Assembly (NCBI GenBank): GCA_963740355.1
Contig: CAVUDW010000002.1
Location: 2,144,001 to 2,208,000 of the forward strand
Source of the DNA: an uncultured Gemmatimonadaceae bacterium
Lineage (GTDB): Bacteria > Gemmatimonadota > Gemmatimonadetes > Gemmatimonadales > Gemmatimonadaceae
Direction: 5' to 3'
Length of the DNA: 64,000 bases
The position numbers and the translations under genes are program-made. The notes under the pieces were generated by a model that did not search any database, was not told the DNA's origin, and saw only the letters and a program-made list of their open reading frames with translations. Of the stretch, positions 1 through 64,000 are shown one piece after another. Positions within the stretch are counted from its first letter, which is position 1. Every line of letters begins with the position of its first letter.

Positions 1-973
1 AGCCCCAGTCTCCGCAGGGAATTGGCTTCGTACCATCCTCACACGGCTGGTCGCTGCGGAACTGGCGTGTGTCCATCACCCAGAATCGGGCAAGGGCGCC
101 CCAGTTGATCGAACGGCGAATCGACAAGTCGGCCCACGACGCGGCCCGCGGTACGCGAACGGGCTGATGCTCCCACCACGCCTGGTAGGCGGCAGCGCGA
201 CGAGCGCGCATCTGCTCCGCCGACTCGTACACGTTTTCGCCGATGTCACCGGCGTAGTTGTTGTCCACTTCGTGGTCGTCCCACGTAAGCACCCACGGCG
301 CCCGTGCGTGCGCGGCCTGGAGCAGCGGGTCCAGCTTGTACTGCGCATAGCGACGACGGTATTCCTCGAGCGATCGACACTCGAAGCCTTCGTGTTTGCG
401 CGGCCGCCCGTTGATGCCGGCGTATTCGTAGATGTAGTCGCCAAGGTGCGCCACCAGATCCAGTTCCTCCGCCGCCATGTGTTCGTAGGCCGTGAAGAAC
501 CCTGTCTCATAGTGCTGACACGATGCAAACGCGAACCGGAGTGGCGTCAGCGCGCCAGCCGCCGGCGTCGTTCGCAGGCGACCGACCGGGCTGACGAAGT
601 CGCCGACGCGGAAGCGGTAGAAGTACCAGCGATCCGCTGCCAGGCCGTCCACGTCGGCGTGCACCGAGAAGCCGAGTTCAGGCGCCGCCGTGTACATCCC
701 CTTCTGCACGACCTTCGTGAATCCCTCGTCGTCGGCCACCTCCCACGCGACCCGTGTGCGCACCCCATCCATGCCCCAGTCCGGGTCCAGCGGGCGTGGT
801 GCAAGGCGGGTCCAGATCACGCCACCGGAGGGGTGGGGATCGCCGGAAGCGACACCGAGCGCGAATGGGTTCTCCGCGAATCGGTACCGGCGCGACAGGC
901 GCTCGAGCGAAGGTGTCGCGGCGCCAATCGCGGCGTACCGGGTCAGGTCACTGAGGAAGTTTCGACGGTCCAT
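1..973 (-). CDS. phoD: Alkaline phosphatase D family protein, Tat-exported (3' end lies outside the window)
   Basis: Manual translation from ATG 973 gives MDRRNFLSDL (twin-Arg), FALGVASGDP, VIWTRLAP, FAFASCQHY, HLGDYIYE, WDDHEVDNNY and DTRQFRSDQ. The frame stays open to the window edge, so it is missing from the ORF track. Confidence 0.93.
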   Translation of the reverse strand, partial: MDRRNFLSDLTRYAAIGAATPSLERLSRRYRFAENPFALGVASGDPHPSGGVIWTRLAPRPLDPDWGMDGVRTRVAWEVADDEGFTKVVQKGMYTAAPELGFSVHADVDGLAADRWYFYRFRVGDFVSPVGRLRTTPAAGALTPLRFAFASCQHYETGFFTAYEHMAAEELDLVAHLGDYIYEYAGINGRPRKHEGFECRSLEEYRRRYAQYKLDPLLQAAHARAPWVLTWDDHEVDNNYAGDIGENVYESAEQMRARRAAAYQAWWEHQPVRVPRAASWADLSIRRSINWGALARFWVMDTRQFRSDQPCEDGTKPIPCGDWG

Positions 974-1070
974 CGCATTATCCTGTAGCCGGAACGTGTC
1001 CGGCGAAAGTCGGCGCCGTCACGACGATGCCACAAACGCAGCCTGCTGAAACCCTCCCGTGGAGACCGCG

Positions 1071-1931
1071 GTGATCTCGTACGACCCGAAGAACTGGATT
1101 CGCCTGTTGCTCGATGTGCCGCGCAGCCGCGTCTTCCGCACGCTGGCGCTCGACATGTTGGCGGCTGGTGCCTACGCCGCAGGTGTCGTCTGGCTCGAGA
1201 CGGAAGTGATCGGCTCACTGCTGCCACTCGGTCCGTCGTTCCTCTCGATCCTCGGGATCATCCTCGGCCTGCTGCTCGTCTTCCGCACCAACACCGCCTA
1301 CGATCGCTGGTGGGAAGGACGCAAGTTGTGGGGCCAGTTGGTGAACGTCTCGCGTGGTCTGGCGCACCATCTGGACGCCATGTTCGGCGCCTCGGCCGCA
1401 CGCGCTGAGGACCGCGCGCGTTACGCGAGGATTCTGTCGACCTTCCCGGTCTCGCTTTCGCGTCACCTTCGGGCGCTGGGCAGCGTGCCCGGGGCAGATG
1501 CACCCATCGCACTGATCTCGTCGCTGCACCGCGCTGTTCATGCGGACATTCTCGCAGGTCGGCTAGCCGCCGATGCGCGCATCGCGCTGGCACCACTGCT
1601 GCAACAGTTCGACGATGTGCTCGGCGCCTGTGAACGAATCCGCAAGACGCCGATTCCGTACAGTTATTCCTCGTATGTGAAGCAGTTCGTGCTGCTCTAC
1701 GCGGTGGTGATGCCATTCGGACTGGCGAAAGACTTCGGCTACGGCGCCGTGGTGGCCTCGATGCTCACCTTCTTCGCCACCATGGGTCTCGAGCTCCTCG
1801 CCGAGGAAGTCGAGGAACCGTTCGGCGGCGATAGCAACGACTTGCCGCTCGACGACATCGCCGAGACGATCGGGCGCGACGTCCATCGCATACTCGGTGT
1901 GCCACTGCCGCCAGACGACAGCGCCCCTTGA
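1071..1931 (+). CDS. Bestrophin-like (YneE family) ion channel
   Basis: Motifs LLLVFRTNTAYDRWWEGRKLWGQL, GACERIRKTPIPYSY and EEPFGGDSNDLPLD. GGAG precedes GTG 1071 (the ORF track starts at 1059). Confidence 0.9.
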   Translation: MISYDPKNWIRLLLDVPRSRVFRTLALDMLAAGAYAAGVVWLETEVIGSLLPLGPSFLSILGIILGLLLVFRTNTAYDRWWEGRKLWGQLVNVSRGLAHHLDAMFGASAARAEDRARYARILSTFPVSLSRHLRALGSVPGADAPIALISSLHRAVHADILAGRLAADARIALAPLLQQFDDVLGACERIRKTPIPYSYSSYVKQFVLLYAVVMPFGLAKDFGYGAVVASMLTFFATMGLELLAEEVEEPFGGDSNDLPLDDIAETIGRDVHRILGVPLPPDDSAP

Positions 1932-3895
1932 TGGACCACTCACGTCAAGCACGGCACGCGGGGCTGCTGGTGTGTGCGCTGCTGCTGGTGGTGTATGTCG
2001 CGACTGCGGCACCGTCGATCACCTTCTGGGACGCCAGCGAATTCGCCACGGCGATTGGAACGTTCGGCATCCCGCATCCGCCCGGCACGCCACTCTACGT
2101 GGCGCTCGGCGCGGCGCTCTGGCATCTCGTGCCTGGCCTCTCGCCGGCGCAGGCAGGGACGCTGCTCTCGGCGCTCGCGACGGCGCTCGCGTGTGGTATC
2201 GCCGCGTGGCTGATCGTGCGCGTGAGTGGCAATCGCGCGCTGGGCATCGTTGCCGGGGTCTCTGCCGGCGCGATGGGAACGGTGTGGACCAATGCGACAG
2301 AGACGGAGGTGTATGCGGTGTCGCTGCTTTCGGTCGCGATCCAGATCGCTGCCGCCTGGCGCGCGCACTCGCGCAATGACGATCGCGCCCGAATCCTCCT
2401 CTGCTTCGTCGCGGCGCTCTCCATTCCGCTGCACCTCAGTGCACTGGTCGCCACGCCCGCAGCGTTGCTGCTCGCGATGACTGAGCGTGATGGGGCGGTG
2501 CAATGGCGCATCCTGGTCGATGCCGCGGTGCTGGTAGTGGCCACGGTGCTGCTGAGTCACGGCTCGTGGTATCTGGCATTCGCCTGCGTCGCATATGTTG
2601 CCCTCGACTCCCAGTTGCACGGTCCCCGCGCGCATTGGTGCCTTCGTGCCGCGGCCGTGACGCTGCTCGGCTGGAGTGCGGTGGCGATCATGTTGATTCG
2701 CGCGCGACAGGCACCGTTTCTCAATCAGGGCGATCCCGACACGTTCGTGAAGTTGCTGAATGTCATGTCACGTGCGCAGTACGATGTGGCTGGACTCTGG
2801 CCACGTCGTGCACCGTTCTGGCTGCAGGTCGGCAACATCGGCCAGTACGCCGACTGGCAGGTAGCGCTCGGCCTCTGGAACGACGTCACGCCGTCATGGT
2901 TTCGTACGCCGTTCACCGTGCTGGCAGCGGGCCTTGGCGTGCGCGGCGCCGTGGCACACTGGCGGTCGCATCGCGTGACCGCGACGGCCATGCTCTGCCT
3001 GATGCTGTTGGCCACACTCGGTGTGTGTGTGCAGCTCAACCTGCTGTCCGGTCCGTCGTTCGGATTCGGCATTCTCGCTGATTCGGCGCCGCGTGAGGCA
3101 CGTGATCGCGAGTACTTCTTCGCCCTCGCGTTCTGGTGCTGGGGCCTCTGGATCGGAGCAGGGGCGTGGGTGCTGGCGCGGCGCACGCGCCGACCAATGC
3201 TGCTCGCCGCCGTTGCGCCGCTCCTGATGATCGCGGGGAACTGGCGCGCGATGCGTCGCGACGTGATGCCCGACAAGCAGATCGCGGCCACCATGGCTTC
3301 GGAGTTTCTCACCGACACGCCATTCGGCGCTCTGCTCTTCACGGCCGGTGACAACGATTCGTATCCGCTCTGGTACCGTCAGGCGGTGGACTCGGTACGG
3401 CGCGATGTGCAGGTCGTCGTCACATCGCTGCTCCCGGCGAACTGGTACTTCCGGGAGGCGGCGTCCCGCGGTGTTCACCTCGTCGCAGATACCGCGATCG
3501 CGCCGGTGGCGGTCCTCCGGGCTGGCGCGCTGGCGCAAAGGCAGCTGGACCTCCGGGGCACGATTGCGGTCAGCATTGCGCTCCCCTCGTACTTTCGCGC
3601 CGAGCTCGGCCGGTTGTCCGGCGTGACCTGTTGGCGCCGGGAGGGGCTGGTGGACGTCGGAACGCGTCGCGAGGTCTGCCCACCGCGGATCGACGCCGAG
3701 CGCAATTTTGCCAGCGCTCAGCGGATGGGACCGCTCGTGCGAGCCCGGACGCGCTCGTCTCTCGATGGAATGGTCGGCGCATTTCAGGAATTGGCGCGCT
3801 GCCCCGAACTGGCGACGACGGTGGTGCTGCAGGGCGTCGCATCCCTCGATTCCGCCTCGCGCCGATTGCTTGATATCACGTGTAACCTCCGGTAA
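1931..3895 (+). CDS. DUF2723 / TMEM260-like multi-pass GT-C fold glycosyltransferase
   Basis: Motifs FWDASEF, GIPHPPGTPLY, ATETEVY, RDREYFF and GDNDSYPLWY, with many TM segments. TGATG overlap with the upstream gene. Confidence 0.8.
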   Translation: MDHSRQARHAGLLVCALLLVVYVATAAPSITFWDASEFATAIGTFGIPHPPGTPLYVALGAALWHLVPGLSPAQAGTLLSALATALACGIAAWLIVRVSGNRALGIVAGVSAGAMGTVWTNATETEVYAVSLLSVAIQIAAAWRAHSRNDDRARILLCFVAALSIPLHLSALVATPAALLLAMTERDGAVQWRILVDAAVLVVATVLLSHGSWYLAFACVAYVALDSQLHGPRAHWCLRAAAVTLLGWSAVAIMLIRARQAPFLNQGDPDTFVKLLNVMSRAQYDVAGLWPRRAPFWLQVGNIGQYADWQVALGLWNDVTPSWFRTPFTVLAAGLGVRGAVAHWRSHRVTATAMLCLMLLATLGVCVQLNLLSGPSFGFGILADSAPREARDREYFFALAFWCWGLWIGAGAWVLARRTRRPMLLAAVAPLLMIAGNWRAMRRDVMPDKQIAATMASEFLTDTPFGALLFTAGDNDSYPLWYRQAVDSVRRDVQVVVTSLLPANWYFREAASRGVHLVADTAIAPVAVLRAGALAQRQLDLRGTIAVSIALPSYFRAELGRLSGVTCWRREGLVDVGTRREVCPPRIDAERNFASAQRMGPLVRARTRSSLDGMVGAFQELARCPELATTVVLQGVASLDSASRRLLDITCNLR

Positions 3896-3898
3896 ATT
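3870..3898 (+). promoter_or_regulatory. Putative sigma70 promoter for the yggS-divIVA operon (near-leaderless)
   Basis: TTGATA (3870-3875), 17 nt spacer, TAAATT (3893-3898). The ATG is 8 nt downstream with no Shine-Dalgarno sequence. Confidence 0.55.
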
Positions 3899-3906
3899 CA
3901 CAGCTT

Positions 3907-4590
3907 ATGGCGTTTTCGGACCTCGGTCTGCGGGTGCAGGAAGTACGGGATCGGATCGAGGCTGCGCGCGCGCGTGGTGGGCACGGTCAGACAGTACGCC
4001 TGATTGCAGTGACAAAGACACATGGCGCCGACGCGGTCGACGCGGCTGCCGCCTGCGGAATATCGGACGTCGGTGAAAACAAGGTGCAGGAGGCGCTCGA
4101 CAAGATGCGGGCCACCCAGGCTGCGGTTCGCTGGCATCTGATCGGACATCTGCAGCGCAACAAGGCGAAGGCGGCACCGCATTTCGCCATGGTTCACTCG
4201 CTCGACAGTCCGCGATTGGCCGATGCTCTGCAACAGGCGGCCTCGCAGGCTGATCGTGTGCTCGATGTGCTGGTGCAGGTGAACGTCGCCGGTGAAGCAC
4301 AGAAGAGCGGCATTGCACCGTCCGAGGTCGAGGGGCTGGCCACGCACGTGGCCGCACTGCCGTCGTTGCGCGTGTGCGGCGTGATGTGCCTTGCACCGTT
4401 CACGGATGACGAGCGCATCATGCGCACTGCATTCCGTGGGGCACGTGAGGCGCTGGCGCAGGTGCGGGCGGCGGGACATGCTGGCGCACACGAGCTGTCG
4501 ATGGGAATGTCGAATGACTACGAGGTTGCGGTGGAGGAGGGGGCCACACTGGTCCGCTTGGGCACCGTACTGTTCGGAGCGAGGAACTGA
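3907..4590 (+). CDS. yggS: PLP homeostasis protein (YggS family)
   Basis: LIAVTKTH, GENKVQE, WHLIGHLQRNK, LSMGMSNDYEVAVEEGATLVRLGT. Confidence 0.96.
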   Translation: MAFSDLGLRVQEVRDRIEAARARGGHGQTVRLIAVTKTHGADAVDAAAACGISDVGENKVQEALDKMRATQAAVRWHLIGHLQRNKAKAAPHFAMVHSLDSPRLADALQQAASQADRVLDVLVQVNVAGEAQKSGIAPSEVEGLATHVAALPSLRVCGVMCLAPFTDDERIMRTAFRGAREALAQVRAAGHAGAHELSMGMSNDYEVAVEEGATLVRLGTVLFGARN

Positions 4591-5414
4591 TGTCTGACGA
4601 ACAATTTCGATTGACGCCGCTGGATGTGCGGCGCTGGGAATTCGGGTCGGCGCTGCGCGGCTATGACCGCGTGCGTGTCGATGAGTTCAAGGCGCGCGTG
4701 GCCGATGAAATCGAGGAGCTGGCGCGGCGCATCAACGATCTCGACACGAAGGCTCGCGGCTTCCACGAGCAGATCCGGTCCTTCCGCGAGCGTGACCGCG
4801 CCATCAACGACGCCCTCGTCAGCGCGCAGCAGTTGCGCACGGACATCCGCGAACAGGCCGAGAAGGAAGGGTCGCTGGTCCTGCAGGAGGCGCGCAGCGA
4901 GGCCGACAAGGCGCTCGGCGAAGCCAAGCTCGAGGCCGACCGGCTGACGCAGGATTCCCGGGCAGAAGCCGACAAGGTCCTCACCGATGCCAAGGTGCGG
5001 TCCGAGGAGATGCTCCGCGACTCTCGCGACGAATGTGAGCGCATGCTGCGCGAGGCCAAGGCGGAAGCGCGCTCACTGGTCGAGGATTCGCGCAACACCG
5101 CGAAGCGGATCGCCAGCGACCTCGATCAGCTCAACCGCTCACGCACCTCGTACCTCTCGCAGATGAAGGCGCTGGCCGAACGTCACTTGCAGGACGTCGA
5201 GGCATCGCGCACCGCCGCCCCGATCCTGCCGGCGTCCGTCGACATGTACCTCCACGAGACCGATGACGTCGTCGACGCGCGCATCAAGCCGCGCCCGACG
5301 CCGCTTATGAGCGCGATCGTGCCCGCCAAGGAAACGATCACCGATCCCGACACCGTTCGTGCGCTGACCGATGGCATCATCCCCCGTGGCGTGATGCCGG
5401 AGAAGCAATCGTGA
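4590..5414 (+). CDS. divIVA: DivIVA domain protein with extended coiled coil
   Basis: N-terminal LTPLDVRRWEFGSALRGYDRVRVDEF signature followed by a long coiled coil. yggS/ileS context fits. Confidence 0.9.
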   Translation: MSDEQFRLTPLDVRRWEFGSALRGYDRVRVDEFKARVADEIEELARRINDLDTKARGFHEQIRSFRERDRAINDALVSAQQLRTDIREQAEKEGSLVLQEARSEADKALGEAKLEADRLTQDSRAEADKVLTDAKVRSEEMLRDSRDECERMLREAKAEARSLVEDSRNTAKRIASDLDQLNRSRTSYLSQMKALAERHLQDVEASRTAAPILPASVDMYLHETDDVVDARIKPRPTPLMSAIVPAKETITDPDTVRALTDGIIPRGVMPEKQS

Positions 5415-6304
5415 CCGGCACCACGCCTTCGCTCAACGCGACCGTCGAGCTCAGGGCGTACCGCAAGGTGTCGCCGATGCCCATGCCGCACAGCGTGGAG
5501 CGCATCACGGCGGCGGCACAGGCGATTCAGGCGCACTTCGCGAAGGTGCCCACCGAAGCCATCATCCTTGGCACCGGTCTGGGACAACTCGCGGACCAGA
5601 TCGAGATCGAGGCCACGATCGACTACGCGGACATCCCGGGATTTCCGCTGTCCACCGTCGAGAGCCACGCTGGTCGACTGCTGTGCGGCACCCTTGGCGG
5701 TCGCACGATCATCGCCATGCAGGGGCGTTTCCATCGCTACGAAGGGTACAGCATGCACGAGGTCACCTTCCCGGTGCGCGTGCTGCGGGCCCTCGGCGCG
5801 ACGACGCTGATCGTGTCGAACGCCTGCGGTGGCATGCACCCATTGTGGGAACGAGGAGACCTGATGCTGATCGCCGATCACATCAACCTGCTCGGTGACA
5901 ATCCGCTCGTCGGCCCCAACGATCCGTCGCTCGGCCCGCGATTCCCCGACATGTCGGTGGCCTACGACGCCGAACTCCGTGCGCTCACGCGGCAGGTCGC
6001 GGCAGAGCAGGGCATGACGCTGCGGGAAGGGATCTACATCGCGGTCGTCGGGCCCAACCTCGAAACACGTGCCGAGTACCGCATGCTGCGCGCACTCGGC
6101 GCCGATGTGGTGGGCATGTCGACCGTACCAGAAGTGATCGTCGCCCGCCACGGCGGAATGCGAGTGCTTGGACTTTCCATCATCACTGACATGTGTCTGC
6201 CGGATTCGCTGCAGGAAGCGACGCTGGACGAGATCGTCGCGACCGCGAACGCCGCGCAGCCGAAGTTGACGGCTCTCGTGCGCGGAGTGCTGGAGAAGCT
6301 GTGA
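5411..6304 (+). CDS. punA: Purine-nucleoside phosphorylase (trimeric type)
   Basis: IILGTGLG, STVESHAG, MQGRFHRYEG, GPNLETRAE, VGMSTVPE. Start may instead be ATG 5477. Confidence 0.95.
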   Translation: MTGTTPSLNATVELRAYRKVSPMPMPHSVERITAAAQAIQAHFAKVPTEAIILGTGLGQLADQIEIEATIDYADIPGFPLSTVESHAGRLLCGTLGGRTIIAMQGRFHRYEGYSMHEVTFPVRVLRALGATTLIVSNACGGMHPLWERGDLMLIADHINLLGDNPLVGPNDPSLGPRFPDMSVAYDAELRALTRQVAAEQGMTLREGIYIAVVGPNLETRAEYRMLRALGADVVGMSTVPEVIVARHGGMRVLGLSIITDMCLPDSLQEATLDEIVATANAAQPKLTALVRGVLEKL

Positions 6305-9300
6305 CCGACGGCACACCGAAGAAGTATCAGGCGCTGACGGCTGAGGACACGCCCGACGCCCTCGAAAGCGCATTGCTCGAAACGTGGGAAGCCGAAGGCC
6401 TGTTCGATCCGTCGTTCCGGCCCAAGCCTGGTCAGTCGTCCTTCGTGTTCTACGAAGGGCCGCCAACGGCCAACGGCCGGCCCGGCATCCATCACGTCTT
6501 TGCGCGCACACTGAAGGACCTCATCCCGCGACACCGCGCGATGAAGGGCTTTCACATCACGCGCAAGGCCGGGTGGGACACCCATGGCCTGCCGGTCGAG
6601 ATCGAAGTCGAGAAGGCCCTCGGCATCAGTGGCAAGCGAGACATCGAAGCCATCGGTGTCGCGGAGTTCAACCGTCGCTGCCGCGAGAGTGTGTTCACCT
6701 ATCGCGGGGACTGGGAGAAGCTCAGCCGGCGCATGGCGTACTGGCTCGATTACGAGCGCCCGTACGTCACGTACACCAACGACTATGTGGAGAGCGTGTG
6801 GTGGGCATTGGCCACCATGCACGCCAAGGGCCTGCTGGTGCAGGGGCACAAGATCCTGCCCTATTGCCCACGCTGCGAAACGGCGCTCTCGAGCCACGAA
6901 GTCGCGCAGGGTTACAAGGACGTCGAGGATCCGAGCACGTACATCGCGCTCGACCTCGTGGATGCATCGACCACCATGCGCCGCCGCATCCTCGTCTGGA
7001 CCACCACGCCGTGGACGCTGGTGTCGAACGCCGCGCTCGCGGTGCATCCCGAGCTCGTCTACGTCGAGCTGCAGAAGAAGACCGGCGCCGAATTCACCAT
7101 CATCCTCGCGGAATCGCGCGTGGCCGCGGTGCTTGGTGGCGACTGGGCCGATCGGTGGACGAACGTCCGGACGCTGCAAGGCGCCGACCTCGTCGGCATG
7201 CGGTACGCGCGCCCGCTCGATTGGGTTGCATATCCGGAAGGCACGCAGTCGGAAATCATCGTCGGTGAAACGTTCGTCTCCGCGGATGATGGTACGGGCG
7301 TCGTGCACATGGCGCCGGCGTTCGGCGCTGATGACTATGGTGCCGGCCAGCGGCACAACCTCGCCTTCATCCAGCCGGTTGATGCGCGCGGACGCTTCCC
7401 GGAGGGCATGCCGGTCATCGGCGGGCGCTTCATCAAGGATGCCGATCCGCTGATCATCGATGAGCTCAAGCGCCGCGACGTGCTCTGGAAGGACGGGCGC
7501 TTCGTGCACTCGTATCCGCACTGCTGGCGTTGCGGCACACCGCTGCTCTATTACGCACGCGGCTCCTGGTTCGTGAAGACCACCGCGATCAAGGACGACA
7601 TGATCGCGCGCAACAACCAGGTGGCATGGCAGCCACCTGAAGTTGGCGCTGGTCGCTTCGGCCAATGGCTGGAGAACAACGTCGACTGGGCGATCTCGCG
7701 TGACCGGTACTGGGGCACGCCGCTCCCGGTCTGGATCAACGACGAAGATCCCACCGAGATGGAAGTCATCGGCAGCTTCGCGCAGCTCGCCGAGCGTTGT
7801 GGCGCGCCGCTGCCAGCCGATTTCGATCCGCACAAGCCGTTCATCGATCAGTACACCTGGCCTGCGAAAAGCGGGACGGGAACGATGCGTCGCGTGTCGG
7901 AAGTGATCGACACCTGGTTCGATTCCGGCAGCATGCCGTTCGCGCAGTGGCACTATCCATTCGAGAACACGGATGTCGTCGCCGAGCATTTCCCGGCCGA
8001 CTACATCTGCGAAGGGGTCGATCAGACCCGCGGGTGGTTCTACTCGTTGCTCGCCGTGGCCACCGCACTCGGCGATGCATTGCCGAACAACGCGGCGGGG
8101 TCTGCGGCACCGTTCCGTCATGTGCTCGTGAACGATCTCGTGCTCGATGCGAACGGCTTGAAGATGTCGAAGAGCAAGGGCAACGCCGTCGATCCGTGGC
8201 GCGTGATTGCCACGCATGGTGTCGATGCCGTGCGACTCTTCCTGATCAGCACCAGTCAGGTGTGGATTCCGCGTCGCTTCGACGAGGACGTGCTGCGCCA
8301 GACGGCAGGGCGATTCCTCGTCACGCTGCGCAACACCTACAGCGGCATCTTTGCGCAGTACGCAAACTTCGGCTGGTCGCCGAGTGACCGGGATCCAGCC
8401 GTCGCGGATCGACCGGCGCTCGACCGGTGGGTGTTGTCACGGCTGACGGCGGTCGAGGCGGAAGCGGATCGCTTGCTCGAGTCGTACGAACCGACACTCG
8501 CGGCGCGTGCGATCATGGAATTCGTCGACGAAGATGTCTCGAATTGGTATGTGCGCCTCAGTCGCCCGCGCTTCTGGGAGACCGACAACGATGACAGTCG
8601 TGCCGCCTTCGCCACCTTGCATGAAGTGCTCACGATCGTCTGTCGCCTGCTGGCACCGTTGGCACCCTACCTGACGGACTGGATGCATCGGCAACTCGTG
8701 GGCAGCTCGGTGCACACGGCGGCCTACGTGCGAACCACCGGGGCCTCGCGCGATGAGGGGCTGGAGCGCGAGATGGCCGCGGTGCGGACGCTGTCGCGGC
8801 TCGGGCGCGCCGCACGGGAAGAGGCGGGCATCAAGGTGCGCCAGCCGCTGTCGCGCCTCGTTTGCGTCGTCCCCAGGGACGAAGCCAGCGGTGTCACGGC
8901 CCTTGCCGGGCTCATCCGTGCTGAACTGAACATCAAGGACGTGGTGCTGGCGGGATCGGCAGACGATCTCGTGAAGGTGAGCGCCAAGGGCAATTTCCGG
9001 GTGCTTGGCAAGCGCTTCGGGAAGTCGACGCCTGCGGCGGCGGCCGTCATCGAGGCGCTGTCGTCGGCCCAACTTCTCGCGTTCGAACGTGGCGAGACGG
9101 TCACGATTTCTGTCGATGGGGTGGAGCACGCCCTCGAGCCAGCCGATGTGATCCTCACCCGGTCAGCCGCTGGCGATCTCGTCGTGGCTGGCGATGGTGT
9201 GTATGTTGCCGCGGTCGATCCCGCGATCACCGACTCCCTCCGCCGCGAGGGAATCGCACGGGAGCTGGTCAGCCGGGTGCAGCGGGCCCGGAAGGATGCC

Positions 9301-9513
9301 GGACTGGCCGTCAGCGATCGGATTCGTGTGGTCGTCGGCGGTGTACAGCAGGTGCAAGAGGCGGCGCGTGAGCACTCTGCCTGGATTGCGGGCGAGGTTC
9401 TCGCGTCGGCGTTCGACGTGTCAAGCAGCGAGGCGGCGCCACCCGTAAGCACCGCCGTGGACCTGGACGGTACCGCTGCGTGGTTCACCCTGGAACGGGA
9501 CGATACGAGATGA
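6301..9513 (+). CDS. ileS: Isoleucine-tRNA ligase, type 2 (IleRS2) with GIHH signature
   Basis: YEGPPTANGRPGIHH, GWDTHGLPVE, WTTTPWTL, DWAISRDRYWGTPLP, KMSKS, and the type 2 C-terminus REGIARELVSRVQRARK. GTG 6301 overlaps the punA stop. Confidence 0.97.
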   Translation: MTDGTPKKYQALTAEDTPDALESALLETWEAEGLFDPSFRPKPGQSSFVFYEGPPTANGRPGIHHVFARTLKDLIPRHRAMKGFHITRKAGWDTHGLPVEIEVEKALGISGKRDIEAIGVAEFNRRCRESVFTYRGDWEKLSRRMAYWLDYERPYVTYTNDYVESVWWALATMHAKGLLVQGHKILPYCPRCETALSSHEVAQGYKDVEDPSTYIALDLVDASTTMRRRILVWTTTPWTLVSNAALAVHPELVYVELQKKTGAEFTIILAESRVAAVLGGDWADRWTNVRTLQGADLVGMRYARPLDWVAYPEGTQSEIIVGETFVSADDGTGVVHMAPAFGADDYGAGQRHNLAFIQPVDARGRFPEGMPVIGGRFIKDADPLIIDELKRRDVLWKDGRFVHSYPHCWRCGTPLLYYARGSWFVKTTAIKDDMIARNNQVAWQPPEVGAGRFGQWLENNVDWAISRDRYWGTPLPVWINDEDPTEMEVIGSFAQLAERCGAPLPADFDPHKPFIDQYTWPAKSGTGTMRRVSEVIDTWFDSGSMPFAQWHYPFENTDVVAEHFPADYICEGVDQTRGWFYSLLAVATALGDALPNNAAGSAAPFRHVLVNDLVLDANGLKMSKSKGNAVDPWRVIATHGVDAVRLFLISTSQVWIPRRFDEDVLRQTAGRFLVTLRNTYSGIFAQYANFGWSPSDRDPAVADRPALDRWVLSRLTAVEAEADRLLESYEPTLAARAIMEFVDEDVSNWYVRLSRPRFWETDNDDSRAAFATLHEVLTIVCRLLAPLAPYLTDWMHRQLVGSSVHTAAYVRTTGASRDEGLEREMAAVRTLSRLGRAAREEAGIKVRQPLSRLVCVVPRDEASGVTALAGLIRAELNIKDVVLAGSADDLVKVSAKGNFRVLGKRFGKSTPAAAAVIEALSSAQLLAFERGETVTISVDGVEHALEPADVILTRSAAGDLVVAGDGVYVAAVDPAITDSLRREGIARELVSRVQRARKDAGLAVSDRIRVVVGGVQQVQEAAREHSAWIAGEVLASAFDVSSSEAAPPVSTAVDLDGTAAWFTLERDDTR

Positions 9514-9923
9514 GCTCTTCAGCCAGCGCACCGAAGCCCACCGTGAAGGGCTTCAGCAAGAAGGACATCACGCACTTCGAAAAGCGCCTCATGGAGGAGC
9601 GCAAGCGTGTACTGAAAGAGCTCGGGCATCATGGCAATCGGTTTGGCGCCGAGGGAGATGGCGACCTCAGCGCATACTCGTTCCACATGGCTGATCAGGG
9701 CACCGATGCCATGGAGCGTGAGAAGGCGTTTCTGTTTGCGAGCCAGGAAGGTCGGTTCCTGTGGCATCTCGACCAGGCCCTGCGCCGCCTCTATCGGGCC
9801 CCGGAGAAGTTCGGGCTCTGTCATGAGTGCGGCAACCTGATCGCGTTCGAGCGGCTCGACGCCCTGCCGCACGCGCGGTACTGCATCAATTGCAAGCAAA
9901 AAGAGGAAGATGGAAAGAAGTAA
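9510..9923 (+). CDS. TraR/DksA family C4 zinc-finger protein
   Basis: Coiled coil with tip HMADQGTD, zinc finger CHEC...CINC, ERLDALPHARYC. ATGA overlap with ileS. Confidence 0.9.
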   Translation: MSSSASAPKPTVKGFSKKDITHFEKRLMEERKRVLKELGHHGNRFGAEGDGDLSAYSFHMADQGTDAMEREKAFLFASQEGRFLWHLDQALRRLYRAPEKFGLCHECGNLIAFERLDALPHARYCINCKQKEEDGKK

Positions 9924-10443
9924 CCAAAACGGCCGGCTTTTCTGGCCGGTCGCCGCTGGGTTTCTCGTCGCGGATTTTTTCACGAAGATGTGGGCGGTCG
10001 CCGCACTGGCGCCTGCCCATACGCGTCATGAAGTGTTCGGCGAGTGGCTGACGTTCACGCTCCTGTACAACCCGGGTGCGGCCTTTGGGCTGCACCTGGG
10101 CGAGTGGTCGCGCTGGATCTTCACGGCGCTCACCATCGGGGCGGTGTTCATCCTCACGCGCATGTATCAGGGTACGGCCGAAGGGGATCGCATCAAGCTG
10201 ACCTCCCTCGGCATGATCCTCGGCGGCGCCTGTGGCAACCTGATCGACCGCCTGCGGTCGGGGCAGGGTGTGGTGGACTTCATCGATGTCGGCATCGGCG
10301 AGATGCGGTGGCCGACCTTCAACGTGGCCGATATTGGCGTCAGCTGCGGTGCACTACTCCTGGCCTGGGTTCTCTGGCGTGAGGATCGGGCCGCCGCGCA
10401 TGCTGCGAGCACGACTGCAAGCGACACCACATCGGCGCGCTGA
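9910..10443 (+). CDS. lspA: Lipoprotein signal peptidase II
   Basis: YNPGAAFG, GGACGNLIDRL, VVDFID, WPTFNVAD. Confidence 0.97.
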   Translation: MERSNQNGRLFWPVAAGFLVADFFTKMWAVAALAPAHTRHEVFGEWLTFTLLYNPGAAFGLHLGEWSRWIFTALTIGAVFILTRMYQGTAEGDRIKLTSLGMILGGACGNLIDRLRSGQGVVDFIDVGIGEMRWPTFNVADIGVSCGALLLAWVLWREDRAAAHAASTTASDTTSAR

Positions 10444-10451
10444 GCGCCTCC

Positions 10452-11510
10452 ATGACAAGTTCCCGAGAAGTAGCACGATCGCTGACGCTCGATGCCGTTG
10501 GCGATGGGCAGCGCCTTGACCTGATCGTGGCCGCGGCCACCGATCTCTCCCGGACGCAGGCGGCGACGCTGATCGCGACCGGGATGGTGCAGGTTGACGG
10601 CAAGCTGCAGAAGGCGGGGTATCGCCCGACACCTTCCCAACAAATCAACGTCACCATCCCGGCACCACGCGGGATCGACATCGTCGGCGAATCCCTCCCG
10701 GTTGCCGTCGTCTTCGAGGACGAACACCTGCTCGTCGTCGACAAGGCCGCCGGAATGGTCGTCCATCCCGCGCCCGGCAACTGGACCGGCACCCTTGTCC
10801 ACGCGCTCGTCGGGCGAGGCGGTGAGCTCTCCTCCGAAGCCGGCGACGAACGCGCCGGAATCGTGCACCGACTCGACAAGGAAACCTCGGGCCTGCTGAT
10901 CGTGGCGAAGACCGATCGGGCCCACCGACTGCTCTCCGCCGCGCTGGCGGCACGCCGGATCAGTCGCCGCTATGCGGCGCTCGCGTGGGGCCACCTCCGT
11001 GAGGATCGGCAGACCGTCGAGGGCAACATCGGACGCGATCCGAACAATCGGCATCGCATGGCGCTGGTCACGACCGGCAAGCCGGCCCGCACCGACATCG
11101 ACCGCCTCGCGCGCTTCGACGGCGGCGACCTGCTGCGCTGCAAGCTGCACACGGGCCGCACCCACCAGATCCGTGTGCACCTGTCCTCGATCGGCCATCC
11201 CGTGATGGGAGACGATACCTACGGCGGTGGCGGTGGACGGCGTGTGACCGGGCTTCCAGCGGGGCGTCATGCTTTGCACGCTGCGGCGCTGCGGTTCCTG
11301 CACCCGATCACCGGGGAATGGCTGGCCCTGCGGTCGCCCCTTCCCGCCGATTTCGATGCGGCCGTGCGCGCCGTGGCCGGGGCGCACCAGCCCCCCGCCG
11401 ACGCCAACCTCCTCGAATTCTACGGTTTCTGGACCGACGAAGCGGATGATCAGCTCGCCACCGCCAACCAGCACGCAAACCAGCACGCCGACGAGCTCGC
11501 CGACGAGTGA
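10452..11510 (+). CDS. rluD: RluA/RluD family pseudouridine synthase with S4 domain
   Basis: N-terminal S4 domain, KAAGMVVHP, GIVHRLDKETSG, TGRTHQIRVH. Confidence 0.93.
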   Translation: MTSSREVARSLTLDAVGDGQRLDLIVAAATDLSRTQAATLIATGMVQVDGKLQKAGYRPTPSQQINVTIPAPRGIDIVGESLPVAVVFEDEHLLVVDKAAGMVVHPAPGNWTGTLVHALVGRGGELSSEAGDERAGIVHRLDKETSGLLIVAKTDRAHRLLSAALAARRISRRYAALAWGHLREDRQTVEGNIGRDPNNRHRMALVTTGKPARTDIDRLARFDGGDLLRCKLHTGRTHQIRVHLSSIGHPVMGDDTYGGGGGRRVTGLPAGRHALHAAALRFLHPITGEWLALRSPLPADFDAAVRAVAGAHQPPADANLLEFYGFWTDEADDQLATANQHANQHADELADE

Positions 11511-11940
11511 CGCGGCCCGGGCCGAGCCAACGCGCGGCCCGCGCGTCATGCTGCTCACCGCCGGTGGGCACACGGTGGCGATGGCGGCGACATCCGCGCG
11601 CGAAGTGCTGCCGCTGACGGCGGCGATTCGGTTGCCCGCTGCGCCTGAGTTCGTCTGCGGGGTAGTCAATGTGCGGGGCACCCTCGTCCCGCTCGTCGAT
11701 CTCGGTCGCCTCCTGCAGGCGGAGCCCGCCAACCCGGCTGGATGGGTGGTGACGCTCGACCTCGGAGGCCGACGGTGCGCCCTGGCGGTGGACTCGCTGC
11801 CGGTGCTGCGCGCCGCCGATGCGCCCCCCGGCGCACGCCCGACCAGTCATGCCTACCTGCAAGCCGAGGTGCGTGTGGCGGGAACCGCGCTGCCGCTGCT
11901 CGATGTGGATGCGCTGGCCGACGACATCCTGCTCCAGTAA
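11446..11940 (+). CDS. cheW: CheW coupling protein (divergent)
   Basis: LPAAPEFVCGVVNVRGTLVPLVDLGRLL, ALAVDSL, LLDVDAL. ATG 11446 overlaps rluD by 65 nt; the alternative ATG 11548 falls inside the first predicted beta strand. Confidence 0.85.
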   Translation: MISSPPPTSTQTSTPTSSPTSDAARAEPTRGPRVMLLTAGGHTVAMAATSAREVLPLTAAIRLPAAPEFVCGVVNVRGTLVPLVDLGRLLQAEPANPAGWVVTLDLGGRRCALAVDSLPVLRAADAPPGARPTSHAYLQAEVRVAGTALPLLDVDALADDILLQ

Positions 11941-11941
11941 G

Positions 11942-11961
11942 TCCACGCGACGACGCGTGGA
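11942..11961 (+). other. Intergenic stem-loop upstream of cheY
   Basis: TCCACGCG-ACGA-CGCGTGGA, a perfect 8-bp stem with no U tract. Confidence 0.5.
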
Positions 11962-11979
11962 GTCCCCAAGGATCACCAC

Positions 11980-12342
11980 ATGAGTCATCGCGTTCTGGTG
12001 TGTGACGACGCTCTCTTCATGCGTACGCTCGTCGGCGACATCCTGCAGCAGGCAGGCTTCTCCGTCTGTGGCCAGGCCGAAACCGGTGCACAGGCCGTCG
12101 CACAGTACAAGGCGCTCAAGCCTGACCTCGTGACCATGGACATCGTCATGCCCGACATGGGTGGCATCGACGCCGTCAAGGAGATCACGAGCTGGGACCC
12201 GAACGCGAAGGTCGTGATGTGCAGCGCGATGGGCCAGCAGGCGCTCGTCAACGAAGCGCTGCAGGCCGGTGCCTCCGATTTCGTCGTCAAGCCGTTCCAG
12301 CCGAACCGCGTCATCGAGGCAGTGCAGCGCGTGCTGGGCTGA
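11980..12342 (+). CDS. cheY: Stand-alone CheY response regulator (Bacillus/Thermotoga/DifD-like)
   Basis: VCDDALFMR, LVTMDIVMPDMGG (phospho-Asp), VMCSAMGQQ, FVVKPF. Confidence 0.95.
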   Translation: MSHRVLVCDDALFMRTLVGDILQQAGFSVCGQAETGAQAVAQYKALKPDLVTMDIVMPDMGGIDAVKEITSWDPNAKVVMCSAMGQQALVNEALQAGASDFVVKPFQPNRVIEAVQRVLG

Positions 12343-12381
12343 GTCGCCTGCGGCGACATCACCGCCTGAGGACCGCTCCCG

Positions 12382-14283
12382 ATGGAGCCGCATCGAATGC
12401 TCACGCTCTTCCTCGCGGAAGGGCGTGAGCTGTTGAATCGGATGGACGCCGAGCTGCTGGTGCTCGAGCGATCACCCGATGCGCGTGGTGCGCTCGATGC
12501 CGTGTTTCGTGCGGCGCATTCGCTCAAGGGCATGAGCGCCACCGTCGCGCTCAACGACACCGCTGCCGCGCTGCATGCCGGCGAGTCACTTCTCGCTGCA
12601 GCCCGTGACAGTGGCCAGCTCGATGCGGGGCAACTCCGCGCATTGCTAGCGCTGATCGACGGCACGCGACGAGCGCTCGACGATGCTGAGCAGGGCTCGA
12701 TGCAGTCACCGTCGATGCGAGAACTCGCGGCTGAACTGGAGGCGCTCGTGCCCCGAGTGCCGGCCACGGGTGCGCCGGATCGGCTCCGTGCCTCACGCGT
12801 CGTGCAGCGTGCGACAACCGCCGTTGGCGCACGCTGGAGGGTCGACGTCGTGATCGACGCCGATGCCGCCATTCCGCAGGCGCGCGCCACCATCGTGCTG
12901 CGCAAGCTCTCGGCGCTGGCCTCGGTCGTCGCGGTGGTACCGGATGCCGACACACGCGCAGCCGACGATTGGGATCGGGCGTTCACCGTCTGGCTTGGCG
13001 ATGCGACCGCGGGATCGCCGGCGCCCCTCGATGCGGCAGCACTCGAAAACGCGACCCGCAGCGCGGGGGACATCGCCGAGTGCCACGTGGCGCGCGAGGT
13101 TGCAGCGGCGGCGGACGTCGGTGAGGCGACTGCCGCGCGCACGGTACGCATTCCGGCACAGCGCCTCGACGACCTGCTGGACCTGGTTGGAGAACTCGTG
13201 CTCGCGCGTGATCGACTGCTCCGAACCGTGGCACCGACCGCCGACGACGCCGGACAGCGCGCGCTGGACGACACCTCGCGCCTGATCATGCAGCTGCGCG
13301 ATGCCATCCTCACCAGTCGCATGGTGCCGTTGGCGCAGGTCTTCGATCGATTCCCGCGGCATGTTCGCGACACTGCGCATGCACTCGGCAAGGAGATCGA
13401 CCTCGTGCTCGAGGGTCGCGAGCTGGAAGTTGATCGATCACTGCTCGATGAACTGAGCGATCCGATCCTCCATCTGCTGCGTAATGCAGTCGATCATGGA
13501 CTCGAATCCCCAGATGACCGCCGGCTGGCGGGCAAGAGCGCGCGCGGCCGACTGGTCGTGCGTGCCGTGCGCGATGGATCGATGGTCGCGGTGACCGTGG
13601 CGGACGATGGCCGCGGTGTGGATCGCGATCGTGTCGCGGCGTCGGCTGCGGCGCAGGGCGTCGCCGGCGCAGCGGCACTGGCGCAGGATGACGGGGGCCT
13701 GCTGCAACTGCTGGCGCGTCCTGGCCTCAGCACCGCAGCCACCGTCACCGCGCTCTCGGGCCGCGGTGTGGGTGTGGACGCGGTGCTCAGTCGCGTGCAG
13801 GCGCTCGGTGGCCGCCTGGAACTCGCGACTGCGGCGGGTGAGGGCACCGCGATCACCATCCGACTTCCGCTGAGCGTCGCGATGCTGCGGGCACTGCTGG
13901 TGCGTGTTGCCGACGAGACGTACGCCATCCCGCTCACGATGGTGCAGGCGACGCACCTCGGCGACACGCTCCACGCGACAGATCGGCATGACCCGCGCGC
14001 GCCGCTTCCAGAGGATGTGGAGATCGCTGGAACGCGACTGCGCTTGGTGAGCTTGCGCTCACATCTTGGCCTGCCCCCGCGGGATGACGTTTCGGGTCAT
14101 CTGGTCGTCCTTGATGGTGCCACAGGTCGTGTGGCCTTGCTCGTGGACACCTGTGTGTCCCAGCAGGAGATCGTCGTCAAGCCGCTGCAACGCGTCCGCG
14201 GCTCGGCCTCGATGTTCAGCGGGGGCACGATCCTTCCCGACGGAACACCGTCGCTCATTCTGGACATCAACACGCTGCCCTGA
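12382..14283 (+). CDS. cheA: Chemosensory histidine kinase CheA (P1-P2-P3-P4-P5)
   Basis: Hpt FRAAHSLKGMS, a P2-like segment, RLDDLLDLVGELV, N-box HLLRNAVDHG, DDGRG, SGRGVG, and P5 ending GGTILPDGTPSLILD. Confidence 0.96.
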   Translation: MEPHRMLTLFLAEGRELLNRMDAELLVLERSPDARGALDAVFRAAHSLKGMSATVALNDTAAALHAGESLLAAARDSGQLDAGQLRALLALIDGTRRALDDAEQGSMQSPSMRELAAELEALVPRVPATGAPDRLRASRVVQRATTAVGARWRVDVVIDADAAIPQARATIVLRKLSALASVVAVVPDADTRAADDWDRAFTVWLGDATAGSPAPLDAAALENATRSAGDIAECHVAREVAAAADVGEATAARTVRIPAQRLDDLLDLVGELVLARDRLLRTVAPTADDAGQRALDDTSRLIMQLRDAILTSRMVPLAQVFDRFPRHVRDTAHALGKEIDLVLEGRELEVDRSLLDELSDPILHLLRNAVDHGLESPDDRRLAGKSARGRLVVRAVRDGSMVAVTVADDGRGVDRDRVAASAAAQGVAGAAALAQDDGGLLQLLARPGLSTAATVTALSGRGVGVDAVLSRVQALGGRLELATAAGEGTAITIRLPLSVAMLRALLVRVADETYAIPLTMVQATHLGDTLHATDRHDPRAPLPEDVEIAGTRLRLVSLRSHLGLPPRDDVSGHLVVLDGATGRVALLVDTCVSQQEIVVKPLQRVRGSASMFSGGTILPDGTPSLILDINTLP

Positions 14284-14915
14284 TGCTGGCTATCCGCGAT
14301 GTGCGTAGTCTGAACGCCGAGCAGCTCGACGCGTTGCGTGAAGTGGCCAACATCGGCGCCGGTCACGCTGCCACTGCGCTCTCGACCATGACCGGGCAAT
14401 CGATCATGATCAAGGTGCCCACGGTCACCATCGCGCGACTGGATGAGGTGCCCGGGCACGTGGTGGCGAATCCTGAGGATGCCGTCGCCGTGGTGCTGCT
14501 GCAGATGCTGGGCGACCTCACCGGTCGCGCCTTGCTCGTCTTTCCCGAGTACACGGCCTGTCGCCTCGCGGAAATGATGTTGCAGCGGCCGCGTGGTTCA
14601 TCGCCGACGATCGCGCTCCTCGAGCAGAGTGCGCTGAAGGAGTGCGGCAACATTCTCAGCGGCGCCTACCTCAATGCGCTCGCAGATTTCATGCACCTGA
14701 TGCTGCTGCCGTCACCGCCGACGCTGGCCGTCGACATGGCCAGCGCCGTGCTCAGCTCCGCTTTCCTGCAGTTCGGCGATGGTCGTGACGTCGTGTTCTG
14801 CGTCGAGAGCGAATTCCAGATGCGCGACGATGGCGAGTCGCTGCGCGGCTACTTCCTGCTCCTGCCCGACATCGGATCGCTGCAGAAGATCCTGCACGCG
14901 GTCAACCGCGCCTGA
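14283..14915 (+). CDS. cheC: CheC family CheY-P phosphatase
   Basis: Two E-x2-N active sites: DALREVANIGAGHAATALS and SALKECGNIL. Confidence 0.93.
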   Translation: MLAIRDVRSLNAEQLDALREVANIGAGHAATALSTMTGQSIMIKVPTVTIARLDEVPGHVVANPEDAVAVVLLQMLGDLTGRALLVFPEYTACRLAEMMLQRPRGSSPTIALLEQSALKECGNILSGAYLNALADFMHLMLLPSPPTLAVDMASAVLSSAFLQFGDGRDVVFCVESEFQMRDDGESLRGYFLLLPDIGSLQKILHAVNRA

Positions 14916-14937
14916 TTTTCGCAGTCCAGAGATTCCT

Positions 14938-17415
14938 ATGTCGGTGACCCCGCAGTCGGTGCCAGTGTTGTCGATCCGTGAGACGGATCGGCTGCGCGCG
15001 ATCGCGCGCCGGGTGCCTGCGGGCAACGCCGGCGCGCAGAACAACTGCGGTGTCATGCTCGCCCGTCGCAGCCTGGCGCATGAAGCCGCGGCCTGCTTCG
15101 AGCGCGCACTCGATGTCGATGCGCGCATGACGCTGGCGGCGCAGAACCTGCAGCAGCTGGCCGCGCGCACCACCGTCGATGCCGAACGCGTCAAGCTGCT
15201 CACGGACACGCTTCGGCAGCAGCCGCACGATGTCGGCACGGCGTTGGCGCTTGGCAAGTGGCACGCGCGCCTCGGTCGACCGGCCGATGCCGCCACCGTC
15301 CTTGGGGAGCTGCTCGACCGGTCACCGGATGACCTGACCGCGCTGCGCGAGATCGCCCTCGTCGAACAGGCGCTGGGCTACCCCGACCGTGCATCGGCGT
15401 GGCTCGACCGCGCGCTTGCGCTCGCGCCGAACGACGTCTCGCTGCACGCACTCTCCGGCGAAATTCTCTATCGCCGCGGCAAGACCGAGGCCGCCAAGCG
15501 CGCGCTCGAGCGTGCACTCGAGATCGACGAGTCGGCCGCCTGGCCGCAGCACCTGCTGGCGTTCGTGCTCGGTGACATGGGGCAGCTGGAGGAGGCGCAG
15601 GCCGCAGCGCAGCGTGCGTTGCAGCTCGATCCCAACCTCGCGCGCGTCGACATGAACCTGACGCTCGACGCGCGGCCGCTGAAGCCAGTGCCGCGCGCCG
15701 CCGGCGACAGCGATGGCCGCGCTCACCTCACCCTCGGCGTGGCCTACCGCAACACCGGCTACTTCGATCAGGCCCTCGCCGAGTTCGAGACGGCACTCAA
15801 TCGCGGTGAACCGGCCTCGCAGGTGTGGACGGCGGTGGCAGAGACGCGGTTGATGCGCGACGAGTGGGCACTGGCCGCCGCGGCATATGCCGACGCGGCC
15901 CGCGCCACGCCAGGCGCCAGCGCACCGCTCGTGGCGCGCGCGGCGGTGTTGGTGCGGAATGGCGATCTCGCGGATGCGCGCCAGGCAATCGAGCAGGCGC
16001 TCGGCTGTGACGGCGACACCGGCAGCGCACAACTGGTGCTCGGCGTGCTCGAGGCGCTCGAACAGCATCCCGTCGAGGCCCTCACGGCATTCCAGCGTGT
16101 GCGCGGGACGTCACGCGTGGAACTCGCTGCACGACTGAACGCGGCCTGGGTGATGCGACAGCTCGGCAGGCATGCGGAGTGCCTCGAAGGATTCCGTCGC
16201 GTTACGGAGGCCGATCCCCAAAATGCGCGCGCGTGGATCGGTGTCGGTGTTGCATTCAGCGAGCTGCGTCGCCTGCACGAAGCCTGCAGTGCCTTCGAGC
16301 GAGCCGTGACGCTGGCGCCGGAAAGTGCTGATGCGGCGTACCACCTCGCCTTCACGCTCTCGCAGCTCGGTCGGTATCAGGATGGTGTGCGTGCGATGAA
16401 GCGTGCCATGAGCTTCGAGGATGAGTTCGCGCCATTCCGGTTCCTGCTCGTACTCGAACCGGAACTGCCGGATTTTGTGCTCGAAGTCGTCGCCAACGAC
16501 GCCGTCACCGGTGACGCCATGGCGCTCATGATGCTCAGTGGAGCGCCGCGTCCGAACGTGACATCCGAGCAGAGCGTCGTGCTCGCGGAGCAGACGCCCG
16601 CACACCCGATGCGTGCCGCACTCGCGCCGATCGCTGACGCGGACAAGAAACGCACGCCACTGGGTGCGTGGGTCGCGCTCCGTCGCGGAGGCACGCCGGT
16701 GTCGCAGACCGGTGTCAATCATCGCGTCACTCGCCGCACGCCGGCGATCCCCTTCGTTCGTGTCACCGGATCCAGCTTGCCGCCGGTGAGTGCACCACGT
16801 GACACCGCGCCGATGCGCGCCGTTGGGCCGTCACCGATCGCACCTGCCATCGTGCGGAGTGCGGAAAGTGCGCTCCGAACCGCGCTGGCCGGCGATCCCG
16901 ATCTGGCACAGGTCCGCGTCGGCCTCGCGGCGTTGCTGCGTGAGGATGGTCGTGTGCAGGACGCGGAGCAGGAGTTGATCCGCGCTTTGGAGAGTGTGCC
17001 GACGTTCCATGATGCCGCACGTGCACTCGCCGAACTGCGCGTCGACATGGGCCGGCCGAGCGACGCCATGCAGGCCTTGGTGCGTCCGCTCCGCGCCAAC
17101 CCGCGTGATGCCGACCTGCTGGTGGCACTGGCGGAAGCGTTGCTCGCGCTTGGCCGCGAAGAGCAGGCGATGTCCGCCATCTCGCGCGGCGCCGCGGTGT
17201 CGCCGGATCACGCCGGTGTACGCACCTTGCAGGGCTATCTCGCGCTGCGTGCGGGACGTGAAGCCGAGGCGATGCAGCACTGGCGCGTGGCTGCAGTCTG
17301 CGCCACTGATGATCGCTGGGGCACACGGGCGCGACTCGCGCTGGCGGAACATGACGACATCGATGTGCCGCAGACGCCGGTCACGCTGGATTCCGTGCGA
17401 CTGGTGAAGGGCTGA
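14938..17415 (+). CDS. Large cytoplasmic TPR protein with internal Pro/Thr-rich linker
   Basis: Many TPR units (e.g. AHLTLGVAYRNTGYFDQALAEFETALNRG). No signal peptide seen. Confidence 0.85.
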   Translation: MSVTPQSVPVLSIRETDRLRAIARRVPAGNAGAQNNCGVMLARRSLAHEAAACFERALDVDARMTLAAQNLQQLAARTTVDAERVKLLTDTLRQQPHDVGTALALGKWHARLGRPADAATVLGELLDRSPDDLTALREIALVEQALGYPDRASAWLDRALALAPNDVSLHALSGEILYRRGKTEAAKRALERALEIDESAAWPQHLLAFVLGDMGQLEEAQAAAQRALQLDPNLARVDMNLTLDARPLKPVPRAAGDSDGRAHLTLGVAYRNTGYFDQALAEFETALNRGEPASQVWTAVAETRLMRDEWALAAAAYADAARATPGASAPLVARAAVLVRNGDLADARQAIEQALGCDGDTGSAQLVLGVLEALEQHPVEALTAFQRVRGTSRVELAARLNAAWVMRQLGRHAECLEGFRRVTEADPQNARAWIGVGVAFSELRRLHEACSAFERAVTLAPESADAAYHLAFTLSQLGRYQDGVRAMKRAMSFEDEFAPFRFLLVLEPELPDFVLEVVANDAVTGDAMALMMLSGAPRPNVTSEQSVVLAEQTPAHPMRAALAPIADADKKRTPLGAWVALRRGGTPVSQTGVNHRVTRRTPAIPFVRVTGSSLPPVSAPRDTAPMRAVGPSPIAPAIVRSAESALRTALAGDPDLAQVRVGLAALLREDGRVQDAEQELIRALESVPTFHDAARALAELRVDMGRPSDAMQALVRPLRANPRDADLLVALAEALLALGREEQAMSAISRGAAVSPDHAGVRTLQGYLALRAGREAEAMQHWRVAAVCATDDRWGTRARLALAEHDDIDVPQTPVTLDSVRLVKG

Positions 17416-18557
17416 TGGCACTCGAGGGCGCACTCCGCGATCTGGGCCTCGCTGAAGTGATTCAGCTGCTGGCTGGCGGACGACGCACGGGCGCACTGCG
17501 CGTCTCCGGCGGTGCTGGCGCGCGCGGCGCCATCCTGCGCTTCGTCGATGGCGCGATCGCGGCAGCGCGGTGGGATGATGAGCCCGAACCGTTGCTCAGC
17601 GCCTTGTCGCAGTCAGGCCAGATCGACGCCGATGATCGCAGTGCGGCGGCGCGGTGGGCCAGCGAGCAGTCGCCGCCACGATCCTTGGTCGATGGGCTGG
17701 TCGAAACCGGGTGCATCACCACGCGCACACGCGACACGGTTGCACGACGGCTCATCGATGATCTCTGCTTCGAGCTCACCACGTTCGCCGAAGGCACCTT
17801 CTCGTTCAACGACGGCGAGAAGGCGAGTGCATTGGAACCCACCACCAATCTCAACCTCTCCGGCGAAGAACTCTTCCTCGATGCCGCTCGCCGGCGCGAT
17901 GAATGGCCGGCGATCGAATCGCGAATCGGGTCGCTCGGCGCCGTGCCGGTGGTCTGTGATTGTGATGCCGACGGTGAGCTGGCGGTGCCGGCCGACGGGT
18001 GGCGCGTGCTGTCGTGTGTGGATGGCTGTCGCACCGTGCGCCAGGTGGCCTCTGCCGCCGGCATGCGGGTGTTCGAGACCGCGCGCTGGATATCGCGCTG
18101 GACTGCACTCGGCGCACTCACCACCGACGCGCGCGCCACCACGGCCGAGGATGGCGATGCGATGGCTGGCGTGGCGCAACTCACCGCGCAGGCGCGCCGT
18201 GCCTTGGCGGAGTCGCGGTTCGAGGTGGCCCTCGCTGCGGCCCGAACCGCGATTGGTCATGCGCCGCGCAGCGCCGCCGCCCACGTCCTCGCGGGTCGCG
18301 CACTGCTCGGCCTCGGGCGCACCGAGGACTGGGCCGAGGAGGTCCGCGTCGCGGTGCAGCTGGACCCGCTCCTTCCCGAGGCGCAGGAGCAGTATGGGTA
18401 CGTGGCGGCACGGAAGGGCGAATACGCTGCCGCACTGAACGCGTGGGAGCACTATCTTGAGGCAGCACCGACTGCGCCGGACGCGGCCAGGGTGCGAATC
18501 GCTCGCGATGCTGCGGCGCAACTCCAGGAACTGATCTCCGCACATGCCGGCAGCTGA
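17415..18557 (+). CDS. DUF4388 (PatA-N/PATAN-like) domain plus C-terminal TPR
   Basis: MALEGALRDLGLAEVIQLLAGGRRTGALRV...EGTFSF...LFLDAARRRDEW, a winged-helix-like segment (VDGCRTVRQV), then TPRs. Confidence 0.85.
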   Translation: MALEGALRDLGLAEVIQLLAGGRRTGALRVSGGAGARGAILRFVDGAIAAARWDDEPEPLLSALSQSGQIDADDRSAAARWASEQSPPRSLVDGLVETGCITTRTRDTVARRLIDDLCFELTTFAEGTFSFNDGEKASALEPTTNLNLSGEELFLDAARRRDEWPAIESRIGSLGAVPVVCDCDADGELAVPADGWRVLSCVDGCRTVRQVASAAGMRVFETARWISRWTALGALTTDARATTAEDGDAMAGVAQLTAQARRALAESRFEVALAAARTAIGHAPRSAAAHVLAGRALLGLGRTEDWAEEVRVAVQLDPLLPEAQEQYGYVAARKGEYAAALNAWEHYLEAAPTAPDAARVRIARDAAAQLQELISAHAGS

Positions 18558-19287
18558 CGACATTCGCCGTTGGAGCAACGAACTCGCCACCGACCCGCAA
18601 AGCCTTGCCTTTGCGGACCTCGCCGAGGCGTTGCGCCAGCAGGGAGACCTCGAAACCGCCGAGCGATTGGCGATCCGGGGACTCGAGCGGCACCCCACCC
18701 ACGGTCCGGCGCTCAACGTGCTCGCGCGCATCGCCGAGGCGCGTGGTGATCTGAACGCGGCCGCGGCGTATTGGGAGCGCTCGCGTCAGCACAATCCGAC
18801 GCCTACCTCCGGCGCCGCCAATGGCAGCGCGCCGTCACCACGCACGAACGGGTTCGGTGAGGCCGCCGCCACCGGAGCCAGCCGCGTGACCGGTGCCGCC
18901 TATCCAACGGCCAGTTACGCGGCCGTGCCGAGTTTTTCTGCGACGCTCGCCACCCCTGTCAGCCGACCGGAAGTGGTGCGCTCGCTCGTTGCCGACGCCG
19001 ATGGCCTGCTGCTCGCCAGCCCACAGCCGAGCGATGACATGGCCGTGCTCGAGGCGATGGCGGCCGCAGTCGCCGGCGTGGGGGACGACGCCGCCAGAGC
19101 GATGAAGCACCTCAACCTCGGAACCTGGCACGCGCTGGTGCTGGAAACGGCGGGTGACTCACTCGCCCTCGCTCCGGCACCGGCAGGATCGCTGACGGTC
19201 CTCAGCGTGGCGCCGCATGTGCCGATCGGGCGCGTGCGCGCATTGCTTCGCGTGGCAACGGCGAGAGCCGCTGCCGACGGCTTCTGA
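18544..19287 (+). CDS. TPR plus Roadblock/LC7 (MglB-like) fusion protein
   Basis: N-terminal TPR pair (DPQSLAFADLAEALRQQG), a low-complexity linker, then a roadblock pattern (LVADADGLLLA...LNLGTWHALVLE...VPIGRVR). Confidence 0.75.
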   Translation: MPAADDIRRWSNELATDPQSLAFADLAEALRQQGDLETAERLAIRGLERHPTHGPALNVLARIAEARGDLNAAAAYWERSRQHNPTPTSGAANGSAPSPRTNGFGEAAATGASRVTGAAYPTASYAAVPSFSATLATPVSRPEVVRSLVADADGLLLASPQPSDDMAVLEAMAAAVAGVGDDAARAMKHLNLGTWHALVLETAGDSLALAPAPAGSLTVLSVAPHVPIGRVRALLRVATARAAADGF

Positions 19288-19298
19288 GAGACCACGCC

Positions 19299-19643
19299 AT
19301 GGCGCAATACGACCTCGTGGTCGATGAACTGATGCACACCGCCGGTGTGCACGCCGCACTGATCGTCTCGCGTGCAGACGGCATCGTGGTGGATGGAAAC
19401 GTGCACATCGGGACCGACGCCGATGCCATCGCTGCCCTCGCCGCTCGCCTCTACGGCCGCGCGGCGCAGGCGGCGACCGCAGCAGACGGGACCGAGCCGG
19501 GATTTCTGCACCTCGAAGGCGAGCGGGGCAGGGTCTGCTGTGTGCCGCAAGGCGACCTGCTGCTGGTCACGGTGGCAGAACCATGGGCGAACCTCGGCCT
19601 GCTCCGCCTCACCATGCGGCGGCTCGCGCAGAGCCTCGGCTGA
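19299..19643 (+). CDS. Roadblock/LC7 (MglB-like) protein
   Basis: 114 aa with GVHAALIVSRADGIVV...LHLEGERGRV...LLLVTVAEPWANLGLLRLTMR. Confidence 0.88.
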   Translation: MAQYDLVVDELMHTAGVHAALIVSRADGIVVDGNVHIGTDADAIAALAARLYGRAAQAATAADGTEPGFLHLEGERGRVCCVPQGDLLLVTVAEPWANLGLLRLTMRRLAQSLG

Positions 19644-19833
19644 GCTCGGTTTCTGGCTCGTAGATGAGGTCGGCAAAGGGCTCGTGGCTGAGCTCGGCGC
19701 GATGTATACGGAAGTCTGCACGACGACGCGGCTGAGGCGTGCCGCGCGGAATCGTTCGGGATCGATCTGTGGCAAGCAGCCTCAAGTGCCCAATCCGGTA
19801 GGCCAGTCGTCGTTGGCTGGACACCGCAGACTC

Positions 19834-21753
19834 ATGAAACTCGATCAACGCCTCCGCTTCGATACCTTCGTCACAGGCTCGTCCAATCGCCTCGCTGTCG
19901 CCGCTGCCAAAGCGGTGGCCGATGCGCCAGGCGTCCTGTACAACCCGCTGTTTGTGTACGGCGCGTCTGGCCTCGGCAAGACGCACCTGATGCATGCGGT
20001 GGGCCACTCCGCCAAGGACAAGCAACCGTCCCTTGGCGTCGAGTACGTCGCGCTCGACGACTACATGGAGGAATTCCATCAGGCGTTGCAGGGCGGTCGA
20101 CTGGACACCTTCAAGAAGCGATACGAGTCCGCCGGCGTCCTGCTCCTCGACGACGTGCAGTTCCTTACGGGGCGCGCAGAGGTGCAGGGTGAATTGCTGC
20201 GCCTGTTCAACGTGCTCCAGGGACGCGGCACGCAGATCGTGATGACCAGTGATCGGCCACCCGATGAGATCACCGATGTCGCCGACCGATTGCTCACGCG
20301 CCTCACCGGCGGGCTGATCGTCGATGTCGGCATCCCGGACTACGAAACGCGTGTGGCCATCCTGCAGAAACTGCAGGGAGAGCGTGCGTCGCGATTCCGC
20401 GATGGTGTGCTCGAGGAACTCGCGCGTGTCGACTTCTCGAACATCCGTGAATTGCAGGGCGGTCTCAATCGGCTGCTCGCGCATCAGGGATTGAGCGACT
20501 CGGCGATCGGCGTCTCCGATGTCCGTCGCCTCGTCGGTGCCCGCGCCACGCCGCTCGCCAACGCGGCCATCTACGGCGAGATCGAGCAACACGAACGCGA
20601 CAACGACACGATCGACTACGACACCTTCGTGCAGGAAGTCGCGACGGCCGTCGTCGAACAGGTCGAGGAGTGGCGCGTTCGACTCGCCGATGCCGCCGCA
20701 CGGTGGCGCGCCGAGGGCATCAGTGTTGCCGTCCTCGATCGTGCGCTGCAACTGCGCGAGGCGCCGGACGTGGAGGGATTGCTGGCGACGTTCGGTGCTG
20801 CCGTCGAATACCTGCGCGATCTCGAGCGCCAGGGTTCCGCCGCCGATACCACGCTGTCTGGGCATGCGATCTTCCGTGATCCGGAGCGTGTGAAGGAAGC
20901 GCATGCACTGGTGCAGCAGGCCGTCTCGTCGATCGAGCCGCCACCACGCCCAGATCCGGCCTTCATCTTCGGCACCCTGCACGAGGGACGGGCCAACCAG
21001 CTCGCACTCCGCGCAGCACGCGCCGTTGTCGAGGCGCCGGGTACGCAGTACGTCCCCCTCGTCATCACCGGCCCATCGGGCAGCGGCCGTACGCACTTGC
21101 TGCATGCCATCGGCAATGCACTGATCGACGCTGGAGTGCAGACGGTCGCCTGTGTCTCCGCGGCCACGTTCGCCGAACAGCTCATCACCGCGCTGCGCGA
21201 AGGTGCGGTCGAGAAGTGGCGCGCGCGGTACCGCAATGCTGGCGCACTGCTTCTCGATGACATCGAGGCGGTGGCGGGCAAGGAACGCACGCAAGACGAA
21301 CTCTTCCACCTGTTCAATGCGTTGCAGAGCGCAGGACGACAGGTGGTGCTGACGTCGAGTGTCCCACCGAACCAGCTCGCAACGCTCGAGGACCGACTGC
21401 GGACACGATTCGCGCAGGGCCTGATCGTGGAGCTTGGCAGCCCGGACACCGCACAGCGCGTGGCCGTCATCACCAGCGTCTTCCACGCCCATCATGCGCG
21501 CGTCGATGACGCCGTGGTGGCCCAGCTCTCGGATCGTCCCGCGCGGTCGATTGGCGACGTGATTGCCACCGCACGTCGATTGCACGCTGCCGCGACACTT
21601 GCCAACGCGCCCATTACCGCAGCCTTCGTGGCAGCGGAGTTGGACGGTGCCGTCGCACCGCGCCGCGGACTGAAACACCTCATGGGTGACCCGGAGAATT
21701 TCGTGCATCGCTGGCCCGACCTCACGGCGCGTCTCAGCGAGGACGCTGACTGA
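19834..21753 (+). CDS. Tandem DnaA/Hda-family AAA+ protein lacking the DnaA DNA-binding domain IV
   Basis: Module 1: FDTFVTGSSN, YNPLFVYGASGLGKTHL, LLLDDVQ, TSDRPP, DRLLTRL, NIRELQG. Module 2: GPSGSGRTHLL, LLLDDIE, TQDELFHLFN, DRLRTRF. Confidence 0.9.
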   Translation: MKLDQRLRFDTFVTGSSNRLAVAAAKAVADAPGVLYNPLFVYGASGLGKTHLMHAVGHSAKDKQPSLGVEYVALDDYMEEFHQALQGGRLDTFKKRYESAGVLLLDDVQFLTGRAEVQGELLRLFNVLQGRGTQIVMTSDRPPDEITDVADRLLTRLTGGLIVDVGIPDYETRVAILQKLQGERASRFRDGVLEELARVDFSNIRELQGGLNRLLAHQGLSDSAIGVSDVRRLVGARATPLANAAIYGEIEQHERDNDTIDYDTFVQEVATAVVEQVEEWRVRLADAAARWRAEGISVAVLDRALQLREAPDVEGLLATFGAAVEYLRDLERQGSAADTTLSGHAIFRDPERVKEAHALVQQAVSSIEPPPRPDPAFIFGTLHEGRANQLALRAARAVVEAPGTQYVPLVITGPSGSGRTHLLHAIGNALIDAGVQTVACVSAATFAEQLITALREGAVEKWRARYRNAGALLLDDIEAVAGKERTQDELFHLFNALQSAGRQVVLTSSVPPNQLATLEDRLRTRFAQGLIVELGSPDTAQRVAVITSVFHAHHARVDDAVVAQLSDRPARSIGDVIATARRLHAAATLANAPITAAFVAAELDGAVAPRRGLKHLMGDPENFVHRWPDLTARLSEDAD

Positions 21754-23378
21754 TGGCGATTCGTGGTAGCCTCAAGGAAGCGAGCTTTCCCGATGTGCTC
21801 CAACTGCTGGCACTGGGACAAAAATCCGGGTGTCTCAGCATCGTGGACGGCACGAAGTTCGGCTCGGTGTTCTTCCAGAACGGCAAGATCTCCTTTGCGG
21901 CGATCGTCAATCGACGCGATCGACTTGGCGACTCGCTCGTCAAGCGCGGGCACATCACCAAGGACCAGCTCGAGGATGCACTTCGTGCGCAGCTGACACA
22001 CCCGGGCCGCCGCGTGGGCGAGTTGCTGGTGGAGCTGGGCTTCGTGGCGCGCGAAGTGGTCGAGAAGGAACTGCGATCACTGGTGGAGGACGCGGTGTTC
22101 TCGCTCTTCACCTGGACGCAGGGAATCTGGACCTTCGAGCCCGACGTCCATCCCGATGGTCGTCAGCTCATGACGGCCATCAACCCTGAGTCGCTGCTGA
22201 TGGAAGGCGCGCGACGCACCGACGAGTGGGCGCTCGTCGAGCGACGGTTCCCGACCTTCGATCTCGTCTTCGAGATGGACGCGGCACGTGCAGGCCAGTC
22301 CACGCCGCTGAGCGGCGAGCTGGCCGAGGTCGCGCACCTGCTCGACGGCCGGCGCACCATTCGCGCCGTGATCGAACGCTCCGGCCTCGGTGAGTTCACG
22401 GTCGGCAAGGCGCTCTACGAGTTGGCGATGCAAGGGTTGCTGGTGCAGGTCACCAACGCCGAGACGGTGCGCAGCGACGACTCTGACATCGGCGGCACGA
22501 CGGCCGAGAAGGCGCTCAAGATGGGACTCGCGCTTGCCAAGGCCGGCATGATCGAGGACTCCGCCCGCGAATTCCGTCGTGTCGTCGAAGCCTCGCCCAA
22601 CGATCCGATTGCGCGGCACCAGCTCGGGCTGCTGGCGCTCAAGCAGGGGGAGTGGGACGATGCAGTGGGCTGGCTGGAACCGTTGGCGCAGCTGGACGAT
22701 GCGTCGTCGACGATGCTCCATCATCTGGCTCTCGCGTACGAGGGGCTGGGTCGCGAGCTTGATTCCGCACGCACGCTCGAGCGCGCCGCACGGTCGGGTG
22801 GGATGTCATCGCCGCAAGTCGAACTGTCGCGCGCGTTGCACGCCTTCCAACTCGGCGACTACGTGCGCGCCGACGCGATGCTCGCTTCCGCCCGCACCCG
22901 GTTCGACGGCGATGCGCCACCGGCCGTCTGGTTTCACTACGCGTCTCTGGTGGCCGCGGCGCGCGATGATGCCGATCAGGCGCAAGCGCTGCTCGAGGAA
23001 GGGATTCGCACACATCCCTCGGTCGGTGTGCTGCACGCCAACTACGCGGCACTGTTGCTCACACGCGGCGCGCTGACGGCGGCTGCGGCAGCTGTGGAGC
23101 GCGGGATGCTGCACGCCGCCAATCTCGCGCCGTTCCAGAAGACGGTCGGCGACCTCGCGTATCGTGTCGCGCGTTTCGACGATGCCATGGAAGCGTATCA
23201 GCGCGCCGTGCGGCTCGAACCGTCACTCGGTCCAGATGTGTACCTGAAGCTCGGTGAATTGCGGTACCAGCGCGGTGAGACACTTGAATCGCAGCGTTGC
23301 TGGCAACGCGTGCTCGAACTCGATCCAGGCAATCGTCAGGCGCAAGTCAGCCTCGATGCCATTCGACGTGCCTCATGA
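21753..23378 (+). CDS. DUF4388 (PATAN-like) domain with MshEN-type insertion plus TPR repeats
   Basis: MAIRGSLKEASFPDVLQLLALGQKSGCLSI, RLGDSLVKRGHITKDQLEDALRAQ, WTQGIWTFE, LLMEGARRTDEW, then C-terminal TPRs. Confidence 0.87.
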   Translation: MAIRGSLKEASFPDVLQLLALGQKSGCLSIVDGTKFGSVFFQNGKISFAAIVNRRDRLGDSLVKRGHITKDQLEDALRAQLTHPGRRVGELLVELGFVAREVVEKELRSLVEDAVFSLFTWTQGIWTFEPDVHPDGRQLMTAINPESLLMEGARRTDEWALVERRFPTFDLVFEMDAARAGQSTPLSGELAEVAHLLDGRRTIRAVIERSGLGEFTVGKALYELAMQGLLVQVTNAETVRSDDSDIGGTTAEKALKMGLALAKAGMIEDSAREFRRVVEASPNDPIARHQLGLLALKQGEWDDAVGWLEPLAQLDDASSTMLHHLALAYEGLGRELDSARTLERAARSGGMSSPQVELSRALHAFQLGDYVRADAMLASARTRFDGDAPPAVWFHYASLVAAARDDADQAQALLEEGIRTHPSVGVLHANYAALLLTRGALTAAAAAVERGMLHAANLAPFQKTVGDLAYRVARFDDAMEAYQRAVRLEPSLGPDVYLKLGELRYQRGETLESQRCWQRVLELDPGNRQAQVSLDAIRRAS

Positions 23379-23903
23379 CCGCGCTGGCGGCGCCGCCGTA
23401 CGCGCCTGACTCGCGCGCGACAGTCGAGGCCGACGTGCTGACTGTCGTGATGGGCAAGGCTGGTGTCGCGCATGAAGGCACGCTGTTGCGAACCGTTGGC
23501 CTGGGATCATGCGTCGCCGTGATCATCTTCGCGCCGCAGCAGCGCCTTGCTGGCCTCGCGCACTGCATGTTGCCTGATCGCGAGGACGCGGATGACCCGC
23601 CGTCGCGATTCGTCGACACCGCCGTGCCCGCGCTGATCGACGAACTGCAGGCCGCAGGGAGCATCCGCGCCGTACGCTGCGGCACTGGTCGGCGGCGCCT
23701 CGATGTTTCCCGGCGTGTCCACCGGGTTCGTGCGCGACATCGCCGGAAGCAATCTCGAACGTGCGCGTGCCGCGCTGGCCGCCGCCGCCGTGCCGGTTCG
23801 TGTCGAAGACGTCGGTGGCAGCGAGGGACGCTCGGTGCTCGTCGATCCCGCCACCCAACGCGTCCGGGTGCATACGATGCGCGGTGGCGACCGGTGGCTG
23901 TGA
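23375..23903 (+). CDS. cheD: CheD deamidase / CheC activator, interrupted by a +1 frameshift at about 23657-23659 (probable sequencing error)
   Basis: First frame: TVGLGSCVAV, GLAHCMLP, RFVDTAV. Second frame: LVGGASMF, EDVGGSEGRSV. Deleting one G of GGG restores a 175-aa protein. Confidence 0.85.
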
Positions 23904-24003
23904 TGACCGCCCTCCGTCCGATACTCTTCATCTCGATGTCTTCGGCCGCGCTCGACAGGGCGACGGTAGTGCCGCCCCGTGGCGGTAGTCCTCTGGAGCG
24001 TTC

Positions 24004-25104
24004 GTGACGATCCTGCCCCCCTCAGCGGAAGACGTGCTGAGCCCCCTGCGTGCGCAGGTGGACGATCTCGCGCGCGACCTCACCACCGACGCCGCAGCGG
24101 CGGACCACGGTGTCCTGCTCAAGCAGCGCATCTTCCTGCTCCACCGCGCCGTGGAACAGCACGCACAGCTGATCGAGCAGTTGCAGGGTGAAGTCCGCTC
24201 GCTCGTCGATGGCTGGAAGGGGCGGTTTGCGTCGGGCGGCGGCTCGTCGCTCACCCCGCTCAGTTCGGCGGCCATTTCGTCGACGCCAAGGGCGCCGGCA
24301 GCACCCGCCGCCGCGCCGACCCAGAGCCGGACCGCAGCGCCGTCGGCCACCGCTGTCGTCGCGGTGCCGGAGCCCCCTCCGACCGCTGTCGCTGCCACCG
24401 TACCCGCGCCAACGCCGGCCGTCGAACACACCAACGGATTCGCGACCGGGGCCTCGCGTACGCAGATGCCCATGGCCGTGCCAGGCCAGCCGCGCGTGAT
24501 CGACGAGTTGAACGCATCGACCTTCGTGGAGCGCGGCTGGAGTCGGATCGCGACCGGCGACTACATCGGCGCCGAGGAGGCCCTCGAAAAGGCCCTTGCC
24601 CTCAACCCGGGTGACGCGCATGCGGAGACGCTGCTCGGGTGGGCCCAGATGTCGCAAGGGAAGTTCGACTCCGCGATGGCGCTCTTTCAGCAGGTGCTCG
24701 ATCGGGTGCCCGACCACGCCCTCGCGCACATCAACGTCGGCTACGTCCTTTTTCGCCGTCGACAGTTCGATGAGGCCGAAGAGCATCTCGATCGCGCCAT
24801 CGCCCTCGATTCGGATCGAAAGGCGACGTTATACGCGCACTACTATCTGGGGCTGGTGCATTTCGAGCAGCAGCGGTACGCCGAGTCGATCGGTGCCCTG
24901 CTGCGGGCGATCGAGCTGGGTCCGAACCTGATCGAGGCCCGATTCGAGCTGGGCCGGGTACTCTGGTTTGCTGACCGCACCGACGACGCGATCGCCGCGT
25001 GGCGCAAGGGCGCGGAGGTGAACAAGTTCAACCCATGGAGTGCTCGCTGTCGCGATATGCTGGCGACCATCGCCGACGGGGGCGCGCCGACGCGCGTGGC
25101 CTGA
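24004..25104 (+). CDS. TPR protein with N-terminal coiled coil and Ala/Pro-rich linker
   Basis: GGAG before GTG 24004. C-terminal TPRs (TLYAHYYLGLVHFEQQRYAESI, PNLIEARFELG). Confidence 0.85.
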   Translation: MTILPPSAEDVLSPLRAQVDDLARDLTTDAAAADHGVLLKQRIFLLHRAVEQHAQLIEQLQGEVRSLVDGWKGRFASGGGSSLTPLSSAAISSTPRAPAAPAAAPTQSRTAAPSATAVVAVPEPPPTAVAATVPAPTPAVEHTNGFATGASRTQMPMAVPGQPRVIDELNASTFVERGWSRIATGDYIGAEEALEKALALNPGDAHAETLLGWAQMSQGKFDSAMALFQQVLDRVPDHALAHINVGYVLFRRRQFDEAEEHLDRAIALDSDRKATLYAHYYLGLVHFEQQRYAESIGALLRAIELGPNLIEARFELGRVLWFADRTDDAIAAWRKGAEVNKFNPWSARCRDMLATIADGGAPTRVA

Positions 25105-26084
25105 GCAGTTTCTGGTGGGCACTGCTGTGGTGCGCGTCGGTACTCGTGGCGTGGGCATCACCGGTCACTGCGGCACCACCCGGTGCCCTCCGTCTCGATC
25201 GCGGCCGCTTCACGGTGGTCCACTACAGTGACGATGCCACGCTGGCGCATGCTGCGCTGAACGCCGCGGCGTCACGCGACACCTTTCCCTGGTTGCCGCG
25301 GGCGTCGACACGGATCGTGATCATGGTCGCGCCCGACGCCGCCACCTTTCGCGAGTGGGCGGGACAGAGTGCGGCCAGCTGGGCGGCAGCGGTCGCGTTT
25401 CCCGACCAGCACCGCGTGGTCGTGCAAGGCGGGAAGGCACCCGCCGACGCCGGAGATCCGACCCAGGTGCTGCGACATGAACTCGCGCACGTCGCCTTGC
25501 ACGACTATCTCGGTGATCTCCCACCGCGATGGTTCGACGAGGGCTACGCCAGCTTTGCTGCGGGCGAGGAGCGCATGGATGGCTTCGTCTCGACGAACCT
25601 CGCGCTGGTGTTCAGAGGGATGCCAGCACTGGCTACGCTCGACACGATGATCGGCAGCCCGCGTCCCACGGAGGCGCGCGCCGGCTACGCGCTCGCCCTG
25701 CGCGCCGTCTCCGACCTCGCCGCCATCGACACGCAGCGCGGTCTCGGGCCGATGTTCGTCGCGTGGAAGGAGCGCGGCAGTCTCGACCTCGCCATGCGAC
25801 GCGCGTTCGCGCTCACCTCGGATGATTTCCAGCGCGGTTGGCAGCAGCGCGCGCGGTGGCAGTTCGCGTTTCTCGCGCTGGCGGCCGACTCGGCGATCAC
25901 CGGGAGCGTGCTCCTGCTTGGGCTATGGCCGATGTACCGCCGCCGACGGCAGGCCCAGCGAGATCGCCTGGAGGCGATGCGCGAGCGGGAAGCCATCACC
26001 GAGAGCGCTGCCCGGAGTGCTGCCCTCGACGTCCTGCTGCACGCGATCGGGCCTGAGCGACCCCGAGCTGGCCCCGATGCTTGA
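24999..26084 (+). CDS. Membrane-anchored zinc metallopeptidase (clan MA, gluzincin-like); true start probably near 25100
   Basis: HELAH (HExxH) followed by WFDEGYA. Hydrophobic N-terminus and a C-terminal TM followed by RRRR. Confidence 0.75.
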   Translation: MAQGRGGEQVQPMECSLSRYAGDHRRRGRADARGLSSFWWALLWCASVLVAWASPVTAAPPGALRLDRGRFTVVHYSDDATLAHAALNAAASRDTFPWLPRASTRIVIMVAPDAATFREWAGQSAASWAAAVAFPDQHRVVVQGGKAPADAGDPTQVLRHELAHVALHDYLGDLPPRWFDEGYASFAAGEERMDGFVSTNLALVFRGMPALATLDTMIGSPRPTEARAGYALALRAVSDLAAIDTQRGLGPMFVAWKERGSLDLAMRRAFALTSDDFQRGWQQRARWQFAFLALAADSAITGSVLLLGLWPMYRRRRQAQRDRLEAMREREAITESAARSAALDVLLHAIGPERPRAGPDA

Positions 26085-26109
26085 CCCGCTTCGATAGGTC
26101 GCGTACCGT
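26081..26109 (+). promoter_or_regulatory. Putative sigma70 promoter, leaderless, for the small membrane protein
   Basis: TTGACC (26081-26086), 17 nt spacer, TACCGT (26104-26109). ATG is 7 nt downstream. Confidence 0.5.
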
Positions 26110-26116
26110 GAACCCT

Positions 26117-26287
26117 ATGGCTCTCTCAGAAACAGAAACTCCGCGCCGCCCTTTGCTCTGGTGGGGATTGGCCGCTGCCGCGCTCGCGCTCGGTTACGCT
26201 GACCTCGCGCGCGGCGGGACAACGTTTGCCCCCGTGCTGCTCGTAATCGGATATTGCGTGCTGGTCCCGATCGCGATCCTGAAGTAG
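26117..26287 (+). CDS. Small two-TM membrane protein (DUF3098-like)
   Basis: 56 aa, LALGYADLARGGTTFAPVLLVIGYCVLVPIAIL, recalled as resembling the DUF3098 pattern. Confidence 0.65.
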   Translation: MALSETETPRRPLLWWGLAAAALALGYADLARGGTTFAPVLLVIGYCVLVPIAILK

Positions 26288-26481
26288 TTCCGCCTGTCCA
26301 TGAGCCCGCCGACGTCGGCGGGCGAACGTTACGATCCGGTTAAGTGCATGTGCGGCGGTCACTTCGTCGTGCTTTGGTGCTTGCCCTCGTTACTCATGGA
26401 CGGCACTTTTCCGCCCGGGGGGCGCTACTACCTGCATGCAGGGCTTGGTGTAGTCGAATGCAGAGAGGTAGGCAGTCCGTC

Positions 26482-26555
26482 GGGCGAATAGCTCAGCTGG
26501 TTAGAGCACCTGTCTTACACACAGGGGGTCGGGGGTTCGAATCCCTCTTCGCCCA
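26482..26555 (+). tRNA. tRNA-Val (anticodon TAC); CCA not encoded
   Basis: Acceptor stem GGGCGAA/TTCGCCC, D arm GCTCAGCTGGTTAGAGC, anticodon arm CCTGT-CTTACAC-ACAGG, T loop GGTTCGAATCC. Confidence 0.97.
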
Positions 26556-26622
26556 CCTGCAGATCTCGGGGCTGCGGCACGACGCGGCAGCTCAATTGGC
26601 ATCACCATCGTGGAGGTCGTAA

Positions 26623-28350
26623 GTGAGCGTTCGGATTCCTCAGATCGCGTGGCTCGGTCTCGTCGCCGGTAGCATGTCCTGTGCGCTTGAAGCACAGGTG
26701 GCCCGTGCGCCAGACCCCAATACGCCGCGCATGATGGTGCTGACGTTCCGCACTGCCACGCCGGGCAACTCCGGCGTTCAGGCAGCGGACGCACTGCGCT
26801 CGCGTATGGGCTCTGAAGTCCCGTACAAGCAACTCTGGCAGATCCCGAACACGGAAATCAACGCCGTGCTCGAGGCCTCCGGCTACAAGAAGGACGAACC
26901 ACTCTCGTCCAACGATGCCCGCGAACTCGGCCGTCAGCTCCGTGCGGATGAGTTCGTTCAGGGCTTTGTCCGCCGTGACGGCGAAGCCTGGCGCATCGAA
27001 GCCACGCTGCACCTCGTTCGCGACCCGTCGCTGGCACAGCCGCTGACACTCCAGTCTGCCGCCAAGGCTGGTGACGCTGCCAAGCTCATCGCGGCCGAGC
27101 TCGTCGAGGCCCGCAAGCAGCTGGTGCCGGAACGCGCCTGCGTGAATGCCGCCCGGGACAAGAACTGGGACAAGGCCATGGCGTCGGCGCGCGAAGGGAT
27201 TGCCCTCTTCCCGAAGGCCGTCATCGCCCGTACCTGCCTGCTCAACGCGATGGTCGAGACCAAGGCCACCGACGAAGCACAGCTCGCCATGGCAGAAGAA
27301 ATTCTCGCCATCGATTCGCGCAGCCGCCGTGCATTGTCGATTGCCGGTGACATCTATCGTCGCCGCAACCTCGCCAACCCGAAGGACACCACGAACGCGA
27401 ACAAGATGATTCAGGCCTACACCGGCCTGATCGCTGCCGACCCGACGAACACCCGCCTCGTCGACGACGTCACGAAGGCCATTGCCGGCGCCGGTAACCC
27501 GGGCGTGGCACTGCCGATCATCCGCAAGGCCGTTGAAGAGAATCCGGGCGATGCATCGCTGATGCGCACGCAGTTCCTCGTCGAGCTCGCTGCTCGCGAT
27601 ACCAAGAATGCCATCCGCACGGGCACCGAACTGGCCGCGCTCGACACGGCCATGGCCGACACGAATTACTTCTTCCGCATGGCTGCGGCGTACCAGCAGG
27701 ACAGCCAGCCGGCCAAGGCCGCCGAAGTGATCGCGCAGGGTGTTGCCAAGTTCCCGGAGAGCGCCAGTCTCCTCGTCGTCTCGGCCCAGGCGCAGCGCGC
27801 CGCTGGTCAGACGCAGCAGGCTGTCGAGACCCTGAAGAAGGCACTCACGCTCGATGCCAACGTCGAGCGCGGACAGCTGCAGCTCGCACAGCTGTACAAC
27901 GACCTCAAGCAGCCGGACAGTGCTTACGCCGCGCTGGTTCGTGCCGACAAGGGCGCTGACAGCGTACTCGTGGGTGACGTCGCACTCGACCTTGGCAACA
28001 AGGCGCAGCGTGAAGTCGCAGCGAAGCCCGACGCGACCGACGTCGACTGGACCAACGTCGTCAACTTCCTCACGCTGGCCGACAACAACGCCACCAGCCC
28101 CGAGCGCAAGCAGCAGGCGAAGTTCCTCCTCGGCACCGTGGCGCTGCGTCGTGGTCAGGCGTTGCTCAAGGCGGGCGTCGATGGCAAGAACTGCGCGATG
28201 GTCAAGTCCGCAGGCGAACAGCTGGCGATCGCCCAGGTCAACGTGCCTGCCGGTGGACGTTTCGCTCCGCAGGCCGCTGGCCAGCTGATGCAGGCGCTCG
28301 GCCAGTTGCTGCCGGCGTCGGCCCAGGCCGAAAAGGCGATCTGCAAGTAA
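26623..28350 (+). CDS. Secreted/periplasmic TPR protein with TolB-N/CsgG-like N-terminal region
   Basis: GGAGG before GTG, signal peptide (ALEA/Q), alpha/beta N-terminus (ARELGRQLRADEFVQG), then TPRs. Confidence 0.75.
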   Translation: MSVRIPQIAWLGLVAGSMSCALEAQVARAPDPNTPRMMVLTFRTATPGNSGVQAADALRSRMGSEVPYKQLWQIPNTEINAVLEASGYKKDEPLSSNDARELGRQLRADEFVQGFVRRDGEAWRIEATLHLVRDPSLAQPLTLQSAAKAGDAAKLIAAELVEARKQLVPERACVNAARDKNWDKAMASAREGIALFPKAVIARTCLLNAMVETKATDEAQLAMAEEILAIDSRSRRALSIAGDIYRRRNLANPKDTTNANKMIQAYTGLIAADPTNTRLVDDVTKAIAGAGNPGVALPIIRKAVEENPGDASLMRTQFLVELAARDTKNAIRTGTELAALDTAMADTNYFFRMAAAYQQDSQPAKAAEVIAQGVAKFPESASLLVVSAQAQRAAGQTQQAVETLKKALTLDANVERGQLQLAQLYNDLKQPDSAYAALVRADKGADSVLVGDVALDLGNKAQREVAAKPDATDVDWTNVVNFLTLADNNATSPERKQQAKFLLGTVALRRGQALLKAGVDGKNCAMVKSAGEQLAIAQVNVPAGGRFAPQAAGQLMQALGQLLPASAQAEKAICK

Positions 28351-28414
28351 GCCGTGCCGGAATGATCGCTCGAGCGTGGGCGGCGTTGTCTCGCCTCGCT
28401 TGAAGTCGGTGTCG

Positions 28415-28447
28415 AAGCGCCCACTGTCTCCGGACAGTGGGCGCTTT
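28415..28447 (+). terminator. Probable intrinsic terminator
   Basis: AAGCGCCCACTGTC-TCCG-GACAGTGGGCGCTT, a perfect 14-bp stem with a short T tract. Confidence 0.7.
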
Positions 28448-28538
28448 GCCTTGCCCCATCGTCGTCGCGCGTGGCGTTCACGCCAACGCCCGGTGTTTCG
28501 CTAGATTGCGCTCGCTGGCCCACCCACAAACCGACGGA

Positions 28539-29495
28539 ATGATCGCTGCACCCGACCCGAAGGCCGCCGCGCAGGCTTTCGCCACGCCGTATCACGCACC
28601 CGTGCTCGTCGACGCGGTGCTCTCGGCGTGTGTGAATGCGACCACGGTGCTGGATGGTACGCTGGGTGGTGGTGGACACACCGCCGCATTGCTCAACGCG
28701 GGCAAGCAGGTCACCGCACTTGATCGCGATCCGGCCGCAATTGCAGTGGCAGGTGAGCGACTCGCGGACGCCGTGGCGAGTGGCGCACTCGAAATCGTGC
28801 AATGCAACTATGCCGACGTCGACACCACGCCTGCACTTGCCGGTCGCACCTTCGACGCCATCCTGCTCGACCTCGGCGTCTCGTCACGTCAGCTCGACGA
28901 TGATTCACGTGGCTTCTCCTTCCGCGTCGGTGCACCACTCGACATGCGCATGGAAGCGCGTGGCCTCAGTGCGGCGGATTGGCTCAACACGGCCGACGAC
29001 GAAACGCTCGTGCATGCTTTTCGCGCCTATGGCGACGAGCCGCGCGCGCCGCGCCTTGCCAAGCAGGTGCAGGAGCGTCGCGTATTGCGCCCATTCACTG
29101 TCAGCGACGATTTTGTGAATGCCATTCGCGCCACGCTTGGCGCGCGCTCCGGTCCCTCGGATTTCGCGCGGCTTTTCCAGGCGTTGCGCATCGCCGTCAA
29201 CGATGAACTTGCCGGTCTCACGCGCGCCCTTCCCGCGCTGCGCGATCGGCTTACCCCAGGCGGACTCTTTCTGGTGATGGCTTACCACTCGGGTGAGGAC
29301 CGTCTCGTGAAGCACGCATTCCGGGACTGGAGCACCGCATGCACCTGTCCACCCCGCGCGCCGTTCTGCCAGTGTGATGGCGTCGCGCTTGGCACGCTGC
29401 ACACACGCAAGGCCATTGTCGCCGACGCCGGCGAGATTGCGCTCAACCCTCGCGCCCGCAGCGCGCATCTTCGCATATGGCAGCGCGCCGAGTAA
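28539..29495 (+). CDS. rsmH: 16S rRNA m4C1402 methyltransferase
   Basis: YHAPVL, DGTLGGGGHT, LDLGVSSRQLD, RGFSF, PLDMRM, FQALRIAVNDEL, YHSGEDR, NPRARSA. Confidence 0.97.
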   Translation: MIAAPDPKAAAQAFATPYHAPVLVDAVLSACVNATTVLDGTLGGGGHTAALLNAGKQVTALDRDPAAIAVAGERLADAVASGALEIVQCNYADVDTTPALAGRTFDAILLDLGVSSRQLDDDSRGFSFRVGAPLDMRMEARGLSAADWLNTADDETLVHAFRAYGDEPRAPRLAKQVQERRVLRPFTVSDDFVNAIRATLGARSGPSDFARLFQALRIAVNDELAGLTRALPALRDRLTPGGLFLVMAYHSGEDRLVKHAFRDWSTACTCPPRAPFCQCDGVALGTLHTRKAIVADAGEIALNPRARSAHLRIWQRAE

Positions 29496-29797
29496 CCCCG
29501 CCGCGGCGCAAGGGCCGCACCACCGTCGCGTTGGTATTGCTCGGCGCGTTCGTCGTCGCCTTTTGCATCATCGCTCGTCGCGCCTACGGGCGCGCCCTGC
29601 AGCGTGACCTTGCCGGTATCGAGCGCACACGCACGCAGTTGAGTGGTGAAGTGATTCGTCTCGAAGGAGAGATTCGCACCGCATCCAGCCGCAACCGACT
29701 CGCGCCGCTGGTCGAGTCGACGCTCGGCATGCGTGTCCCGTCCGACACCCAGGTCATCGACCTCCCGCCTGAGGAGGCACCACGTGTCGCTCCGTGA
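29477..29797 (+). CDS. ftsL: Cell division protein FtsL-like
   Basis: Basic N-terminus, one TM, coiled coil, LGMRVP. Lies between rsmH and ftsI. Confidence 0.75.
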   Translation: MAARRVTPPRRKGRTTVALVLLGAFVVAFCIIARRAYGRALQRDLAGIERTRTQLSGEVIRLEGEIRTASSRNRLAPLVESTLGMRVPSDTQVIDLPPEEAPRVAP

Positions 29798-31811
29798 ACG
29801 GCTCAGTGGCCTGCGTGATCGGTTCAGCCTCGTCGAGTGGGGCGTCGCGGTGTTCGCCGTCGCCATCCTCGCCAAGGCGGCGTATGTCCAGCTGCTGCAC
29901 GGATCCGAGTGGGCCGTGCTGGCAACGAAGCAGCAGACGCGGCTCGAGCGGTTGCCGGCGCCGCGCGGCCGCATGGTCGACGCCACCGGTATTCCGCTGG
30001 TGGAGAGTCGCGAATTGGTGTCATTCAGCATCGCACCGCGTGAAATCCGAAGGAACGACCGCGCGGTGCTCGATCACACGCTCCGCAGCCTGAAGGCGCC
30101 GCAAGCCTATGTGCGTCGCAGCCTCGACACGACCCGCATCTGGGTGAACCTGCCCGGCCAGTATGCGATGGGTGACGCCGCGAACATGATCGGCATGCGC
30201 GGCGTGTATGCCACATACCAGATGGTGCGCATGGGTTCGCGCTCGCGCGGTGTGCGCGCCGTCGTCGGCGGCCTTGACGGTGATCGGCCGATCAGTGGGC
30301 TCGAGCTTGCGCTCGACAGCGTCCTGCAGGGCGTGACCGGCACGCGGCAGTTGATCAAGACCGGACGTGGTGACCGGCTCGAGTCGCCGGATGCGCCGAT
30401 GGTCGCACCCGTGCGCGGCAACGATCTCACGCTCACCATCAACTACGGCGTGCAGGACATCGCCGAGCAGGCGCTCGAGAGTGCCGTTGCCGCGAACGAC
30501 GCCGATGGTGGTGATGTCGTGGTGCTCAATCCGCGCACCGGCGAAATCATTGCGCTCGCTAGCCGTACGCGAACGGGTGTGGCCACCAAGCTGACGGCCG
30601 TCACCGATCCGTACGAGCCGGGGTCCACGCTCAAGCCGTTCGTCGTGGCGCAACTGATCGCCGATGGCCTGACGCGACCCGACGAGATGATCAACACCTA
30701 CAACGGTACGCTCAAGTACAAGGGCATTCGCACCATCACGGATGCACACATCGCGCCGCGAATGAGTGTGACGGAGGTGTTGGCACAGTCGAGCAACATC
30801 GGCATCGTGACGCTGCGTGATCGCATGAAGGATCGGGAGCACTACCAGCTGTTGCGCAACCTCGGCTTCGGGTCGCCCACAGGGTTGTCGTACCCCGGCG
30901 AGTCATCGGGACGACTGCCGGCACTCGGTCGGTGGGATCGCTACACACCGTCATCGCTCGCGATGGGGTATGAGCTCACCGTCACGCCACTGCAACTCGC
31001 GCTGGCCTATGGCGCGATTGCGAACGATGGCTTGCTCATGGAGCCGACGTTGATCCGTGAGATCCGCAACGCCGACAACACGGTGCGCTGGCGGCACCAG
31101 AAGCGAGTGGTTCGGCGGGTATTTACGCCGGAGGTCGCGCGAGCGATGCGTGAAGTGCTCAAGCACACGATCACCGAGGGTACCGGCAAGAGCGCGTCGC
31201 TCACCAAGTTTTCGCTCGCAGGAAAGTCCGGTACCACCAAGCTGTTGCGTGACGGGAGCTACAACTCCGGTGACTACACCGCCAGCTTCGTCGGCCTCTT
31301 TCCGGCTGACGACCCGCAGTTCGTGATCCTCGCCAAGCTCGATCGGCCGCGGCGCGGCGTAGTGTACGGCGGCCTGGTGGCTGCGCCGATCCTCAAGGCC
31401 ATCATCGAAGGCACCTTCGCGTCGACGCAGACTGCCATCGATCGGCGTGCCCTCGCCGCACAGTCGATTCCCACGCCAGTGCCGACCGACTCCAGCGCTG
31501 ATGCGGGTGACACAGTTCCTGCGGTGCCCGTTGCGCCGCGGCCGCTGCGGCGTGTTCGGCTGGAGTCGAATGAAGGCGCCGTGCCGTACCTGATGGCGAT
31601 CGCACCTGCAAAGCGTGCCGCACCGGCGCCGCCGGTCAGTGCCCGCGCCATTCCCACCGTCGCGGGACTCACGCTGCGCGAGGCGCTCCTGACCCTGCAT
31701 GAGAAGGGTTTCCGTGTCGTGGTCGACTCGCTCGGTGGTGGTGGAACATCGCCCGCTGCCGGAGAAACGGCGTTGCCCGGTTCGATCGTCCGACTGCATC
31801 GCGCGCCATGA
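29784..31811 (+). CDS. ftsI: Class B penicillin-binding protein with C-terminal PASTA-like domain
   Basis: GAGGAGG before GTG 29784. APRGRMVD, YEPGSTLK (SxxK), SSN, GKSGT. Confidence 0.92.
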   Translation: MSLRERLSGLRDRFSLVEWGVAVFAVAILAKAAYVQLLHGSEWAVLATKQQTRLERLPAPRGRMVDATGIPLVESRELVSFSIAPREIRRNDRAVLDHTLRSLKAPQAYVRRSLDTTRIWVNLPGQYAMGDAANMIGMRGVYATYQMVRMGSRSRGVRAVVGGLDGDRPISGLELALDSVLQGVTGTRQLIKTGRGDRLESPDAPMVAPVRGNDLTLTINYGVQDIAEQALESAVAANDADGGDVVVLNPRTGEIIALASRTRTGVATKLTAVTDPYEPGSTLKPFVVAQLIADGLTRPDEMINTYNGTLKYKGIRTITDAHIAPRMSVTEVLAQSSNIGIVTLRDRMKDREHYQLLRNLGFGSPTGLSYPGESSGRLPALGRWDRYTPSSLAMGYELTVTPLQLALAYGAIANDGLLMEPTLIREIRNADNTVRWRHQKRVVRRVFTPEVARAMREVLKHTITEGTGKSASLTKFSLAGKSGTTKLLRDGSYNSGDYTASFVGLFPADDPQFVILAKLDRPRRGVVYGGLVAAPILKAIIEGTFASTQTAIDRRALAAQSIPTPVPTDSSADAGDTVPAVPVAPRPLRRVRLESNEGAVPYLMAIAPAKRAAPAPPVSARAIPTVAGLTLREALLTLHEKGFRVVVDSLGGGGTSPAAGETALPGSIVRLHRAP

Positions 31812-33283
31812 CGGCTCACGTTCGGACTACGGTCATCATGGAGGCACTGCAACGCGCCGGACTGTTCACCGGTGTGCGTGGTGCCTTGCCTGAGTCGCTG
31901 GCAACCATCACCGCGGACAGTCGCTCTGCGAGCCCGGGTAGCCTGTTCGTCGCCGTGCGCGGCAGCGTGCGCGATGGGCACAGCTTCCTGCCACAAGTCG
32001 AGGCGCAAGGTGCCGCGGCGGCCATCATCAGTGACGACGCATCCACGTCGCTGCCAGCGATCCTCGTGAACGATTCTCGGCGAGCGGTCGCGGTGGCTGC
32101 GTCCGCCTGGTACGGCGAGCCTGCTCGACGTTTGCGGCTCGTTGCTGTGACCGGCACCAATGGCAAGACGACATCGGCCAGTATGCTGCGGCATCTCCTC
32201 GACTCGGACGCCGAGCGTGCCGCCTCGATCGGTACTCTCGGCGTGCTGATCGGTTCGGACGGCGACGTGTTCCCGGGGGGCAGCGGCCTCACCACACCCG
32301 GGCCGATCGAGTTGCAGCGCCTCCTGCGCGGACTCGCCGACGAGGGCGTGCATTGGGTCGCGATGGAAGCGAGTTCGCATGCGCTGCACCAGCATCGGCT
32401 CGATGGGCTGCAGTTCGAGGTTGGGCTCTTCACGAACTTCACGCGCGATCATCTCGACTACCACGGCACCATGGAGGAGTACTTCGCCGCCAAGGCGATG
32501 CTGCTCACCCAGCTCACACCCGACGGGTCTGTGGTCACGAACGCCGATGACCCTGCGTGGGACAGTCTGCCGCCCACCACACACCGCCGCGTGCGGTTCT
32601 CGGCTGGTGCCCGTGTCGCCGACGTGTATGCGCGGCGCACCGAGTTCACGCCCACCGGCAGCAACTTCTCGCTCCATGCGCCGGCGACCGATCCGGTGAA
32701 GGTGCACCTGCCGTTGCTGGGCGACTTTCAGGTCGAGAATGCCGTCGGCGTCGCCGCGGTCGGTGTGGCGCTCGGATTGTCCCTCGCCGACATCGGGGCA
32801 CGCCTTTCCACCATGCCACAGGTCTCCGGTCGGCTCGAGCGACTCAGCACCATGCCCGCCGTGTTGCGCGACTACGCGCACACACCGGATGCGCTCGAAC
32901 GCGCACTGCAATCGGTGCGCCCCTTCGCGAAGGGACGTGTCATCGTGGTCTTTGGTGCCGGTGGTGATCGCGATCGCGGCAAGCGGCCAGAGATGGGGCG
33001 AGTGGCGGCCGCGCTGGCCGACGTCTGCATCGTCACCAGCGACAATCCGCGCACCGAAGACCCGTCGAGGATCATCGATGACATCGTCGCCGGCATGCCG
33101 ATCGAGAAGGTCCTCCGCGAGGAAGATCGTCGCGAGGCAATCACCGTGGCCGTCGATTTGGCAGGTGCCGACGACCTCGTCCTGCTGGCAGGCAAGGGAC
33201 ATGAGACCTACCAGATTCGCGGGACGACCAGCTATCCGTTTGACGAGGCAGAGATCGTGGCAGAACTCACGGCAGGTCGATGA
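31808..33283 (+). CDS. murE: UDP-MurNAc-tripeptide synthetase (meso-DAP type)
   Basis: VTGTNGKTT, MEASSH, RDHLDYH, DYAHTPD, SDNPR, AGKGHE. Confidence 0.97.
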   Translation: MTAHVRTTVIMEALQRAGLFTGVRGALPESLATITADSRSASPGSLFVAVRGSVRDGHSFLPQVEAQGAAAAIISDDASTSLPAILVNDSRRAVAVAASAWYGEPARRLRLVAVTGTNGKTTSASMLRHLLDSDAERAASIGTLGVLIGSDGDVFPGGSGLTTPGPIELQRLLRGLADEGVHWVAMEASSHALHQHRLDGLQFEVGLFTNFTRDHLDYHGTMEEYFAAKAMLLTQLTPDGSVVTNADDPAWDSLPPTTHRRVRFSAGARVADVYARRTEFTPTGSNFSLHAPATDPVKVHLPLLGDFQVENAVGVAAVGVALGLSLADIGARLSTMPQVSGRLERLSTMPAVLRDYAHTPDALERALQSVRPFAKGRVIVVFGAGGDRDRGKRPEMGRVAAALADVCIVTSDNPRTEDPSRIIDDIVAGMPIEKVLREEDRREAITVAVDLAGADDLVLLAGKGHETYQIRGTTSYPFDEAEIVAELTAGR

Positions 33284-34698
33284 TGGCGTCGCGCACTCCG
33301 CTCGCCAGCGATGTTCCGTATACCGCAACCGGCCACGTGTTCTGGACCATGGATCGTGCCGCGCAGGCGCTCGCTGCCTGTGCCACGATTCCGGCGCCGC
33401 ACGGCGCGCGCGAATTCGTCGCAGTCAGCACTGACACGCGCACTATCGTCCCCGGAACACTGTTCGTGGCGCTGAAGGGTGACAACTTCGACGCCCATGA
33501 CTTCCTCGCCAACGCCGTCGCGGCCGGTGCCGCGGCACTCGTCGTCAGCGATGTGGAACGCACGGTCGGCATCGGCGTCCCGGTGTACGGGGTGCGCGAT
33601 ACCCGCGAAGCACTGGGCGCGCTGGCGCGCTTCCGCCGCGAAGCGTGGGGCAAGCCGGTCATCGCCATCGGCGGCTCCAACGGCAAGACGAGCACCAAGG
33701 CCATGCTCGCGGCGATGCTCGCCGGCGCCTACGATGTCCACGCGACGGTCGGAAACCTGAACAACGAAATCGGTGTGCCGCTCACGCTTCTGGCAGTGCC
33801 CGATGATGCCGATGTCGCGGTCGTCGAAGCGGGCACCAATAGCCCCGGTGAAATCGAGCGGCTGCGCAAGATCATCATGCCCGACGTGACCGTGATCACG
33901 TCGATCGGTGAGGAACACCTCGAAGGATTCGGCGACATTCATGGTGTCCTGAAGGAAGAGCTGGCACTCACCGTCGGCGTACCGGTGGTCGTCGCGCCCG
34001 CGGCACATCCCGAAGTTGCCGCCGGCGTGCACGGTGACGGCCAGCAGGTCGTGGTGGCCGGACTGGACGACGGGCACATGCAGCCGCTCCGTTGGCGCCT
34101 CGAAACAGACGGCAGTGGTACACTCACCTTCGATGACGGCGACCTGCACGTCCCGCTTCGTGGAGCGCACAACCTGCGTAACGCAATGCTCGCCGTCACG
34201 GTCGCGCGCGGGTTCGGTGTCACGCTCGAGCAGATGCAGTTCGGACTGTCCCGCATGGTGCAGCCATCGATGCGCGCCGCGGTCGATCCGCTCGGTACTG
34301 CACTGCTGGTGAACGACGCCTACAATGCCAATCCGCCATCGATGCGCGCCGCCCTCGACCTGCTCGAGGCAGTCGGTAACGGCCGTCCACTCGTCGCCGT
34401 GCTGGGCACGATGCGGGAACTCGGGACTGGCAGCGACGCACTGCATGATGACATCGCTCGTGATGCCATTCGCCGACCGCTGCACCTGATCGTCGGTGTC
34501 GGCGACTTTGCGGCGGCATTCCGTCGCATCGCGCCGGATGACCCGCGCCTCGTGCTCGCTGACGACGCGCCGGCCGCTGTGGAGGAACTGCTTCGACGAG
34601 CACCGGGCACGGCAGCAATCTTGCTCAAGGGTTCGCGTGGGGCGCGCCTCGAACGACTGGTCGCCCCGATTACTGCCTGGGCCACTTCGGCCACCTGA
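33280..34698 (+). CDS. murF: UDP-MurNAc-tripeptide:D-Ala-D-Ala ligase
   Basis: GSNGKTSTK, NLNNEIGVPLT, NDAYNANP, LKGSRG. Confidence 0.96.
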   Translation: MMASRTPLASDVPYTATGHVFWTMDRAAQALAACATIPAPHGAREFVAVSTDTRTIVPGTLFVALKGDNFDAHDFLANAVAAGAAALVVSDVERTVGIGVPVYGVRDTREALGALARFRREAWGKPVIAIGGSNGKTSTKAMLAAMLAGAYDVHATVGNLNNEIGVPLTLLAVPDDADVAVVEAGTNSPGEIERLRKIIMPDVTVITSIGEEHLEGFGDIHGVLKEELALTVGVPVVVAPAAHPEVAAGVHGDGQQVVVAGLDDGHMQPLRWRLETDGSGTLTFDDGDLHVPLRGAHNLRNAMLAVTVARGFGVTLEQMQFGLSRMVQPSMRAAVDPLGTALLVNDAYNANPPSMRAALDLLEAVGNGRPLVAVLGTMRELGTGSDALHDDIARDAIRRPLHLIVGVGDFAAAFRRIAPDDPRLVLADDAPAAVEELLRRAPGTAAILLKGSRGARLERLVAPITAWATSAT

Positions 34699-34719
34699 CC
34701 ACACACACGACTCCCCGAC

Positions 34720-35862
34720 GTGCTGTTCCATCTGCTATCGCCGCTCCAGCCCTACTGGGAACCCTTCCGGCTGATTTACTACATCAGCTTTCGTGCGGTC
34801 GGCGCTGCCGTCACCGCATTGCTGATGGCGTTCCTCGTCGGCCCGATCATCATTGCACGCCTCCGGTCCATGGCGCTGCATCAGGTCGTGCGTGAAGGCA
34901 CTCCCGATTCCCACAAGGCGAAGGGCACCACGCCGACGATGGGTGGCCTGATCATCCTCGCTGCCACCATCATCCCGACGCTGCTGTGGGCGAAGCTGAA
35001 CAATCGCTACGTCCTGCTGGCACTGGTCGTGATGGCCTGGATGGGCGGCATCGGCTTTCTCGACGACTACCTCAAGCTTCGCCAGAAGCGGCTCGGCGTG
35101 AAGAACGAAGGACTGGTCGAGCGATACAAGCTTGCGGGCCAGATCGTGATCGGTGTTGCGCTCGGGCTCTACCTCTGGCTCGACCCGATCAGCACACTGC
35201 CTGGCGCCTCGACGACGTTGCCATTCTTCAAGTACGTGCTGATCGTGCCGATGTCGATCGGCTTCGCATGGACGTATGTCCCGTTCGTGACGTTCATCCT
35301 CACCGGAGCCAGTAACGCGGTGAACTTCACCGATGGTCTCGATGGGCTTGCCGCGGGACTCTGTGCCATTGCTGCCGTCACGTTCGCCATCTACGCCTAC
35401 GCGATGGGACGCATCGACGTCAGCGGATACCTGCAGCTGTTCTACCTGCGCGGCGCTGGAGAACTCACGATCTTCTGTTCCGCGATGTTCGGCGCGCTGA
35501 TCGGCTTCCTCTGGTTCAATGCCTTCCCAGCCCAGGTCTTCATGGGCGATACGGGGTCGCTCGCGCTCGGCGGGGCGATCGGTGCCGTAGCGATCCTGCT
35601 CAAGAGCGAATTCCTGTTGGCGATCGTCGGCGCCGTCTTCGTTGCGGAAGTCATCTCGGTCATCCTGCAGCGGTCCGTCTTCAAGTACCGTCGCAAGAAA
35701 TTCGGGCTCGAGTTCGCGCAGAAGAACCGTGTCTTTCTCAGGGCGCCGCTGCATCATCACTTCGAGATGAAGGGCTGGCCGGAGACGCAGGTGGTGGTAC
35801 GCTTCTGGATCATCGGCATTCTCTGCGCATTCCTTGCACTCGGTACGCTCAAGCTGCGATGA
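34720..35862 (+). CDS. mraY: Phospho-MurNAc-pentapeptide transferase
   Basis: KGTTPTMGG, GFLDDY, NAVNFTDGLDGL, FMGDTGS, APLHHHFE. Confidence 0.98.
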   Translation: MLFHLLSPLQPYWEPFRLIYYISFRAVGAAVTALLMAFLVGPIIIARLRSMALHQVVREGTPDSHKAKGTTPTMGGLIILAATIIPTLLWAKLNNRYVLLALVVMAWMGGIGFLDDYLKLRQKRLGVKNEGLVERYKLAGQIVIGVALGLYLWLDPISTLPGASTTLPFFKYVLIVPMSIGFAWTYVPFVTFILTGASNAVNFTDGLDGLAAGLCAIAAVTFAIYAYAMGRIDVSGYLQLFYLRGAGELTIFCSAMFGALIGFLWFNAFPAQVFMGDTGSLALGGAIGAVAILLKSEFLLAIVGAVFVAEVISVILQRSVFKYRRKKFGLEFAQKNRVFLRAPLHHHFEMKGWPETQVVVRFWIIGILCAFLALGTLKLR

Positions 35863-37265
35863 GCGACTCCCTGTTCACTCGCGTCGGTCGGACGCCCGGC
35901 GAAGTCGCAGTCATCGGGCTGGGAAAGTCCGGTTACGCGGTCTCGCTGCTTCTTCGGCGTGATGGCATCGCGGTCTACGCATCGGACGGTGGCGCGTCGC
36001 CAGCGCTCGATACGAGTGCCGAGCGTCTCCGGGCGGCAGGTGTCGACGTGGAGCTTGGCTCGCACGATCTCGCGCGGATCGCCCGCAGTGCGCTGGTCGT
36101 GGCGAGTCCCGGCGTGCCACCGACCGCACCGCCATTGCTCGCCGCCGCCGACTCCGGCGTCCCTGTCGTTGGTGAGCTGGAAGTAGCGCTGCACGCGATG
36201 CCGGCCTTGCACTACGTGGCCGTCACCGGCACCAATGGCAAGACGACGACCACCGCGCTGATCGGGCATATCCTCCGCGCGCTCGGGCGAGACGCCGTCG
36301 ATGCCGGCAACATCGGCACGGCACTCGCCGACTACGCACTGCAGGATCCGCAGCCCGGCTGGGCAGCGCTCGAGTGTTCGAGCTTCCAGTTGCATGACAC
36401 GCCGAGCATAGAGCCGACGGTTGGTGTCGTCACCAACCTCAGTCCAGACCACCTCGACCGCTATGCGTCGCTCGACGACTACTACGCCGACAAGGCGCGT
36501 CTCTTCGGCCACGCCACCGATCGATCGCGCTGGGTACTGAACGGCGACGACGCGCAGGTGATGCAACTCTACAGCCGCCTCGGTCGCGGCGATCGGTTGC
36601 CAGGCTCGATCCACACCTTCCGCATCGGCACCGCCGCGGACGCCTGGTTCGATCCTTCGACGATGATGCTGCACCTGCGTGGTGAACCGTTGATGCATCG
36701 CGAAGACTTGTCGCTCGTCGGTGACCACAACGTGGCCAACGCCCTGACCGCCGCGCTCGCCGTCGTGGTCGCGAGCGACGACTTTGCCACACCCGCGGCG
36801 CGCACGGTCATCGTCGACGCGCTGCGGTCGTTTCATGCGTTGCCCCATCGCCTTGAACCGGTGCCAACCGACGATGGGGTGCTCTGGTTGAATGATTCCA
36901 AGGCGACCAACGTCAGCTCGACCCTCGTGGCAGTGCAGGGAATGACGCGCCCCTTCGTCCTCCTCCTGGGCGGACGGCACAAGGGCGAGGCGTACACCGC
37001 GCTCGCTGCACCATTTCTCGCGCACGGCAAGCGTATCCTGGCCTACGGCGAGGCTGCCGACGAAATCGTGGCGGACCTCGCATCGCACGTGGCCGTCGAA
37101 CGCATCGACGGCTCGTTCGCCGACGTCATCGCGCGCGCGCGTGCTATCGCCGTTCCCGGTGATGCAATCCTCCTCTCTCCCGCCTGCTCGAGCTACGACA
37201 TGTTCCGGAACTACGAGGAGCGCGGCGCGTCCTTCCGCCAGCTGGCGCGTGGAGTGGCATCATGA
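35859..37265 (+). CDS. murD: UDP-MurNAc-L-Ala:D-Glu ligase
   Basis: SPGVP, GTNGKTTT, ECSSFQL, DHLDRY, NDSKATN, LSPACSSYD. Confidence 0.97.
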   Translation: MSDSLFTRVGRTPGEVAVIGLGKSGYAVSLLLRRDGIAVYASDGGASPALDTSAERLRAAGVDVELGSHDLARIARSALVVASPGVPPTAPPLLAAADSGVPVVGELEVALHAMPALHYVAVTGTNGKTTTTALIGHILRALGRDAVDAGNIGTALADYALQDPQPGWAALECSSFQLHDTPSIEPTVGVVTNLSPDHLDRYASLDDYYADKARLFGHATDRSRWVLNGDDAQVMQLYSRLGRGDRLPGSIHTFRIGTAADAWFDPSTMMLHLRGEPLMHREDLSLVGDHNVANALTAALAVVVASDDFATPAARTVIVDALRSFHALPHRLEPVPTDDGVLWLNDSKATNVSSTLVAVQGMTRPFVLLLGGRHKGEAYTALAAPFLAHGKRILAYGEAADEIVADLASHVAVERIDGSFADVIARARAIAVPGDAILLSPACSSYDMFRNYEERGASFRQLARGVAS

Positions 37266-38437
37266 CGGCTGCCGTCACGGTCGAAGTGGTGCGTGAACGA
37301 TTCCGGATGGGCGTCGAGGCCCGCGCCTTGTTGCTGATCACGGCTATCCTGCTCGTGCTCGGACTCGCCACGGTCTACAGCGCGACCGTCATCGTGGCCC
37401 AGCAGAAGAACTACACCCCGTCCTACTACCTCGTACGCCAACTGGTCGGTGCCGGCATCGGGATCGTCGCCTTCGCGATTTGCGCCAAGGTCGACGCCGA
37501 ACGGTACCGAGGCTGGGCCTGGCAGATCATGATTGCCGCCCTGGTGGCCATGCTGGCCGTGCTGGTGCTGTCGCCCAACGTCAACGGCTCGAAGCGGTTC
37601 CTCTTCAGTCACGCCGTGCAGCCATCTGAATTCGCCAAGCTCGCCGTCATCATCTGGACAGCGATGCTGGCGGCGAAAAAAGGCGAACAGCTCCGACGGC
37701 TCGGCAAGGGATTGCTGCCATTCTTTGCCGTGGTCGGGGCACTGGCCGTGCTCGCGATTCTCGAGCCCGATGTGTCCGTGGCCCTCTTCTACATGGCGCT
37801 CATGGGCGCGATGCTCTTCATCGCCGGTGCCCGGGTGGGGCACTTCCTCTTCATCGGCCTGCTGGTCATCCCACTCGCCTGGGGCCGGATGAATGGCTAC
37901 GTGAAGTGCAGGATCGCCGACTGGCGCGGTGATACGACGCGCGTGGTGGGCTGTGCCGCAGATATCGATCTCCAGACGCGACAGTCCATGATCGCGATTG
38001 GATCGGGCAAGGTGTTCGGAGTCGGCTTCGGCGAAGGTCGTCAGCAAAGCGGCTTTCTGCCGTTCCAGTACACCGACTTCATCGGCTCCAACATCGGCGA
38101 GGAATGGGGCTTCGTCGGCCTCTTCACCGTCGTGGCGCTCTTCGGCGGATATGCCTGGCTCGGCTTCCGCATCGCTCGCGATGCCCGAAGTCAGTTCCTC
38201 CAGCTGGTGGCGGTTGGCCTCACCCTCACCACCGTCACCACGGCTTTCGTCCACCTGGCGGTGATCACGGGACTCTTCCCGAATACGGGCCTGACCCTGC
38301 CATTCATCTCCTACGGCCGCAGCAACCTGCTGATCTCGCTCGCGATGACCGGGATTCTGGTCAACATCGGAAGCACACGCGAACGCGTTTATAGCGACGC
38401 GATGCCCGACCCAATCCTTGGGCTCGGCGCTCGCTGA
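37262..38437 (+). CDS. ftsW: SEDS peptidoglycan polymerase FtsW
   Basis: NGSKRF, QPSEFAK, TDFIGSNIGEEWG, GLTLPFISYG. Confidence 0.95.
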   Translation: MTAAVTVEVVRERFRMGVEARALLLITAILLVLGLATVYSATVIVAQQKNYTPSYYLVRQLVGAGIGIVAFAICAKVDAERYRGWAWQIMIAALVAMLAVLVLSPNVNGSKRFLFSHAVQPSEFAKLAVIIWTAMLAAKKGEQLRRLGKGLLPFFAVVGALAVLAILEPDVSVALFYMALMGAMLFIAGARVGHFLFIGLLVIPLAWGRMNGYVKCRIADWRGDTTRVVGCAADIDLQTRQSMIAIGSGKVFGVGFGEGRQQSGFLPFQYTDFIGSNIGEEWGFVGLFTVVALFGGYAWLGFRIARDARSQFLQLVAVGLTLTTVTTAFVHLAVITGLFPNTGLTLPFISYGRSNLLISLAMTGILVNIGSTRERVYSDAMPDPILGLGAR

Positions 38438-39546
38438 TGGCCGGATCGGGCACCTTTTATATCGCCGGCGGCGGCACGGGTGGACACCTCTACCCCGGCC
38501 TCGCCATCGCCGACGCGCTCGTCAGCCAGCGACCTGATCTGGACATCATGTTCATCGGTGCCCAGCGTGGAATCGAACGCATCGTCCTCCCAACGACCCG
38601 CTGGCGACACGAGCTACTCGACCTCCACCCGCTCTATCGCTCGGCACCCTGGCAAAACTGGAAGACGATTCGCGGACTGGCCTCGGCCTTTAAAAGCATT
38701 GGGCGACTCGCTGCGGCATCGCGGCCGATCGGGGTCCTCGGCACGGGCGGCTACGCAGCCGGTGCACTACTCGGTTACGCCCGCATGAAATCGGTACCGT
38801 ATTTCCTGCAGGAGCAGAATGCGGTCGCAGGACTGACTGTCAAATTTTTTAGCGGCTCGGCACGTACGACATTTCTCGGGTTTCCCGAATCGGTTCAGAC
38901 GCTGCCCGAGTCCGCCAGGTCGCGCGCGCTGGTCACCGGGAACCCGATCGCGCCGCCACCGGTGCCGCTTCCCGATCGGGCCGCCGCCCGGGCACAATGG
39001 TCCTTCGACGCCTCGATCACGCGCGTGCTGCTCGTCTTCGGCGGCAGCCAAGGGTCGCGCGCCGTCAATGATGCCGTGGCGGCGTGGTTGCCCACCGGCC
39101 TGCCAGAAGGATGGGGTGTGATCTGGGTCACGGGCCGGACTGAGTTCGACCGGCTGAAACACCTCGACAACGCTCGGGTTCGCCTCGTCGCCTACCAACA
39201 CCCGATGGCGGATGCGTACGCGGCTGCCGATCTTGCGGTCGCACGCGCGGGCGCGATGTCGACGGCGGAACTCTGCGCCTGGGGCATTCCCATGCTGTTG
39301 ATTCCATTGCCGACCGCGGCCGCCGATCACCAGACGCAAAACGCCGAAGCCCTCGAAAGCGCCAACGCGGCCCGCCTCATCCTGCAGAGTTCCCTGGCGA
39401 CCGGTGAACTGGGTCGGGTGCTGAACACTGTCTGCACCGATGCCTCGGTGCTCGACAGCATGGGCCGCGCCGCGCGATCACGGGCACGAATTGACGCATC
39501 GCAAGTGATTGCTTCGCATATTCTTACGTCGCTCAACCTCCAGTAG
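38437..39546 (+). CDS. murG: Lipid II GlcNAc transferase
   Basis: GGGTGGHLYP, GTGGY, EQNAVAG, GGSQGS, RAGAMS, DHQTQNA. Confidence 0.97.
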   Translation: MAGSGTFYIAGGGTGGHLYPGLAIADALVSQRPDLDIMFIGAQRGIERIVLPTTRWRHELLDLHPLYRSAPWQNWKTIRGLASAFKSIGRLAAASRPIGVLGTGGYAAGALLGYARMKSVPYFLQEQNAVAGLTVKFFSGSARTTFLGFPESVQTLPESARSRALVTGNPIAPPPVPLPDRAAARAQWSFDASITRVLLVFGGSQGSRAVNDAVAAWLPTGLPEGWGVIWVTGRTEFDRLKHLDNARVRLVAYQHPMADAYAAADLAVARAGAMSTAELCAWGIPMLLIPLPTAAADHQTQNAEALESANAARLILQSSLATGELGRVLNTVCTDASVLDSMGRAARSRARIDASQVIASHILTSLNLQ

Positions 39547-39562
39547 TTTCCAGCTCACGGAC

Positions 39563-40978
39563 ATGGCAGTCGATTCCCGAACCAGTGCACGCATGCGCGA
39601 CGACGCGCTGCGACTCTTCCGCGAGCCGGACACGCGCCCCGTCCACTTCGTCGGGATCGCCGGCGCGGGGATGAGCGCGCTCGCCGAACTCTTCGTTCGA
39701 CGCGGCGTCCTGGTCACCGGCAGCGACATGAATGCCGCCGGCAACGCCGACCTGTCCGCACTCGGTGTCATCGTCCACAAGGGACACGACGCAGCGTTCG
39801 TCCATGGTGCGCGCGCCGTCGTCGCCTCCTCCGCGATCCCGCACGACCATGTCGAACTCGTCGCTGCTACCGAACTCGGCATTCCGATCATCCGCCGCGC
39901 TGAAGCGCTCGGAGCCGCAGTCGATGGGATGCAGATCGTCGGAATCGCAGGAACCCACGGAAAGACGACCACGACCGTGATGACCACGGAAGCCCTCGCC
40001 GGAACCGCCGCCGCCCCCACCGGCATCGTCGGCGGACGGGTGCAGCGCTGGGGCGGAAACCTGCGGTGGGGCGGCGGAAATACGGTCGTGGTCGAAGCGG
40101 ACGAATACGACCGATCGTTCCTCGCGCTCCACCCGACGGTCGCGGTCGTCACCAACGTCGAGGCGGACCACCTCGACATCTATACCGACCTCGCCGACAT
40201 CGTCGGCGCGTTCGAGCTCTACCTCACCGGCGCGAAAGGCATCGTCATCTGTGCCGATGACGCCGGCGCGGAATCGCTCAGCTTGCCGGATTCGGCCGAC
40301 GTGATCCGCTACGGCCTCGATCACCCCGACGCCCGGTTGGTCGGCATTACACACGGCCCGACCATGCGCGTGATCTTCGACGGAGCACCGCTCGGTGACC
40401 TGACTCTCCAGGTGCCTGGCGACCACAACCGCCGGAACGCCCTCGCCGCCCTCGCCGCAGGGCTCCTGCTCGGATATGAATTCGACGAGTTGCGCACCGG
40501 GCTGGAGTCGTTCAGCGGCGTCGAACGGCGCTTCGAACGGAAGGGTGAGGTGGATGGGATCCTGGTCGTGGACGACTACGCACACCACCCGACCGAAGTC
40601 CGCGCCACCCTCGAAGCCGCCCGCGCCGCCTTCCCGGACCGCCGGATCGTCGCGCTCTTCCAGCCGCACCTCTACACCCGGACACGAGACTTCGCCGAAG
40701 AGTTCGGAGCGGCGCTGGCCGAACTGGCCGACATGGTCTTCCTGACCGACATCTACAAGGCGCGGGAGCAACCGATCGACGGGGTTTCCGCGGCGCTCAT
40801 CGCGGCCGCAGCCGGACGGGCGGGACATGCTCCCGACTGGTTCGGCCTCCGTATCGACGCTACCAACGCCCTCCTCGCCCACGTGCGCCCCGGTGATCTC
40901 GTGCTCACGATGGGCGCCGGCGATGTCACCCAGGTCGGGCCCGAATTGCTGGCCGCACTCGCCGCGAGGGCCACATGA
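39563..40978 (+). CDS. murC: UDP-MurNAc:L-Ala ligase
   Basis: HFVGIAGAGMS, GTHGKTTTT, EADEYD, DDYAHHPTE, FQPHLYTRT. Confidence 0.97.
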   Translation: MAVDSRTSARMRDDALRLFREPDTRPVHFVGIAGAGMSALAELFVRRGVLVTGSDMNAAGNADLSALGVIVHKGHDAAFVHGARAVVASSAIPHDHVELVAATELGIPIIRRAEALGAAVDGMQIVGIAGTHGKTTTTVMTTEALAGTAAAPTGIVGGRVQRWGGNLRWGGGNTVVVEADEYDRSFLALHPTVAVVTNVEADHLDIYTDLADIVGAFELYLTGAKGIVICADDAGAESLSLPDSADVIRYGLDHPDARLVGITHGPTMRVIFDGAPLGDLTLQVPGDHNRRNALAALAAGLLLGYEFDELRTGLESFSGVERRFERKGEVDGILVVDDYAHHPTEVRATLEAARAAFPDRRIVALFQPHLYTRTRDFAEEFGAALAELADMVFLTDIYKAREQPIDGVSAALIAAAAGRAGHAPDWFGLRIDATNALLAHVRPGDLVLTMGAGDVTQVGPELLAALAARAT

Positions 40979-41730
40979 CCTCCGCGGCACGCCTCGCAAC
41001 CGAAGTACCGACCGAGTCGGTCGACGTCGACCGGAAAAAACTGGTCGGCCGCAGCGCACTGCTGATTGCTGCCGTCACAGCCGTCTTTTTCGGCGCGCCC
41101 AAGCTCCTCAGCACCCTCGACTACTTTCACGTCCAGACGGTGCAACTCGAAGGGGCGCGCTTTCTTACGCCCACCGCTGTCATCGGTGCACTCGGCACGG
41201 ACACATCGGCGAGCGTTTTCGATGATCCTGCGCGTTTTCAGGCAAAGGTCGAGAGCATTCCACTCGTCTCGCACGCGCAGGTCCGCCGCCGTCTCCCCGG
41301 CACCTTGGTCGTGACCATCGTCGAACGGATTCCGGTAGCGCTCACTGCGACCGCCAACGGATTCCGAGGGGTCGATTCCGCCGGCACTCGACTGCCGATC
41401 GATCCGTCGATCTCAGCCTTCGACGCCCCGGTCGTCCTGCCGCCGTCCGGGCCGCGCGACACTGCGGCCGATCGAAAGCTCTACAACCTGCTCGGCGCGA
41501 TCCGCGCTCGAGACCCCGCACTCTTCGATGCCCTCGAAGAGGTCCGGCGTGTCTCGCCGGTGGAATGGCAGTTCCGAACAACACGCCAACTCGTGCGCGT
41601 CATGCCGGAGGTGACGCTGGAACGATTGGCTGACATCTTTCCCGTAGAGCGGGATCTGGCCAAGCGACGCATCCGCGCCGCCGAGCTCGACCTGCGGTTC
41701 CGCAACCTCGTCATCGCCCGACTGCCATGA
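40975..41730 (+). CDS. ftsQ: Cell division protein FtsQ/DivIB
   Basis: One TM, POTRA domain (VRRRLPGTLVVTIVER), C-terminal LDLRF. Confidence 0.9.
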   Translation: MTSAARLATEVPTESVDVDRKKLVGRSALLIAAVTAVFFGAPKLLSTLDYFHVQTVQLEGARFLTPTAVIGALGTDTSASVFDDPARFQAKVESIPLVSHAQVRRRLPGTLVVTIVERIPVALTATANGFRGVDSAGTRLPIDPSISAFDAPVVLPPSGPRDTAADRKLYNLLGAIRARDPALFDALEEVRRVSPVEWQFRTTRQLVRVMPEVTLERLADIFPVERDLAKRRIRAAELDLRFRNLVIARLP

Positions 41731-42995
41731 GTTCAGACCGTCTTGTCGCCGCGCTCGACATCGGCTCCGCGTATACCACCGCCCTCATCGCGGAGGTCAC
41801 CGGCGAGCTCCCGCGGCGGCCGATGCTCAAGGTCCTCGGCGTCGGAACGGCCCGAACCGCCGGATTCCGACGTGGTGTGGTGTCGGATATCGAAGAAACG
41901 ACCCGGTCCATCGCGCAGGCACTCGGTGAGGCCGAACGTATGGCCGGTCAGAAGGTCGAAGCGTTGTACGTCGGCATTGCTGGCGAGCACGTCCAGACCA
42001 TGACCAGCCAGGGGATCGTCGCCGTCAACGGTGACGAGATCACCCGCGCCGATGTGGATCGTGCGAACGAAGTCGCCCGGGCCCAGTCCATCCCGCGGGA
42101 ACGGGAACTGCTGCACGCCATCCCGCAGGAATACACCGTCGACAAGAACCTCGGAGTCCGAGATCCCGTCGGAATGGTCGGGACACGCCTCGAGACCGAG
42201 ATGTACCTCGTGACCGTCGGCGCGTCACCAGCCAACAACATCCGGAAAGCAGTCGAGAAGGCAGGCTACAAGACGAAGGACCTCGTCCTGGCCCCGCTCG
42301 CCAGCGCGCTCGCGACGCTGACGGAAGACGAGAAGGAGCTCGGTGTCGTGCTCGTCGAGATGGGGTCGGGCACCACCGACGTTGCCGTCTTCCTCGAAGG
42401 CAAGATTCGCCATGTCGCCACGATCAACCTCGGCGGTCAGAACGTCACGGCCGACATCATCCACGGGCTCGGCGTGTCACCAGTGGATGCCGATCGCCTG
42501 AAGGAAGAGTTCGGCTGCGCGTATGAGCCCATGATCCAGCCTGGCCAGTTCATCACGCTGCCCAGCACCGTCACCCAGGGTGACCGCCAGATCCCGTACG
42601 AACTGCTGGCACACATCATCCAGCAGCGCACCGACGAGATCTTCGATCATGTCCAGCGCGACCTCGAGCGGGCCGGCTTCGCAAAGCAGTTGAACGCCGG
42701 CGTCGTTGTCACCGGCGGCGCATCGGTTACCGCCGGGATCGCTGAACTGGCGTCCGATCTGTTCGGCCAGACCGTCCGCATCGGCATGCCCGCCGGGATC
42801 GACGGCCTCATCGAAGCCGTCAGCTCACCCCGATTCAGCTGCGTCGTCGGACTGGCTCAGTTCGGTGCTGGACGTGTTGCGATTGCCTCCATGCTCCAGC
42901 CGGCCACGACAGGGAAGCGCCCCACTTCCGCCACGCCAGCCGGCGTCAACCAGATCGTCGGCAAGCTGAAGGAGTGGTTCCAGGATTTCTTCTGA
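41727..42995 (+). CDS. ftsA: Cell division protein FtsA
   Basis: ALDIGS, DPVGMVGTRLE, GVVVTGG, and C-terminal amphipathic helix KLKEWFQDFF. Confidence 0.97.
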   Translation: MSSDRLVAALDIGSAYTTALIAEVTGELPRRPMLKVLGVGTARTAGFRRGVVSDIEETTRSIAQALGEAERMAGQKVEALYVGIAGEHVQTMTSQGIVAVNGDEITRADVDRANEVARAQSIPRERELLHAIPQEYTVDKNLGVRDPVGMVGTRLETEMYLVTVGASPANNIRKAVEKAGYKTKDLVLAPLASALATLTEDEKELGVVLVEMGSGTTDVAVFLEGKIRHVATINLGGQNVTADIIHGLGVSPVDADRLKEEFGCAYEPMIQPGQFITLPSTVTQGDRQIPYELLAHIIQQRTDEIFDHVQRDLERAGFAKQLNAGVVVTGGASVTAGIAELASDLFGQTVRIGMPAGIDGLIEAVSSPRFSCVVGLAQFGAGRVAIASMLQPATTGKRPTSATPAGVNQIVGKLKEWFQDFF

Positions 42996-43070
42996 GCTGA
43001 TCGTCAGGCCACCGAACGGACCCTGAGTCGAAGCAAAATTGAGCGTCTGACATCTGCTGCGTGACAGGCC

Positions 43071-43109
43071 AGCCGACCGCATTCCACAGGGAGTGCGGTC
43101 GGCTTTTTT
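43071..43109 (+). terminator. Intrinsic terminator between ftsA and ftsZ
   Basis: AGCCGACCGCATTCC-ACAG-GGAGTGCGGTCGGCT, a 15-bp stem with one G-U pair, followed by TTTTT. Confidence 0.85.
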
Positions 43110-43424
43110 CGTTCCGGGGAATACGCGCACATGAGCACGCGAATCCAGACAAGTGGGAAATCGCCATCCCTCGGCAGTCGTGAAAGGCAGCAACGGGCAC
43201 AATTGGCCCCAGTGCTTCGGGGCAACTTGTTGCTCGAGGCGTCGACTGAGCACGTCAGGCCGATCGGAACGTCACTCCTCGTGTTGCACACGAAGCAGGC
43301 GCTTCTAAGTGCTGAAGGAGCCTGTTCTTGACCGCTGGTGAGATCGATCTGATTGTGAGCTGTGACGTCCAGAGCCAGCCTCTTGACGTCCGCAGTGCAG
43401 GACATAGCGTTGAACACTGCTGTT

Positions 43425-43433
43425 TGCTATACT
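43425..43433 (+). promoter_or_regulatory. Putative extended -10 promoter for ftsZ
   Basis: TG-C-TATACT about 115 nt upstream of ftsZ, in an AT-richer patch. No well-spaced -35. Confidence 0.55.
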
Positions 43434-43548
43434 CTCTGCTTGTCCGCGCCGCCGCGGGGGATCGTGTCTCCGGGCCAGCGTGTTTTCTCTTTGTTTGTCA
43501 GCCGGCCGCCCGGTCTCTCTCCAGCCATCCCGCGGAGCGCAGCGCCCC

Positions 43549-44781
43549 ATGTCCGCCATGATCTTCGAGTTCGAGGAACGCAGTACATCCAACGCCGTCA
43601 TCAAGGTGATTGGTGTTGGCGGCGGCGGCGGGAATGCCGTCAACCGGATGATTGAGGAGCACCTCAGCGGTGTGGAGTTCATCTCGGTCAACACTGACGC
43701 GCAGGCGCTCCACAACTCCAAGGCCAACGTCAAGATCCAGATCGGTCGAAAGCTGACCAACGGACTTGGGGCTGGTGCGCGACCGGATGTCGGTCGGCAG
43801 TCGATTGAAGAGAATCGCGAGGAAGTCAGTCGCATCGTGGCTGGCGCTGACCTCGTCTTCGTGACCTGCGGCATGGGTGGCGGCACCGGTACGGGAGCCG
43901 CGCCAGTCATTGCAGAGATCGCCAGAGAGTCCGGCGCCTTGACCGTCGGCATCGTGACCAAGCCCTTCCTCTTCGAAGGGCGGAAGCGGATGCGCCAAGC
44001 CGAACTCGGCATTAGCGAACTGCGGAAGCACGTCGACACAATGATCGTCGTCCCGAACGAACGACTGCTCGCGGTCGTCGGACGTGGGATGCCGTTCCAG
44101 GATGCCCTGAAGAAGGCCGACGAGGTCCTGCTCCAGGCGACCTCAGGCATTTCCGGCATCATCAACACGTCCAGTACGATCAACGTCGACTTCGCCGACG
44201 TCCGCACCGTCATGCAGAACGGCGGCTCGGCGCTCATGGGTTCAGGCATCGGGCGCGGTGAGAACCGCGCGATGGAAGCTGCCCAGCAGGCCATCGCCAG
44301 CCCGTTGCTCGACAGCGTCTCGATTTCCGGCGCCCAGTCCGTCCTCATCAACATCGTGGGCGGCCCGGACCTCCAACTCGGCGAAGTCCAGCAAATTGCC
44401 GAGCTCGTTCAGGAGTCCGTCGGCGACGACGCCGAAATCATCTTCGGCGGCGATTCCAGCAATCCTGCGATGGAAGGAGAAATCCGCGTCACGCTCATCG
44501 CGACCGGATTCGACCGTGCGCTCGGCCAGGCGACCCCGGACTTCCGGCCCGGGATCGTGCCTGCGGCCAGTCAGGGTCGGCAGGTACCGGCTCAGCTCGT
44601 CGTCCCGAAGCCCAGCAGCATCGTGCGCCCGGGCCAGTCCGGCCAGACGCCGCAGGCGATCCAACAGGCTCAGCCGAACGCCGGTGGTCCGCGCCCCGTC
44701 ACTGGGCCGGCGCGCCCGATGCGACCCGTTTCTCAAGACGATCTCGAAATTCCGACCTTCATGCGGCGCCAGATGGATTGA
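43549..44781 (+). CDS. ftsZ: Cell division protein FtsZ
   Basis: GVGGGGGNAV, GMGGGTGTG, NVDFADV, C-terminal DDLEIPTFMR. Alternative start ATG 43558. Confidence 0.99.
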   Translation: MSAMIFEFEERSTSNAVIKVIGVGGGGGNAVNRMIEEHLSGVEFISVNTDAQALHNSKANVKIQIGRKLTNGLGAGARPDVGRQSIEENREEVSRIVAGADLVFVTCGMGGGTGTGAAPVIAEIARESGALTVGIVTKPFLFEGRKRMRQAELGISELRKHVDTMIVVPNERLLAVVGRGMPFQDALKKADEVLLQATSGISGIINTSSTINVDFADVRTVMQNGGSALMGSGIGRGENRAMEAAQQAIASPLLDSVSISGAQSVLINIVGGPDLQLGEVQQIAELVQESVGDDAEIIFGGDSSNPAMEGEIRVTLIATGFDRALGQATPDFRPGIVPAASQGRQVPAQLVVPKPSSIVRPGQSGQTPQAIQQAQPNAGGPRPVTGPARPMRPVSQDDLEIPTFMRRQMD

Positions 44782-44812
44782 GTCCTGAGGCGCATCGGGC
44801 CATCATGAGTTG

Positions 44813-46192
44813 ATGCCCGACGCTCCGATCGAATCCGGATACCGAACGCGACGAGAGCGCGCGCTTGAACGCCATGCACGGCGTCGGGCGCGCGCCGTCG
44901 TTTTGGTGAGCGTCCTGGCCGCAGCCGGCGTCGCTCTGTGGCGACTGCCCCAGCGACAGCCGCCCTTGCCGCGAGACACCGATACCCGGGCGCCGTCGCT
45001 TCCCGTGGCGCGGCGAGACACCATCCGGAAGGGCGAGCTCGTGGTCGCCGGCCTCATGCGGGCCGGCCTCGATTCTGGTCAAGCCGCCGACGTGGTACGC
45101 GCCTCCGAAACACGGCCGACCGCGCGGCGTGACATCCCCTTCGCTCTCTTTTCCGACAGCTCGACCGCGCCCGTTCGGGAGGTCGAGTTTCAGGTCGCGG
45201 ACGACCGCAGCATCCGCGTCATGCGCGTCGCCGAGACGGTGTGGGAAGCCACTGAGCGGCGCGAGCTCTGGCGCATCGACACCATCGCCGTTCGGGGCCC
45301 CGTCGTCGGGTCGCTGGTCGAATCCGTCCGCAGTGCTGGTCGAGGTGCGCTCAGTGTCCGGGCACGTCTCGATCTCGCGTATGCCGTCGCCGAGGCGTTC
45401 GAGTACAAGCTCGATGTCAGCCGGGATCTCGGCCCAGGCGATTCAGTGGTGGCCGTCGTCGAGCGTCGACGCACTGCGTTCGGCGCCGAGCAGACCGGAC
45501 CCCTCATCGCGGGGGCACTACTGCATGGCGGCGAGTGGCTGAGGGCCATCCGTTTTACAACCCCGAAGGGCACCTCGGAGTATTACGATGTGGATGGTCG
45601 ACCCATGCGCACAACGTTCCTCGCCGCCCCGCTCGAGTTCCGTCGGATGTCGAGCGCATTCGGCCTGCGGTTGCATCCCATCCTTGGCATTTTTCGGCGG
45701 CACCCCGGCATCGATTTCGCGGCGGCGAACGGCACGCCGGTGCGTGCGGTTGGGGACGGTGCGGTGATCAAGGCTGGGTACGGTGGTGGCTATGGCAAGG
45801 TGATCGAACTCCGTCATCGCGACGGCATGATCACGCGGTACGGTCACCTTCGTGCATTCGCGACAGGATTGCGTGAAGGGCAGGTGGTAACGCAGGGACA
45901 GGTTATTGGCTTCGTTGGGTCTACCGGACTTTCCACGGGCCCGCATCTGCACTTCGAGACCTTGGTGAACGGTGTATCCAAAGAACCAACCCGCACGTTG
46001 CGCGAAGCGAGTGGCATCGTGCTGACCGGCCCTGAACTGACCAAGTTCGCGCTCACGCGCGACGCCATCGCAGCGCGCCTCGGCATTGTGCACTCCACGG
46101 CAGTGACTACCCGTCGGGCCACCGATTCCGCGGTGCCGGCAGCGGCCGTTCCCGTCACCCCACCTGCGGCGAGCTTGGGCGCGCCGAAGTGA
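44813..46192 (+). CDS. M23 family peptidoglycan endopeptidase (MepM-like)
   Basis: N-terminal TM, HPGIDFAA (HxxxD), YGHL, STGPHLHFE (HxH). Confidence 0.92.
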   Translation: MPDAPIESGYRTRRERALERHARRRARAVVLVSVLAAAGVALWRLPQRQPPLPRDTDTRAPSLPVARRDTIRKGELVVAGLMRAGLDSGQAADVVRASETRPTARRDIPFALFSDSSTAPVREVEFQVADDRSIRVMRVAETVWEATERRELWRIDTIAVRGPVVGSLVESVRSAGRGALSVRARLDLAYAVAEAFEYKLDVSRDLGPGDSVVAVVERRRTAFGAEQTGPLIAGALLHGGEWLRAIRFTTPKGTSEYYDVDGRPMRTTFLAAPLEFRRMSSAFGLRLHPILGIFRRHPGIDFAAANGTPVRAVGDGAVIKAGYGGGYGKVIELRHRDGMITRYGHLRAFATGLREGQVVTQGQVIGFVGSTGLSTGPHLHFETLVNGVSKEPTRTLREASGIVLTGPELTKFALTRDAIAARLGIVHSTAVTTRRATDSAVPAAAVPVTPPAASLGAPK

Positions 46193-47985
46193 ACGTGGCT
46201 CTCGGTTGGGGGCTCGCGCTCGGTGCAGGGTTGGTTGTGTCGTGGATTGCGTATCCCGCCAGCGCAGGGCAGCGACTTCGTCCCCTGTTGATGCTGCTCC
46301 GCCTGCTCGCGGTGGTGCTCGTCATGGCACTGGTGCTCGACCTCACCGTCGGTGCGTCGCGCCCGCCGGCGCCGATCGTGGCGCTCGATGCCTCTGCGAG
46401 CTGGATCAGGAGTGGCGACACGGCGGCATGGCGGATGGCTGGTGATTCGGCGCGCGCCGCCGCTACAGGTGGTGAACTCGTGCTCTTCGGCGATTCTGCA
46501 CGAAAAGCTACTATAGCTGCAGTGCCTGGCGACTTTGCATCATTGGTCGGGCCCGTGCTGGAGCGCGCTGCCGCTGGTGGCCAGCGTGTCGTGGTCATCA
46601 CGGATGGTCGGCTGGATGATCCCGACGGCCTGCAGCAGGCGGTGGCCGGTTCGCGATTGCTGGTGCTTCCGACCAGCGCCATCGCAGACCGCGCCGTGTT
46701 CGACGTCAGCGCGCCGGCGGAGGGTCGCGTCGGCGATACGGTGACGGTGCAGGCCCGCATCGTGGCCGACGGTCCTGTGGCTGCGACCTCTACGCTGCGG
46801 TGGACGCTCGACGCGGCGGTGCTTGGTGAATCGCCGGTGCCTGCGCTCGCGGCCGGCGGGGAGGCGGTGGTCGAGACGCGTGTCGTAATTCCTGCTGGTG
46901 ATTCGGTCGCTGTGTTGCGCGCCGCACTTCCTGCTGGCGCCGACCAGCAGCCGCGCAACGACACCCTCTCGATCGCATTCCGGCGTGGCGCGCGTCAGCG
47001 TGTGGTCATTGTGTCGACTGCACCAGACGCTGACGTCCGCGATGTTGCGACGGCCTTGCGTGCGAATGTCACGATGCCGACGGACGTGTACTACCGCATC
47101 GCGCCAGGCCGCTGGCTTCGTGACGGAGCGTTGCTTCCTGTGGAAGAAGCCATCGTACGTGCTGCGGTGCGCGGTGCGTCGCTTGCCGTGCTGCATGGTG
47201 ACACTGCCGTGATGGGTGCCCCCTCGGCGCTTGGCACGCGCGCCTTGCTGCTGCTGGCGCCTCCGCCAGAAGGTGCAGCCGAGCTGCTCGTGCGGGCCGC
47301 ACCGGCCTCACCATTGCAGGCTGCGCTCGCCGGAATCGTCGTCGAGTCATTGCCGCCGTTGCTTGTGTCCGCTCCCGCACGTGGTGGCGTGGTTGCGCTC
47401 AGCGCGGCGGCTGGCGTTCCGACCGGTGGTGCCACGCCCATCGTGACCACCATCGATGGTGAGGTGCGCCGAGTGGTCGTCACGGCGGCTGGATACAACC
47501 GCTGGCGTGCGCGGGGGGGCGTCAGCGAGGTTGCATTTCAGGCGCTGGTGGGTGGCGCCACCGATTGGCTCCTCGGTGCTCGTGGACGCGCATCGGCGCC
47601 GGTGCCCGCTGTCGCGCTTGTGCGTGCAGGAAGTGTGGTGCAGTGGCGGCGCGGTGCGAAGAACGAGTCCGTCGTGGTCCTGACGCGTGATGGTGATCGG
47701 GCCGCTTTTCGTGACTCGCTGCACTTCGGGAGCGCGACGCTCGCGACATCATCCGCGCTCGCGGGCGGCGTATGGCGCGGCTCGGTGGACGGCGTCGCGA
47801 TCGTGTTGCCTGTCAGCCCGTCTCGCGAATGGCTGCCGCGACCCGTGTCGCTGCGCACAGGGCTCCTCAATGGCGAGGCCGTTGCCGTGCGGCGCGGTGC
47901 GCGCTCGCTCAGCTGGCTCTACCTTGCAGGGGTGCTGCTGCTCGCGGCAGAGTGGCTCCTCCGGCGACGTGCCGGGCTTCGCTGA
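46189..47985 (+). CDS. Membrane protein with degenerate vWA (MIDAS) and Ig/CARDB-like domains
   Basis: Two N-terminal TMs, VALDASAS (DxSxS), VVITDG, a beta-rich segment ending DQQPRND, C-terminal TM with EWLLRRR. Confidence 0.7.
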   Translation: MNVALGWGLALGAGLVVSWIAYPASAGQRLRPLLMLLRLLAVVLVMALVLDLTVGASRPPAPIVALDASASWIRSGDTAAWRMAGDSARAAATGGELVLFGDSARKATIAAVPGDFASLVGPVLERAAAGGQRVVVITDGRLDDPDGLQQAVAGSRLLVLPTSAIADRAVFDVSAPAEGRVGDTVTVQARIVADGPVAATSTLRWTLDAAVLGESPVPALAAGGEAVVETRVVIPAGDSVAVLRAALPAGADQQPRNDTLSIAFRRGARQRVVIVSTAPDADVRDVATALRANVTMPTDVYYRIAPGRWLRDGALLPVEEAIVRAAVRGASLAVLHGDTAVMGAPSALGTRALLLLAPPPEGAAELLVRAAPASPLQAALAGIVVESLPPLLVSAPARGGVVALSAAAGVPTGGATPIVTTIDGEVRRVVVTAAGYNRWRARGGVSEVAFQALVGGATDWLLGARGRASAPVPAVALVRAGSVVQWRRGAKNESVVVLTRDGDRAAFRDSLHFGSATLATSSALAGGVWRGSVDGVAIVLPVSPSREWLPRPVSLRTGLLNGEAVAVRRGARSLSWLYLAGVLLLAAEWLLRRRAGLR

Positions 47986-48024
47986 CGCACTGTCATTCCC
48001 TGTCGTTCACCTCGAATCCATCGC

Positions 48025-48958
48025 ATGGCGCGTCTCTTTCGTCGCGACGGCGACCTCCCGAAGAAGTCATTCTGGCAGAAGGTCAAGTCGGTCGTTACAA
48101 CCAACTGGCGCGTCGCCATTCGTGGCGGCGTCGATCAGGGATCGCTCGAGCAGCTCGAACAGGTGCTGCTGGAATCGGACTTTGGGCCCGGCGGTCGCGC
48201 TGAAACTCGTCGCGGCCGTCGAGGATCGTGCGCGCCGTGGCCAGGTGCGGACGGAGGATGAGTTCTCCGCCGCGTTGCAGGAGGAGATCGCCGCAGCATT
48301 GCGCACGGGCAATGCGAATCCTGCCGTCCATTATCAGGCTGCTGGCCCGACCGTCATCCTCGTGCTTGGCGTCAACGGCGCAGGCAAGACGACCTTCATC
48401 GGCAAGCTCGCCTCTCGGCTGCAGCGCAATGGGAAACGCGTGCTGGTGGCTGCTGGCGACACCTTTCGCGCTGGCGCGATCGAGCAGCTGCGGGTGTGGG
48501 CGCAGCGCAGCGGTGCCGACTTCGTCAGCGCATCGCCTGGGTCGGATCCAGCCGCGGTTGCATTCAACGCGATTGACGCCGGTGTGACACGCGGTGTTGA
48601 TGTTGTCATCGTGGACACCGCCGGACGACTACACACCAGTGATGCGCTGATGGATGAACTCCGGAAGGTCGTGCGCGTCATCGCGAAGCGGCTGCCGGGC
48701 GCACCGCATGAAGCGCTGCTCGTGCTCGATGGCACGATCGGCCAGAATGCCGTGCAGCAGGCGCGCACCTTTGCGGCGGCCGTGCCTCTCACGGGGCTCG
48801 TCGTCACGAAGCTCGACGGGACTGCGAAGGGAGGTGTCGTGGTAGCCGTGCACGAGGCCTTGGACATTCCCGTGAAGTTCATCGGCACTGGTGAATCGGC
48901 AGACGACCTGCACGACTTCGATGCCGCGGAATTTGCCGAGGCGATGTTCGAGTCGTGA
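48025..48958 (+). CDS. ftsY: SRP receptor FtsY with a +1 frameshift at 48184-48189 (probable sequencing error)
   Basis: First frame ends LEQLEQVLLESDFG. Second frame: GVNGAGKTT, DTFRAGA, DTAGRL, TKLDGTAKGG. Deleting one base of GGGCCC gives 310 aa. Confidence 0.93.
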
Positions 48959-51066
48959 CCGACCCCTCGCGGCGTGACCGACGGGGCGGTGGCGTTGCGC
49001 CGCCTGTCACGTTGCTCACCCCCGTCACGTATCTGAAGGGGGTCGGGCCGCGCCGCGCGGAGTTGCTGGCGAAGCTGGGCATCACGACGGCCGGTGATCT
49101 GCTGATGCATGTGCCACGTCGCTACGAAGATGCGACGACCGTGTTGCCTGTTGCACGCGCACAGCCAGGCAACGACGTCACGGTGCTGGGCCGAGTGATT
49201 TCGAAGGGAATCATTCCCACGCGGCGTGGCCTGCGGATTTTTCAGGCCGTCATCCAGGATGCGAGCGGGCTCCTCGAAGTCGGGTGGCCGGGGCAGCCGC
49301 ATCTCGATCGCACCATCAACGTCGGTGACGTGCTGCTCCTCAGTGGGCCGGTGCGAATCTTTCATGGCCGGCAGCTCGCACCGCGCGAGTTCGTCAACCT
49401 CGGCGCTGATGATTCCGGCACTGCCGGTGGGCGAGTGCTGGCGGTGTATCCCGCCACCGACGGGCTACCGACCAAGCTGCTGCGCGCACTCGTGGAAGCA
49501 CAGCTCGATGCGCTGTTGCCGCAGGTCGTGGAGCCGCTTCCGCCGCAGGTGTTGGCTGCCGCCGGCGTGCCACCGCTGCCGGAAGCGTTGCGCCTCGTGC
49601 ATCGGCCTGGCAGCGTGAAGGAGGCTGAGCGTGGGCGTGCGCGCCTCGCCTTCGAGGAGCTCTTCTGCGTGCAACTGTTGCATCGCCGCGCGAATCAGCT
49701 CGAGCGATCGGCGCGTGATGGCATCACCTTCGTCAACCGTCGCAAGCTGACGACGGCGCTCAAGGAGCAGCTGCCGTTCACTTTGACCAATGCACAGGTT
49801 CGCGTGCTGCGGGAGATCGTGGCCGACATGACGAGTACGCAGCGCATGCATCGGCTCTTGCAGGGCGATGTTGGCAGCGGCAAGACGATCGTGGCGTTGT
49901 TCGCGGCGCTCGTTGCGCTCGAGAATGATTGGCAGGCGGCATTGATGGCACCCACCGAACTGCTGGCTGAGCAGCACCTGCGCACGTTCACGAAGCTGCT
50001 GGCGCCGCTTGGCATCACACCGGCATTGCTGACGGGACGGATGGGCGCCGCCGAGCGCCGTGCCGTGGCCACGCGGTTGGCATCGTACGAGCCATTGATC
50101 GTTGTCGGCACACACGCGTTGGTCCAGGATGCCACCTCCTTCGGAAAGTTGGGCCTGGTGATCGTCGATGAGCAGCACCGCTTCGGTGTCGAACAGCGGA
50201 AGGCGCTGCAGGCCAAGGGGGCGACGCCAGATGTGTTGCTGATGAGCGCGACGCCGATACCGCGCTCACTGGCACTCACGATCTATGGCGACCTCGATGT
50301 CAGTCTGCTCGATGAGAAGCCGCCTGGCCGTGTGCCGATCGTGACCACCATGCGTCCCGAATCCGCGCGCGATCGTGTGATGACATTCGTGAATGCGCAG
50401 CTCGACGCTGGTCGCCAGGCCTACGTTGTGTATCCCGTCATCGAGGAGTCGGAGCGGAGCGACCTGCGCGCCGCCACGCAGATGGCGGAGGAGCTCTCGG
50501 GAACGGTCTTTGCTGGCCGACGCGTGGGGCTGCTACATGGTCGACTCAAGGGTGATGAGAAGGACGGTGTCATGCGTGCCTTCCTTGCGCGCGAGATCGA
50601 CGTGCTGGTGGCCACCACGGTGATCGAGGTCGGCATCGACGTGCCGAATGCGTCCGTGATGCTGATTGAGCATCCTGAGCGATTCGGCTTGTCCCAACTG
50701 CACCAGCTGCGTGGCCGCGTCGGGCGCGGAGCGACGGACAGCTACTGCATCCTGCTTGGCGACGTGTCCCCGGACTCCGCCGAACGCCTGGACATCTTCG
50801 TCTCGACCGAGGACGGATTCGAGATCGCGCGCGCCGACATGCGATTGCGCGGCATGGGCGACCTGTTCGGTGAGCGTCAGAGCGGCTTGCCGAGTTTCCG
50901 CGTGGCCGACCCTTTGCGCGACGAAGCCCTGATTCCCGTGGCGCGTGCGGCTGCCGAGAAGGTGCTCGCCGCTGACCCGACGTTGAGCAAACCCGAGCAT
51001 CTACCCCTGCGGGAATTGCTCACCGGTCGGTACCGACGTGCGCTGGAGCTGTTCCGGGTCGGCTGA
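48955..51066 (+). CDS. recG: ATP-dependent DNA helicase RecG
   Basis: LQGDVGSGKT, DEQHRFG, SATPIPR, QLRGRVGRG. Confidence 0.98.
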   Translation: MTDPSRRDRRGGGVAPPVTLLTPVTYLKGVGPRRAELLAKLGITTAGDLLMHVPRRYEDATTVLPVARAQPGNDVTVLGRVISKGIIPTRRGLRIFQAVIQDASGLLEVGWPGQPHLDRTINVGDVLLLSGPVRIFHGRQLAPREFVNLGADDSGTAGGRVLAVYPATDGLPTKLLRALVEAQLDALLPQVVEPLPPQVLAAAGVPPLPEALRLVHRPGSVKEAERGRARLAFEELFCVQLLHRRANQLERSARDGITFVNRRKLTTALKEQLPFTLTNAQVRVLREIVADMTSTQRMHRLLQGDVGSGKTIVALFAALVALENDWQAALMAPTELLAEQHLRTFTKLLAPLGITPALLTGRMGAAERRAVATRLASYEPLIVVGTHALVQDATSFGKLGLVIVDEQHRFGVEQRKALQAKGATPDVLLMSATPIPRSLALTIYGDLDVSLLDEKPPGRVPIVTTMRPESARDRVMTFVNAQLDAGRQAYVVYPVIEESERSDLRAATQMAEELSGTVFAGRRVGLLHGRLKGDEKDGVMRAFLAREIDVLVATTVIEVGIDVPNASVMLIEHPERFGLSQLHQLRGRVGRGATDSYCILLGDVSPDSAERLDIFVSTEDGFEIARADMRLRGMGDLFGERQSGLPSFRVADPLRDEALIPVARAAAEKVLAADPTLSKPEHLPLRELLTGRYRRALELFRVG

Positions 51067-51108
51067 TCGTGTTCGCGTGCGGCGCCCTGCGCGTGACGGA
51101 ACGCCCCG

Positions 51109-51666
51109 CTACGGGGCGCTCAGGCGACGACGCAGGCGCAGGATCTCGGCACTCAGTTTGGCCACCGAATCACGCGCCAGCTTCAGTTCATCGAGTCGGT
51201 CGGTGGCCAGCTGGGTCGCTTGTACGCGCCGCCGCACCTCGGCCCGACGCAGTGAATCCACCGCGTTGATGTTCCGTCGCATCAGCACCGCTTCGGCGCG
51301 CACTTCGAGCGCCACCGAGTCGGCGAGCAGCGAGTCGATCTGTGCGATGGCGAGTGACGGGTCGCCGCCGGCGCTGCGCTGGTCGGCCCGCATCAGGGCG
51401 CGCCACCACTTCGCACGGTCGCCTTCCGGCGTTCGTGTGTTCTCCCGGGCGAATTGCAGCAGGGTCGAATCCGCCGAGACGGTGCGGTTTTCGGCGATCA
51501 TGGCCAGCACCGAGGTCTGGGTGGCCATCCACTGCGAGCGTACGCTTGGGGCCGGCAGTGGTGGGGGCGGCAACACGGCCGTGACGACCGGTGCGCTTCC
51601 ACGACAGGATGCCAGCAGGGCAGTGACCGCGATTGCGAGGCCTATATGACGAACAGGAGTGGTCAT
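51109..51666 (-). CDS. Alpha-helical lipoprotein with C-terminal coiled coil
   Basis: Lipobox LLAS-C after a hydrophobic stretch. ATGA coupling to the kinase gene. Confidence 0.7.
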   Translation of the reverse strand: MTTPVRHIGLAIAVTALLASCRGSAPVVTAVLPPPPLPAPSVRSQWMATQTSVLAMIAENRTVSADSTLLQFARENTRTPEGDRAKWWRALMRADQRSAGGDPSLAIAQIDSLLADSVALEVRAEAVLMRRNINAVDSLRRAEVRRRVQATQLATDRLDELKLARDSVAKLSAEILRLRRRLSAP

Positions 51667-53195
51667 GACGTAGCGCTCGGGAGTACAGTGGCTGCGGCTG
51701 ACGCCGGAGCCGGTGGCAGCCGCCGAGACACCGGGGCGCGCTGCGGGAGCAGAATAGTGAACGTGGTACCCACGCCAACCTCCGAAGACACGGACACCGA
51801 GCCGCCGTGCGCCTCGACTATCCCCCTGACGATCGCAAGGCCGAGTCCGGTACCAGCGACGCTCGTCGCCTCCTGGTTCCCGGCCTGGAAGAACTTGCGG
51901 AAGACGTGGGGGAGTTCCGGGGCGGGGATGCCGACGCCGCTGTCACGCACTTCCAGCCGAACGGCGCCTGGCTCGCCGTCACCGTGAAGGGCCACCACCC
52001 CGCCGCGTGGCGTGAACTTGCAGGCATTCGTGACCAGATTGCCGATCGCCTCGATCATCCGGTCACGATCCCACCAGACTTCGGCCGGCATCCCGGCAGC
52101 GGCCGTCACCGAAAAGGTGATCCCTCGCTGATGCGCCAGCACGCCGAGTGAATTCTCGAGCTCGGCAAAGAACGCCTTGATGTTGAGCGGGCCGGGCTTC
52201 AGCGTCGCGCCGCCCGCGTCGTACTTCGAGACGTCCAGCAGCTGGCGCACGAGGCGGTTCAGCGAGTGACTCTGGCGTTCCAGCGTATGAATCACCTCGC
52301 GCTGCTTGTCGTTCAGCGGCCCGTAGACCCCGTCGTCGAGCAGGGTCAGGTAGCCCAGAATCACGTTCAGCGGCGTCTTCAGCTCGTGCGACGCCATCGA
52401 CACGAATTCCGCCTTCAGCCGATCCAGTTCGCCCAGTCGCTGCGCCATGGCCGCGTAGCTCTCCGCCAATCGCCCGAACTCGTCGCGACGGCGTGACGCG
52501 ATCTCGAGTTTGTGATCGAATTGGCCCGACGCGACACGCTCCATGCCGTACTGGAGGTCGGCCACTGGTCGTGCGATGCTGAAGATGATCCACGCCGCCA
52601 CGATCGTGGCGAAGGCGAGGGCGAGCAGGAGCGCGTAGAGCGACACTTTCCGCGCCTGCGCCGTCTCTTCTCCTGCACCGCGGACACGCGACGCCGTTTC
52701 CAGACGCAGGCGCGTTTCGGCATCACCAATCGCGTCGGCCAGCAGCGCCAGGCCCGGGCGAACCTTCTGGGTGGAGAGTGTGTCCACCAGTTCGTAGTTA
52801 CCGCTCAACATCGCGTTGATGCTGTTCGCCGTGCGATTCTGCACTTCGGTCACCGCAGAATCGACGCTCGAGAATGACGCGGCCGCCGTCAGTTGCTTGA
52901 GCGAGTCGGCCAGCAGTCGCAGGTCGGAGACGGCCCCGCGCAGGTCGGGGGCGCCCGTCGTATCGCGCAGGCCACTGATCTTGTCATCGGCACGACGCAC
53001 CAGGTCGGCCGTGGTGCGCAATCGGCCCAGCAGCAACGACGCCTTGAAATCCTGGCTCTGCAGCTGCTCGATGTCCGAATACAGGCGTTTCAACGAGAAG
53101 CGCGTGACGACCAGCGGTGCCACCAGGATCGCTGCCAGCATCAACATGCCGGCCACGAGGCGCACGCGAAGGCCAACGCCGCGACTGTTCGTCAC
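51663..53195 (-). CDS. Sensor histidine kinase (TM-periplasmic-TM-HAMP-HisKA-HATPase); start uncertain (GTG 53195 or 53237)
   Basis: RRDEFGRLA (HAMP), ASHELKTPL, NLVTNACKFT, DSGVGI, GTGLGL. Confidence 0.93.
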   Translation of the reverse strand: MTNSRGVGLRVRLVAGMLMLAAILVAPLVVTRFSLKRLYSDIEQLQSQDFKASLLLGRLRTTADLVRRADDKISGLRDTTGAPDLRGAVSDLRLLADSLKQLTAAASFSSVDSAVTEVQNRTANSINAMLSGNYELVDTLSTQKVRPGLALLADAIGDAETRLRLETASRVRGAGEETAQARKVSLYALLLALAFATIVAAWIIFSIARPVADLQYGMERVASGQFDHKLEIASRRRDEFGRLAESYAAMAQRLGELDRLKAEFVSMASHELKTPLNVILGYLTLLDDGVYGPLNDKQREVIHTLERQSHSLNRLVRQLLDVSKYDAGGATLKPGPLNIKAFFAELENSLGVLAHQRGITFSVTAAAGMPAEVWWDRDRMIEAIGNLVTNACKFTPRGGVVALHGDGEPGAVRLEVRDSGVGIPAPELPHVFRKFFQAGNQEATSVAGTGLGLAIVRGIVEAHGGSVSVSSEVGVGTTFTILLPQRAPVSRRLPPAPASAAATVLPSATS

Positions 53196-53269
53196 GGGTT
53201 GTGGTGATGGCTTCGGACTATGAAAGACAGGGCTCACTGAAATCGCGTAGGCGTCGGTGCTGCAATGCG

Positions 53270-53298
53270 TTGACTCGCATTCCAGCCATCGGTACGTT
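53270..53298 (+). promoter_or_regulatory. Putative sigma70 promoter for asnS
   Basis: TTGACT (53270-53275), 17 nt spacer, TACGTT (53293-53298). Confidence 0.6.
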
Positions 53299-53332
53299 GC
53301 CCCCAATCTTGCGAGCGGAGCAGTTCAGAACA

Positions 53333-54634
53333 ATGACAGGTCAGATGGAATACATCGCGGCACTTCCCGGTGCGGCAGGCGCCACCGTCACCGTGCGCGG
53401 CTGGGTGCAGCATGTGCGGACGCAGGGCAAGGTAGCATTTCTTGTCGTGCGCGACGGCACGGGCGTCGTGCAATGCGTCTTCGTGAAAAGTCAGGTGACC
53501 CCCGAGGTGTGGGAGCGCTTCGCGACCCTCACCATCGAGACTGCGGTTGCGGTCACCGGTGAAGTGCGCCTCGAGCCGCGCGCCCCCGGTGGCGCCGAAC
53601 TCGGCGCTGTCGAGCTCACGGTGCTCGGCGCGAGCCCGGTCGACTACCCGATTCAACCGAAGGAACACGGCGTCGATTTCCTCATGGACAATCGACATCT
53701 CTGGCTCCGCGCGCCACGCCAGGTCGCGCTCATGCGCATCCGGCACGAGATCGAGCAGGCGATTCATGACTTCTTCTACGAGCGCGACTTCATTCACTGC
53801 GACACCCCGATCCTGACCGCGGCCATCGGTGAGCGTTCTGGCTTGTTCAGCACTGAGTATTTCGACGAAGGCAATGCCTACCTCGCGCAGACCGGCCAGT
53901 TGTACGGCGAGGCCCTCGCGGCCGCGCTCGGCAGGATTTACACCTTTGGCCCGACCTTTCGGGCTGAGAAGTCGAAGACGCGTCGTCACCTGACCGAGTT
54001 CTGGATGATCGAACCGGAGATGGCGTTCTACGATTTGCATGACAGCATGCAACTGCAGGAAGACATGCTCATCTACATCACGCAGCGGGTGTTGGAACGT
54101 CGGCGCGCCGAGCTGGCAGTGCTCGAGCGAGATGTGACGCATCTCGAAGCAATTGTAGGACCATTCCCGCGCATCTCGTACACCGATGCCGTCGCCACGC
54201 TGCAGCAGAAGGGCAGTGCGATCACGTGGGGTGAGGATCTTGGTGCCGAGGACGAGGCGTTGCTGGTGGCTGACTACCGTACGCCGATCTTCATCTGCAA
54301 CTATCCCAAGGAAGCGAAGGCCTTCTACATGAAGGAAAATCCGGACGATCCTCGCACCGTGTTGTGCGCGGATTGCCTGGCGCCGGAAGGGTACGGCGAA
54401 ATCATCGGCGGCTCGCAGCGTGAGGACGATTACGACAAGCTGCTCCACCGCATTCAGGAAGAAGGGCTCGAAGTCGATGCCTACGGCTGGTACCTCGACC
54501 TGCGGAAGTACGGCACGTTCGTGCACAGCGGATTCGGCCTCGGACTGGAGCGAACCGTCGCCTGGTTGTGTGGTACGCCGCACATCCGCGAATGCATTGC
54601 GTTCCCGCGCCTCATGAATCGCCTCCGTCCCTAG
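53333..54634 (+). CDS. asnS: Asparagine-tRNA ligase
   Basis: OB fold (VRGWV, RDGTG), FRAEKSKTRRHLTEFWMIEPE, GEIIGGSQRE, HSGFGLGLER. Confidence 0.95.
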   Translation: MTGQMEYIAALPGAAGATVTVRGWVQHVRTQGKVAFLVVRDGTGVVQCVFVKSQVTPEVWERFATLTIETAVAVTGEVRLEPRAPGGAELGAVELTVLGASPVDYPIQPKEHGVDFLMDNRHLWLRAPRQVALMRIRHEIEQAIHDFFYERDFIHCDTPILTAAIGERSGLFSTEYFDEGNAYLAQTGQLYGEALAAALGRIYTFGPTFRAEKSKTRRHLTEFWMIEPEMAFYDLHDSMQLQEDMLIYITQRVLERRRAELAVLERDVTHLEAIVGPFPRISYTDAVATLQQKGSAITWGEDLGAEDEALLVADYRTPIFICNYPKEAKAFYMKENPDDPRTVLCADCLAPEGYGEIIGGSQREDDYDKLLHRIQEEGLEVDAYGWYLDLRKYGTFVHSGFGLGLERTVAWLCGTPHIRECIAFPRLMNRLRP

Positions 54635-54663
54635 TTCCCGGTCCCTGGTTCCCGGGCGTGTGA

Positions 54664-55263
54664 TCAGTCGAGGCGCGCGGGAAAGGCTGCCGCCTTGCGA
54701 ACGACCGTCGCCTGCCACAGGTGACGGCGTTCGTGCGCCAGCAGCAGGGCCAGCACCGTCCCGAGCGCGAAGTCGAGTCCCTTGATCGTCGGCAGGCGCA
54801 CCTGCACGTGCGCCAGATCGAGCCCCGCCGCACGCTCCAGCCGAAGCTCGAATGCGCCCTGCGCGCTCCGATAGCGCTGACGCGCCTGTTCGGGGTCTTC
54901 CGAGGGAGTCGGCAGCAACGCCTTGGGAGCCCGCATCCGGAGGCGAACGGGCGGTTCCATCGTCCACACCATCAGTCGACTGATCACGTTGCCCTGAAAG
55001 GGCCGGTCACTGTAGGCCGCGTCGGCATGACCGCGGCGAATGCCGTCGTCGATTGCCGGCAGGTAGAGCATGGTGATGTTCGCCAGGTGCGAACAGATCT
55101 CGGCCAACCCCCACTGCGCCTCGCTCGGCCGCCACGCCAACTGCGCGCCGGAGAGCCCATCCAGCAGCGCCAGCGCCGTTTCGCGGTTCACCGAAAGCTC
55201 GCGAAAAAACGGCTGCATCGTCGTCAGCGACCGCGGGGGCGAGACGGTGTTCGGCTGGCTCAT
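54664..55263 (-). CDS. DinB/YfiT-like four-helix bundle protein
   Basis: WRPSEAQWGLAEICSHL...HERRHLWQ. ATGA coupling to mazG. Confidence 0.85.
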   Translation of the reverse strand: MSQPNTVSPPRSLTTMQPFFRELSVNRETALALLDGLSGAQLAWRPSEAQWGLAEICSHLANITMLYLPAIDDGIRRGHADAAYSDRPFQGNVISRLMVWTMEPPVRLRMRAPKALLPTPSEDPEQARQRYRSAQGAFELRLERAAGLDLAHVQVRLPTIKGLDFALGTVLALLLAHERRHLWQATVVRKAAAFPARLD

Positions 55264-56021
55264 CCGCCGGCCTTCTTCACATCGTCCCACAGGACATCCA
55301 GCTCGGCCAGCGACGCCGTGCCGACATGTACGCCACGTTCGGCGGCGAGCTTCTCGACGGCCGAGAACCGACGCACGAACTTCAGGTTGGCACGGTCCAG
55401 CGCCACCGCGGCGTGCACCTCGGCTTTTCGGCAGAGGTTCACCACCGCGAACAGCAAGTCGCCCAGCTCACCTTCAAGAGCGTCCTTCGCCAGTGCCGGA
55501 TCGGCGCGTGGTGTCTCGATTTCGGCCGCGACTTCGTCGATCTCCTCGCGGACCTTCGCCAGCGGGCCTGCCACGTCGTCCCAGTCGAAGCCAACGCCGG
55601 CCGCGCGGTCCTGCAGCCGATGTGCGCGATGGAGGCCGGGCAGCTCGAGCGGCAGGCCGTCTGCGAGCGATACACGCGTTTTTGCCTTCTGGCGCTCCCA
55701 TGGAATCGCCTCGCCGTCGCCGTAGAGGTGCGGGTGGCGCTTCTTCATCTTGGCGATCAGCGCACCGGCCACGTCGTACAGGTCAAACGCCTGACGCTCC
55801 TCCGCGATCACGCTGTGAAACAGCACCTGCAGCAGCAGGTCGCCGAGCTCGTCGCGCAGCATGCTGTCGCTCCCCAATCGGAGCGCATCGTCCACCTCGT
55901 GCGCTTCCTCGATGAGGTATGGCCGTAGCGACTGATGGGTCTGCGCGGCGTCCCAGCTGCACCGGGCACGCAGATCACGCATCAGCGCGAGGGTATCTTC
56001 AAGACTGGCTTTCGCTTGCAT
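55260..56021 (-). CDS. mazG: Nucleoside triphosphate pyrophosphohydrolase
   Basis: CSWDAAQTHQSL, EEAHEV, ELGDLLLQV, RHPH, GFDW, and a second ELGDLLF. Confidence 0.95.
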   Translation of the reverse strand: MQAKASLEDTLALMRDLRARCSWDAAQTHQSLRPYLIEEAHEVDDALRLGSDSMLRDELGDLLLQVLFHSVIAEERQAFDLYDVAGALIAKMKKRHPHLYGDGEAIPWERQKAKTRVSLADGLPLELPGLHRAHRLQDRAAGVGFDWDDVAGPLAKVREEIDEVAAEIETPRADPALAKDALEGELGDLLFAVVNLCRKAEVHAAVALDRANLKFVRRFSAVEKLAAERGVHVGTASLAELDVLWDDVKKAGG

Positions 56022-56053
56022 CGTTACGACTGCTCCCGGTAACTTCCTAGGCT

Positions 56054-57166
56054 GTGACCGCCACTCCCGCCGACGCCCGCGCCATGAGCGCCATGCTCAC
56101 CGTGGACCTCGCCGCGGTGCGAGAGAATTATCGCCTCCTCGCGCGTCGCGCAGCGGTCCCGCTGCTTCCCATGGTCAAGAGCGACGCCTACGGCCTCGGT
56201 GCAGTCGAGGTCGCCAACGCGCTCGAGACGGAGTCGCCGGTTGCCTTCGGAGTGGCGAGCGTCGCCGAGGGACGGCAACTGCGGGCCGCCGGCATCACGC
56301 GAGCGGTGGTGGTCTTCACCCCCGTCCTGCCACACGAATTCCCGGCGGCACTGGAAGCGCGTCTCACCCTCTGCCTCTCCGAACCGGGCCATCTGGCCCA
56401 ATGGTCGGCGCTGGGCGGTCGCTGGCAGCTGCCGATCGACACGGGGATGAACCGCGCCGGCGTCGATTGGCGGGATGCCGCTCGACTTCGGTCGGTGCTG
56501 GAAGTCGGGAGCACGCCGGATGGCGTCTTCACCCACTTCCACTCGGCCGACTCCGATCCGGACTCGATGGCGGTCCAGGAGACGCGATTCGTCGGGGTGG
56601 TGGCGAGTCTCCCGACCCGGCCAGCCTCGATCCACGTCGAGAACAGTGCCGCCCTGCTGCAGCGCGGCGCGTCGCGTTTCGACTGTGCCCGACCTGGAAT
56701 CGCGCTCTACGGCGTGGCGGTCGGTCCAGCCGAGTGGACACCAAGGCCGGTCGTCAGCCTCACGGCACCGATCGTGGAATTGTTGCTGGTCGAAGCCGGC
56801 GACACGGTCAGTTATGGCGCCACCTGGCGCGCCCCGACAGACCGGCGGATCGCTACCGTCGCGCTCGGGTATGCGGACGGATATCCGCGTGGGGCGGGCA
56901 ACCGGGCGACGGCGATGGTCAACGAACGGCGTGTGCCGGTCGTGGGTCTCGTCACCATGGACATGACGATGTGCGATGTGACCGACGTGCCATGTGAACT
57001 TGGAGATCGGGTCACGCTGATCGGCGGCGACGCCGCGTCAGGCGTGTCCGCGATCGCGGCAGGCGCGAATCGTTCACCGTACGAAATCCTCACCGGATTG
57101 CGCTCTCGCAGTGCGCGCGTGCACCTCGGCATCGGACCGACGGCGTCGATCGAGGTTGCCGCGTGA
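56054..57166 (+). CDS. alr: Alanine racemase
   Basis: MVKSDAYGLG, DTGMNRAG, RPGIALYG, VSYG, GYADG, VTMDM. Confidence 0.96.
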   Translation: MTATPADARAMSAMLTVDLAAVRENYRLLARRAAVPLLPMVKSDAYGLGAVEVANALETESPVAFGVASVAEGRQLRAAGITRAVVVFTPVLPHEFPAALEARLTLCLSEPGHLAQWSALGGRWQLPIDTGMNRAGVDWRDAARLRSVLEVGSTPDGVFTHFHSADSDPDSMAVQETRFVGVVASLPTRPASIHVENSAALLQRGASRFDCARPGIALYGVAVGPAEWTPRPVVSLTAPIVELLLVEAGDTVSYGATWRAPTDRRIATVALGYADGYPRGAGNRATAMVNERRVPVVGLVTMDMTMCDVTDVPCELGDRVTLIGGDAASGVSAIAAGANRSPYEILTGLRSRSARVHLGIGPTASIEVAA

Positions 57167-58332
57167 GCGGACGCGTGGCGGTGATCGTTCTCGATGGCGT
57201 TGGGTGCGGCGAAGCCGCCGATGCTGCGGCCTACGGCGATGTCGGCAGCAACACGCTCGGCCATGTACTCGCGCACGTGCCGTCGCTGTCGTTGCCCACC
57301 ATGGAGCGGCTTGGGCTGGGGCATGTCGGATCGCTGCGTGGCGTGTCGGCCGCCGCAGCACCTACCGGCGCAGTGACGGTGCTGGAGCCGAAGAGCGCGG
57401 GCAAGGACTCGACGACTGGCCATTGGGAGCTCGCCGGCGTGGTGCTCGACGAGCCGTTCCCGACCTTTCCGGCTGGCTTTCCCGACGAGTTGCTGACGCG
57501 CTTCAGCATCGCCACCGGGCGCCAGGTGATCGGCAACTGTGTCGCCAGCGGTACCGCGATTCTCGAGACGCTGGGTGCCGAGCATGTCGCGACGGGATCG
57601 TGGATCGTGTACACCTCGGCGGACTCCGTCTTTCAGGTCGCCGCACACGAAGGTGTGGTGCCGCTTGATGAGTTGTATCGAGCGTGCGAGATCGCCCGCG
57701 CGATGCTGGTCGGGCCGAACAACGTCTCGCGCGTGATCGCGCGTCCGTTCACCGGCGAGAATGGCACATGGCATCGCACCGCCAATCGTCGCGACTATTC
57801 GGTGGAGCCGGTTGCAGAAACACTGCTCGATGCGTTGGCGTCGGCGGGGGTGAATCGAACCGGTGTGGGCAAGGTGGACGACCTGTTTGCCTCGCGCTCC
57901 ATCACGTCGACGCATACGACCGACAACGCGCAAGGCCTTGCCTTGATTGACGAATGGTTGCAGCACGCAGGCGATGGTTTCCTGTTTGCGAACCTGGTCG
58001 ATTTCGATCAGCAGTTCGGACATCGCAACGATGTTGTCGGTTTTGCGGGCGCGCTGGCCGAGTTCGACGCCGCGCTGCCTGCGCTCCTCGCGTCGCTGAC
58101 GGGTGACGACCTGCTGTTCATCACAGCGGACCACGGCAACGACCCAACCACACCGTCCACCGATCATGCGCGCGAGCGCGTGCCGCTGCTGGTGGCTGGT
58201 CCGTCGGTGCGTCCGGCCGTGTTGCCCCCTCGCCAGACCTTTGCCGACCTCGGCGCCACGGTTGCCGATGCATTCGGCGTCCAGTGGCGTGGGCGTGGCG
58301 AGAGTTTCCTCGACCTGGTGCGCGCCTCATGA
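57163..58332 (+). CDS. deoB: Phosphopentomutase
   Basis: IVLDGVGCG, GKDSTTGHWE, YTSADSVFQ, NLVDFDQQFGHRND, TADHGNDP. Confidence 0.96.
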   Translation: MSGRVAVIVLDGVGCGEAADAAAYGDVGSNTLGHVLAHVPSLSLPTMERLGLGHVGSLRGVSAAAAPTGAVTVLEPKSAGKDSTTGHWELAGVVLDEPFPTFPAGFPDELLTRFSIATGRQVIGNCVASGTAILETLGAEHVATGSWIVYTSADSVFQVAAHEGVVPLDELYRACEIARAMLVGPNNVSRVIARPFTGENGTWHRTANRRDYSVEPVAETLLDALASAGVNRTGVGKVDDLFASRSITSTHTTDNAQGLALIDEWLQHAGDGFLFANLVDFDQQFGHRNDVVGFAGALAEFDAALPALLASLTGDDLLFITADHGNDPTTPSTDHARERVPLLVAGPSVRPAVLPPRQTFADLGATVADAFGVQWRGRGESFLDLVRAS

Positions 58333-58742
58333 GTTCTACGTCAGAGCAGCTGCAGCAGCTCGAGTCGGCTGCCGAAGGTGCGATGCGTCGCGCGTATGCG
58401 CCGTATTCGAAGTTTCTCGTGGGTGCGGCGCTGCTGGGTGCCGATGGTTCGGTGCATGCGGGCTGCAACGTCGAAAACGCGACCTACCCGGCTGGCATTT
58501 GTGCCGAGCGCACTGCACTGTCGCGGGCTGTCGCCGACGGGGTGCGCGACTTCACTGCGATTGTGATCTGTACTGAGGCTGCTGTGCCAACACCGCCTTG
58601 CGGCATCTGCCGGCAGGTGTTGCACGAGTTTGCCCCGCTGCTCGAGGTGACCAGCGTCACCACTAGTGGCGCCCGACAGACCTGGCGCCTCGACGCACTG
58701 CTTCCCGCTGCTTTCGCGGCGGACCTGATGGCCACTTCCTGA
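58329..58742 (+). CDS. cdd: Cytidine deaminase (homotetrameric type)
   Basis: AYAPYSKF, GCNVENA, CAER, PCGICRQ. Confidence 0.96.
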   Translation: MSSTSEQLQQLESAAEGAMRRAYAPYSKFLVGAALLGADGSVHAGCNVENATYPAGICAERTALSRAVADGVRDFTAIVICTEAAVPTPPCGICRQVLHEFAPLLEVTSVTTSGARQTWRLDALLPAAFAADLMATS

Positions 58743-60157
58743 TGGCCGTTTCCTTTCGGCGCTCACTCGCTTCACTTCGTCCCGTTTCCGTGTCTCCTCG
58801 CCAGTTATCCCGCTGCCTGCCGTTCGCCGCGATTGTCATCGTGGCAGCGTGTTCGGAACGCCTCGATACCAGCAAGAATTGTCCGCTGCTCTGCACCGAC
58901 AATGCGTTGGTCTTCAAGGACACGACCTTTGACATCGTGCAGTTCGACTCGGCCTACACCGGCTTCACTGGCGTCGGCGAGCGCTGGCCCGCGCCCGGGT
59001 TGGCGACGTCGAACGGGACTGGGTACCTCTACGAGACGTTCGTGCCGGTGGTGAATCGCCCCGATTCGGTCGACATCCGCCAGGTCTTCCGGTTCGACAC
59101 GCTGCCCCGGACGCTGTCCGCCTCCGACACGACGCCGATCACCGCCCTCACGGACAGCAAGCTGCTGCTGGCGATCGACACCTCGCGTTCACTGATTCCG
59201 GTCGGGTCGACCACGGTGTCGCTGTATGACGTGGATGATTCGACCGTCACTGACGACACGTCGGCAGCCGCAATCGCGCCACGTTTCACACCGTCGCGCC
59301 TGATCGCTACGCGCACCTTCACGCGCGCTGATGTGATTGGTGACACGATCAATGGTTTTGGTTCGGGCTCGACGGCCCGGTCGTTCGGCATCACGATTCC
59401 GGACTCGATCATGCTGCGCCTCGTGAAGCAGCGTCACCGTGCCCGGTTCGGCCTGCGCATCACGTCAGCAGGGTCCGCAGCGCTTCGTTTCGTGGCGCCG
59501 AGTGTGCAGTCCTCCGGCCTCACGCCGCGTCTGACGTACGACCCGTCGCCCGACACTGCGGTGCTGGCATGGCTCGCGTCCACGCAGTACAACGGCACGA
59601 CCACGTCGCCGGAGCGGTTTCGTGCGCAGGCGCTGGTCTTGAAGGACCTCACGCCACTTCTCAATGACGGCTCGCTCGAAGTCGGCGGCCTGGTTGCCGT
59701 GCGCAGCCTGATGCAGGTGAAGATTCCGCGCACGTTCCTCGACACTGTCACGGTCGTGCGAGCATCGCTCGACGTCGTCCAGCGACCGCAACGCACGGTG
59801 CCCGGTGCGACGGACGGTGTGCGCGTGCGTGCACGCGTGACGATTGCCGGTCCGGGCTTCGGCGGGGATCCGCGCCGACAAGTCGAGGTGCTCGACCCGA
59901 CGCTCGAAGGTGTGCTCCTCAAATCTCTGCGTCTGGCACCAGCGGATTCCGGCGTCAAGTCGTTCGATGTCCTCGACGCGCTGAAACTCTGGATCACACA
60001 GGACAGCACGATCCCCACTGGATTCGTCCTCTATTCCGAGGGCGAGGCGTTTCAGGAACAGCGACTGGCGTTCTACTCCCGTCGCAACAGCGTTGCTGCG
60101 CTCCGTCCGCGGCTCCGCGTGACGTACACCACTCGTCGCGAAGGAGCGATCCCATGA
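58742..60157 (+). CDS. Uncharacterised beta-rich lipoprotein
   Basis: Lipobox VAA-C, Thr/Ser/Asp-rich beta pattern, C-terminal RPRLRVTYT. Confidence 0.7.
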   Translation: MAVSFRRSLASLRPVSVSPRQLSRCLPFAAIVIVAACSERLDTSKNCPLLCTDNALVFKDTTFDIVQFDSAYTGFTGVGERWPAPGLATSNGTGYLYETFVPVVNRPDSVDIRQVFRFDTLPRTLSASDTTPITALTDSKLLLAIDTSRSLIPVGSTTVSLYDVDDSTVTDDTSAAAIAPRFTPSRLIATRTFTRADVIGDTINGFGSGSTARSFGITIPDSIMLRLVKQRHRARFGLRITSAGSAALRFVAPSVQSSGLTPRLTYDPSPDTAVLAWLASTQYNGTTTSPERFRAQALVLKDLTPLLNDGSLEVGGLVAVRSLMQVKIPRTFLDTVTVVRASLDVVQRPQRTVPGATDGVRVRARVTIAGPGFGGDPRRQVEVLDPTLEGVLLKSLRLAPADSGVKSFDVLDALKLWITQDSTIPTGFVLYSEGEAFQEQRLAFYSRRNSVAALRPRLRVTYTTRREGAIP

Positions 60158-61320
60158 TCGGTGCACGATGCTCGCGACTGTTCGCGACTGCCTTCCTGTT
60201 CGCCGCCGGTGATCTCGTCGCGCAGGGTTCCGTCGCAGGGCAGGGGTTCGGCTATCCGCCGGGGCAGTTGACCGTGCGCGCCGCCACCACTGGCGGTGGC
60301 CTCGGTGAGTTCGACCAGGCTGGCCCGCTCAATCCGGCCGCCTTGATGAACTGGGGTGTGGCTGGTGCCTATATCCAGTATTCGCCAGAGCGGCGCTCGA
60401 CCACCGTCGGCGGTGCGTCGAATACCTCAACCGTGGCTCGGTTTCCCGTCTTCGCCATCGGGCTTCCAGCGGGACCGAAGTACGGATTCGGCATCTCCAG
60501 TTCGACCTTGCTGGAGCGGAACTACTCGACGGTCACGACGCAACGTCAGTTGATTCGCAGCGATTCCGTCACCACCACGTCGGGCACCGATGCACGTGGT
60601 GCCATCAACGATGTGCAGTTCGGTGGGGCCATGCAGGTCACCAACTGGTTGCGCGTCGGCACCGCATTCCATGTCATCACGGGACAGAACCGACTCCGCA
60701 CGACGCGATCGTTCGCGCCGGATACCGGAGTGGCTCGTGTCGACACGGTGACGTACGGCAGCATCACTGAGCAGAGCACCGCAACCTACGGCGGTACCGC
60801 GCTCTCCTTCGGCGTTGAAGTCTCGCCGACCAAGCGCCTCAGCCTTGCTGGCTCCGGCCGGATGGGCTTCGGCATGCGTGCCGACCTCAATGACTCGACG
60901 CGACTGAACGCCGATGTGCCGAACCGCGCTGGTGCTGCAGTGCGATGGGAAATTGGTGGCGGCAACCTCGCGGCCCGCTACAACTGGGAAGGGTGGTCAG
61001 CGATGCGTGATCTCGGTGCCGCCGCAAACGGTGTGTTCGACACCAAGGAGTACGGGGTCGGTGCCGAATTGCCAGGGCCGAAAATCCGTGGTGGCCAGAT
61101 GCTGTTGCGGCTCGGTGCTCGGAGCCGTGACCTCCCGTTCGGTGTTGCGGGACGGCAGCCGAAGGAGACGATTCTCGGCGGTGGTCTCGGGTTCCCGCTC
61201 GCATTCGGTCGCGCGCAGATGGATTTTGGCCTCGAGCGCGCGTCGCGTACCGTGCCGGGCCTGGACACCGTCAAGGAACGTGGCCTGATCCTGTCGTTCG
61301 GCTTTCGCCTCCGCACCTGA
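60154..61320 (+). CDS. Outer-membrane beta-barrel protein (FadL/PorV-like)
   Basis: Signal peptide, N-terminal plug-like segment with NPAAL, alternating amphipathic strands, terminal strand LILSFGFRLRT. Confidence 0.7.
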   Translation: MIGARCSRLFATAFLFAAGDLVAQGSVAGQGFGYPPGQLTVRAATTGGGLGEFDQAGPLNPAALMNWGVAGAYIQYSPERRSTTVGGASNTSTVARFPVFAIGLPAGPKYGFGISSSTLLERNYSTVTTQRQLIRSDSVTTTSGTDARGAINDVQFGGAMQVTNWLRVGTAFHVITGQNRLRTTRSFAPDTGVARVDTVTYGSITEQSTATYGGTALSFGVEVSPTKRLSLAGSGRMGFGMRADLNDSTRLNADVPNRAGAAVRWEIGGGNLAARYNWEGWSAMRDLGAAANGVFDTKEYGVGAELPGPKIRGGQMLLRLGARSRDLPFGVAGRQPKETILGGGLGFPLAFGRAQMDFGLERASRTVPGLDTVKERGLILSFGFRLRT

Positions 61321-61325
61321 CCGCG

Positions 61326-62576
61326 ATGGCTGTCCGCGTCTTCCTCCAGACGTTCGGCTGTCGCGCGAATCAGTATGACTCGGAGGCCGTCGCGGCGATG
61401 GTGGCAGCCAGCGGTGGAGTGATGGTGGCGACCGCAGCCGAGGCGGATGTCGCCGTGTTCAACAGCTGCGCAGTCACCAGTGAGGCAGAAGCGGATCTTC
61501 GCCAGCAGGTGCGCAGGGCCGCCCGCACGCAGCCGGATCTGCGCTCGATCGTGATGGGTTGCTCAGCGGCGCGATCCGGCGCGCAGATTTCTGCGCTGCC
61601 ATCCGTCACCGATGTCGTGCCAGGCGCCGATCTCGAGGCGATCGGGCACGCGATCGGCCTGCTGCAGCCCGTGACACGCGCCTCCGGTGAGCGACAGCGC
61701 GGTACCCGTGGCCTGCTGCGAATCCAGGACGGTTGCGACGAACACTGCACCTTCTGCGCGACGACGCTCGCCCGCGGGGCGAATCGTTCACGACCCATCG
61801 ATGCCATCGTCGAGGAGGCGCAGCAACTCGCGTCGCATCATCCGGAAATCGTGGTGACGGGTATTCATATCGGCACCTATGGCGCCGATTGTGGCAGCTC
61901 GCTTGGCGCGCTCCTCGAGGCGTTGGTGCTGCGGGTCCCCGAGGTGCGCTTTCGGCTCTCCAGTGTCGAGGCGACTGAGGTCGATGGCCGGCTTGCCGCG
62001 ATGCTCACTGGTGCGCCGCGTCGAGTTGCGCCGTACCTGCACGCGCCGCTGCAGTCCGGGAGTGATGCGGTACTGCGCCGGATGGGACGGCACTGGTACT
62101 CGGCGCGCCAGTATGCCGATGCCGTGTGCGCGCTGGCGGCGGCGGCTCCCGTCTTCGGCCTCGGTGCCGACCTGATTGCCGGATTCCCAGGCGAGACCGA
62201 CGCCGATCATGCCGCCACCTGCGCGTTGGTGGCCGAGTTGCCGTTCACCAGCCTGCATGTGTTTCCGTACTCGCCACGCCCAGGCACCGCTGCCTTGCGT
62301 TTGCCAGACAGCGTGCCGGATCAGGTTCGCCGGCAGCGGGCGGCAGAGCTTCGAGCGCTGGGTGAGTCGAAAGCGGCCGCTGCGAGAGACGCGCGGCACG
62401 GTCGAGAGGCCGACGTCATCGTCATCGGGCATGAGAATGGGCACCGGGACGGGCTCACGGAGGATTACCTTCCAGTAGACCTGACCGCGCCCGCTCCACC
62501 GCGTGCCACGCGGTTCCGTGCATCGCTCGCAGCTTCCGCGACGCGGCACGGTCTTGTCGCCACGCCGATTGCCTGA
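61326..62576 (+). CDS. mtaB: MtaB-like tRNA methylthiotransferase (radical SAM)
   Basis: TFGCRANQYDS, NSCAVT, IQDGCDEHCTFC, LHVFPYSPRPGT. Confidence 0.85.
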   Translation: MAVRVFLQTFGCRANQYDSEAVAAMVAASGGVMVATAAEADVAVFNSCAVTSEAEADLRQQVRRAARTQPDLRSIVMGCSAARSGAQISALPSVTDVVPGADLEAIGHAIGLLQPVTRASGERQRGTRGLLRIQDGCDEHCTFCATTLARGANRSRPIDAIVEEAQQLASHHPEIVVTGIHIGTYGADCGSSLGALLEALVLRVPEVRFRLSSVEATEVDGRLAAMLTGAPRRVAPYLHAPLQSGSDAVLRRMGRHWYSARQYADAVCALAAAAPVFGLGADLIAGFPGETDADHAATCALVAELPFTSLHVFPYSPRPGTAALRLPDSVPDQVRRQRAAELRALGESKAAAARDARHGREADVIVIGHENGHRDGLTEDYLPVDLTAPAPPRATRFRASLAASATRHGLVATPIA

Positions 62577-62580
62577 TCGC

Positions 62581-63921
62581 ATGTCCATGACGCCGCGCCC
62601 CACAGTTTTCATCGAAACGTACGGCTGCCAGATGAACGTCAGCGACACCGAGCTCATGCTCGGGAAGCTCACGGCGGCCGGCTACGATTCCGTCGATGTG
62701 CCAGATGGAGCGGATGTCATCCTGCTCAACACCTGCGCAATTCGCGATCACGCCGAGCAGCGGGTGATCGGGCGACTGGGCGAGTTGAAGCGGCACATGA
62801 AGCCGGACAGTATCGTCGGGGTCACCGGCTGCATGGCGCAACGGCTCGGTCCTCGTCTGCTCGACCAGGCGAAGCATGTGTCCCTCGTGATCGGGCCGGA
62901 CGGCTATCGCTCCCTGCCATCGCTGGTCGATGGGGCCCGGCAAGGCAAGCGCGTTGCCGCCACCGCATTCGACCTCGAGGAGCACTACGAGGATTTCACG
63001 CCGCGCCGCTTCGACAAGGTGAAGGCCTGGATCCCGGTCCAGCGTGGCTGCGACTACAAGTGCACCTATTGCATCGTGCCAACCACGCGTGGCAGTGAGC
63101 GCAGTCGCCAGCTCGCCGACGTCGTACGCGAGACCGAGCAGGTGGTGGCCGAAGGCATGACGGAAGTCGTGCTGCTCGGGCAGACGGTCAACAGCTATTT
63201 CGATGGCACACATGACTTCGCGGACCTGCTCCGCGCCGTCGGCAGCGTGCCGGGGATCCGGCGCCTGCGCTACACGAGTCCCCATCCGAATGATTTCAGT
63301 GATCGGGTGATCGCGGCGATGGCCGAAACGCCAACCGTTTGCGAACACGTTCACCTGCCCATGCAGAGCGGCTCGACGAAGACGCTCAGGCGCATGCTGC
63401 GTCGCTACACGCGCGAAGGCTTCATGGAATGTGTTGCTCGCTTGCGTGCGGCGATCCCGACGATCGTGCTGACCACCGACATCATCGTCGGTTTCCCCGG
63501 CGAGACAGACGAGGATTTCGAGGAAACGCTCAGCGCCTGTCGCGAAATCGGCTTCATGGATGCGTTCACCTTCAAGTTCTCCGCCCGCGAGGGCACACCT
63601 GCGACCCGAATGCCGGAGAGCGAGACGGTGCCGGATGCGGTCGCGGGCGAGCGGTTGCAGCGATTGGTGGATACGGTGCGCTCCATGAGCCGGGACGTGA
63701 ACCTCGGCCTGCTCGGGACGAAGCACGAGATCCTGATCGAGAAGGAAGCGCGTCGAGGAGACTTGCTGCAGGGCCGGACGCGTGACTTCCGAACGATTCT
63801 CGTCCCAGGTGATCCGGCGTTGATCGGCTCGTACATGTTCGTCGAGATCACTGGCACCACCGGTCACACCTTCACTGGTGCGCCAGTGGCGATGCGGTCC
63901 GCCTTGCCGATGGCGGGCTGA
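62581..63921 (+). CDS. miaB: tRNA-2-methylthio-N6-dimethylallyladenosine synthase
   Basis: TYGCQMN, NTCAIRD, GCMAQR, GCDYKCTYC, SPHP, C-terminal TRAM domain. Confidence 0.96.
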   Translation: MSMTPRPTVFIETYGCQMNVSDTELMLGKLTAAGYDSVDVPDGADVILLNTCAIRDHAEQRVIGRLGELKRHMKPDSIVGVTGCMAQRLGPRLLDQAKHVSLVIGPDGYRSLPSLVDGARQGKRVAATAFDLEEHYEDFTPRRFDKVKAWIPVQRGCDYKCTYCIVPTTRGSERSRQLADVVRETEQVVAEGMTEVVLLGQTVNSYFDGTHDFADLLRAVGSVPGIRRLRYTSPHPNDFSDRVIAAMAETPTVCEHVHLPMQSGSTKTLRRMLRRYTREGFMECVARLRAAIPTIVLTTDIIVGFPGETDEDFEETLSACREIGFMDAFTFKFSAREGTPATRMPESETVPDAVAGERLQRLVDTVRSMSRDVNLGLLGTKHEILIEKEARRGDLLQGRTRDFRTILVPGDPALIGSYMFVEITGTTGHTFTGAPVAMRSALPMAG

Positions 63922-64000
63922 CGGCCACCCTGCCATCGTGTGAAAACGATGTGACAGGCGCGTTTTCGGTGTGCATTACCACACGCGCCGTGCGAGTGTG

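Follow-up and report, generated by a model that had tools for sequence, protein, structure and literature searches.

In Synechocystis, according to an excerpt of the relevant study (10.1101/2021.06.11.447907), the pilus motor is bound by PATAN response regulators, and in Myxococcus pili are stimulated by MglA together with a TPR protein, as stated in an excerpt of PMC7519303. The window, i.e., the whole stretch of 64,000 nucleotides that was analysed, carries a co-directional 13-gene cluster at 11446..26084 which joins chemotaxis-type signalling genes, cell-polarity-type scaffolds and an ATPase of two DnaA motor domains (Table 1). The first-pass annotation knew of no characterised system with such a composition, and in the literature searched we found no paper describing either a cluster of this kind or the double-DnaA ATPase.

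The cluster is real: all 13 plus-strand open reading frames are present, their Pfam and NCBIfam domains agree with the list given by the first-pass annotation, and the overlapping stop/start junctions named there, at 14283, 17415, 21753 and 23375, are borne out by ORF coordinates and sequence. The gene picture nevertheless needs correction at several points. The most likely start of the large TPR gene, as read from the sequence, is the ATG at 14938, 22 nt past the cheC stop; the gene string is not seamless, as 190 nt of non-coding DNA separate the Roadblock stop (19643) from the double-DnaA ATG (19834); and cheD is split. The protein encoded downstream of the ATPase has not two PATAN domains but one, interrupted by an MshEN-like insertion. 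A search of the cluster for a pilus, MCP or other output gene found none, and the 10 MCP genes of the genome all lie outside it.

Table 1. Features of the cluster and its flanks, in window coordinates.
Feature	Position	Strand	Evidence
cheW (coupling protein)	11446..11940	+	Pfam CheW, E 1.7e-20
cheY, single-domain response regulator	11980..12342	+	Pfam Response_reg, E 1.4e-30
cheA histidine kinase (Hpt, P2, dimerisation, HATPase, CheW domains)	12382..14283	+	Pfam
cheC, CheY-P phosphatase	14283..14915	+	Pfam CheC, E 1.2e-21
Large TPR protein, 825 aa	14938..17415	+	Many TPR families (Pfam)
PATAN (DUF4388)-TPR, without MshEN-type motif	17415..18557	+	PF14332, E 9.3e-21
TPR-Roadblock/LC7 fusion	18544..19287	+	Robl_LC7, E 1.6e-8, and TPR families (Pfam)
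Stand-alone Roadblock/LC7	19299..19643	+	Robl_LC7, E 3.3e-12 (Pfam)
Non-coding leader, about 55-60 nt, directly 5' of the double-DnaA gene	19775..19833	+	Alignments
Double-DnaA ATPase, 639 aa	19834..21753	+	Pfam Bac_DnaA, E 2.6e-100, 2 stretches
PATAN-MshEN-TPR	21753..23378	+	PF14332, E 3.5e-36; NF053729, 50.4 bits
cheD-like, split over two reading frames	23375..23903	+	tblastn; Pfam CheD only E 0.004
TPR protein	24004..25104	+	Pfam
HExxH metallopeptidase, gluzincin type	24999..26084	+	Peptidase_MA_2, E 2e-5, under cut-off
Further TPR protein, between peptidase and mraW	26623..28350	+	Pfam TPR

CheY is the best-conserved protein of the cluster, with identities of 71-79% across the order and 88-99% within the genus, and cheW, the start of which is uncertain (its frame is open from 11269, overlapping the end of rluD), is present in all 12 same-genus loci. 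The CheA product matches the NCBIfam CheA models at E 3.7e-105, under the equivalog cut-offs, and CheC matches CheC_Thtogales at 168 bits, under the cut-off of 250. With an intact relative as tblastn query, CheD residues 13-91 fall at 23438-23668 and residues 98-169 at 23685-23900 in another frame, and DNA alignment with the same-genus orthologues points to one extra base near 23650-23680, the break itself lying near 23650-23685. The large TPR protein is 71-85% identical within the genus over residues 1-825. One of the only two PATAN proteins of the genome, the product of the PATAN-TPR gene upstream of the ATPase, has no NCBIfam match, and the stand-alone Roadblock protein has none either, the MglB model included. 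The TPR protein preceding the peptidase is conserved order-wide over residues of about 150-366, with order-level matches beginning at residues 32-190 (mostly about 140-170), and its N-terminal part is matched only in the genus, where matches span 1-366. In the peptidase, HELAH at residue 160 is followed by WFDEG, and all 24 sequences compared share H160, E161, H164, W178, F179, E181 and G182. The further TPR protein is matched in 17/20 order-level loci, between peptidase and mraW where both are present. Of the 12 genus loci, 11 have it and the remaining one is truncated by its contig end; as a neighbour this protein is conserved, but whether it belongs to the unit is uncertain.

Of the 201 Gemmatimonadota genomes sampled, 130 yielded the double-DnaA protein and the other 71 did not; by family, it occurs in 26/38 genomes of f1 (excluding the window's genome, also a carrier), 93/96 of f2, 3/3 of f3 and 4/4 of f4. 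The same che-TPR-PATAN-Roadblock context surrounds its gene in 17 of 20 order-level loci, with cheY-cheA-cheC upstream in the window's order in 17 (two further loci end with the contig), and in all 12 genus loci, so that the proposed synteny of che, DUF4388, Roadblock and DnaA-like genes is conserved. Because the arrangement is seen again in relatives whose proteins are as little as 30-40% identical, it lies far beyond chance. The polarity theme proposed in the first-pass annotation is strengthened by the relatives: in 19 of the 20 order-level loci the gene immediately before that of the double-DnaA protein encodes an MglA-family GTPase (Arf-like, TVPGQ motif), and 17 of the 20 have an MglB-like Roadblock (NF052242, E 9e-13, under cut-off). 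CheR and CheB, along with a second CheW, likewise occur in most of these loci. The full cluster runs cheW-cheY-cheA-cheC, TPR, PATAN-TPR, TPR-Roadblock, Roadblock, MglB-like Roadblock, MglA-family GTPase, double-DnaA ATPase, PATAN(MshEN)-TPR, cheR-cheD-cheB-cheW, TPR and HExxH peptidase, i.e., a non-flagellar Che pathway around a Ras-like polarity module; the window's copy of this Gemmatimonadota-wide signalling cluster is a trimmed one, specific to the genus. The earlier interpretation as a whole is partly supported: it had missed the absence of CheR, CheB and the second CheW as well as the broken cheD, and its DnaA-derived nucleotide-cycling switch element is not an ancestral replacement for a small GTPase, since the usual cluster has both.

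The reading we favour, with somewhat better than even confidence, is that a non-flagellar Che pathway and c-di-GMP steer a polar process, with type IV pili as the probable output. Receptors encoded outside the cluster would drive CheA, which would phosphorylate the stand-alone CheY, to be reset by CheC; the two receiver-less PATAN-TPR proteins could then be the targets of CheY-P, by analogy with the PatA-type fusions of PATAN and receiver domains in other phyla. The second of them may also sense c-di-GMP via its MshEN-type insertion, as had been proposed. The MshEN-type motif lies at about residues 53-110, ahead of a TPR superhelix at about 250-541, and its score against NF053729 ('MshE-related c-di-GMP motif') exceeds the cut-off of 38; RLGxxLVxxGxI...Q-type motifs, as defined in an excerpt of PMC5013675, are conserved in 21 sequences, and residues 55-110 resemble the motif-bearing region of the solved Thermus PilF (6f8l_G residues 302-358, E 9e-17). 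On this sequence evidence a c-di-GMP input through the protein is plausible.

The output would most likely be a pole-specific process, the best candidate being type IV pilus placement or activity. PilT-family genes cannot discriminate here because they are almost universal in the phylum (194/201 genomes). Their copies are more numerous in carriers, with a median of 4 in f1 genomes with the cluster and 2 in those without, and with 4 and 2 copies in the two f7 carriers and at most one in the 21 other f7 genomes; this trend is confounded by relatedness, and the link to pili is weak. It is also conceivable, if rather unlikely, that another polar or envelope process is controlled, such as gliding, polysaccharide export, cell-shape change or cyst formation, in which the ATPase would release or activate the HExxH peptidase as a putative effector. 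In line with this, the catalytic residues of the peptidase are invariant, it remains with the ATPase/PATAN pair even in a minimal f7 locus devoid of che genes, and the cluster itself is without a pilus gene.

The ATPase comprises a first AAA+ module with complete ATPase motifs (residues 1-236), a disordered linker (237-277), a helical middle domain (279-367), a second AAA+ module (about 380-607) in which the Walker A lysine is replaced by arginine, and a conserved C-terminal tail (614-637); neither the N-terminal nor the C-terminal DNA-binding domain of DnaA was found by Pfam. Of 69 columns in which 55 true DnaA domains show at least 90% conservation, the N-terminal half retains 47 and the C-terminal half 26, the two box-VII arginines being kept in both. 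The N-terminal module thus looks catalytic and the C-terminal one degenerate, and because the latter retains its arginine-finger box the protein may form a pseudo-dimer within a single chain, with only one functional ATP site. This division of labour is itself inferred from the motifs, and the pseudo-dimer is unproven because the AF2 model (mean pLDDT 85) leaves the relative placement of the AAA+ modules unfixed (pTM 0.47). In the tail, which was singled out as conserved ahead of complex prediction, W627 never varies, and conservation reaches 90% or more at E621, P628, R633 and E636. It is predicted to dock in the TPR groove of the PATAN(MshEN)-TPR protein (ATPase 614-637 against TPR residues 293-496) with a score of 0.79, the best of three controls reaching 0.00; runs share at least 78% of contacts and the partner pLDDT is at least 80. 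The mark applied is met by 116/157 solved complexes and 2/215 mismatched pairs, and the pass may partly reflect likeness because TPR-peptide complexes are common among solved structures. In conservation, the TPR interface columns exceed the remaining TPR columns only by a little (0.65 vs 0.59, one-sided P = 0.04).

Its resemblance to DnaA could instead mean that the protein regulates chromosome replication or the cell cycle, by capping or remodelling DnaA filaments or by stimulating DnaA ATP hydrolysis like Hda, so that the cluster would make replication initiation or division responsive to c-di-GMP and to the environment. The DnaA encoded by the same genome shares 43% identity with module 1, which superposes on domain III of B. 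subtilis DnaA (8bv3) with an rmsd of 1.5 A (Foldseek, TM 0.94, 44% identity), the arginine-finger box persists in both halves, and the cluster lies just upstream of mraW/dcw where the locus extends (mraW in 8/20 order-level and 11/12 genus loci). However, DnaA domains I/II and the DNA-binding domain IV are absent, the match of module 2 to the Hda model (TIGR03420, 186 bits) is under the cut-off of 194.8, and the N-terminal half lacks near-universal DnaA residues at position 98 and in the helix after Walker B (114, 119, 121-124). Further, the gene travels with PATAN-TPR and MglA-family genes rather than with dnaA or dnaN, mraW is not near the f7 locus L022, and the protein is not a general replication factor, because it was not found in 71 of the 201 genomes. 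We consider such a role unlikely; the cell-cycle role proposed by the first-pass annotation from the position beside dcw only is not supported as stated.

Within the genus, 19/20 genomes encode the double-DnaA protein. The window and all 12 genus loci lack the MglA-family GTPase, the MglB-like Roadblock, CheR, CheB and the second CheW, yet each of the 12 loci keeps the other twelve genes intact and at full length, with 57-99% identity and with overlapping junctions retained, and therefore they represent a stable reduced variant. The cluster GTPase is lost in this genus only. Another MglA/Roadblock pair is encoded elsewhere in the window's genome. Where relatives outside the genus hold the MglB-like and MglA-family genes, the genus carries the non-coding leader, nearly invariant in 13 species; it shows no resemblance to the upstream DNA of order-level relatives, no match in Rfam, and compensatory change in 0/14 predicted pairs. 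With five genes lost, cheD broken (and missing altogether from 4/12 genus relatives) and the second Walker A change common to the window and every one of the 12 genus loci, the genus could be in the process of dismantling the pathway. That the cluster is already a non-functional remnant in decay is, however, improbable given the intact twelve genes, the unchanged N-terminal ATPase motifs and tail motif, and the differences that contigs of other samples show inside the ATPase gene, 28/33 among those listed falling on third codon positions; additionally, a metagenome contig from another study runs through the junction from Roadblock across the gap to the ATPase, showing 13 differences over 394 nt.

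Presence of the double-DnaA protein is unrelated to flagella, as the claim of a non-flagellar Che role would have it: FlhA occurs in 54/201 genomes, i.e., in 35 of the 130 carriers and 19 of the 71 non-carriers. The window's genome holds other che clusters. An ordinary flagellar chemotaxis operon of CheC/CheD type with incidental accessory scaffold genes is highly improbable: the best CheA and CheC models do come from flagellated or archaellated organisms and FlhA is present in the window's genome, but 95/130 carriers have no FlhA match, among them seven near-complete genomes with the full cluster in their loci, all 13 genomes of f10 have FlhA and none the ATPase, and in the window's genome a separate che cluster (cheW, cheR, cheD, cheB) sits about 40 kb from flhA.

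Returning to the Che pathway with a polar output, the PATAN(MshEN)-TPR protein would hold the ATPase tail in its TPR groove, and a pilus or other polarity-related process would probably lie downstream. With the dedicated MglA/MglB pair, CheR, CheB and the second CheW lost and cheD decaying, the pathway in this genus would now be without adaptation and without a GTPase of its own; it may use the MglA pair encoded elsewhere, or depend on the ATPase together with the two Roadblock proteins that are left.

The ORF listing of the window places 13 ORFs in 11446-26084, all on the plus strand, and Pfam and NCBIfam matches agree with the gene list and domains claimed in the first-pass annotation for all 13, with CheA, CheW and CheY each recognized by Pfam. 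The cluster is flanked on its 5' side by ylmE, divIVA, a phosphorylase gene, ileS, a dksA-like gene, lspA and rluD, and on its 3' side by an additional TPR gene, mraW and the dcw genes up to ftsZ; close homologues bear names that assign the organism to Gemmatimonadota. Certain details of the original reading, however, require revision: the correct start of the large TPR gene is the ATG at 14938; the gene string is not seamless ahead of the ATPase gene, which is preceded by 190 nt of non-coding DNA; cheD is not one ORF, its reading frame being split in two according to tblastn and an alignment of DNA from the genus; and the protein encoded from 21753 contains not two PATAN domains but a single one interrupted by a c-di-GMP motif. 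A promoter scan of the region returned no sigma-70-like site, and terminator-like sites numbered 4 as against 6.6 expected from shuffles, an uninformative outcome. The terminator-like hairpin in the table may mean nothing, the regional total of such sites being below the shuffle expectation.

Features of the cluster in gene order (numbered genes 1-13), followed by related loci elsewhere in this genome (G000, by contig)
Feature	Position	Strand	Basis or remark
1, CheW		+	Pfam/NCBIfam
2, CheY		+	Pfam/NCBIfam
3, five-domain CheA		+	Pfam/NCBIfam
4, CheC		+	Pfam/NCBIfam
Terminator-like hairpin, then T-run	14897-14910		extreme end of cheC
5, large TPR protein		+	Pfam/NCBIfam
6, PATAN/DUF4388-TPR protein	17415-18557	+	Pfam/NCBIfam
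7, TPR-Roadblock fusion		+	Pfam/NCBIfam
8, stand-alone Roadblock		+	Pfam/NCBIfam
Non-coding leader, ~55-60 nt	19775-19833		just 5' of the ATPase start
9, double-DnaA ATPase (639 aa, two DnaA-type AAA+ domains)	19834-21753	+	Pfam/NCBIfam
10, PATAN(MshEN)-TPR protein (PATAN-TPR with MshE-related c-di-GMP motif)	21753-23378	+	NF053729, 50.4 bits vs cut-off 38
11, CheD-like gene	23375-23903	+	Pfam/NCBIfam
34-codon ORF	23903-24007		after the cheD stop, TGATG overlap
First ~150 residues of the next TPR protein	24004-24460		no counterpart outside the genus
12, further TPR protein		+	Pfam/NCBIfam
13, HExxH protein		+	Pfam/NCBIfam
Only MglA-like GTPase gene of this genome	G000:C2:1409958-1411070		~750 kb from the cluster; Roadblock gene beside it
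Other che group	G000:C2:186306-231433		~40 kb from flhA
Other che group	G000:C3:146558-151396		
Other che group	G000:C3:294159-295547		

The double-DnaA protein is present in 130 of 201 Gemmatimonadota genomes sampled evenly across the phylum (126 of 197 without four unpublished genomes, G157, G182, G057 and G097, all of which are carriers). By family, labelled f1 to f10, the carriers number 26/38 in f1 (leaving out this genome), 93/96 in f2, 3/3 in f3, 4/4 in f4, 2/23 in f7, 0/11 in f6 and 0/13 in f10. When the 20 kb around the ATPase gene in 20 genomes from five families (the order-level loci, two of them cut by contig ends) were matched with the window proteins, the che-TPR-PATAN context proved to be conserved, in keeping with the single pathway first proposed: cheY-cheA-cheC lie upstream of the ATPase gene in 17/20 loci, and these 17 hold the PATAN-TPR, PATAN(MshEN)-TPR and CheD genes in the window's order at 25-79% identity, with the Roadblock, TPR and peptidase genes likewise in order in most of them. 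A minimal locus from family f7 (L022) contains only rluD and the genes for the ATPase, the PATAN(MshEN)-TPR protein, the peptidase and a sigma-54 response regulator. A full-text literature search found no paper describing the cluster or the tandem ATPase, which is in line with the earlier statement that no characterized system of this composition was known to its author.

Pfam scans of additional ORFs, together with tblastn, identified further genes in the order-level loci. An MglA-family GTPase gene lies immediately upstream of the ATPase gene in 19 of the 20, which bears out the polarity theme first proposed, and is absent from the window itself. An MglB-like Roadblock gene stands ahead of the GTPase gene in 17/20, and downstream of the PATAN(MshEN)-TPR gene are found an intact CheD (18/20), CheB (16/20), CheR (15/20) and a second CheW (13/20). 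The window has no MglA-family GTPase, MglB-like Roadblock, CheR, CheB or second CheW, and of all these extras retains only the broken cheD. The relatives' cluster GTPase matches Pfam Arf with an E-value of 2e-5 and carries TVPGQ in place of DxxG, Thr78 being a feature of MglA (excerpts of PMC3000849), while their MglB-like Roadblock protein matches NF052242 with an E-value of 9e-13, below the cut-off. The two Roadblock proteins of the window score 34.6 and 46.4 bits on Pfam Robl_LC7 (cut-off 23) and match no MglB model in NCBIfam. A second MglA-like gene lies elsewhere in the genome in 5/5 relatives checked, and the only MglA-like gene of this genome is of this second, non-cluster type.

The phyletic pattern sets the cluster apart from flagellar chemotaxis. 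FlhA occurs in 54 of the 201 genomes and is equally frequent among carriers (35/130) and non-carriers (19/71), at 27% in both groups; hence, the co-occurrence with flagellar genes by which a flagellar chemotaxis system would be recognized is not seen in this sample, and the non-flagellar role hinted at in the first reading is supported. Further, FlhA has no match in the near-complete genomes G040, G131, G142, G138, G191, G023 and G069, all of which carry the full cluster. The window encodes no MCP, the 10 MCP genes of the genome being elsewhere, and CheR and CheB are absent both from the window and from 12/12 loci of the same genus. The other che groups of this genome (cheW, cheR, cheD, cheB) are at a distance, and the one near flhA is probably the flagellar chemotaxis set.

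The link to type IV pili is weak. PilT-family genes are present in 194/201 genomes, and their presence fails to discriminate between carriers and non-carriers; their copy number is higher in carriers (typically 3-5 as against 1-2 in the phylum sample), a comparison that is confounded by relatedness. Within f1 the median is 4 copies with the cluster as opposed to 2 without it; within f7 one carrier has 4 copies and the other 2, and none of the 21 other genomes has more than 1. In Synechocystis, PATAN response regulators bind the pilus motor (10.1101/2021.06.11.447907, in part), in Myxococcus MglA together with a TPR protein stimulates pili (PMC7519303, in part), and PMC4316618 places some mglA genes near PATAN genes and group 1 MglA in Gemmatimonadetes. 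On account of the PilT data and this literature, the cluster is therefore read as a probable non-flagellar Che pathway that would act, with c-di-GMP input, on a polar process, most likely type IV pili.

In an AlphaFold2 model of the ATPase built from a 32-row alignment, one AAA+ module is predicted with confidence at residues 1-236 and another at about 380-607. Between them, residues 237-277 are a disordered linker and residues 279-367 a helical middle domain, and a short tail closes the C-terminus; the mean pLDDT is 85, and a pTM of 0.47 leaves the mutual placement of the modules unfixed. Foldseek superimposes the model on domain III of Bacillus subtilis DnaA (8bv3) with a TM-score of 0.94, an rmsd of 1.5 Å and 44% identity. 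Both halves were compared with 55 true DnaA domains from many phyla, in which 69 columns are at least 90% conserved. The N-terminal half keeps 47/69 of these, including Walker A, Walker B, sensor I, both box-VII arginines and sensor II, and has lost near-universal DnaA residues in the helix after Walker B. The C-terminal half keeps 26/69, including the box-VII arginines, with sensor I decaying. Such a pattern would fit one working ATP site paired with a degenerate partner module. AAA+ domain III of DnaA, as recognized by Walker A/B, sensor I, the box VII arginines and sensor II, is present in two copies, the N-terminal one keeping all of these motifs; unlike in DnaA or Hda, a new helical domain joins two modules. 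At E <= 0.01 there is no match to DnaA domains I/II (DnaA_N), the protein beginning at the domain III boundary, and none to domain IV (Bac_DnaA_C), in place of which the model has the short tail. Assignment to Hda can be set aside, given a TIGR03420 score of 186.1 bits (cut-off 194.8) and two modules rather than one.

A genome-collection scan for the tandem form yielded at least 600 candidates, and among the best 80 the long tandem matches (1.6-2 kb) all come from Gemmatimonadota records, including 'Longimicrobiales', an order of this phylum. None of 56 single-domain loci examined, comprising the other 55 of the best 80 (3 from Gemmatimonadota records) and this genome's own dnaA locus, has a second AAA+ region within 3 kb. 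In the ESM Atlas, clusters of the ATPase with lengths of 593-663 aa are commonest in Gemmatimonadota. On TIGR00362, the DnaA equivalog model, the protein reaches 470 bits (cut-off 343.9), and it is entered in several public records as 'chromosomal replication initiator protein', likely a mis-annotation; therefore, genomes of the phylum may appear to hold two dnaA genes. A rival and less likely reading takes this kinship at face value and gives the ATPase a role in replication or the cell cycle. The DnaA fold and motifs of each module agree with it, whereas the missing domains, the predicted TPR-docking tail and a genomic neighbourhood of signalling genes distinguish the protein from DnaA and its AAA+-only relative Hda.

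The same tail is predicted to connect the ATPase to a PATAN partner. PF14332 (PATAN/DUF4388) matches proteins 6 and 10 with 74.5 and 124.4 bits (cut-off 25), and the genome encodes no others of this kind. Among the large proteins of the unit, conservation is highest in PATAN(MshEN)-TPR, for which column identity averages 61% over 21 sequences, in all of which two RLG..G..L..Q-type motifs are conserved at residues 53-110. The NF053729 match, to a curated model of tandem 24-residue motifs, covers residues 57-105; the MshEN motif is defined in PMC5013675 (in part). Additionally, a match with an E-value of 9e-17 links this region to the part of Thermus PilF (6f8l_G) that bears the motif, and by these sequence matches the protein would be a putative point of c-di-GMP input. 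The ATPase tail, with the consensus EKxVWxWPxxxxRLxEE and an invariant W627, had been flagged for its conservation ahead of complex prediction, for which ATPase residues 278-639 and the entire PATAN(MshEN)-TPR protein were used. The complex scored 0.79, as against 0.00 for the best of three controls, a mark that 116 of 157 solved complexes attain, as do 2 of 215 mismatched pairs. Contact agreement between runs is at least 78% and partner pLDDT at least 80, with the predicted interface placing tail residues 614-637 in the TPR groove formed by partner residues 293-496. The prediction supports, rather than shows, binding of the tail by the TPR domain, and since peptide-in-TPR complexes are common among solved structures, the pass may partly reflect likeness to these.

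The HExxH protein invites a second rival reading, that of an envelope process centred on the peptidase. In its favor may be counted that H160, E161, H164, W178, F179, E181 and G182 are invariant in 24 orthologues, that the protein carries the gluzincin (clan MA) sequence signature of HExxH with a downstream Glu ligand, and that the minimal f7 locus, too, has its gene together with those of the ATPase/PATAN pair. The Pfam score is 24.9, below the cut-off of 32.4. At the C-terminus of the orthologues (alignment A3) a hydrophobic stretch runs into Arg-rich sequence with the consensus RRRRDR, and this may be a membrane anchor.

The reduced form of the cluster is a stable trait of the genus. Of 20 genomes from the genus, 19 encode the ATPase, with identities of 86-92%, and the single exception is a genome of 81% completeness; the GTPase, MglB-like Roadblock and second CheW are missing, along with CheR and CheB, from 12/12 genus loci. 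The remaining twelve genes are full length in these loci at 57-99% identity, excepting cheA of L106, in which the best matching segment begins at residue 248. Eight of the 12 loci have an intact CheD and 4 have none. In the window, cheD has an apparent extra base near 23650-23680 relative to its genus orthologues; one contig of run X1 across 23423-23688 has one letter fewer than the window and a second, across 23668-23831, has no gap. The break may be real or an assembly error. The end of the Roadblock gene, the gap and the start of the ATPase gene are bridged by a metagenome contig from another study, with 13 differences in 394 nt. In the ATPase gene, 28 of the 33 differences listed for metagenome contigs fall at third codon positions, 131 more lying beyond those listed. 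A third rival, likewise less likely, that the cluster is in decay, accords with the lost genes and the broken cheD and is at odds with twelve full-length genes shared across the genus.

In the window and in 12/12 genus loci, the second AAA+ module has Arg at the Lys position of Walker A; of the 32 rows in alignment A1, 24 have Lys there. The GTPase loss and this exchange both mark the genus and, because only a single lineage is involved, provide no evidence of a causal link. Across 13 species of the genus the non-coding leader of the ATPase gene hardly varies, in contrast to the remainder of the 190-nt gap, and it is unlike the DNA upstream of the gene in order-level relatives. One possibility is a promoter or operator, newly formed once the GTPase gene had been lost. 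A structured RNA in the leader is unsupported, because 0/14 predicted pairs have a compensatory change and there is no Rfam match. The 34-codon ORF and the genus-specific N-terminal part of the next TPR protein may be left over from a deletion, given that both lie at the site taken up in relatives by cheB and the second cheW.

A bolder model, which we regard as rather doubtful, is that the protein is a new signalling ATPase: a DnaA-derived, built-in pseudo-dimer whose C-terminal peptide would anchor it to a PATAN-TPR scaffold that senses c-di-GMP, and which would operate as a nucleotide-driven polarity switch or timer. Because this genus has lost the dedicated MglA/MglB pair and still has two Roadblock proteins beside the ATPase, its switch may have become ATPase-based; in place of a small GTPase, the Roadblock proteins would then regulate an AAA+ ATPase.

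The combination of a non-flagellar Che pathway with an MglA-family GTPase, Roadblock and TPR proteins resembles the Frz system of Myxococcus xanthus acting on MglA/MglB(/MglC/RomR). All of these parts are present in the usual Gemmatimonadota cluster, the window itself being without the MglA and MglB-like genes. Unlike Frz, however, the Gemmatimonadota cluster also has a pair of PATAN-TPR proteins without receiver domains, along with a c-di-GMP motif and the double-DnaA ATPase, and all its parts lie together, whereas Myxococcus mglA is not near its signalling partners (PMC4316618, in part). As with the cyanobacterial PatA-type regulators of the pilus motor (PixG/PixH, Tax1), PATAN here would be downstream of a CheA/CheY-type pathway (10.1101/2021.06.11.447907 and PMC11181946, both in part), but the cyanobacterial domain is fused to a receiver, while here it is fused to TPRs with a separate CheY, and one copy has an MshEN-type insertion. 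Tandem RLGxx..G..L..Q-type motifs are shared with the MshEN domains of Vibrio cholerae MshE and Thermus PilF. Those domains stand at the N-terminus of a secretion/pilus ATPase; the present motif is inserted within PATAN, with His at position 11 of the first motif and a spacer of apparently 6 rather than 5 residues. Neighbourhoods linking MglA/MglB to PATAN were noted by Makarova et al. 2006, as cited in PMC4316618, in which Wuichet and Sogaard-Andersen (2014) report some group 1/group 5 mglA genes near PATAN; in the main text of that paper, neither 'DnaA' nor 'TPR' occurs.

The cluster includes a component absent from the compared Myxococcus, cyanobacterial, MshEN and DnaA/Hda systems. In this ATPase the DnaA motor domain would have been recruited outside replication, in a protein that automatic annotation names a second DnaA. 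Gemmatimonadota are common soil and sediment bacteria for which, to our knowledge, there is almost no molecular cell biology. The polarity partners of Myxococcus are scattered and had to be found genetically; here, one locus brings together a Che pathway and a Ras-like polarity module with a putative c-di-GMP sensor and an ATPase derived from DnaA, and in doing so proposes a whole wiring diagram. Moreover, the full cluster, the genus form without MglA/MglB and the adaptation enzymes, and the minimal ATPase-PATAN pair constitute a natural deletion series, which tells which parts of the cluster depend on which others.

Follow-up and report, generated by a model that had tools for sequence, protein, structure and literature searches.

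We describe a twin DnaA-type AAA+ protein of an uncultured Gemmatimonadaceae bacterium, here called DnaA2x, which in our estimation has about an even chance (ca. 50%) of being a Gemmatimonadota-specific derivative of the DnaA core that acts as a nucleotide-driven assembly switch on a PATAN-TPR scaffold, as part of a polarity gene cluster. AAA+ modules of the DnaA type are familiar from replication initiators and from the direct regulators or loaders that work with them (e.g., Hda and DnaC), and the Gemmatimonadota are abundant in soil and sediment, with a cell biology that is almost unstudied. The gene lies in a window of 64,000 nucleotides (contig CAVUDW010000002.1 of assembly GCA_963740355.1, positions 2,144,001 to 2,208,000 of the forward strand), i.e., the whole stretch of DNA analysed here, and its features and neighbors are collected in Table 1. 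The family to which it belongs is unnamed and annotated in databases as "DnaA/Hda family protein", and a literature search, outside whose reach subscription journals mostly lay, returned no report of a DnaA-type protein, tandem or paralogous, either from Gemmatimonadota or next to MglA. The phylum lacks genetic tools (PMC11271474).

Table 1 Features of the DnaA2x gene and its surroundings, numbered from the first nucleotide of the window
Feature	Position	Strand	Basis or remark
CheW, CheY, CheA and CheC/CheX genes, head of the cluster	11269..14915	+	Pfam; syntenic in 17/19 loci
TPR (878 aa as listed), PATAN-TPR (380 aa), TPR-Roadblock (247 aa) and Roadblock (114 aa) genes	14779..19643	+	Pfam, synteny
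190-bp gap	19644..19833		Filled in other lineages by a 154-aa ORF plus an MglA-like GTPase paralogue
DnaA2x gene (twin DnaA-type AAA+ protein, 639 aa)	19834..21753	+	ORF translation, two PF00308 matches
Module 1, residues 3-232	19840..20529	+	Complete DnaA domain III; TIGR00362 264 bits scanned alone
Disordered linker segment, residues 235-258	20536..20607	+	Variable; pLDDT <50 for 237-262; dN/dS 0.55
Three-helix bundle of the linker, residues 259-366	20608..20931	+	Confident AF2 models; Pro-rich connector follows
Module 2, residues 385-603	20986..21642	+	DnaA domain III; TIGR00362 208 bits, Hda model 109 bits
C-terminal tail, residues 614-639	21673..21750	+	Conserved; predicted TPR-docking peptide
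PATAN-PATAN-TPR gene, 541 aa	21753..23378	+	Pfam DUF4388 in two stretches plus TPR families
TPR groove of the PATAN-TPR protein, residues 293-496	22629..23240	+	Interface list of the predicted complex with the DnaA2x tail
236-aa ORF, TPR (366 aa), Peptidase_MA-like (361 aa) and TPR (575 aa) genes	23297..28350	+	Pfam, synteny

The reading frame contains no internal stops and starts at the same Met as its orthologues. Bac_DnaA (PF00308, E 1.2e-100) matched it in two stretches, as did the NCBIfam model TIGR00362 (DnaA, 470 bits), so that the tandem of DnaA domain III modules proposed in a preliminary description of this DNA was borne out, together with the motifs quoted there (SDRPP, DRLLTR, NIRELQG, SSVPP, DRLRTRF, and SIGDV) and their coordinates. 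Scanned singly, each module remains below the TIGR00362 cut-off of 343.9 bits. The domains said to be missing are indeed absent: Bac_DnaA_C (PF08299), the model of domain IV (the helix-turn-helix that binds DnaA boxes), was not among the 16 families listed by Pfam, only 36 residues remain after module 2, and as the start is shared with the orthologues and the alignment to the 437 positions of TIGR00362 pairs residue 2 with position 103, domains I and II are lacking as well. The possibility that this is the only dnaA of the genome is excluded by a separate, full dnaA with domain IV on contig C2 (G000:C2, ca. 18.3-19.7 kb), which contains the single PF08299 match in the genome; PF00308 has three matches in all. 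With a separate dnaA in the genome and no domain I, II, or IV of its own, DnaA2x is, by all that its sequence tells, not the replication initiator.

Module 1 is, as judged by its residues, a catalytically complete ATPase. It has 43% identity to the genome's own DnaA and carries the Walker A lysine K49 (within GASGLGKT, which begins at residue 43, positions 19960-19983), Walker B D106/D107, sensor I D140, Box VII R152, the arginine finger R156, and sensor II R205; 69-71 of the 75 sequences of the family share the catalytic residues. The predicted structure superimposes on domain III of Bacillus subtilis DnaA (8BV3) with a TM score of 0.93 and an rmsd of 1.7 Å; other DnaA domain III structures available for comparison are 8BTG, 2Z4R, 2HCB, and 3R8F. 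The residues by which E. coli DnaA binds single-stranded DNA are replaced here, i.e., V211 by H82, R245 by E116, and R227 by E98, and family-wide a histidine stands at the V211 position in 18/28 sequences and a glutamate at the R245 position in 24/28.

The second module (35% identity to the genome's own DnaA) shows the opposite pattern of losses. In the window protein it has lost the Walker A lysine, sensor I (S509), and sensor II (G574), and it retains Walker B D475/D476, Box VII R521 (R281 in E. coli numbering, equivalent to R152 of module 1), and the arginine finger R525 (R285 in E. coli numbering, equivalent to R156). Also retained are I451, K483, R485, R467, and the L290 equivalent, all DnaA-type residues. 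Across the family, the equivalents of E. coli V211, R245, and R227 are kept in 25/26, 24/26, and 25/26 sequences, those of L290, R281, and R285 in 26/26 each, and with K243 included the range is 20-26/26; that these residues serve DnaA-DnaA contact and ssDUE binding is known from work on E. coli DnaA (PMC5742627). Of 75 family sequences, 70-71 have the finger, but just 28-31 retain the sensor I pair and 22 the sensor II Arg. Module 2 thus appears to be a partner module, in which a trans-acting finger and a DnaA-type contact surface have been kept and its own hydrolysis residues are dispensable. Going by these residues, hydrolysis on the one hand and the arginine finger plus ssDNA-binding residues on the other are divided between modules 1 and 2.

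The P-loop of module 2, GPSGSGRT (21070-21093), has an arginine (R419, codon CGT at 21088-21090) in place of the lysine, a change that was pointed out in the preliminary description and that is not a feature of the whole family. GKT is found in module 2 of 65/115 orthologues, a majority, which is an outcome that the preliminary description had named as refuting its proposal, and the arginine is confined to one clade (hereafter the R clade), i.e., 50/50 orthologues at ≥67% identity and 0/65 at ≤53%; another tally gave 51 K versus 18 R. Nor is it mere lineage drift, as it is fixed in all 50 members, is always accompanied there by a sensor II Arg-to-Gly change, and sits in a module with dN/dS of 0.09. 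Estimates from 14 R-clade genes (dS ca. 1) were 0.031 for module 1, 0.047 for the helix bundle of the linker, 0.053 for the tail, and 0.092 for module 2, whose rate is some three times that of module 1. Elsewhere module 2 is split off (loci L012, L017, and L021), missing (L009, L022, and L023), or without its P-loop (L020). The idea of a self-contained ATPase plus activator hence stands in part: a complete module 1 and a module 2 degraded yet with its finger would fit it, but the K-to-R change is not family-wide.

Between the modules, the linker of ca. 150 aa had been described as helical; this holds for the bundle, but the 24 residues before it are predicted to be disordered and a Pro-rich connector comes after it. 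No Pfam or NCBIfam family matched the bundle, a fold search of 48161 chains returned EzrA as the best hit (Z 5.9, too low a value to be meaningful with helical bundles), and a search of 1.84 billion representative proteins with the linker yielded only 183 matches at E ≤0.001. That the linker might be a domain IV or a domain I in degenerate form was considered and rejected, BLASTP against the genome's own DnaA giving only chance matches (E ≥0.8). A supposed linker-PATAN fusion (P0212) was also discarded: an Arg/Pro-rich out-of-frame stretch separates its two matches, which points to a frameshift or gene-calling artefact. At the other end of the protein lies a tail of 26 residues, absent from the preliminary description, with the family motif E-x-x-V-x-x-W-P and near-invariant E621, W627, P628, D629, R633, and E636. 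It is retained even in DnaA2x forms that lack module 2.

This tail probably binds the product of the next gene. A PATAN-PATAN-TPR gene follows DnaA2x directly on the 3' side in 19/19 loci, the two are joined in the window by TGATG, in which stop and ATG overlap by one base, and both genes have matching by-family distributions across the phylum. Complex prediction with DnaA2x residues 255-639 and the partner gave ipSAE values of 0.74, 0.73, and 0.75 against 0.00 for the best control, with at least 68% of contacts common to the runs and a partner pLDDT of at least 76. All confident contacts fall within tail residues 614-637, set against the TPR stretch 293-496. In calibration, the mark used was attained by 116/157 solved complexes and 2/215 mismatched pairs, counts that hold only roughly here, as the alignments for the complex were custom-made; and since solved structures include many TPR-peptide complexes, the score may partly reflect general likeness. 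Conserved residues in the predicted groove are L399, N430, K463, D467, and D495. Conservation at the interface exceeds that of the remaining TPR region by little (0.638 versus 0.574, attained by 372 of 10000 random subsets). Covariation is in line with the predicted contact, i.e., three lineages without tail K622 also have changed N464 and N429 in the TPR, with support limited to these three events and one exception (L023, which keeps K622 with the TPR positions changed). Taken with the modelled interface, these observations suggest that DnaA2x probably binds the PATAN-PATAN-TPR protein. PATAN itself is an output domain that binds the ATPase PilB1 in Synechocystis (bioRxiv 10.1101/2021.06.11.447907).

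The conserved cluster around this gene pair is flanked by divIVA-ileS-lspA-rluD on one side and dcw genes on the other, rsmH and ftsI coming after it. In other genera an MglA paralogue is found inside the cluster; at locus L008 ORFs are seen at the position of the 190-bp gap, with a Pfam Arf match. Neither the window nor G287, a genome of the same genus, yielded such a cluster paralogue, and to judge by gene content the cluster GTPase, CheB, and an extra CheW have been lost in the genus of the window. An MglA-like match at C2:1410396-1411082, considered as a relocated cluster gene, is the ordinary standalone MglA, such as other genomes have besides the cluster copy. Control by the Che proteins, which had been proposed for DnaA2x, is not a general feature: 2 of 19 loci (L020 and L021, both of family f7) have DnaA2x with the PATAN-TPR and peptidase-like genes and without Che, Roadblock, and GTPase genes. 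No transposase was found in the 19 loci, and the cluster showed no pilus genes. A scan of positions 11000-28600 returned no promoter-like sites and four terminator-like ones versus 6.4 expected, an uninformative outcome. It is the gene neighborhood, and this only, that suggests a link between DnaA2x and polarity signalling.

The DnaA2x linker was found in 195/301 genomes of the phylum, with frames intact. In a scan of genome contigs for relatives, with a single DnaA2x protein as query, the tandem form was seen in Gemmatimonadota records only; Patescibacteria matches that were candidates for tandem forms turned out to be ordinary single-module DnaA with frames of ca. 450 aa. The ESM Atlas likewise held only same-family Gemmatimonadota clusters plus short DnaA-type clusters. 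The window protein has all the hallmarks of the family, i.e., module 1, linker, module 2, the E-x-x-V-x-x-W-P tail, and a gene placed directly upstream of PATAN-PATAN-TPR.

How far module 2 deserves the name "Hda-like", used in the preliminary description, depends on the feature compared. That description had correctly stated that E. coli Hda has an arginine in its Walker A motif, binds ADP, and donates an arginine finger: PMC5397184 gives a P-loop Gly55-Arg56-Ser57, bound ADP, and an Arg153 finger, and the translated K-12 hda reads GAGRS. Hda and HdaA are, like DnaA2x, DnaA-related AAA+ proteins without domain IV, and the Gly-Arg-Ser/Thr P-loop together with an exposed arginine finger recurs in module 2 of the window protein (GPSGSGRT, R525), though in the family only within the clade at ≥67% identity. 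Of the likeness the P-loop arginine alone survives closer comparison. The Hda model TIGR03420 (cut-off 194.8 bits) scores 186 bits on the whole protein, 109 on module 2, and 83 on module 1, and Hda has an N-terminal clamp motif (QLSLF in E. coli, PMC5397184) and a sensor II Arg, both of which module 2 lacks. The absence of an obvious clamp-binding motif had been noted before, and a regex search of DnaA2x for QL[SD]LF-type motifs confirmed it (a loose match, QDELF, stands at residue 487 in module 2). Moreover, module 2 is fused to a complete ATPase module, and most orthologues have a lysine P-loop. Trees do not favor either placement, with approximately unbiased (AU) tests on one Hda sequence (E. 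coli, branch 2.67) giving p 0.59 for a grouping with module 2 and p 0.56 for one with module 1.

Compared with DnaA, each module is a full AAA+ domain of the DnaA type with base and lid, in which the Box VII residue, the arginine finger, and the AID-2 equivalents are kept; DnaA2x differs in having two modules per chain, a family-specific bundle, and a predicted TPR-docking tail, in lacking domains I, II, and IV, and in the placement of its gene within a Che / Roadblock / PATAN / TPR cluster. Two AAA+ modules per chain, often one active and one degenerate, also characterize the type II proteins p97/Cdc48, NSF, and ClpB, but these belong to another AAA+ clade and build closed hexamers (Foldseek TM 0.23-0.34 versus DnaA2x), whereas initiator-clade AAA+ modules form open spirals. 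The partner gene resembles the PATAN regulators PatA and PixE in coding for PATAN (DUF4388) domains, of which it has two, but here no receiver domain is fused to PATAN and the predicted contact with the ATPase is made via the TPR. The likeness to the MglA/MglB polarity module lies in the Roadblock proteins of the cluster and in the MglA paralogue in the clusters of other genera.

A conserved DnaA-core twin without a DNA-recognition domain, encoded beside a scaffold gene whose product it probably binds, seems to be a replication-type ATPase reused as a signalling or cell-cycle switch. We envisage that the PATAN-PATAN-TPR protein receives the tail in its TPR groove, as modelled and as the covariation suggests, which would tether the ATPase to the scaffold. 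The modules would pack head to tail, as in DnaA oligomers, and the finger of module 2 would complete the ATP site of a neighbor, either module 1, in its own chain or in the following one, or perhaps DnaA; as the relative placement of the two modules was modelled with low confidence (pTM 0.48), the site served by this finger is one that we infer. ATP binding and hydrolysis in module 1 could then set the assembly and disassembly of the scaffold-bound complex, which may serve the Che / Roadblock / MglA-type polarity cluster beside the division genes as its output or as a timer. In the genus of the window the cluster would have been trimmed and module 2 turned into a non-hydrolysing activator.

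A rival to this switch would have DnaA2x regulate the true DnaA or the origin DNA and couple initiation to polarity or division signals, with module 2 docking on ATP-DnaA oligomers or unwound DNA and acting as an Hda-like hydrolysis trigger through its finger, as a filament cap, or as a tether of the origin to the PATAN-TPR scaffold. Co-oligomerisation with DnaA, as suggested in the preliminary description, is possible, and the regulator has something to recommend it, i.e., the conserved DnaA-contact and ssDNA-binding residues of module 2, the Hda-type GxGR[ST] P-loop in the R clade, a genome with no separate Hda (given its three PF00308 matches only), and a cluster placed between divIVA-ileS-lspA-rluD and dcw genes. 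Yet those module 2 residues fit the switch and the regulator equally and would also be needed for contacts between modules 1 and 2, the ssDNA-binding residues of module 1 are reversed or lost, the clamp-binding motif is absent, and the Hda model score stays under its cut-off. Part of the phylum, furthermore, does without DnaA2x (0/23 genomes of family f6 and 0/13 of f10; dnaA only in genera g5, g10, g18, and g22), so that it is not a general component of replication control. We therefore consider regulation of DnaA or the origin rather unlikely, and likewise doubtful the specific proposal that module 2 is a functional DnaA-type oligomerisation and ssDNA unit that joins DnaA filaments or unwound origin DNA, its tail held on a polarity-controlled PATAN-TPR scaffold.

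A helicase loader or transposition helper of the DnaC, DnaI, or IstB type, acting on a helicase or a mobile element, is very improbable. There are weak matches to IstB_IS21 (PF01695, 71 bits), DnaI, and DnaC, but the helper models of NCBIfam score far below their cut-offs (IS21_help_AAA 102 versus 200, DnaI 54 versus 228, and DnaC 29 versus 357 bits), the DnaA models give both modules much better scores than the IstB or DnaC models do, module 1 closely fits the B. subtilis DnaA domain III, and the synteny is stable across the phylum with no transposase nearby. We give even less credence to a decaying, functionless dnaA duplicate with neutral changes in module 2. Such decay might account for the variability of this module (split off, missing, or with the P-loop lost in several loci) and for its faster evolution in the R clade, and it is contradicted by dN/dS values of 0.03-0.09 (14 genes, dS ca. 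1), intact frames in 195 genomes, a near-invariant arginine finger and tail, and an arginine state fixed in the whole clade.

DnaA2x presents a conserved, selected tandem DnaA core, stripped of the domains for DNA recognition and helicase recruitment and with a predicted tether to a scaffold. It amounts to a natural dissection of DnaA domain III, in which hydrolysis residues are set apart from the arginine finger, AID, and ssDNA-binding motifs, and the modelled docking of its tail in the TPR groove offers a concrete, testable protein-protein interface. Should module 2 indeed join DnaA or origin DNA, these bacteria would possess a device coupling replication initiation or origin position to polarity and division signalling, and thereby a counterpart of Hda in function that relies on another partner logic. 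With DnaA or DNA as its target, DnaA2x would thus represent a new way to link replication with polarity or division, and if it is neither, an initiator-clade AAA+ assembly would prove to be reusable as a signalling switch.

DnaA2x, our name for the twin DnaA-type AAA+ protein of 639 aa, carries every motif that the preliminary description placed in it, at the positions given there, and the HMM scan likewise bears out tandem DnaA modules without a DNA-binding domain: Bac_DnaA (PF00308) is matched twice (E 1.2e-100) and Bac_DnaA_C is absent from the 16 Pfam families listed for the scan. In NCBIfam the protein reaches 470 bits with DnaA (TIGR00362) over two stretches and 186 bits with Hda (TIGR03420), below the 194.8 cut-off. 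An AlphaFold2 model (30-row alignment, mean pLDDT 84, pTM 0.48) has base-plus-lid AAA+ modules at residues 3-232 (module 1) and 385-603 (module 2), with only 36 residues C-terminal to the latter, and the top single-domain Foldseek match is domain III of B. subtilis DnaA (8BV3, TM 0.93, rmsd 1.7 Å, 44% identity). The intervening region, previously read as a helical linker of ~150 aa, does contain a confident helical bundle in the model, but the remainder is a disordered stretch (237-262) before it and a Pro-rich connector after it. The genome (5.45 Mb, 5 contigs) has exactly three PF00308 matches, two in these modules and one in a separate dnaA of 466 aa, where its sole PF08299 match also lies; DnaA2x is thus not the only dnaA. 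DnaA2x is a DnaA-derived two-module AAA+ protein, and its gene is not the replication initiator.

Taken singly, module 1 scores 264 bits with the DnaA model and 83 with the Hda model, and module 2 scores 208 and 109; by BLASTP they are 43% and 35% identical to the genome's own DnaA and 39% to each other. In a quick IQ-TREE run on 68 sequences of domain III (28 from module 1, 26 from module 2, six Gemmatimonadota DnaA, six Patescibacteria DnaA, E. coli DnaA and E. coli Hda), four groups each form one supported side of a branch (SH-aLRT 98, 100, 98, 100) on an unresolved backbone. The Hda branch is 2.67 long, and AU tests with this single sequence leave both a grouping with module 2 (p 0.59) and one with module 1 (p 0.56) unrejected; on an Hda origin, a tree that includes just this one Hda says nothing. 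As described in PMC5397184, E. coli Hda has a Gly-Arg-Ser P-loop, is ADP-bound, uses Arg153 as finger and Arg202 as sensor II, and bears a QLSLF clamp motif at its N-terminus. The earlier account of an Arg-type Walker A, ADP and an Arg finger in Hda agrees with that text and with the GAGRS P-loop of the translated K-12 hda gene; unlike Hda, DnaA2x has no motif of the QLSLF kind, as had been noted.

The two modules have diverged in what they retain. Among 75 aligned family sequences (the window and 74 loci; the rows are not independent, include fragments and split forms, and count at least one genome twice, as L008 and L065), the Walker A Lys, Walker B, sensor I, sensor II and the two Box VII arginines of module 1 are each conserved in 69-71. 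In module 2 the arginines are present in 70-71; only 28-31 sequences still have the sensor I pair and 22 the sensor II Arg, the others being 26 gaps, 18 Gly, five Ala, three Asp and one Thr. Residues were mapped to E. coli DnaA numbering, with roles following a review (PMC5742627). Module 2 retains the H motif V211 as Ile/Val (25/26), the B motif R245 (24/26), K243 as Lys/Arg (20/26), the AID-1 R227 (25/26) and the AID-2 L290, R281 and R285 (26/26 each); in module 1 the V211 position is His (18/28), the R245 position is Glu (24/28), and Arg is absent from the R227 position. In short, judged by conserved residues, module 1 holds the hydrolysis machinery, and module 2 has the finger together with the face through which DnaA makes its oligomer and single-strand contacts. 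The arrangement is not rigid: three loci in two families (L012, L017, L021) split the protein into adjacent genes (module 1, then linker plus module 2), three (L009, L022, L023) lack module 2, and in L020 the P-loop of module 2 is lost. The reverse pattern occurs in L005 (genome G099), with a canonical module 2 and a module 1 that has lost its Box VII arginines as well as the sensor II Arg.

For the Walker A of module 2, 115 of 120 listed homologues were aligned (580-720 aa; five were left out for length). Lys with a sensor II Arg occurs in 65 and Arg with a sensor II Gly in 50, and neither mixed state (Lys/Gly or Arg/Arg) was seen among the 115. The Arg state is found in 44/44 homologues at >=80% identity, 6/6 at 67-70% and 0/65 at <=53%. 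The Walker A Arg is the state of one clade, not a family trait; the suggested conservation of K to R holds inside the clade (50/50) and fails outside it, and since 65 keep Lys, GKT is the majority form. Within the Arg clade, dN/dS (14 genes, NG86, with dS about 1 and hence near saturation) is 0.031 in module 1, 0.092 in module 2 and 0.053 in the tail, rises to 0.55 in the disordered segment and is 0.047 in the bundle, which shows that the linker matters. The constraint on module 2 matches that on module 1 in two clades of the Lys type (0.033 versus 0.045; 0.049 versus 0.075). By these ratios DnaA2x is under selection, and module 2 of the Arg clade is somewhat relaxed yet clearly functional.

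A word-indexed search recovered full-length tandem homologues down to 47% identity, annotated as 'DnaA/Hda family protein', 'ATP-binding protein' or 'chromosomal replication initiator'; the named ones are all Gemmatimonadota, and ESM Atlas neighbours are consistent with this. When 185,579 species genomes were pattern-scanned with the whole protein, tandem forms came up in Gemmatimonadota records alone; Patescibacteria matches were rejected as ordinary DnaA. The linker matches no known family in Pfam or NCBIfam; folded by itself it gives a three-helix bundle (pLDDT 82), whose top structural match (Z 5.9) is uninformative for helical bundles. Against 1.84 billion representative proteins it has only 183 matches with E of at most 0.001, almost all at ~residues 250-380 of 600-670-aa proteins, or fragments. 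As a 151-aa query it matches 195/301 sampled Gemmatimonadota genomes (four of them, G057, G097, G157 and G182, unpublished), a search that overlooks some divergent copies, e.g., the G159 tandem gene at 35% identity. By family (f1-f12) the counts are f1 54/69, f2 121/125, f3 3/3, f4 4/6, f5 1/1, f8 4/4, f7 7/47, f6 0/23 and f10 0/13. A literature search found no paper on a tandem DnaA-type protein of this kind.

Features of the cluster in window order, with related loci elsewhere
Feature	Position	Strand	Remark
divIVA, phosphorylase, ileS, DksA-like, lspA, rluD	4590-11510		
cheW, cheY, cheA			
cheC/X	14283-14915		
TPR	14779-17415		878-aa ORF, listed start
PATAN-TPR, TPR-Roadblock, Roadblock			
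Gap	19644-19833		190 bp
DnaA2x	19834-21753	+	639 codons; translation, stop-free
PATAN-PATAN-TPR	21753-23378	+	541 aa
236-aa ORF	23297-24007		weak CheD-like match, E 0.004, below cut-off
TPR			
Peptidase_MA-like	24999-26084		weak PF13485 match, below cut-off
TPR			
rsmH, ftsI	28437-31811		division/cell-wall genes
154-aa ORF and Arf/MglA-like GTPase, another genus	L008:8036-9110		between Roadblock and DnaA2x
Standalone MglA with the 164-aa ORF preceding it, this genome	G000:C2:1409886-1411082 (L025:7886-9082)		MglA intact, 228 aa

The cluster is wedged between the divIVA-rluD and rsmH/ftsI groups, and similarly placed in other Gemmatimonadota genomes. Across 19 fetched loci from eight families, the PATAN-PATAN-TPR gene directly follows DnaA2x in all, and 17 also contain the Che and Roadblock part; in two f7 genomes the cluster consists solely of rluD, DnaA2x, PATAN-TPR and the peptidase-like gene, which accompanies the pair even in such Che-less minimal clusters (L020, L021). 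In most loci, a conserved short core of the 236-aa ORF (residues ~64-122) turns up again downstream of the PATAN-TPR gene. The 878-aa TPR ORF overlaps cheC/X by 137 bases, and its true start probably lies further downstream. Other genera carry a GTPase and a 154-aa ORF without a known family where the window's genus has only the gap, and cheB with two cheW after the PATAN-TPR gene, missing here. The cluster GTPase is a cluster-specific MglA-like paralogue: four other genomes have it plus a standalone MglA, and only the latter occurs in this genome and in the congeneric G287. That standalone gene was the sole MglA-type GTPase found here with the query used, and the 164-aa ORF preceding it may be MglB. 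The GTPase, 154-aa ORF, cheB and extra cheW are missing from all 18 loci of the Arg clade. The GTPase is present in 34/37 Lys-type tandem loci, and in the other three (L060, L062, L093) DnaA2x stands at the start of its contig with no upstream flank to examine. As one evolutionary episode probably underlies both, the Arg state and the gene losses are a co-occurrence, not a correlation.

DnaA2x is genetically welded to the PATAN-PATAN-TPR gene, the stop of one and the ATG of the other overlapping by one base (TGATG). Full-length orthologues of the partner (f1 65/69, f2 123/125, f3 3/3, f4 5/6, f5 1/1, f7 11/47, f8 4/4; none in f6 or f9-f12 genomes) are distributed nearly like DnaA2x; four f1 genomes with dnaA and no DnaA2x (G036, G072, G114, G168) have the partner truncated at its N or C terminus. 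The final 26 residues of DnaA2x are conserved, with E621, W627 and R633 invariant in the 30-row alignment, and are retained even in forms without module 2, for which reason the tail was put forward as a TPR ligand before any complex was run. Predictions with the whole partner (19-row alignment) and DnaA2x 255-639 (30-row alignment) gave ipSAE 0.74, 0.73 and 0.75 and 0.00 for all three controls, with at least 68% of contacts in common and partner pLDDT of at least 76; that mark was attained by 116/157 solved complexes and 2/215 mismatched pairs, a calibration that applies only roughly here because the alignments were self-made. All confident contacts join tail 614-637 to TPR 293-496, and the tail is predicted to dock in the TPR groove; the model supports such binding, with the rider that solved structures include many TPR-peptide complexes. 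Conservation is slightly higher at interface positions than in the remaining TPR region (0.638 versus 0.574, a value attained by 372/10000 random subsets). Tail residue 622 has predicted contacts with TPR 460, 463 and 464 and co-varies with them: N622 accompanies T464, A429 and P460 in the Arg clade, G622 the same trio in L009, N622 goes with A464 and V429 in L020, and K622 nearly always with N464 and N429 (exception L023).

What the protein acts on can be read in two ways. Action on DnaA or on DNA is a live rival because module 2 retains DnaA's contact and ssDNA-binding residues, and we consider it unlikely, at the level of a secondary possibility. PATAN (DUF4388) is described, in bioRxiv 10.1101/2021.06.11.447907, as an output domain binding a pilus-motor ATPase. 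We favor a scaffold-bound device, in which the modules would pack head to tail in DnaA fashion, so that the module 2 finger would complete the adjacent ATP site. One paper (PMC7380572), going by its title, reportedly links PatA to the divisome. Hydrolysis by module 1 would time assembly on the scaffold, and the device may serve the surrounding Che, Roadblock and MglA-type system next to the division genes.
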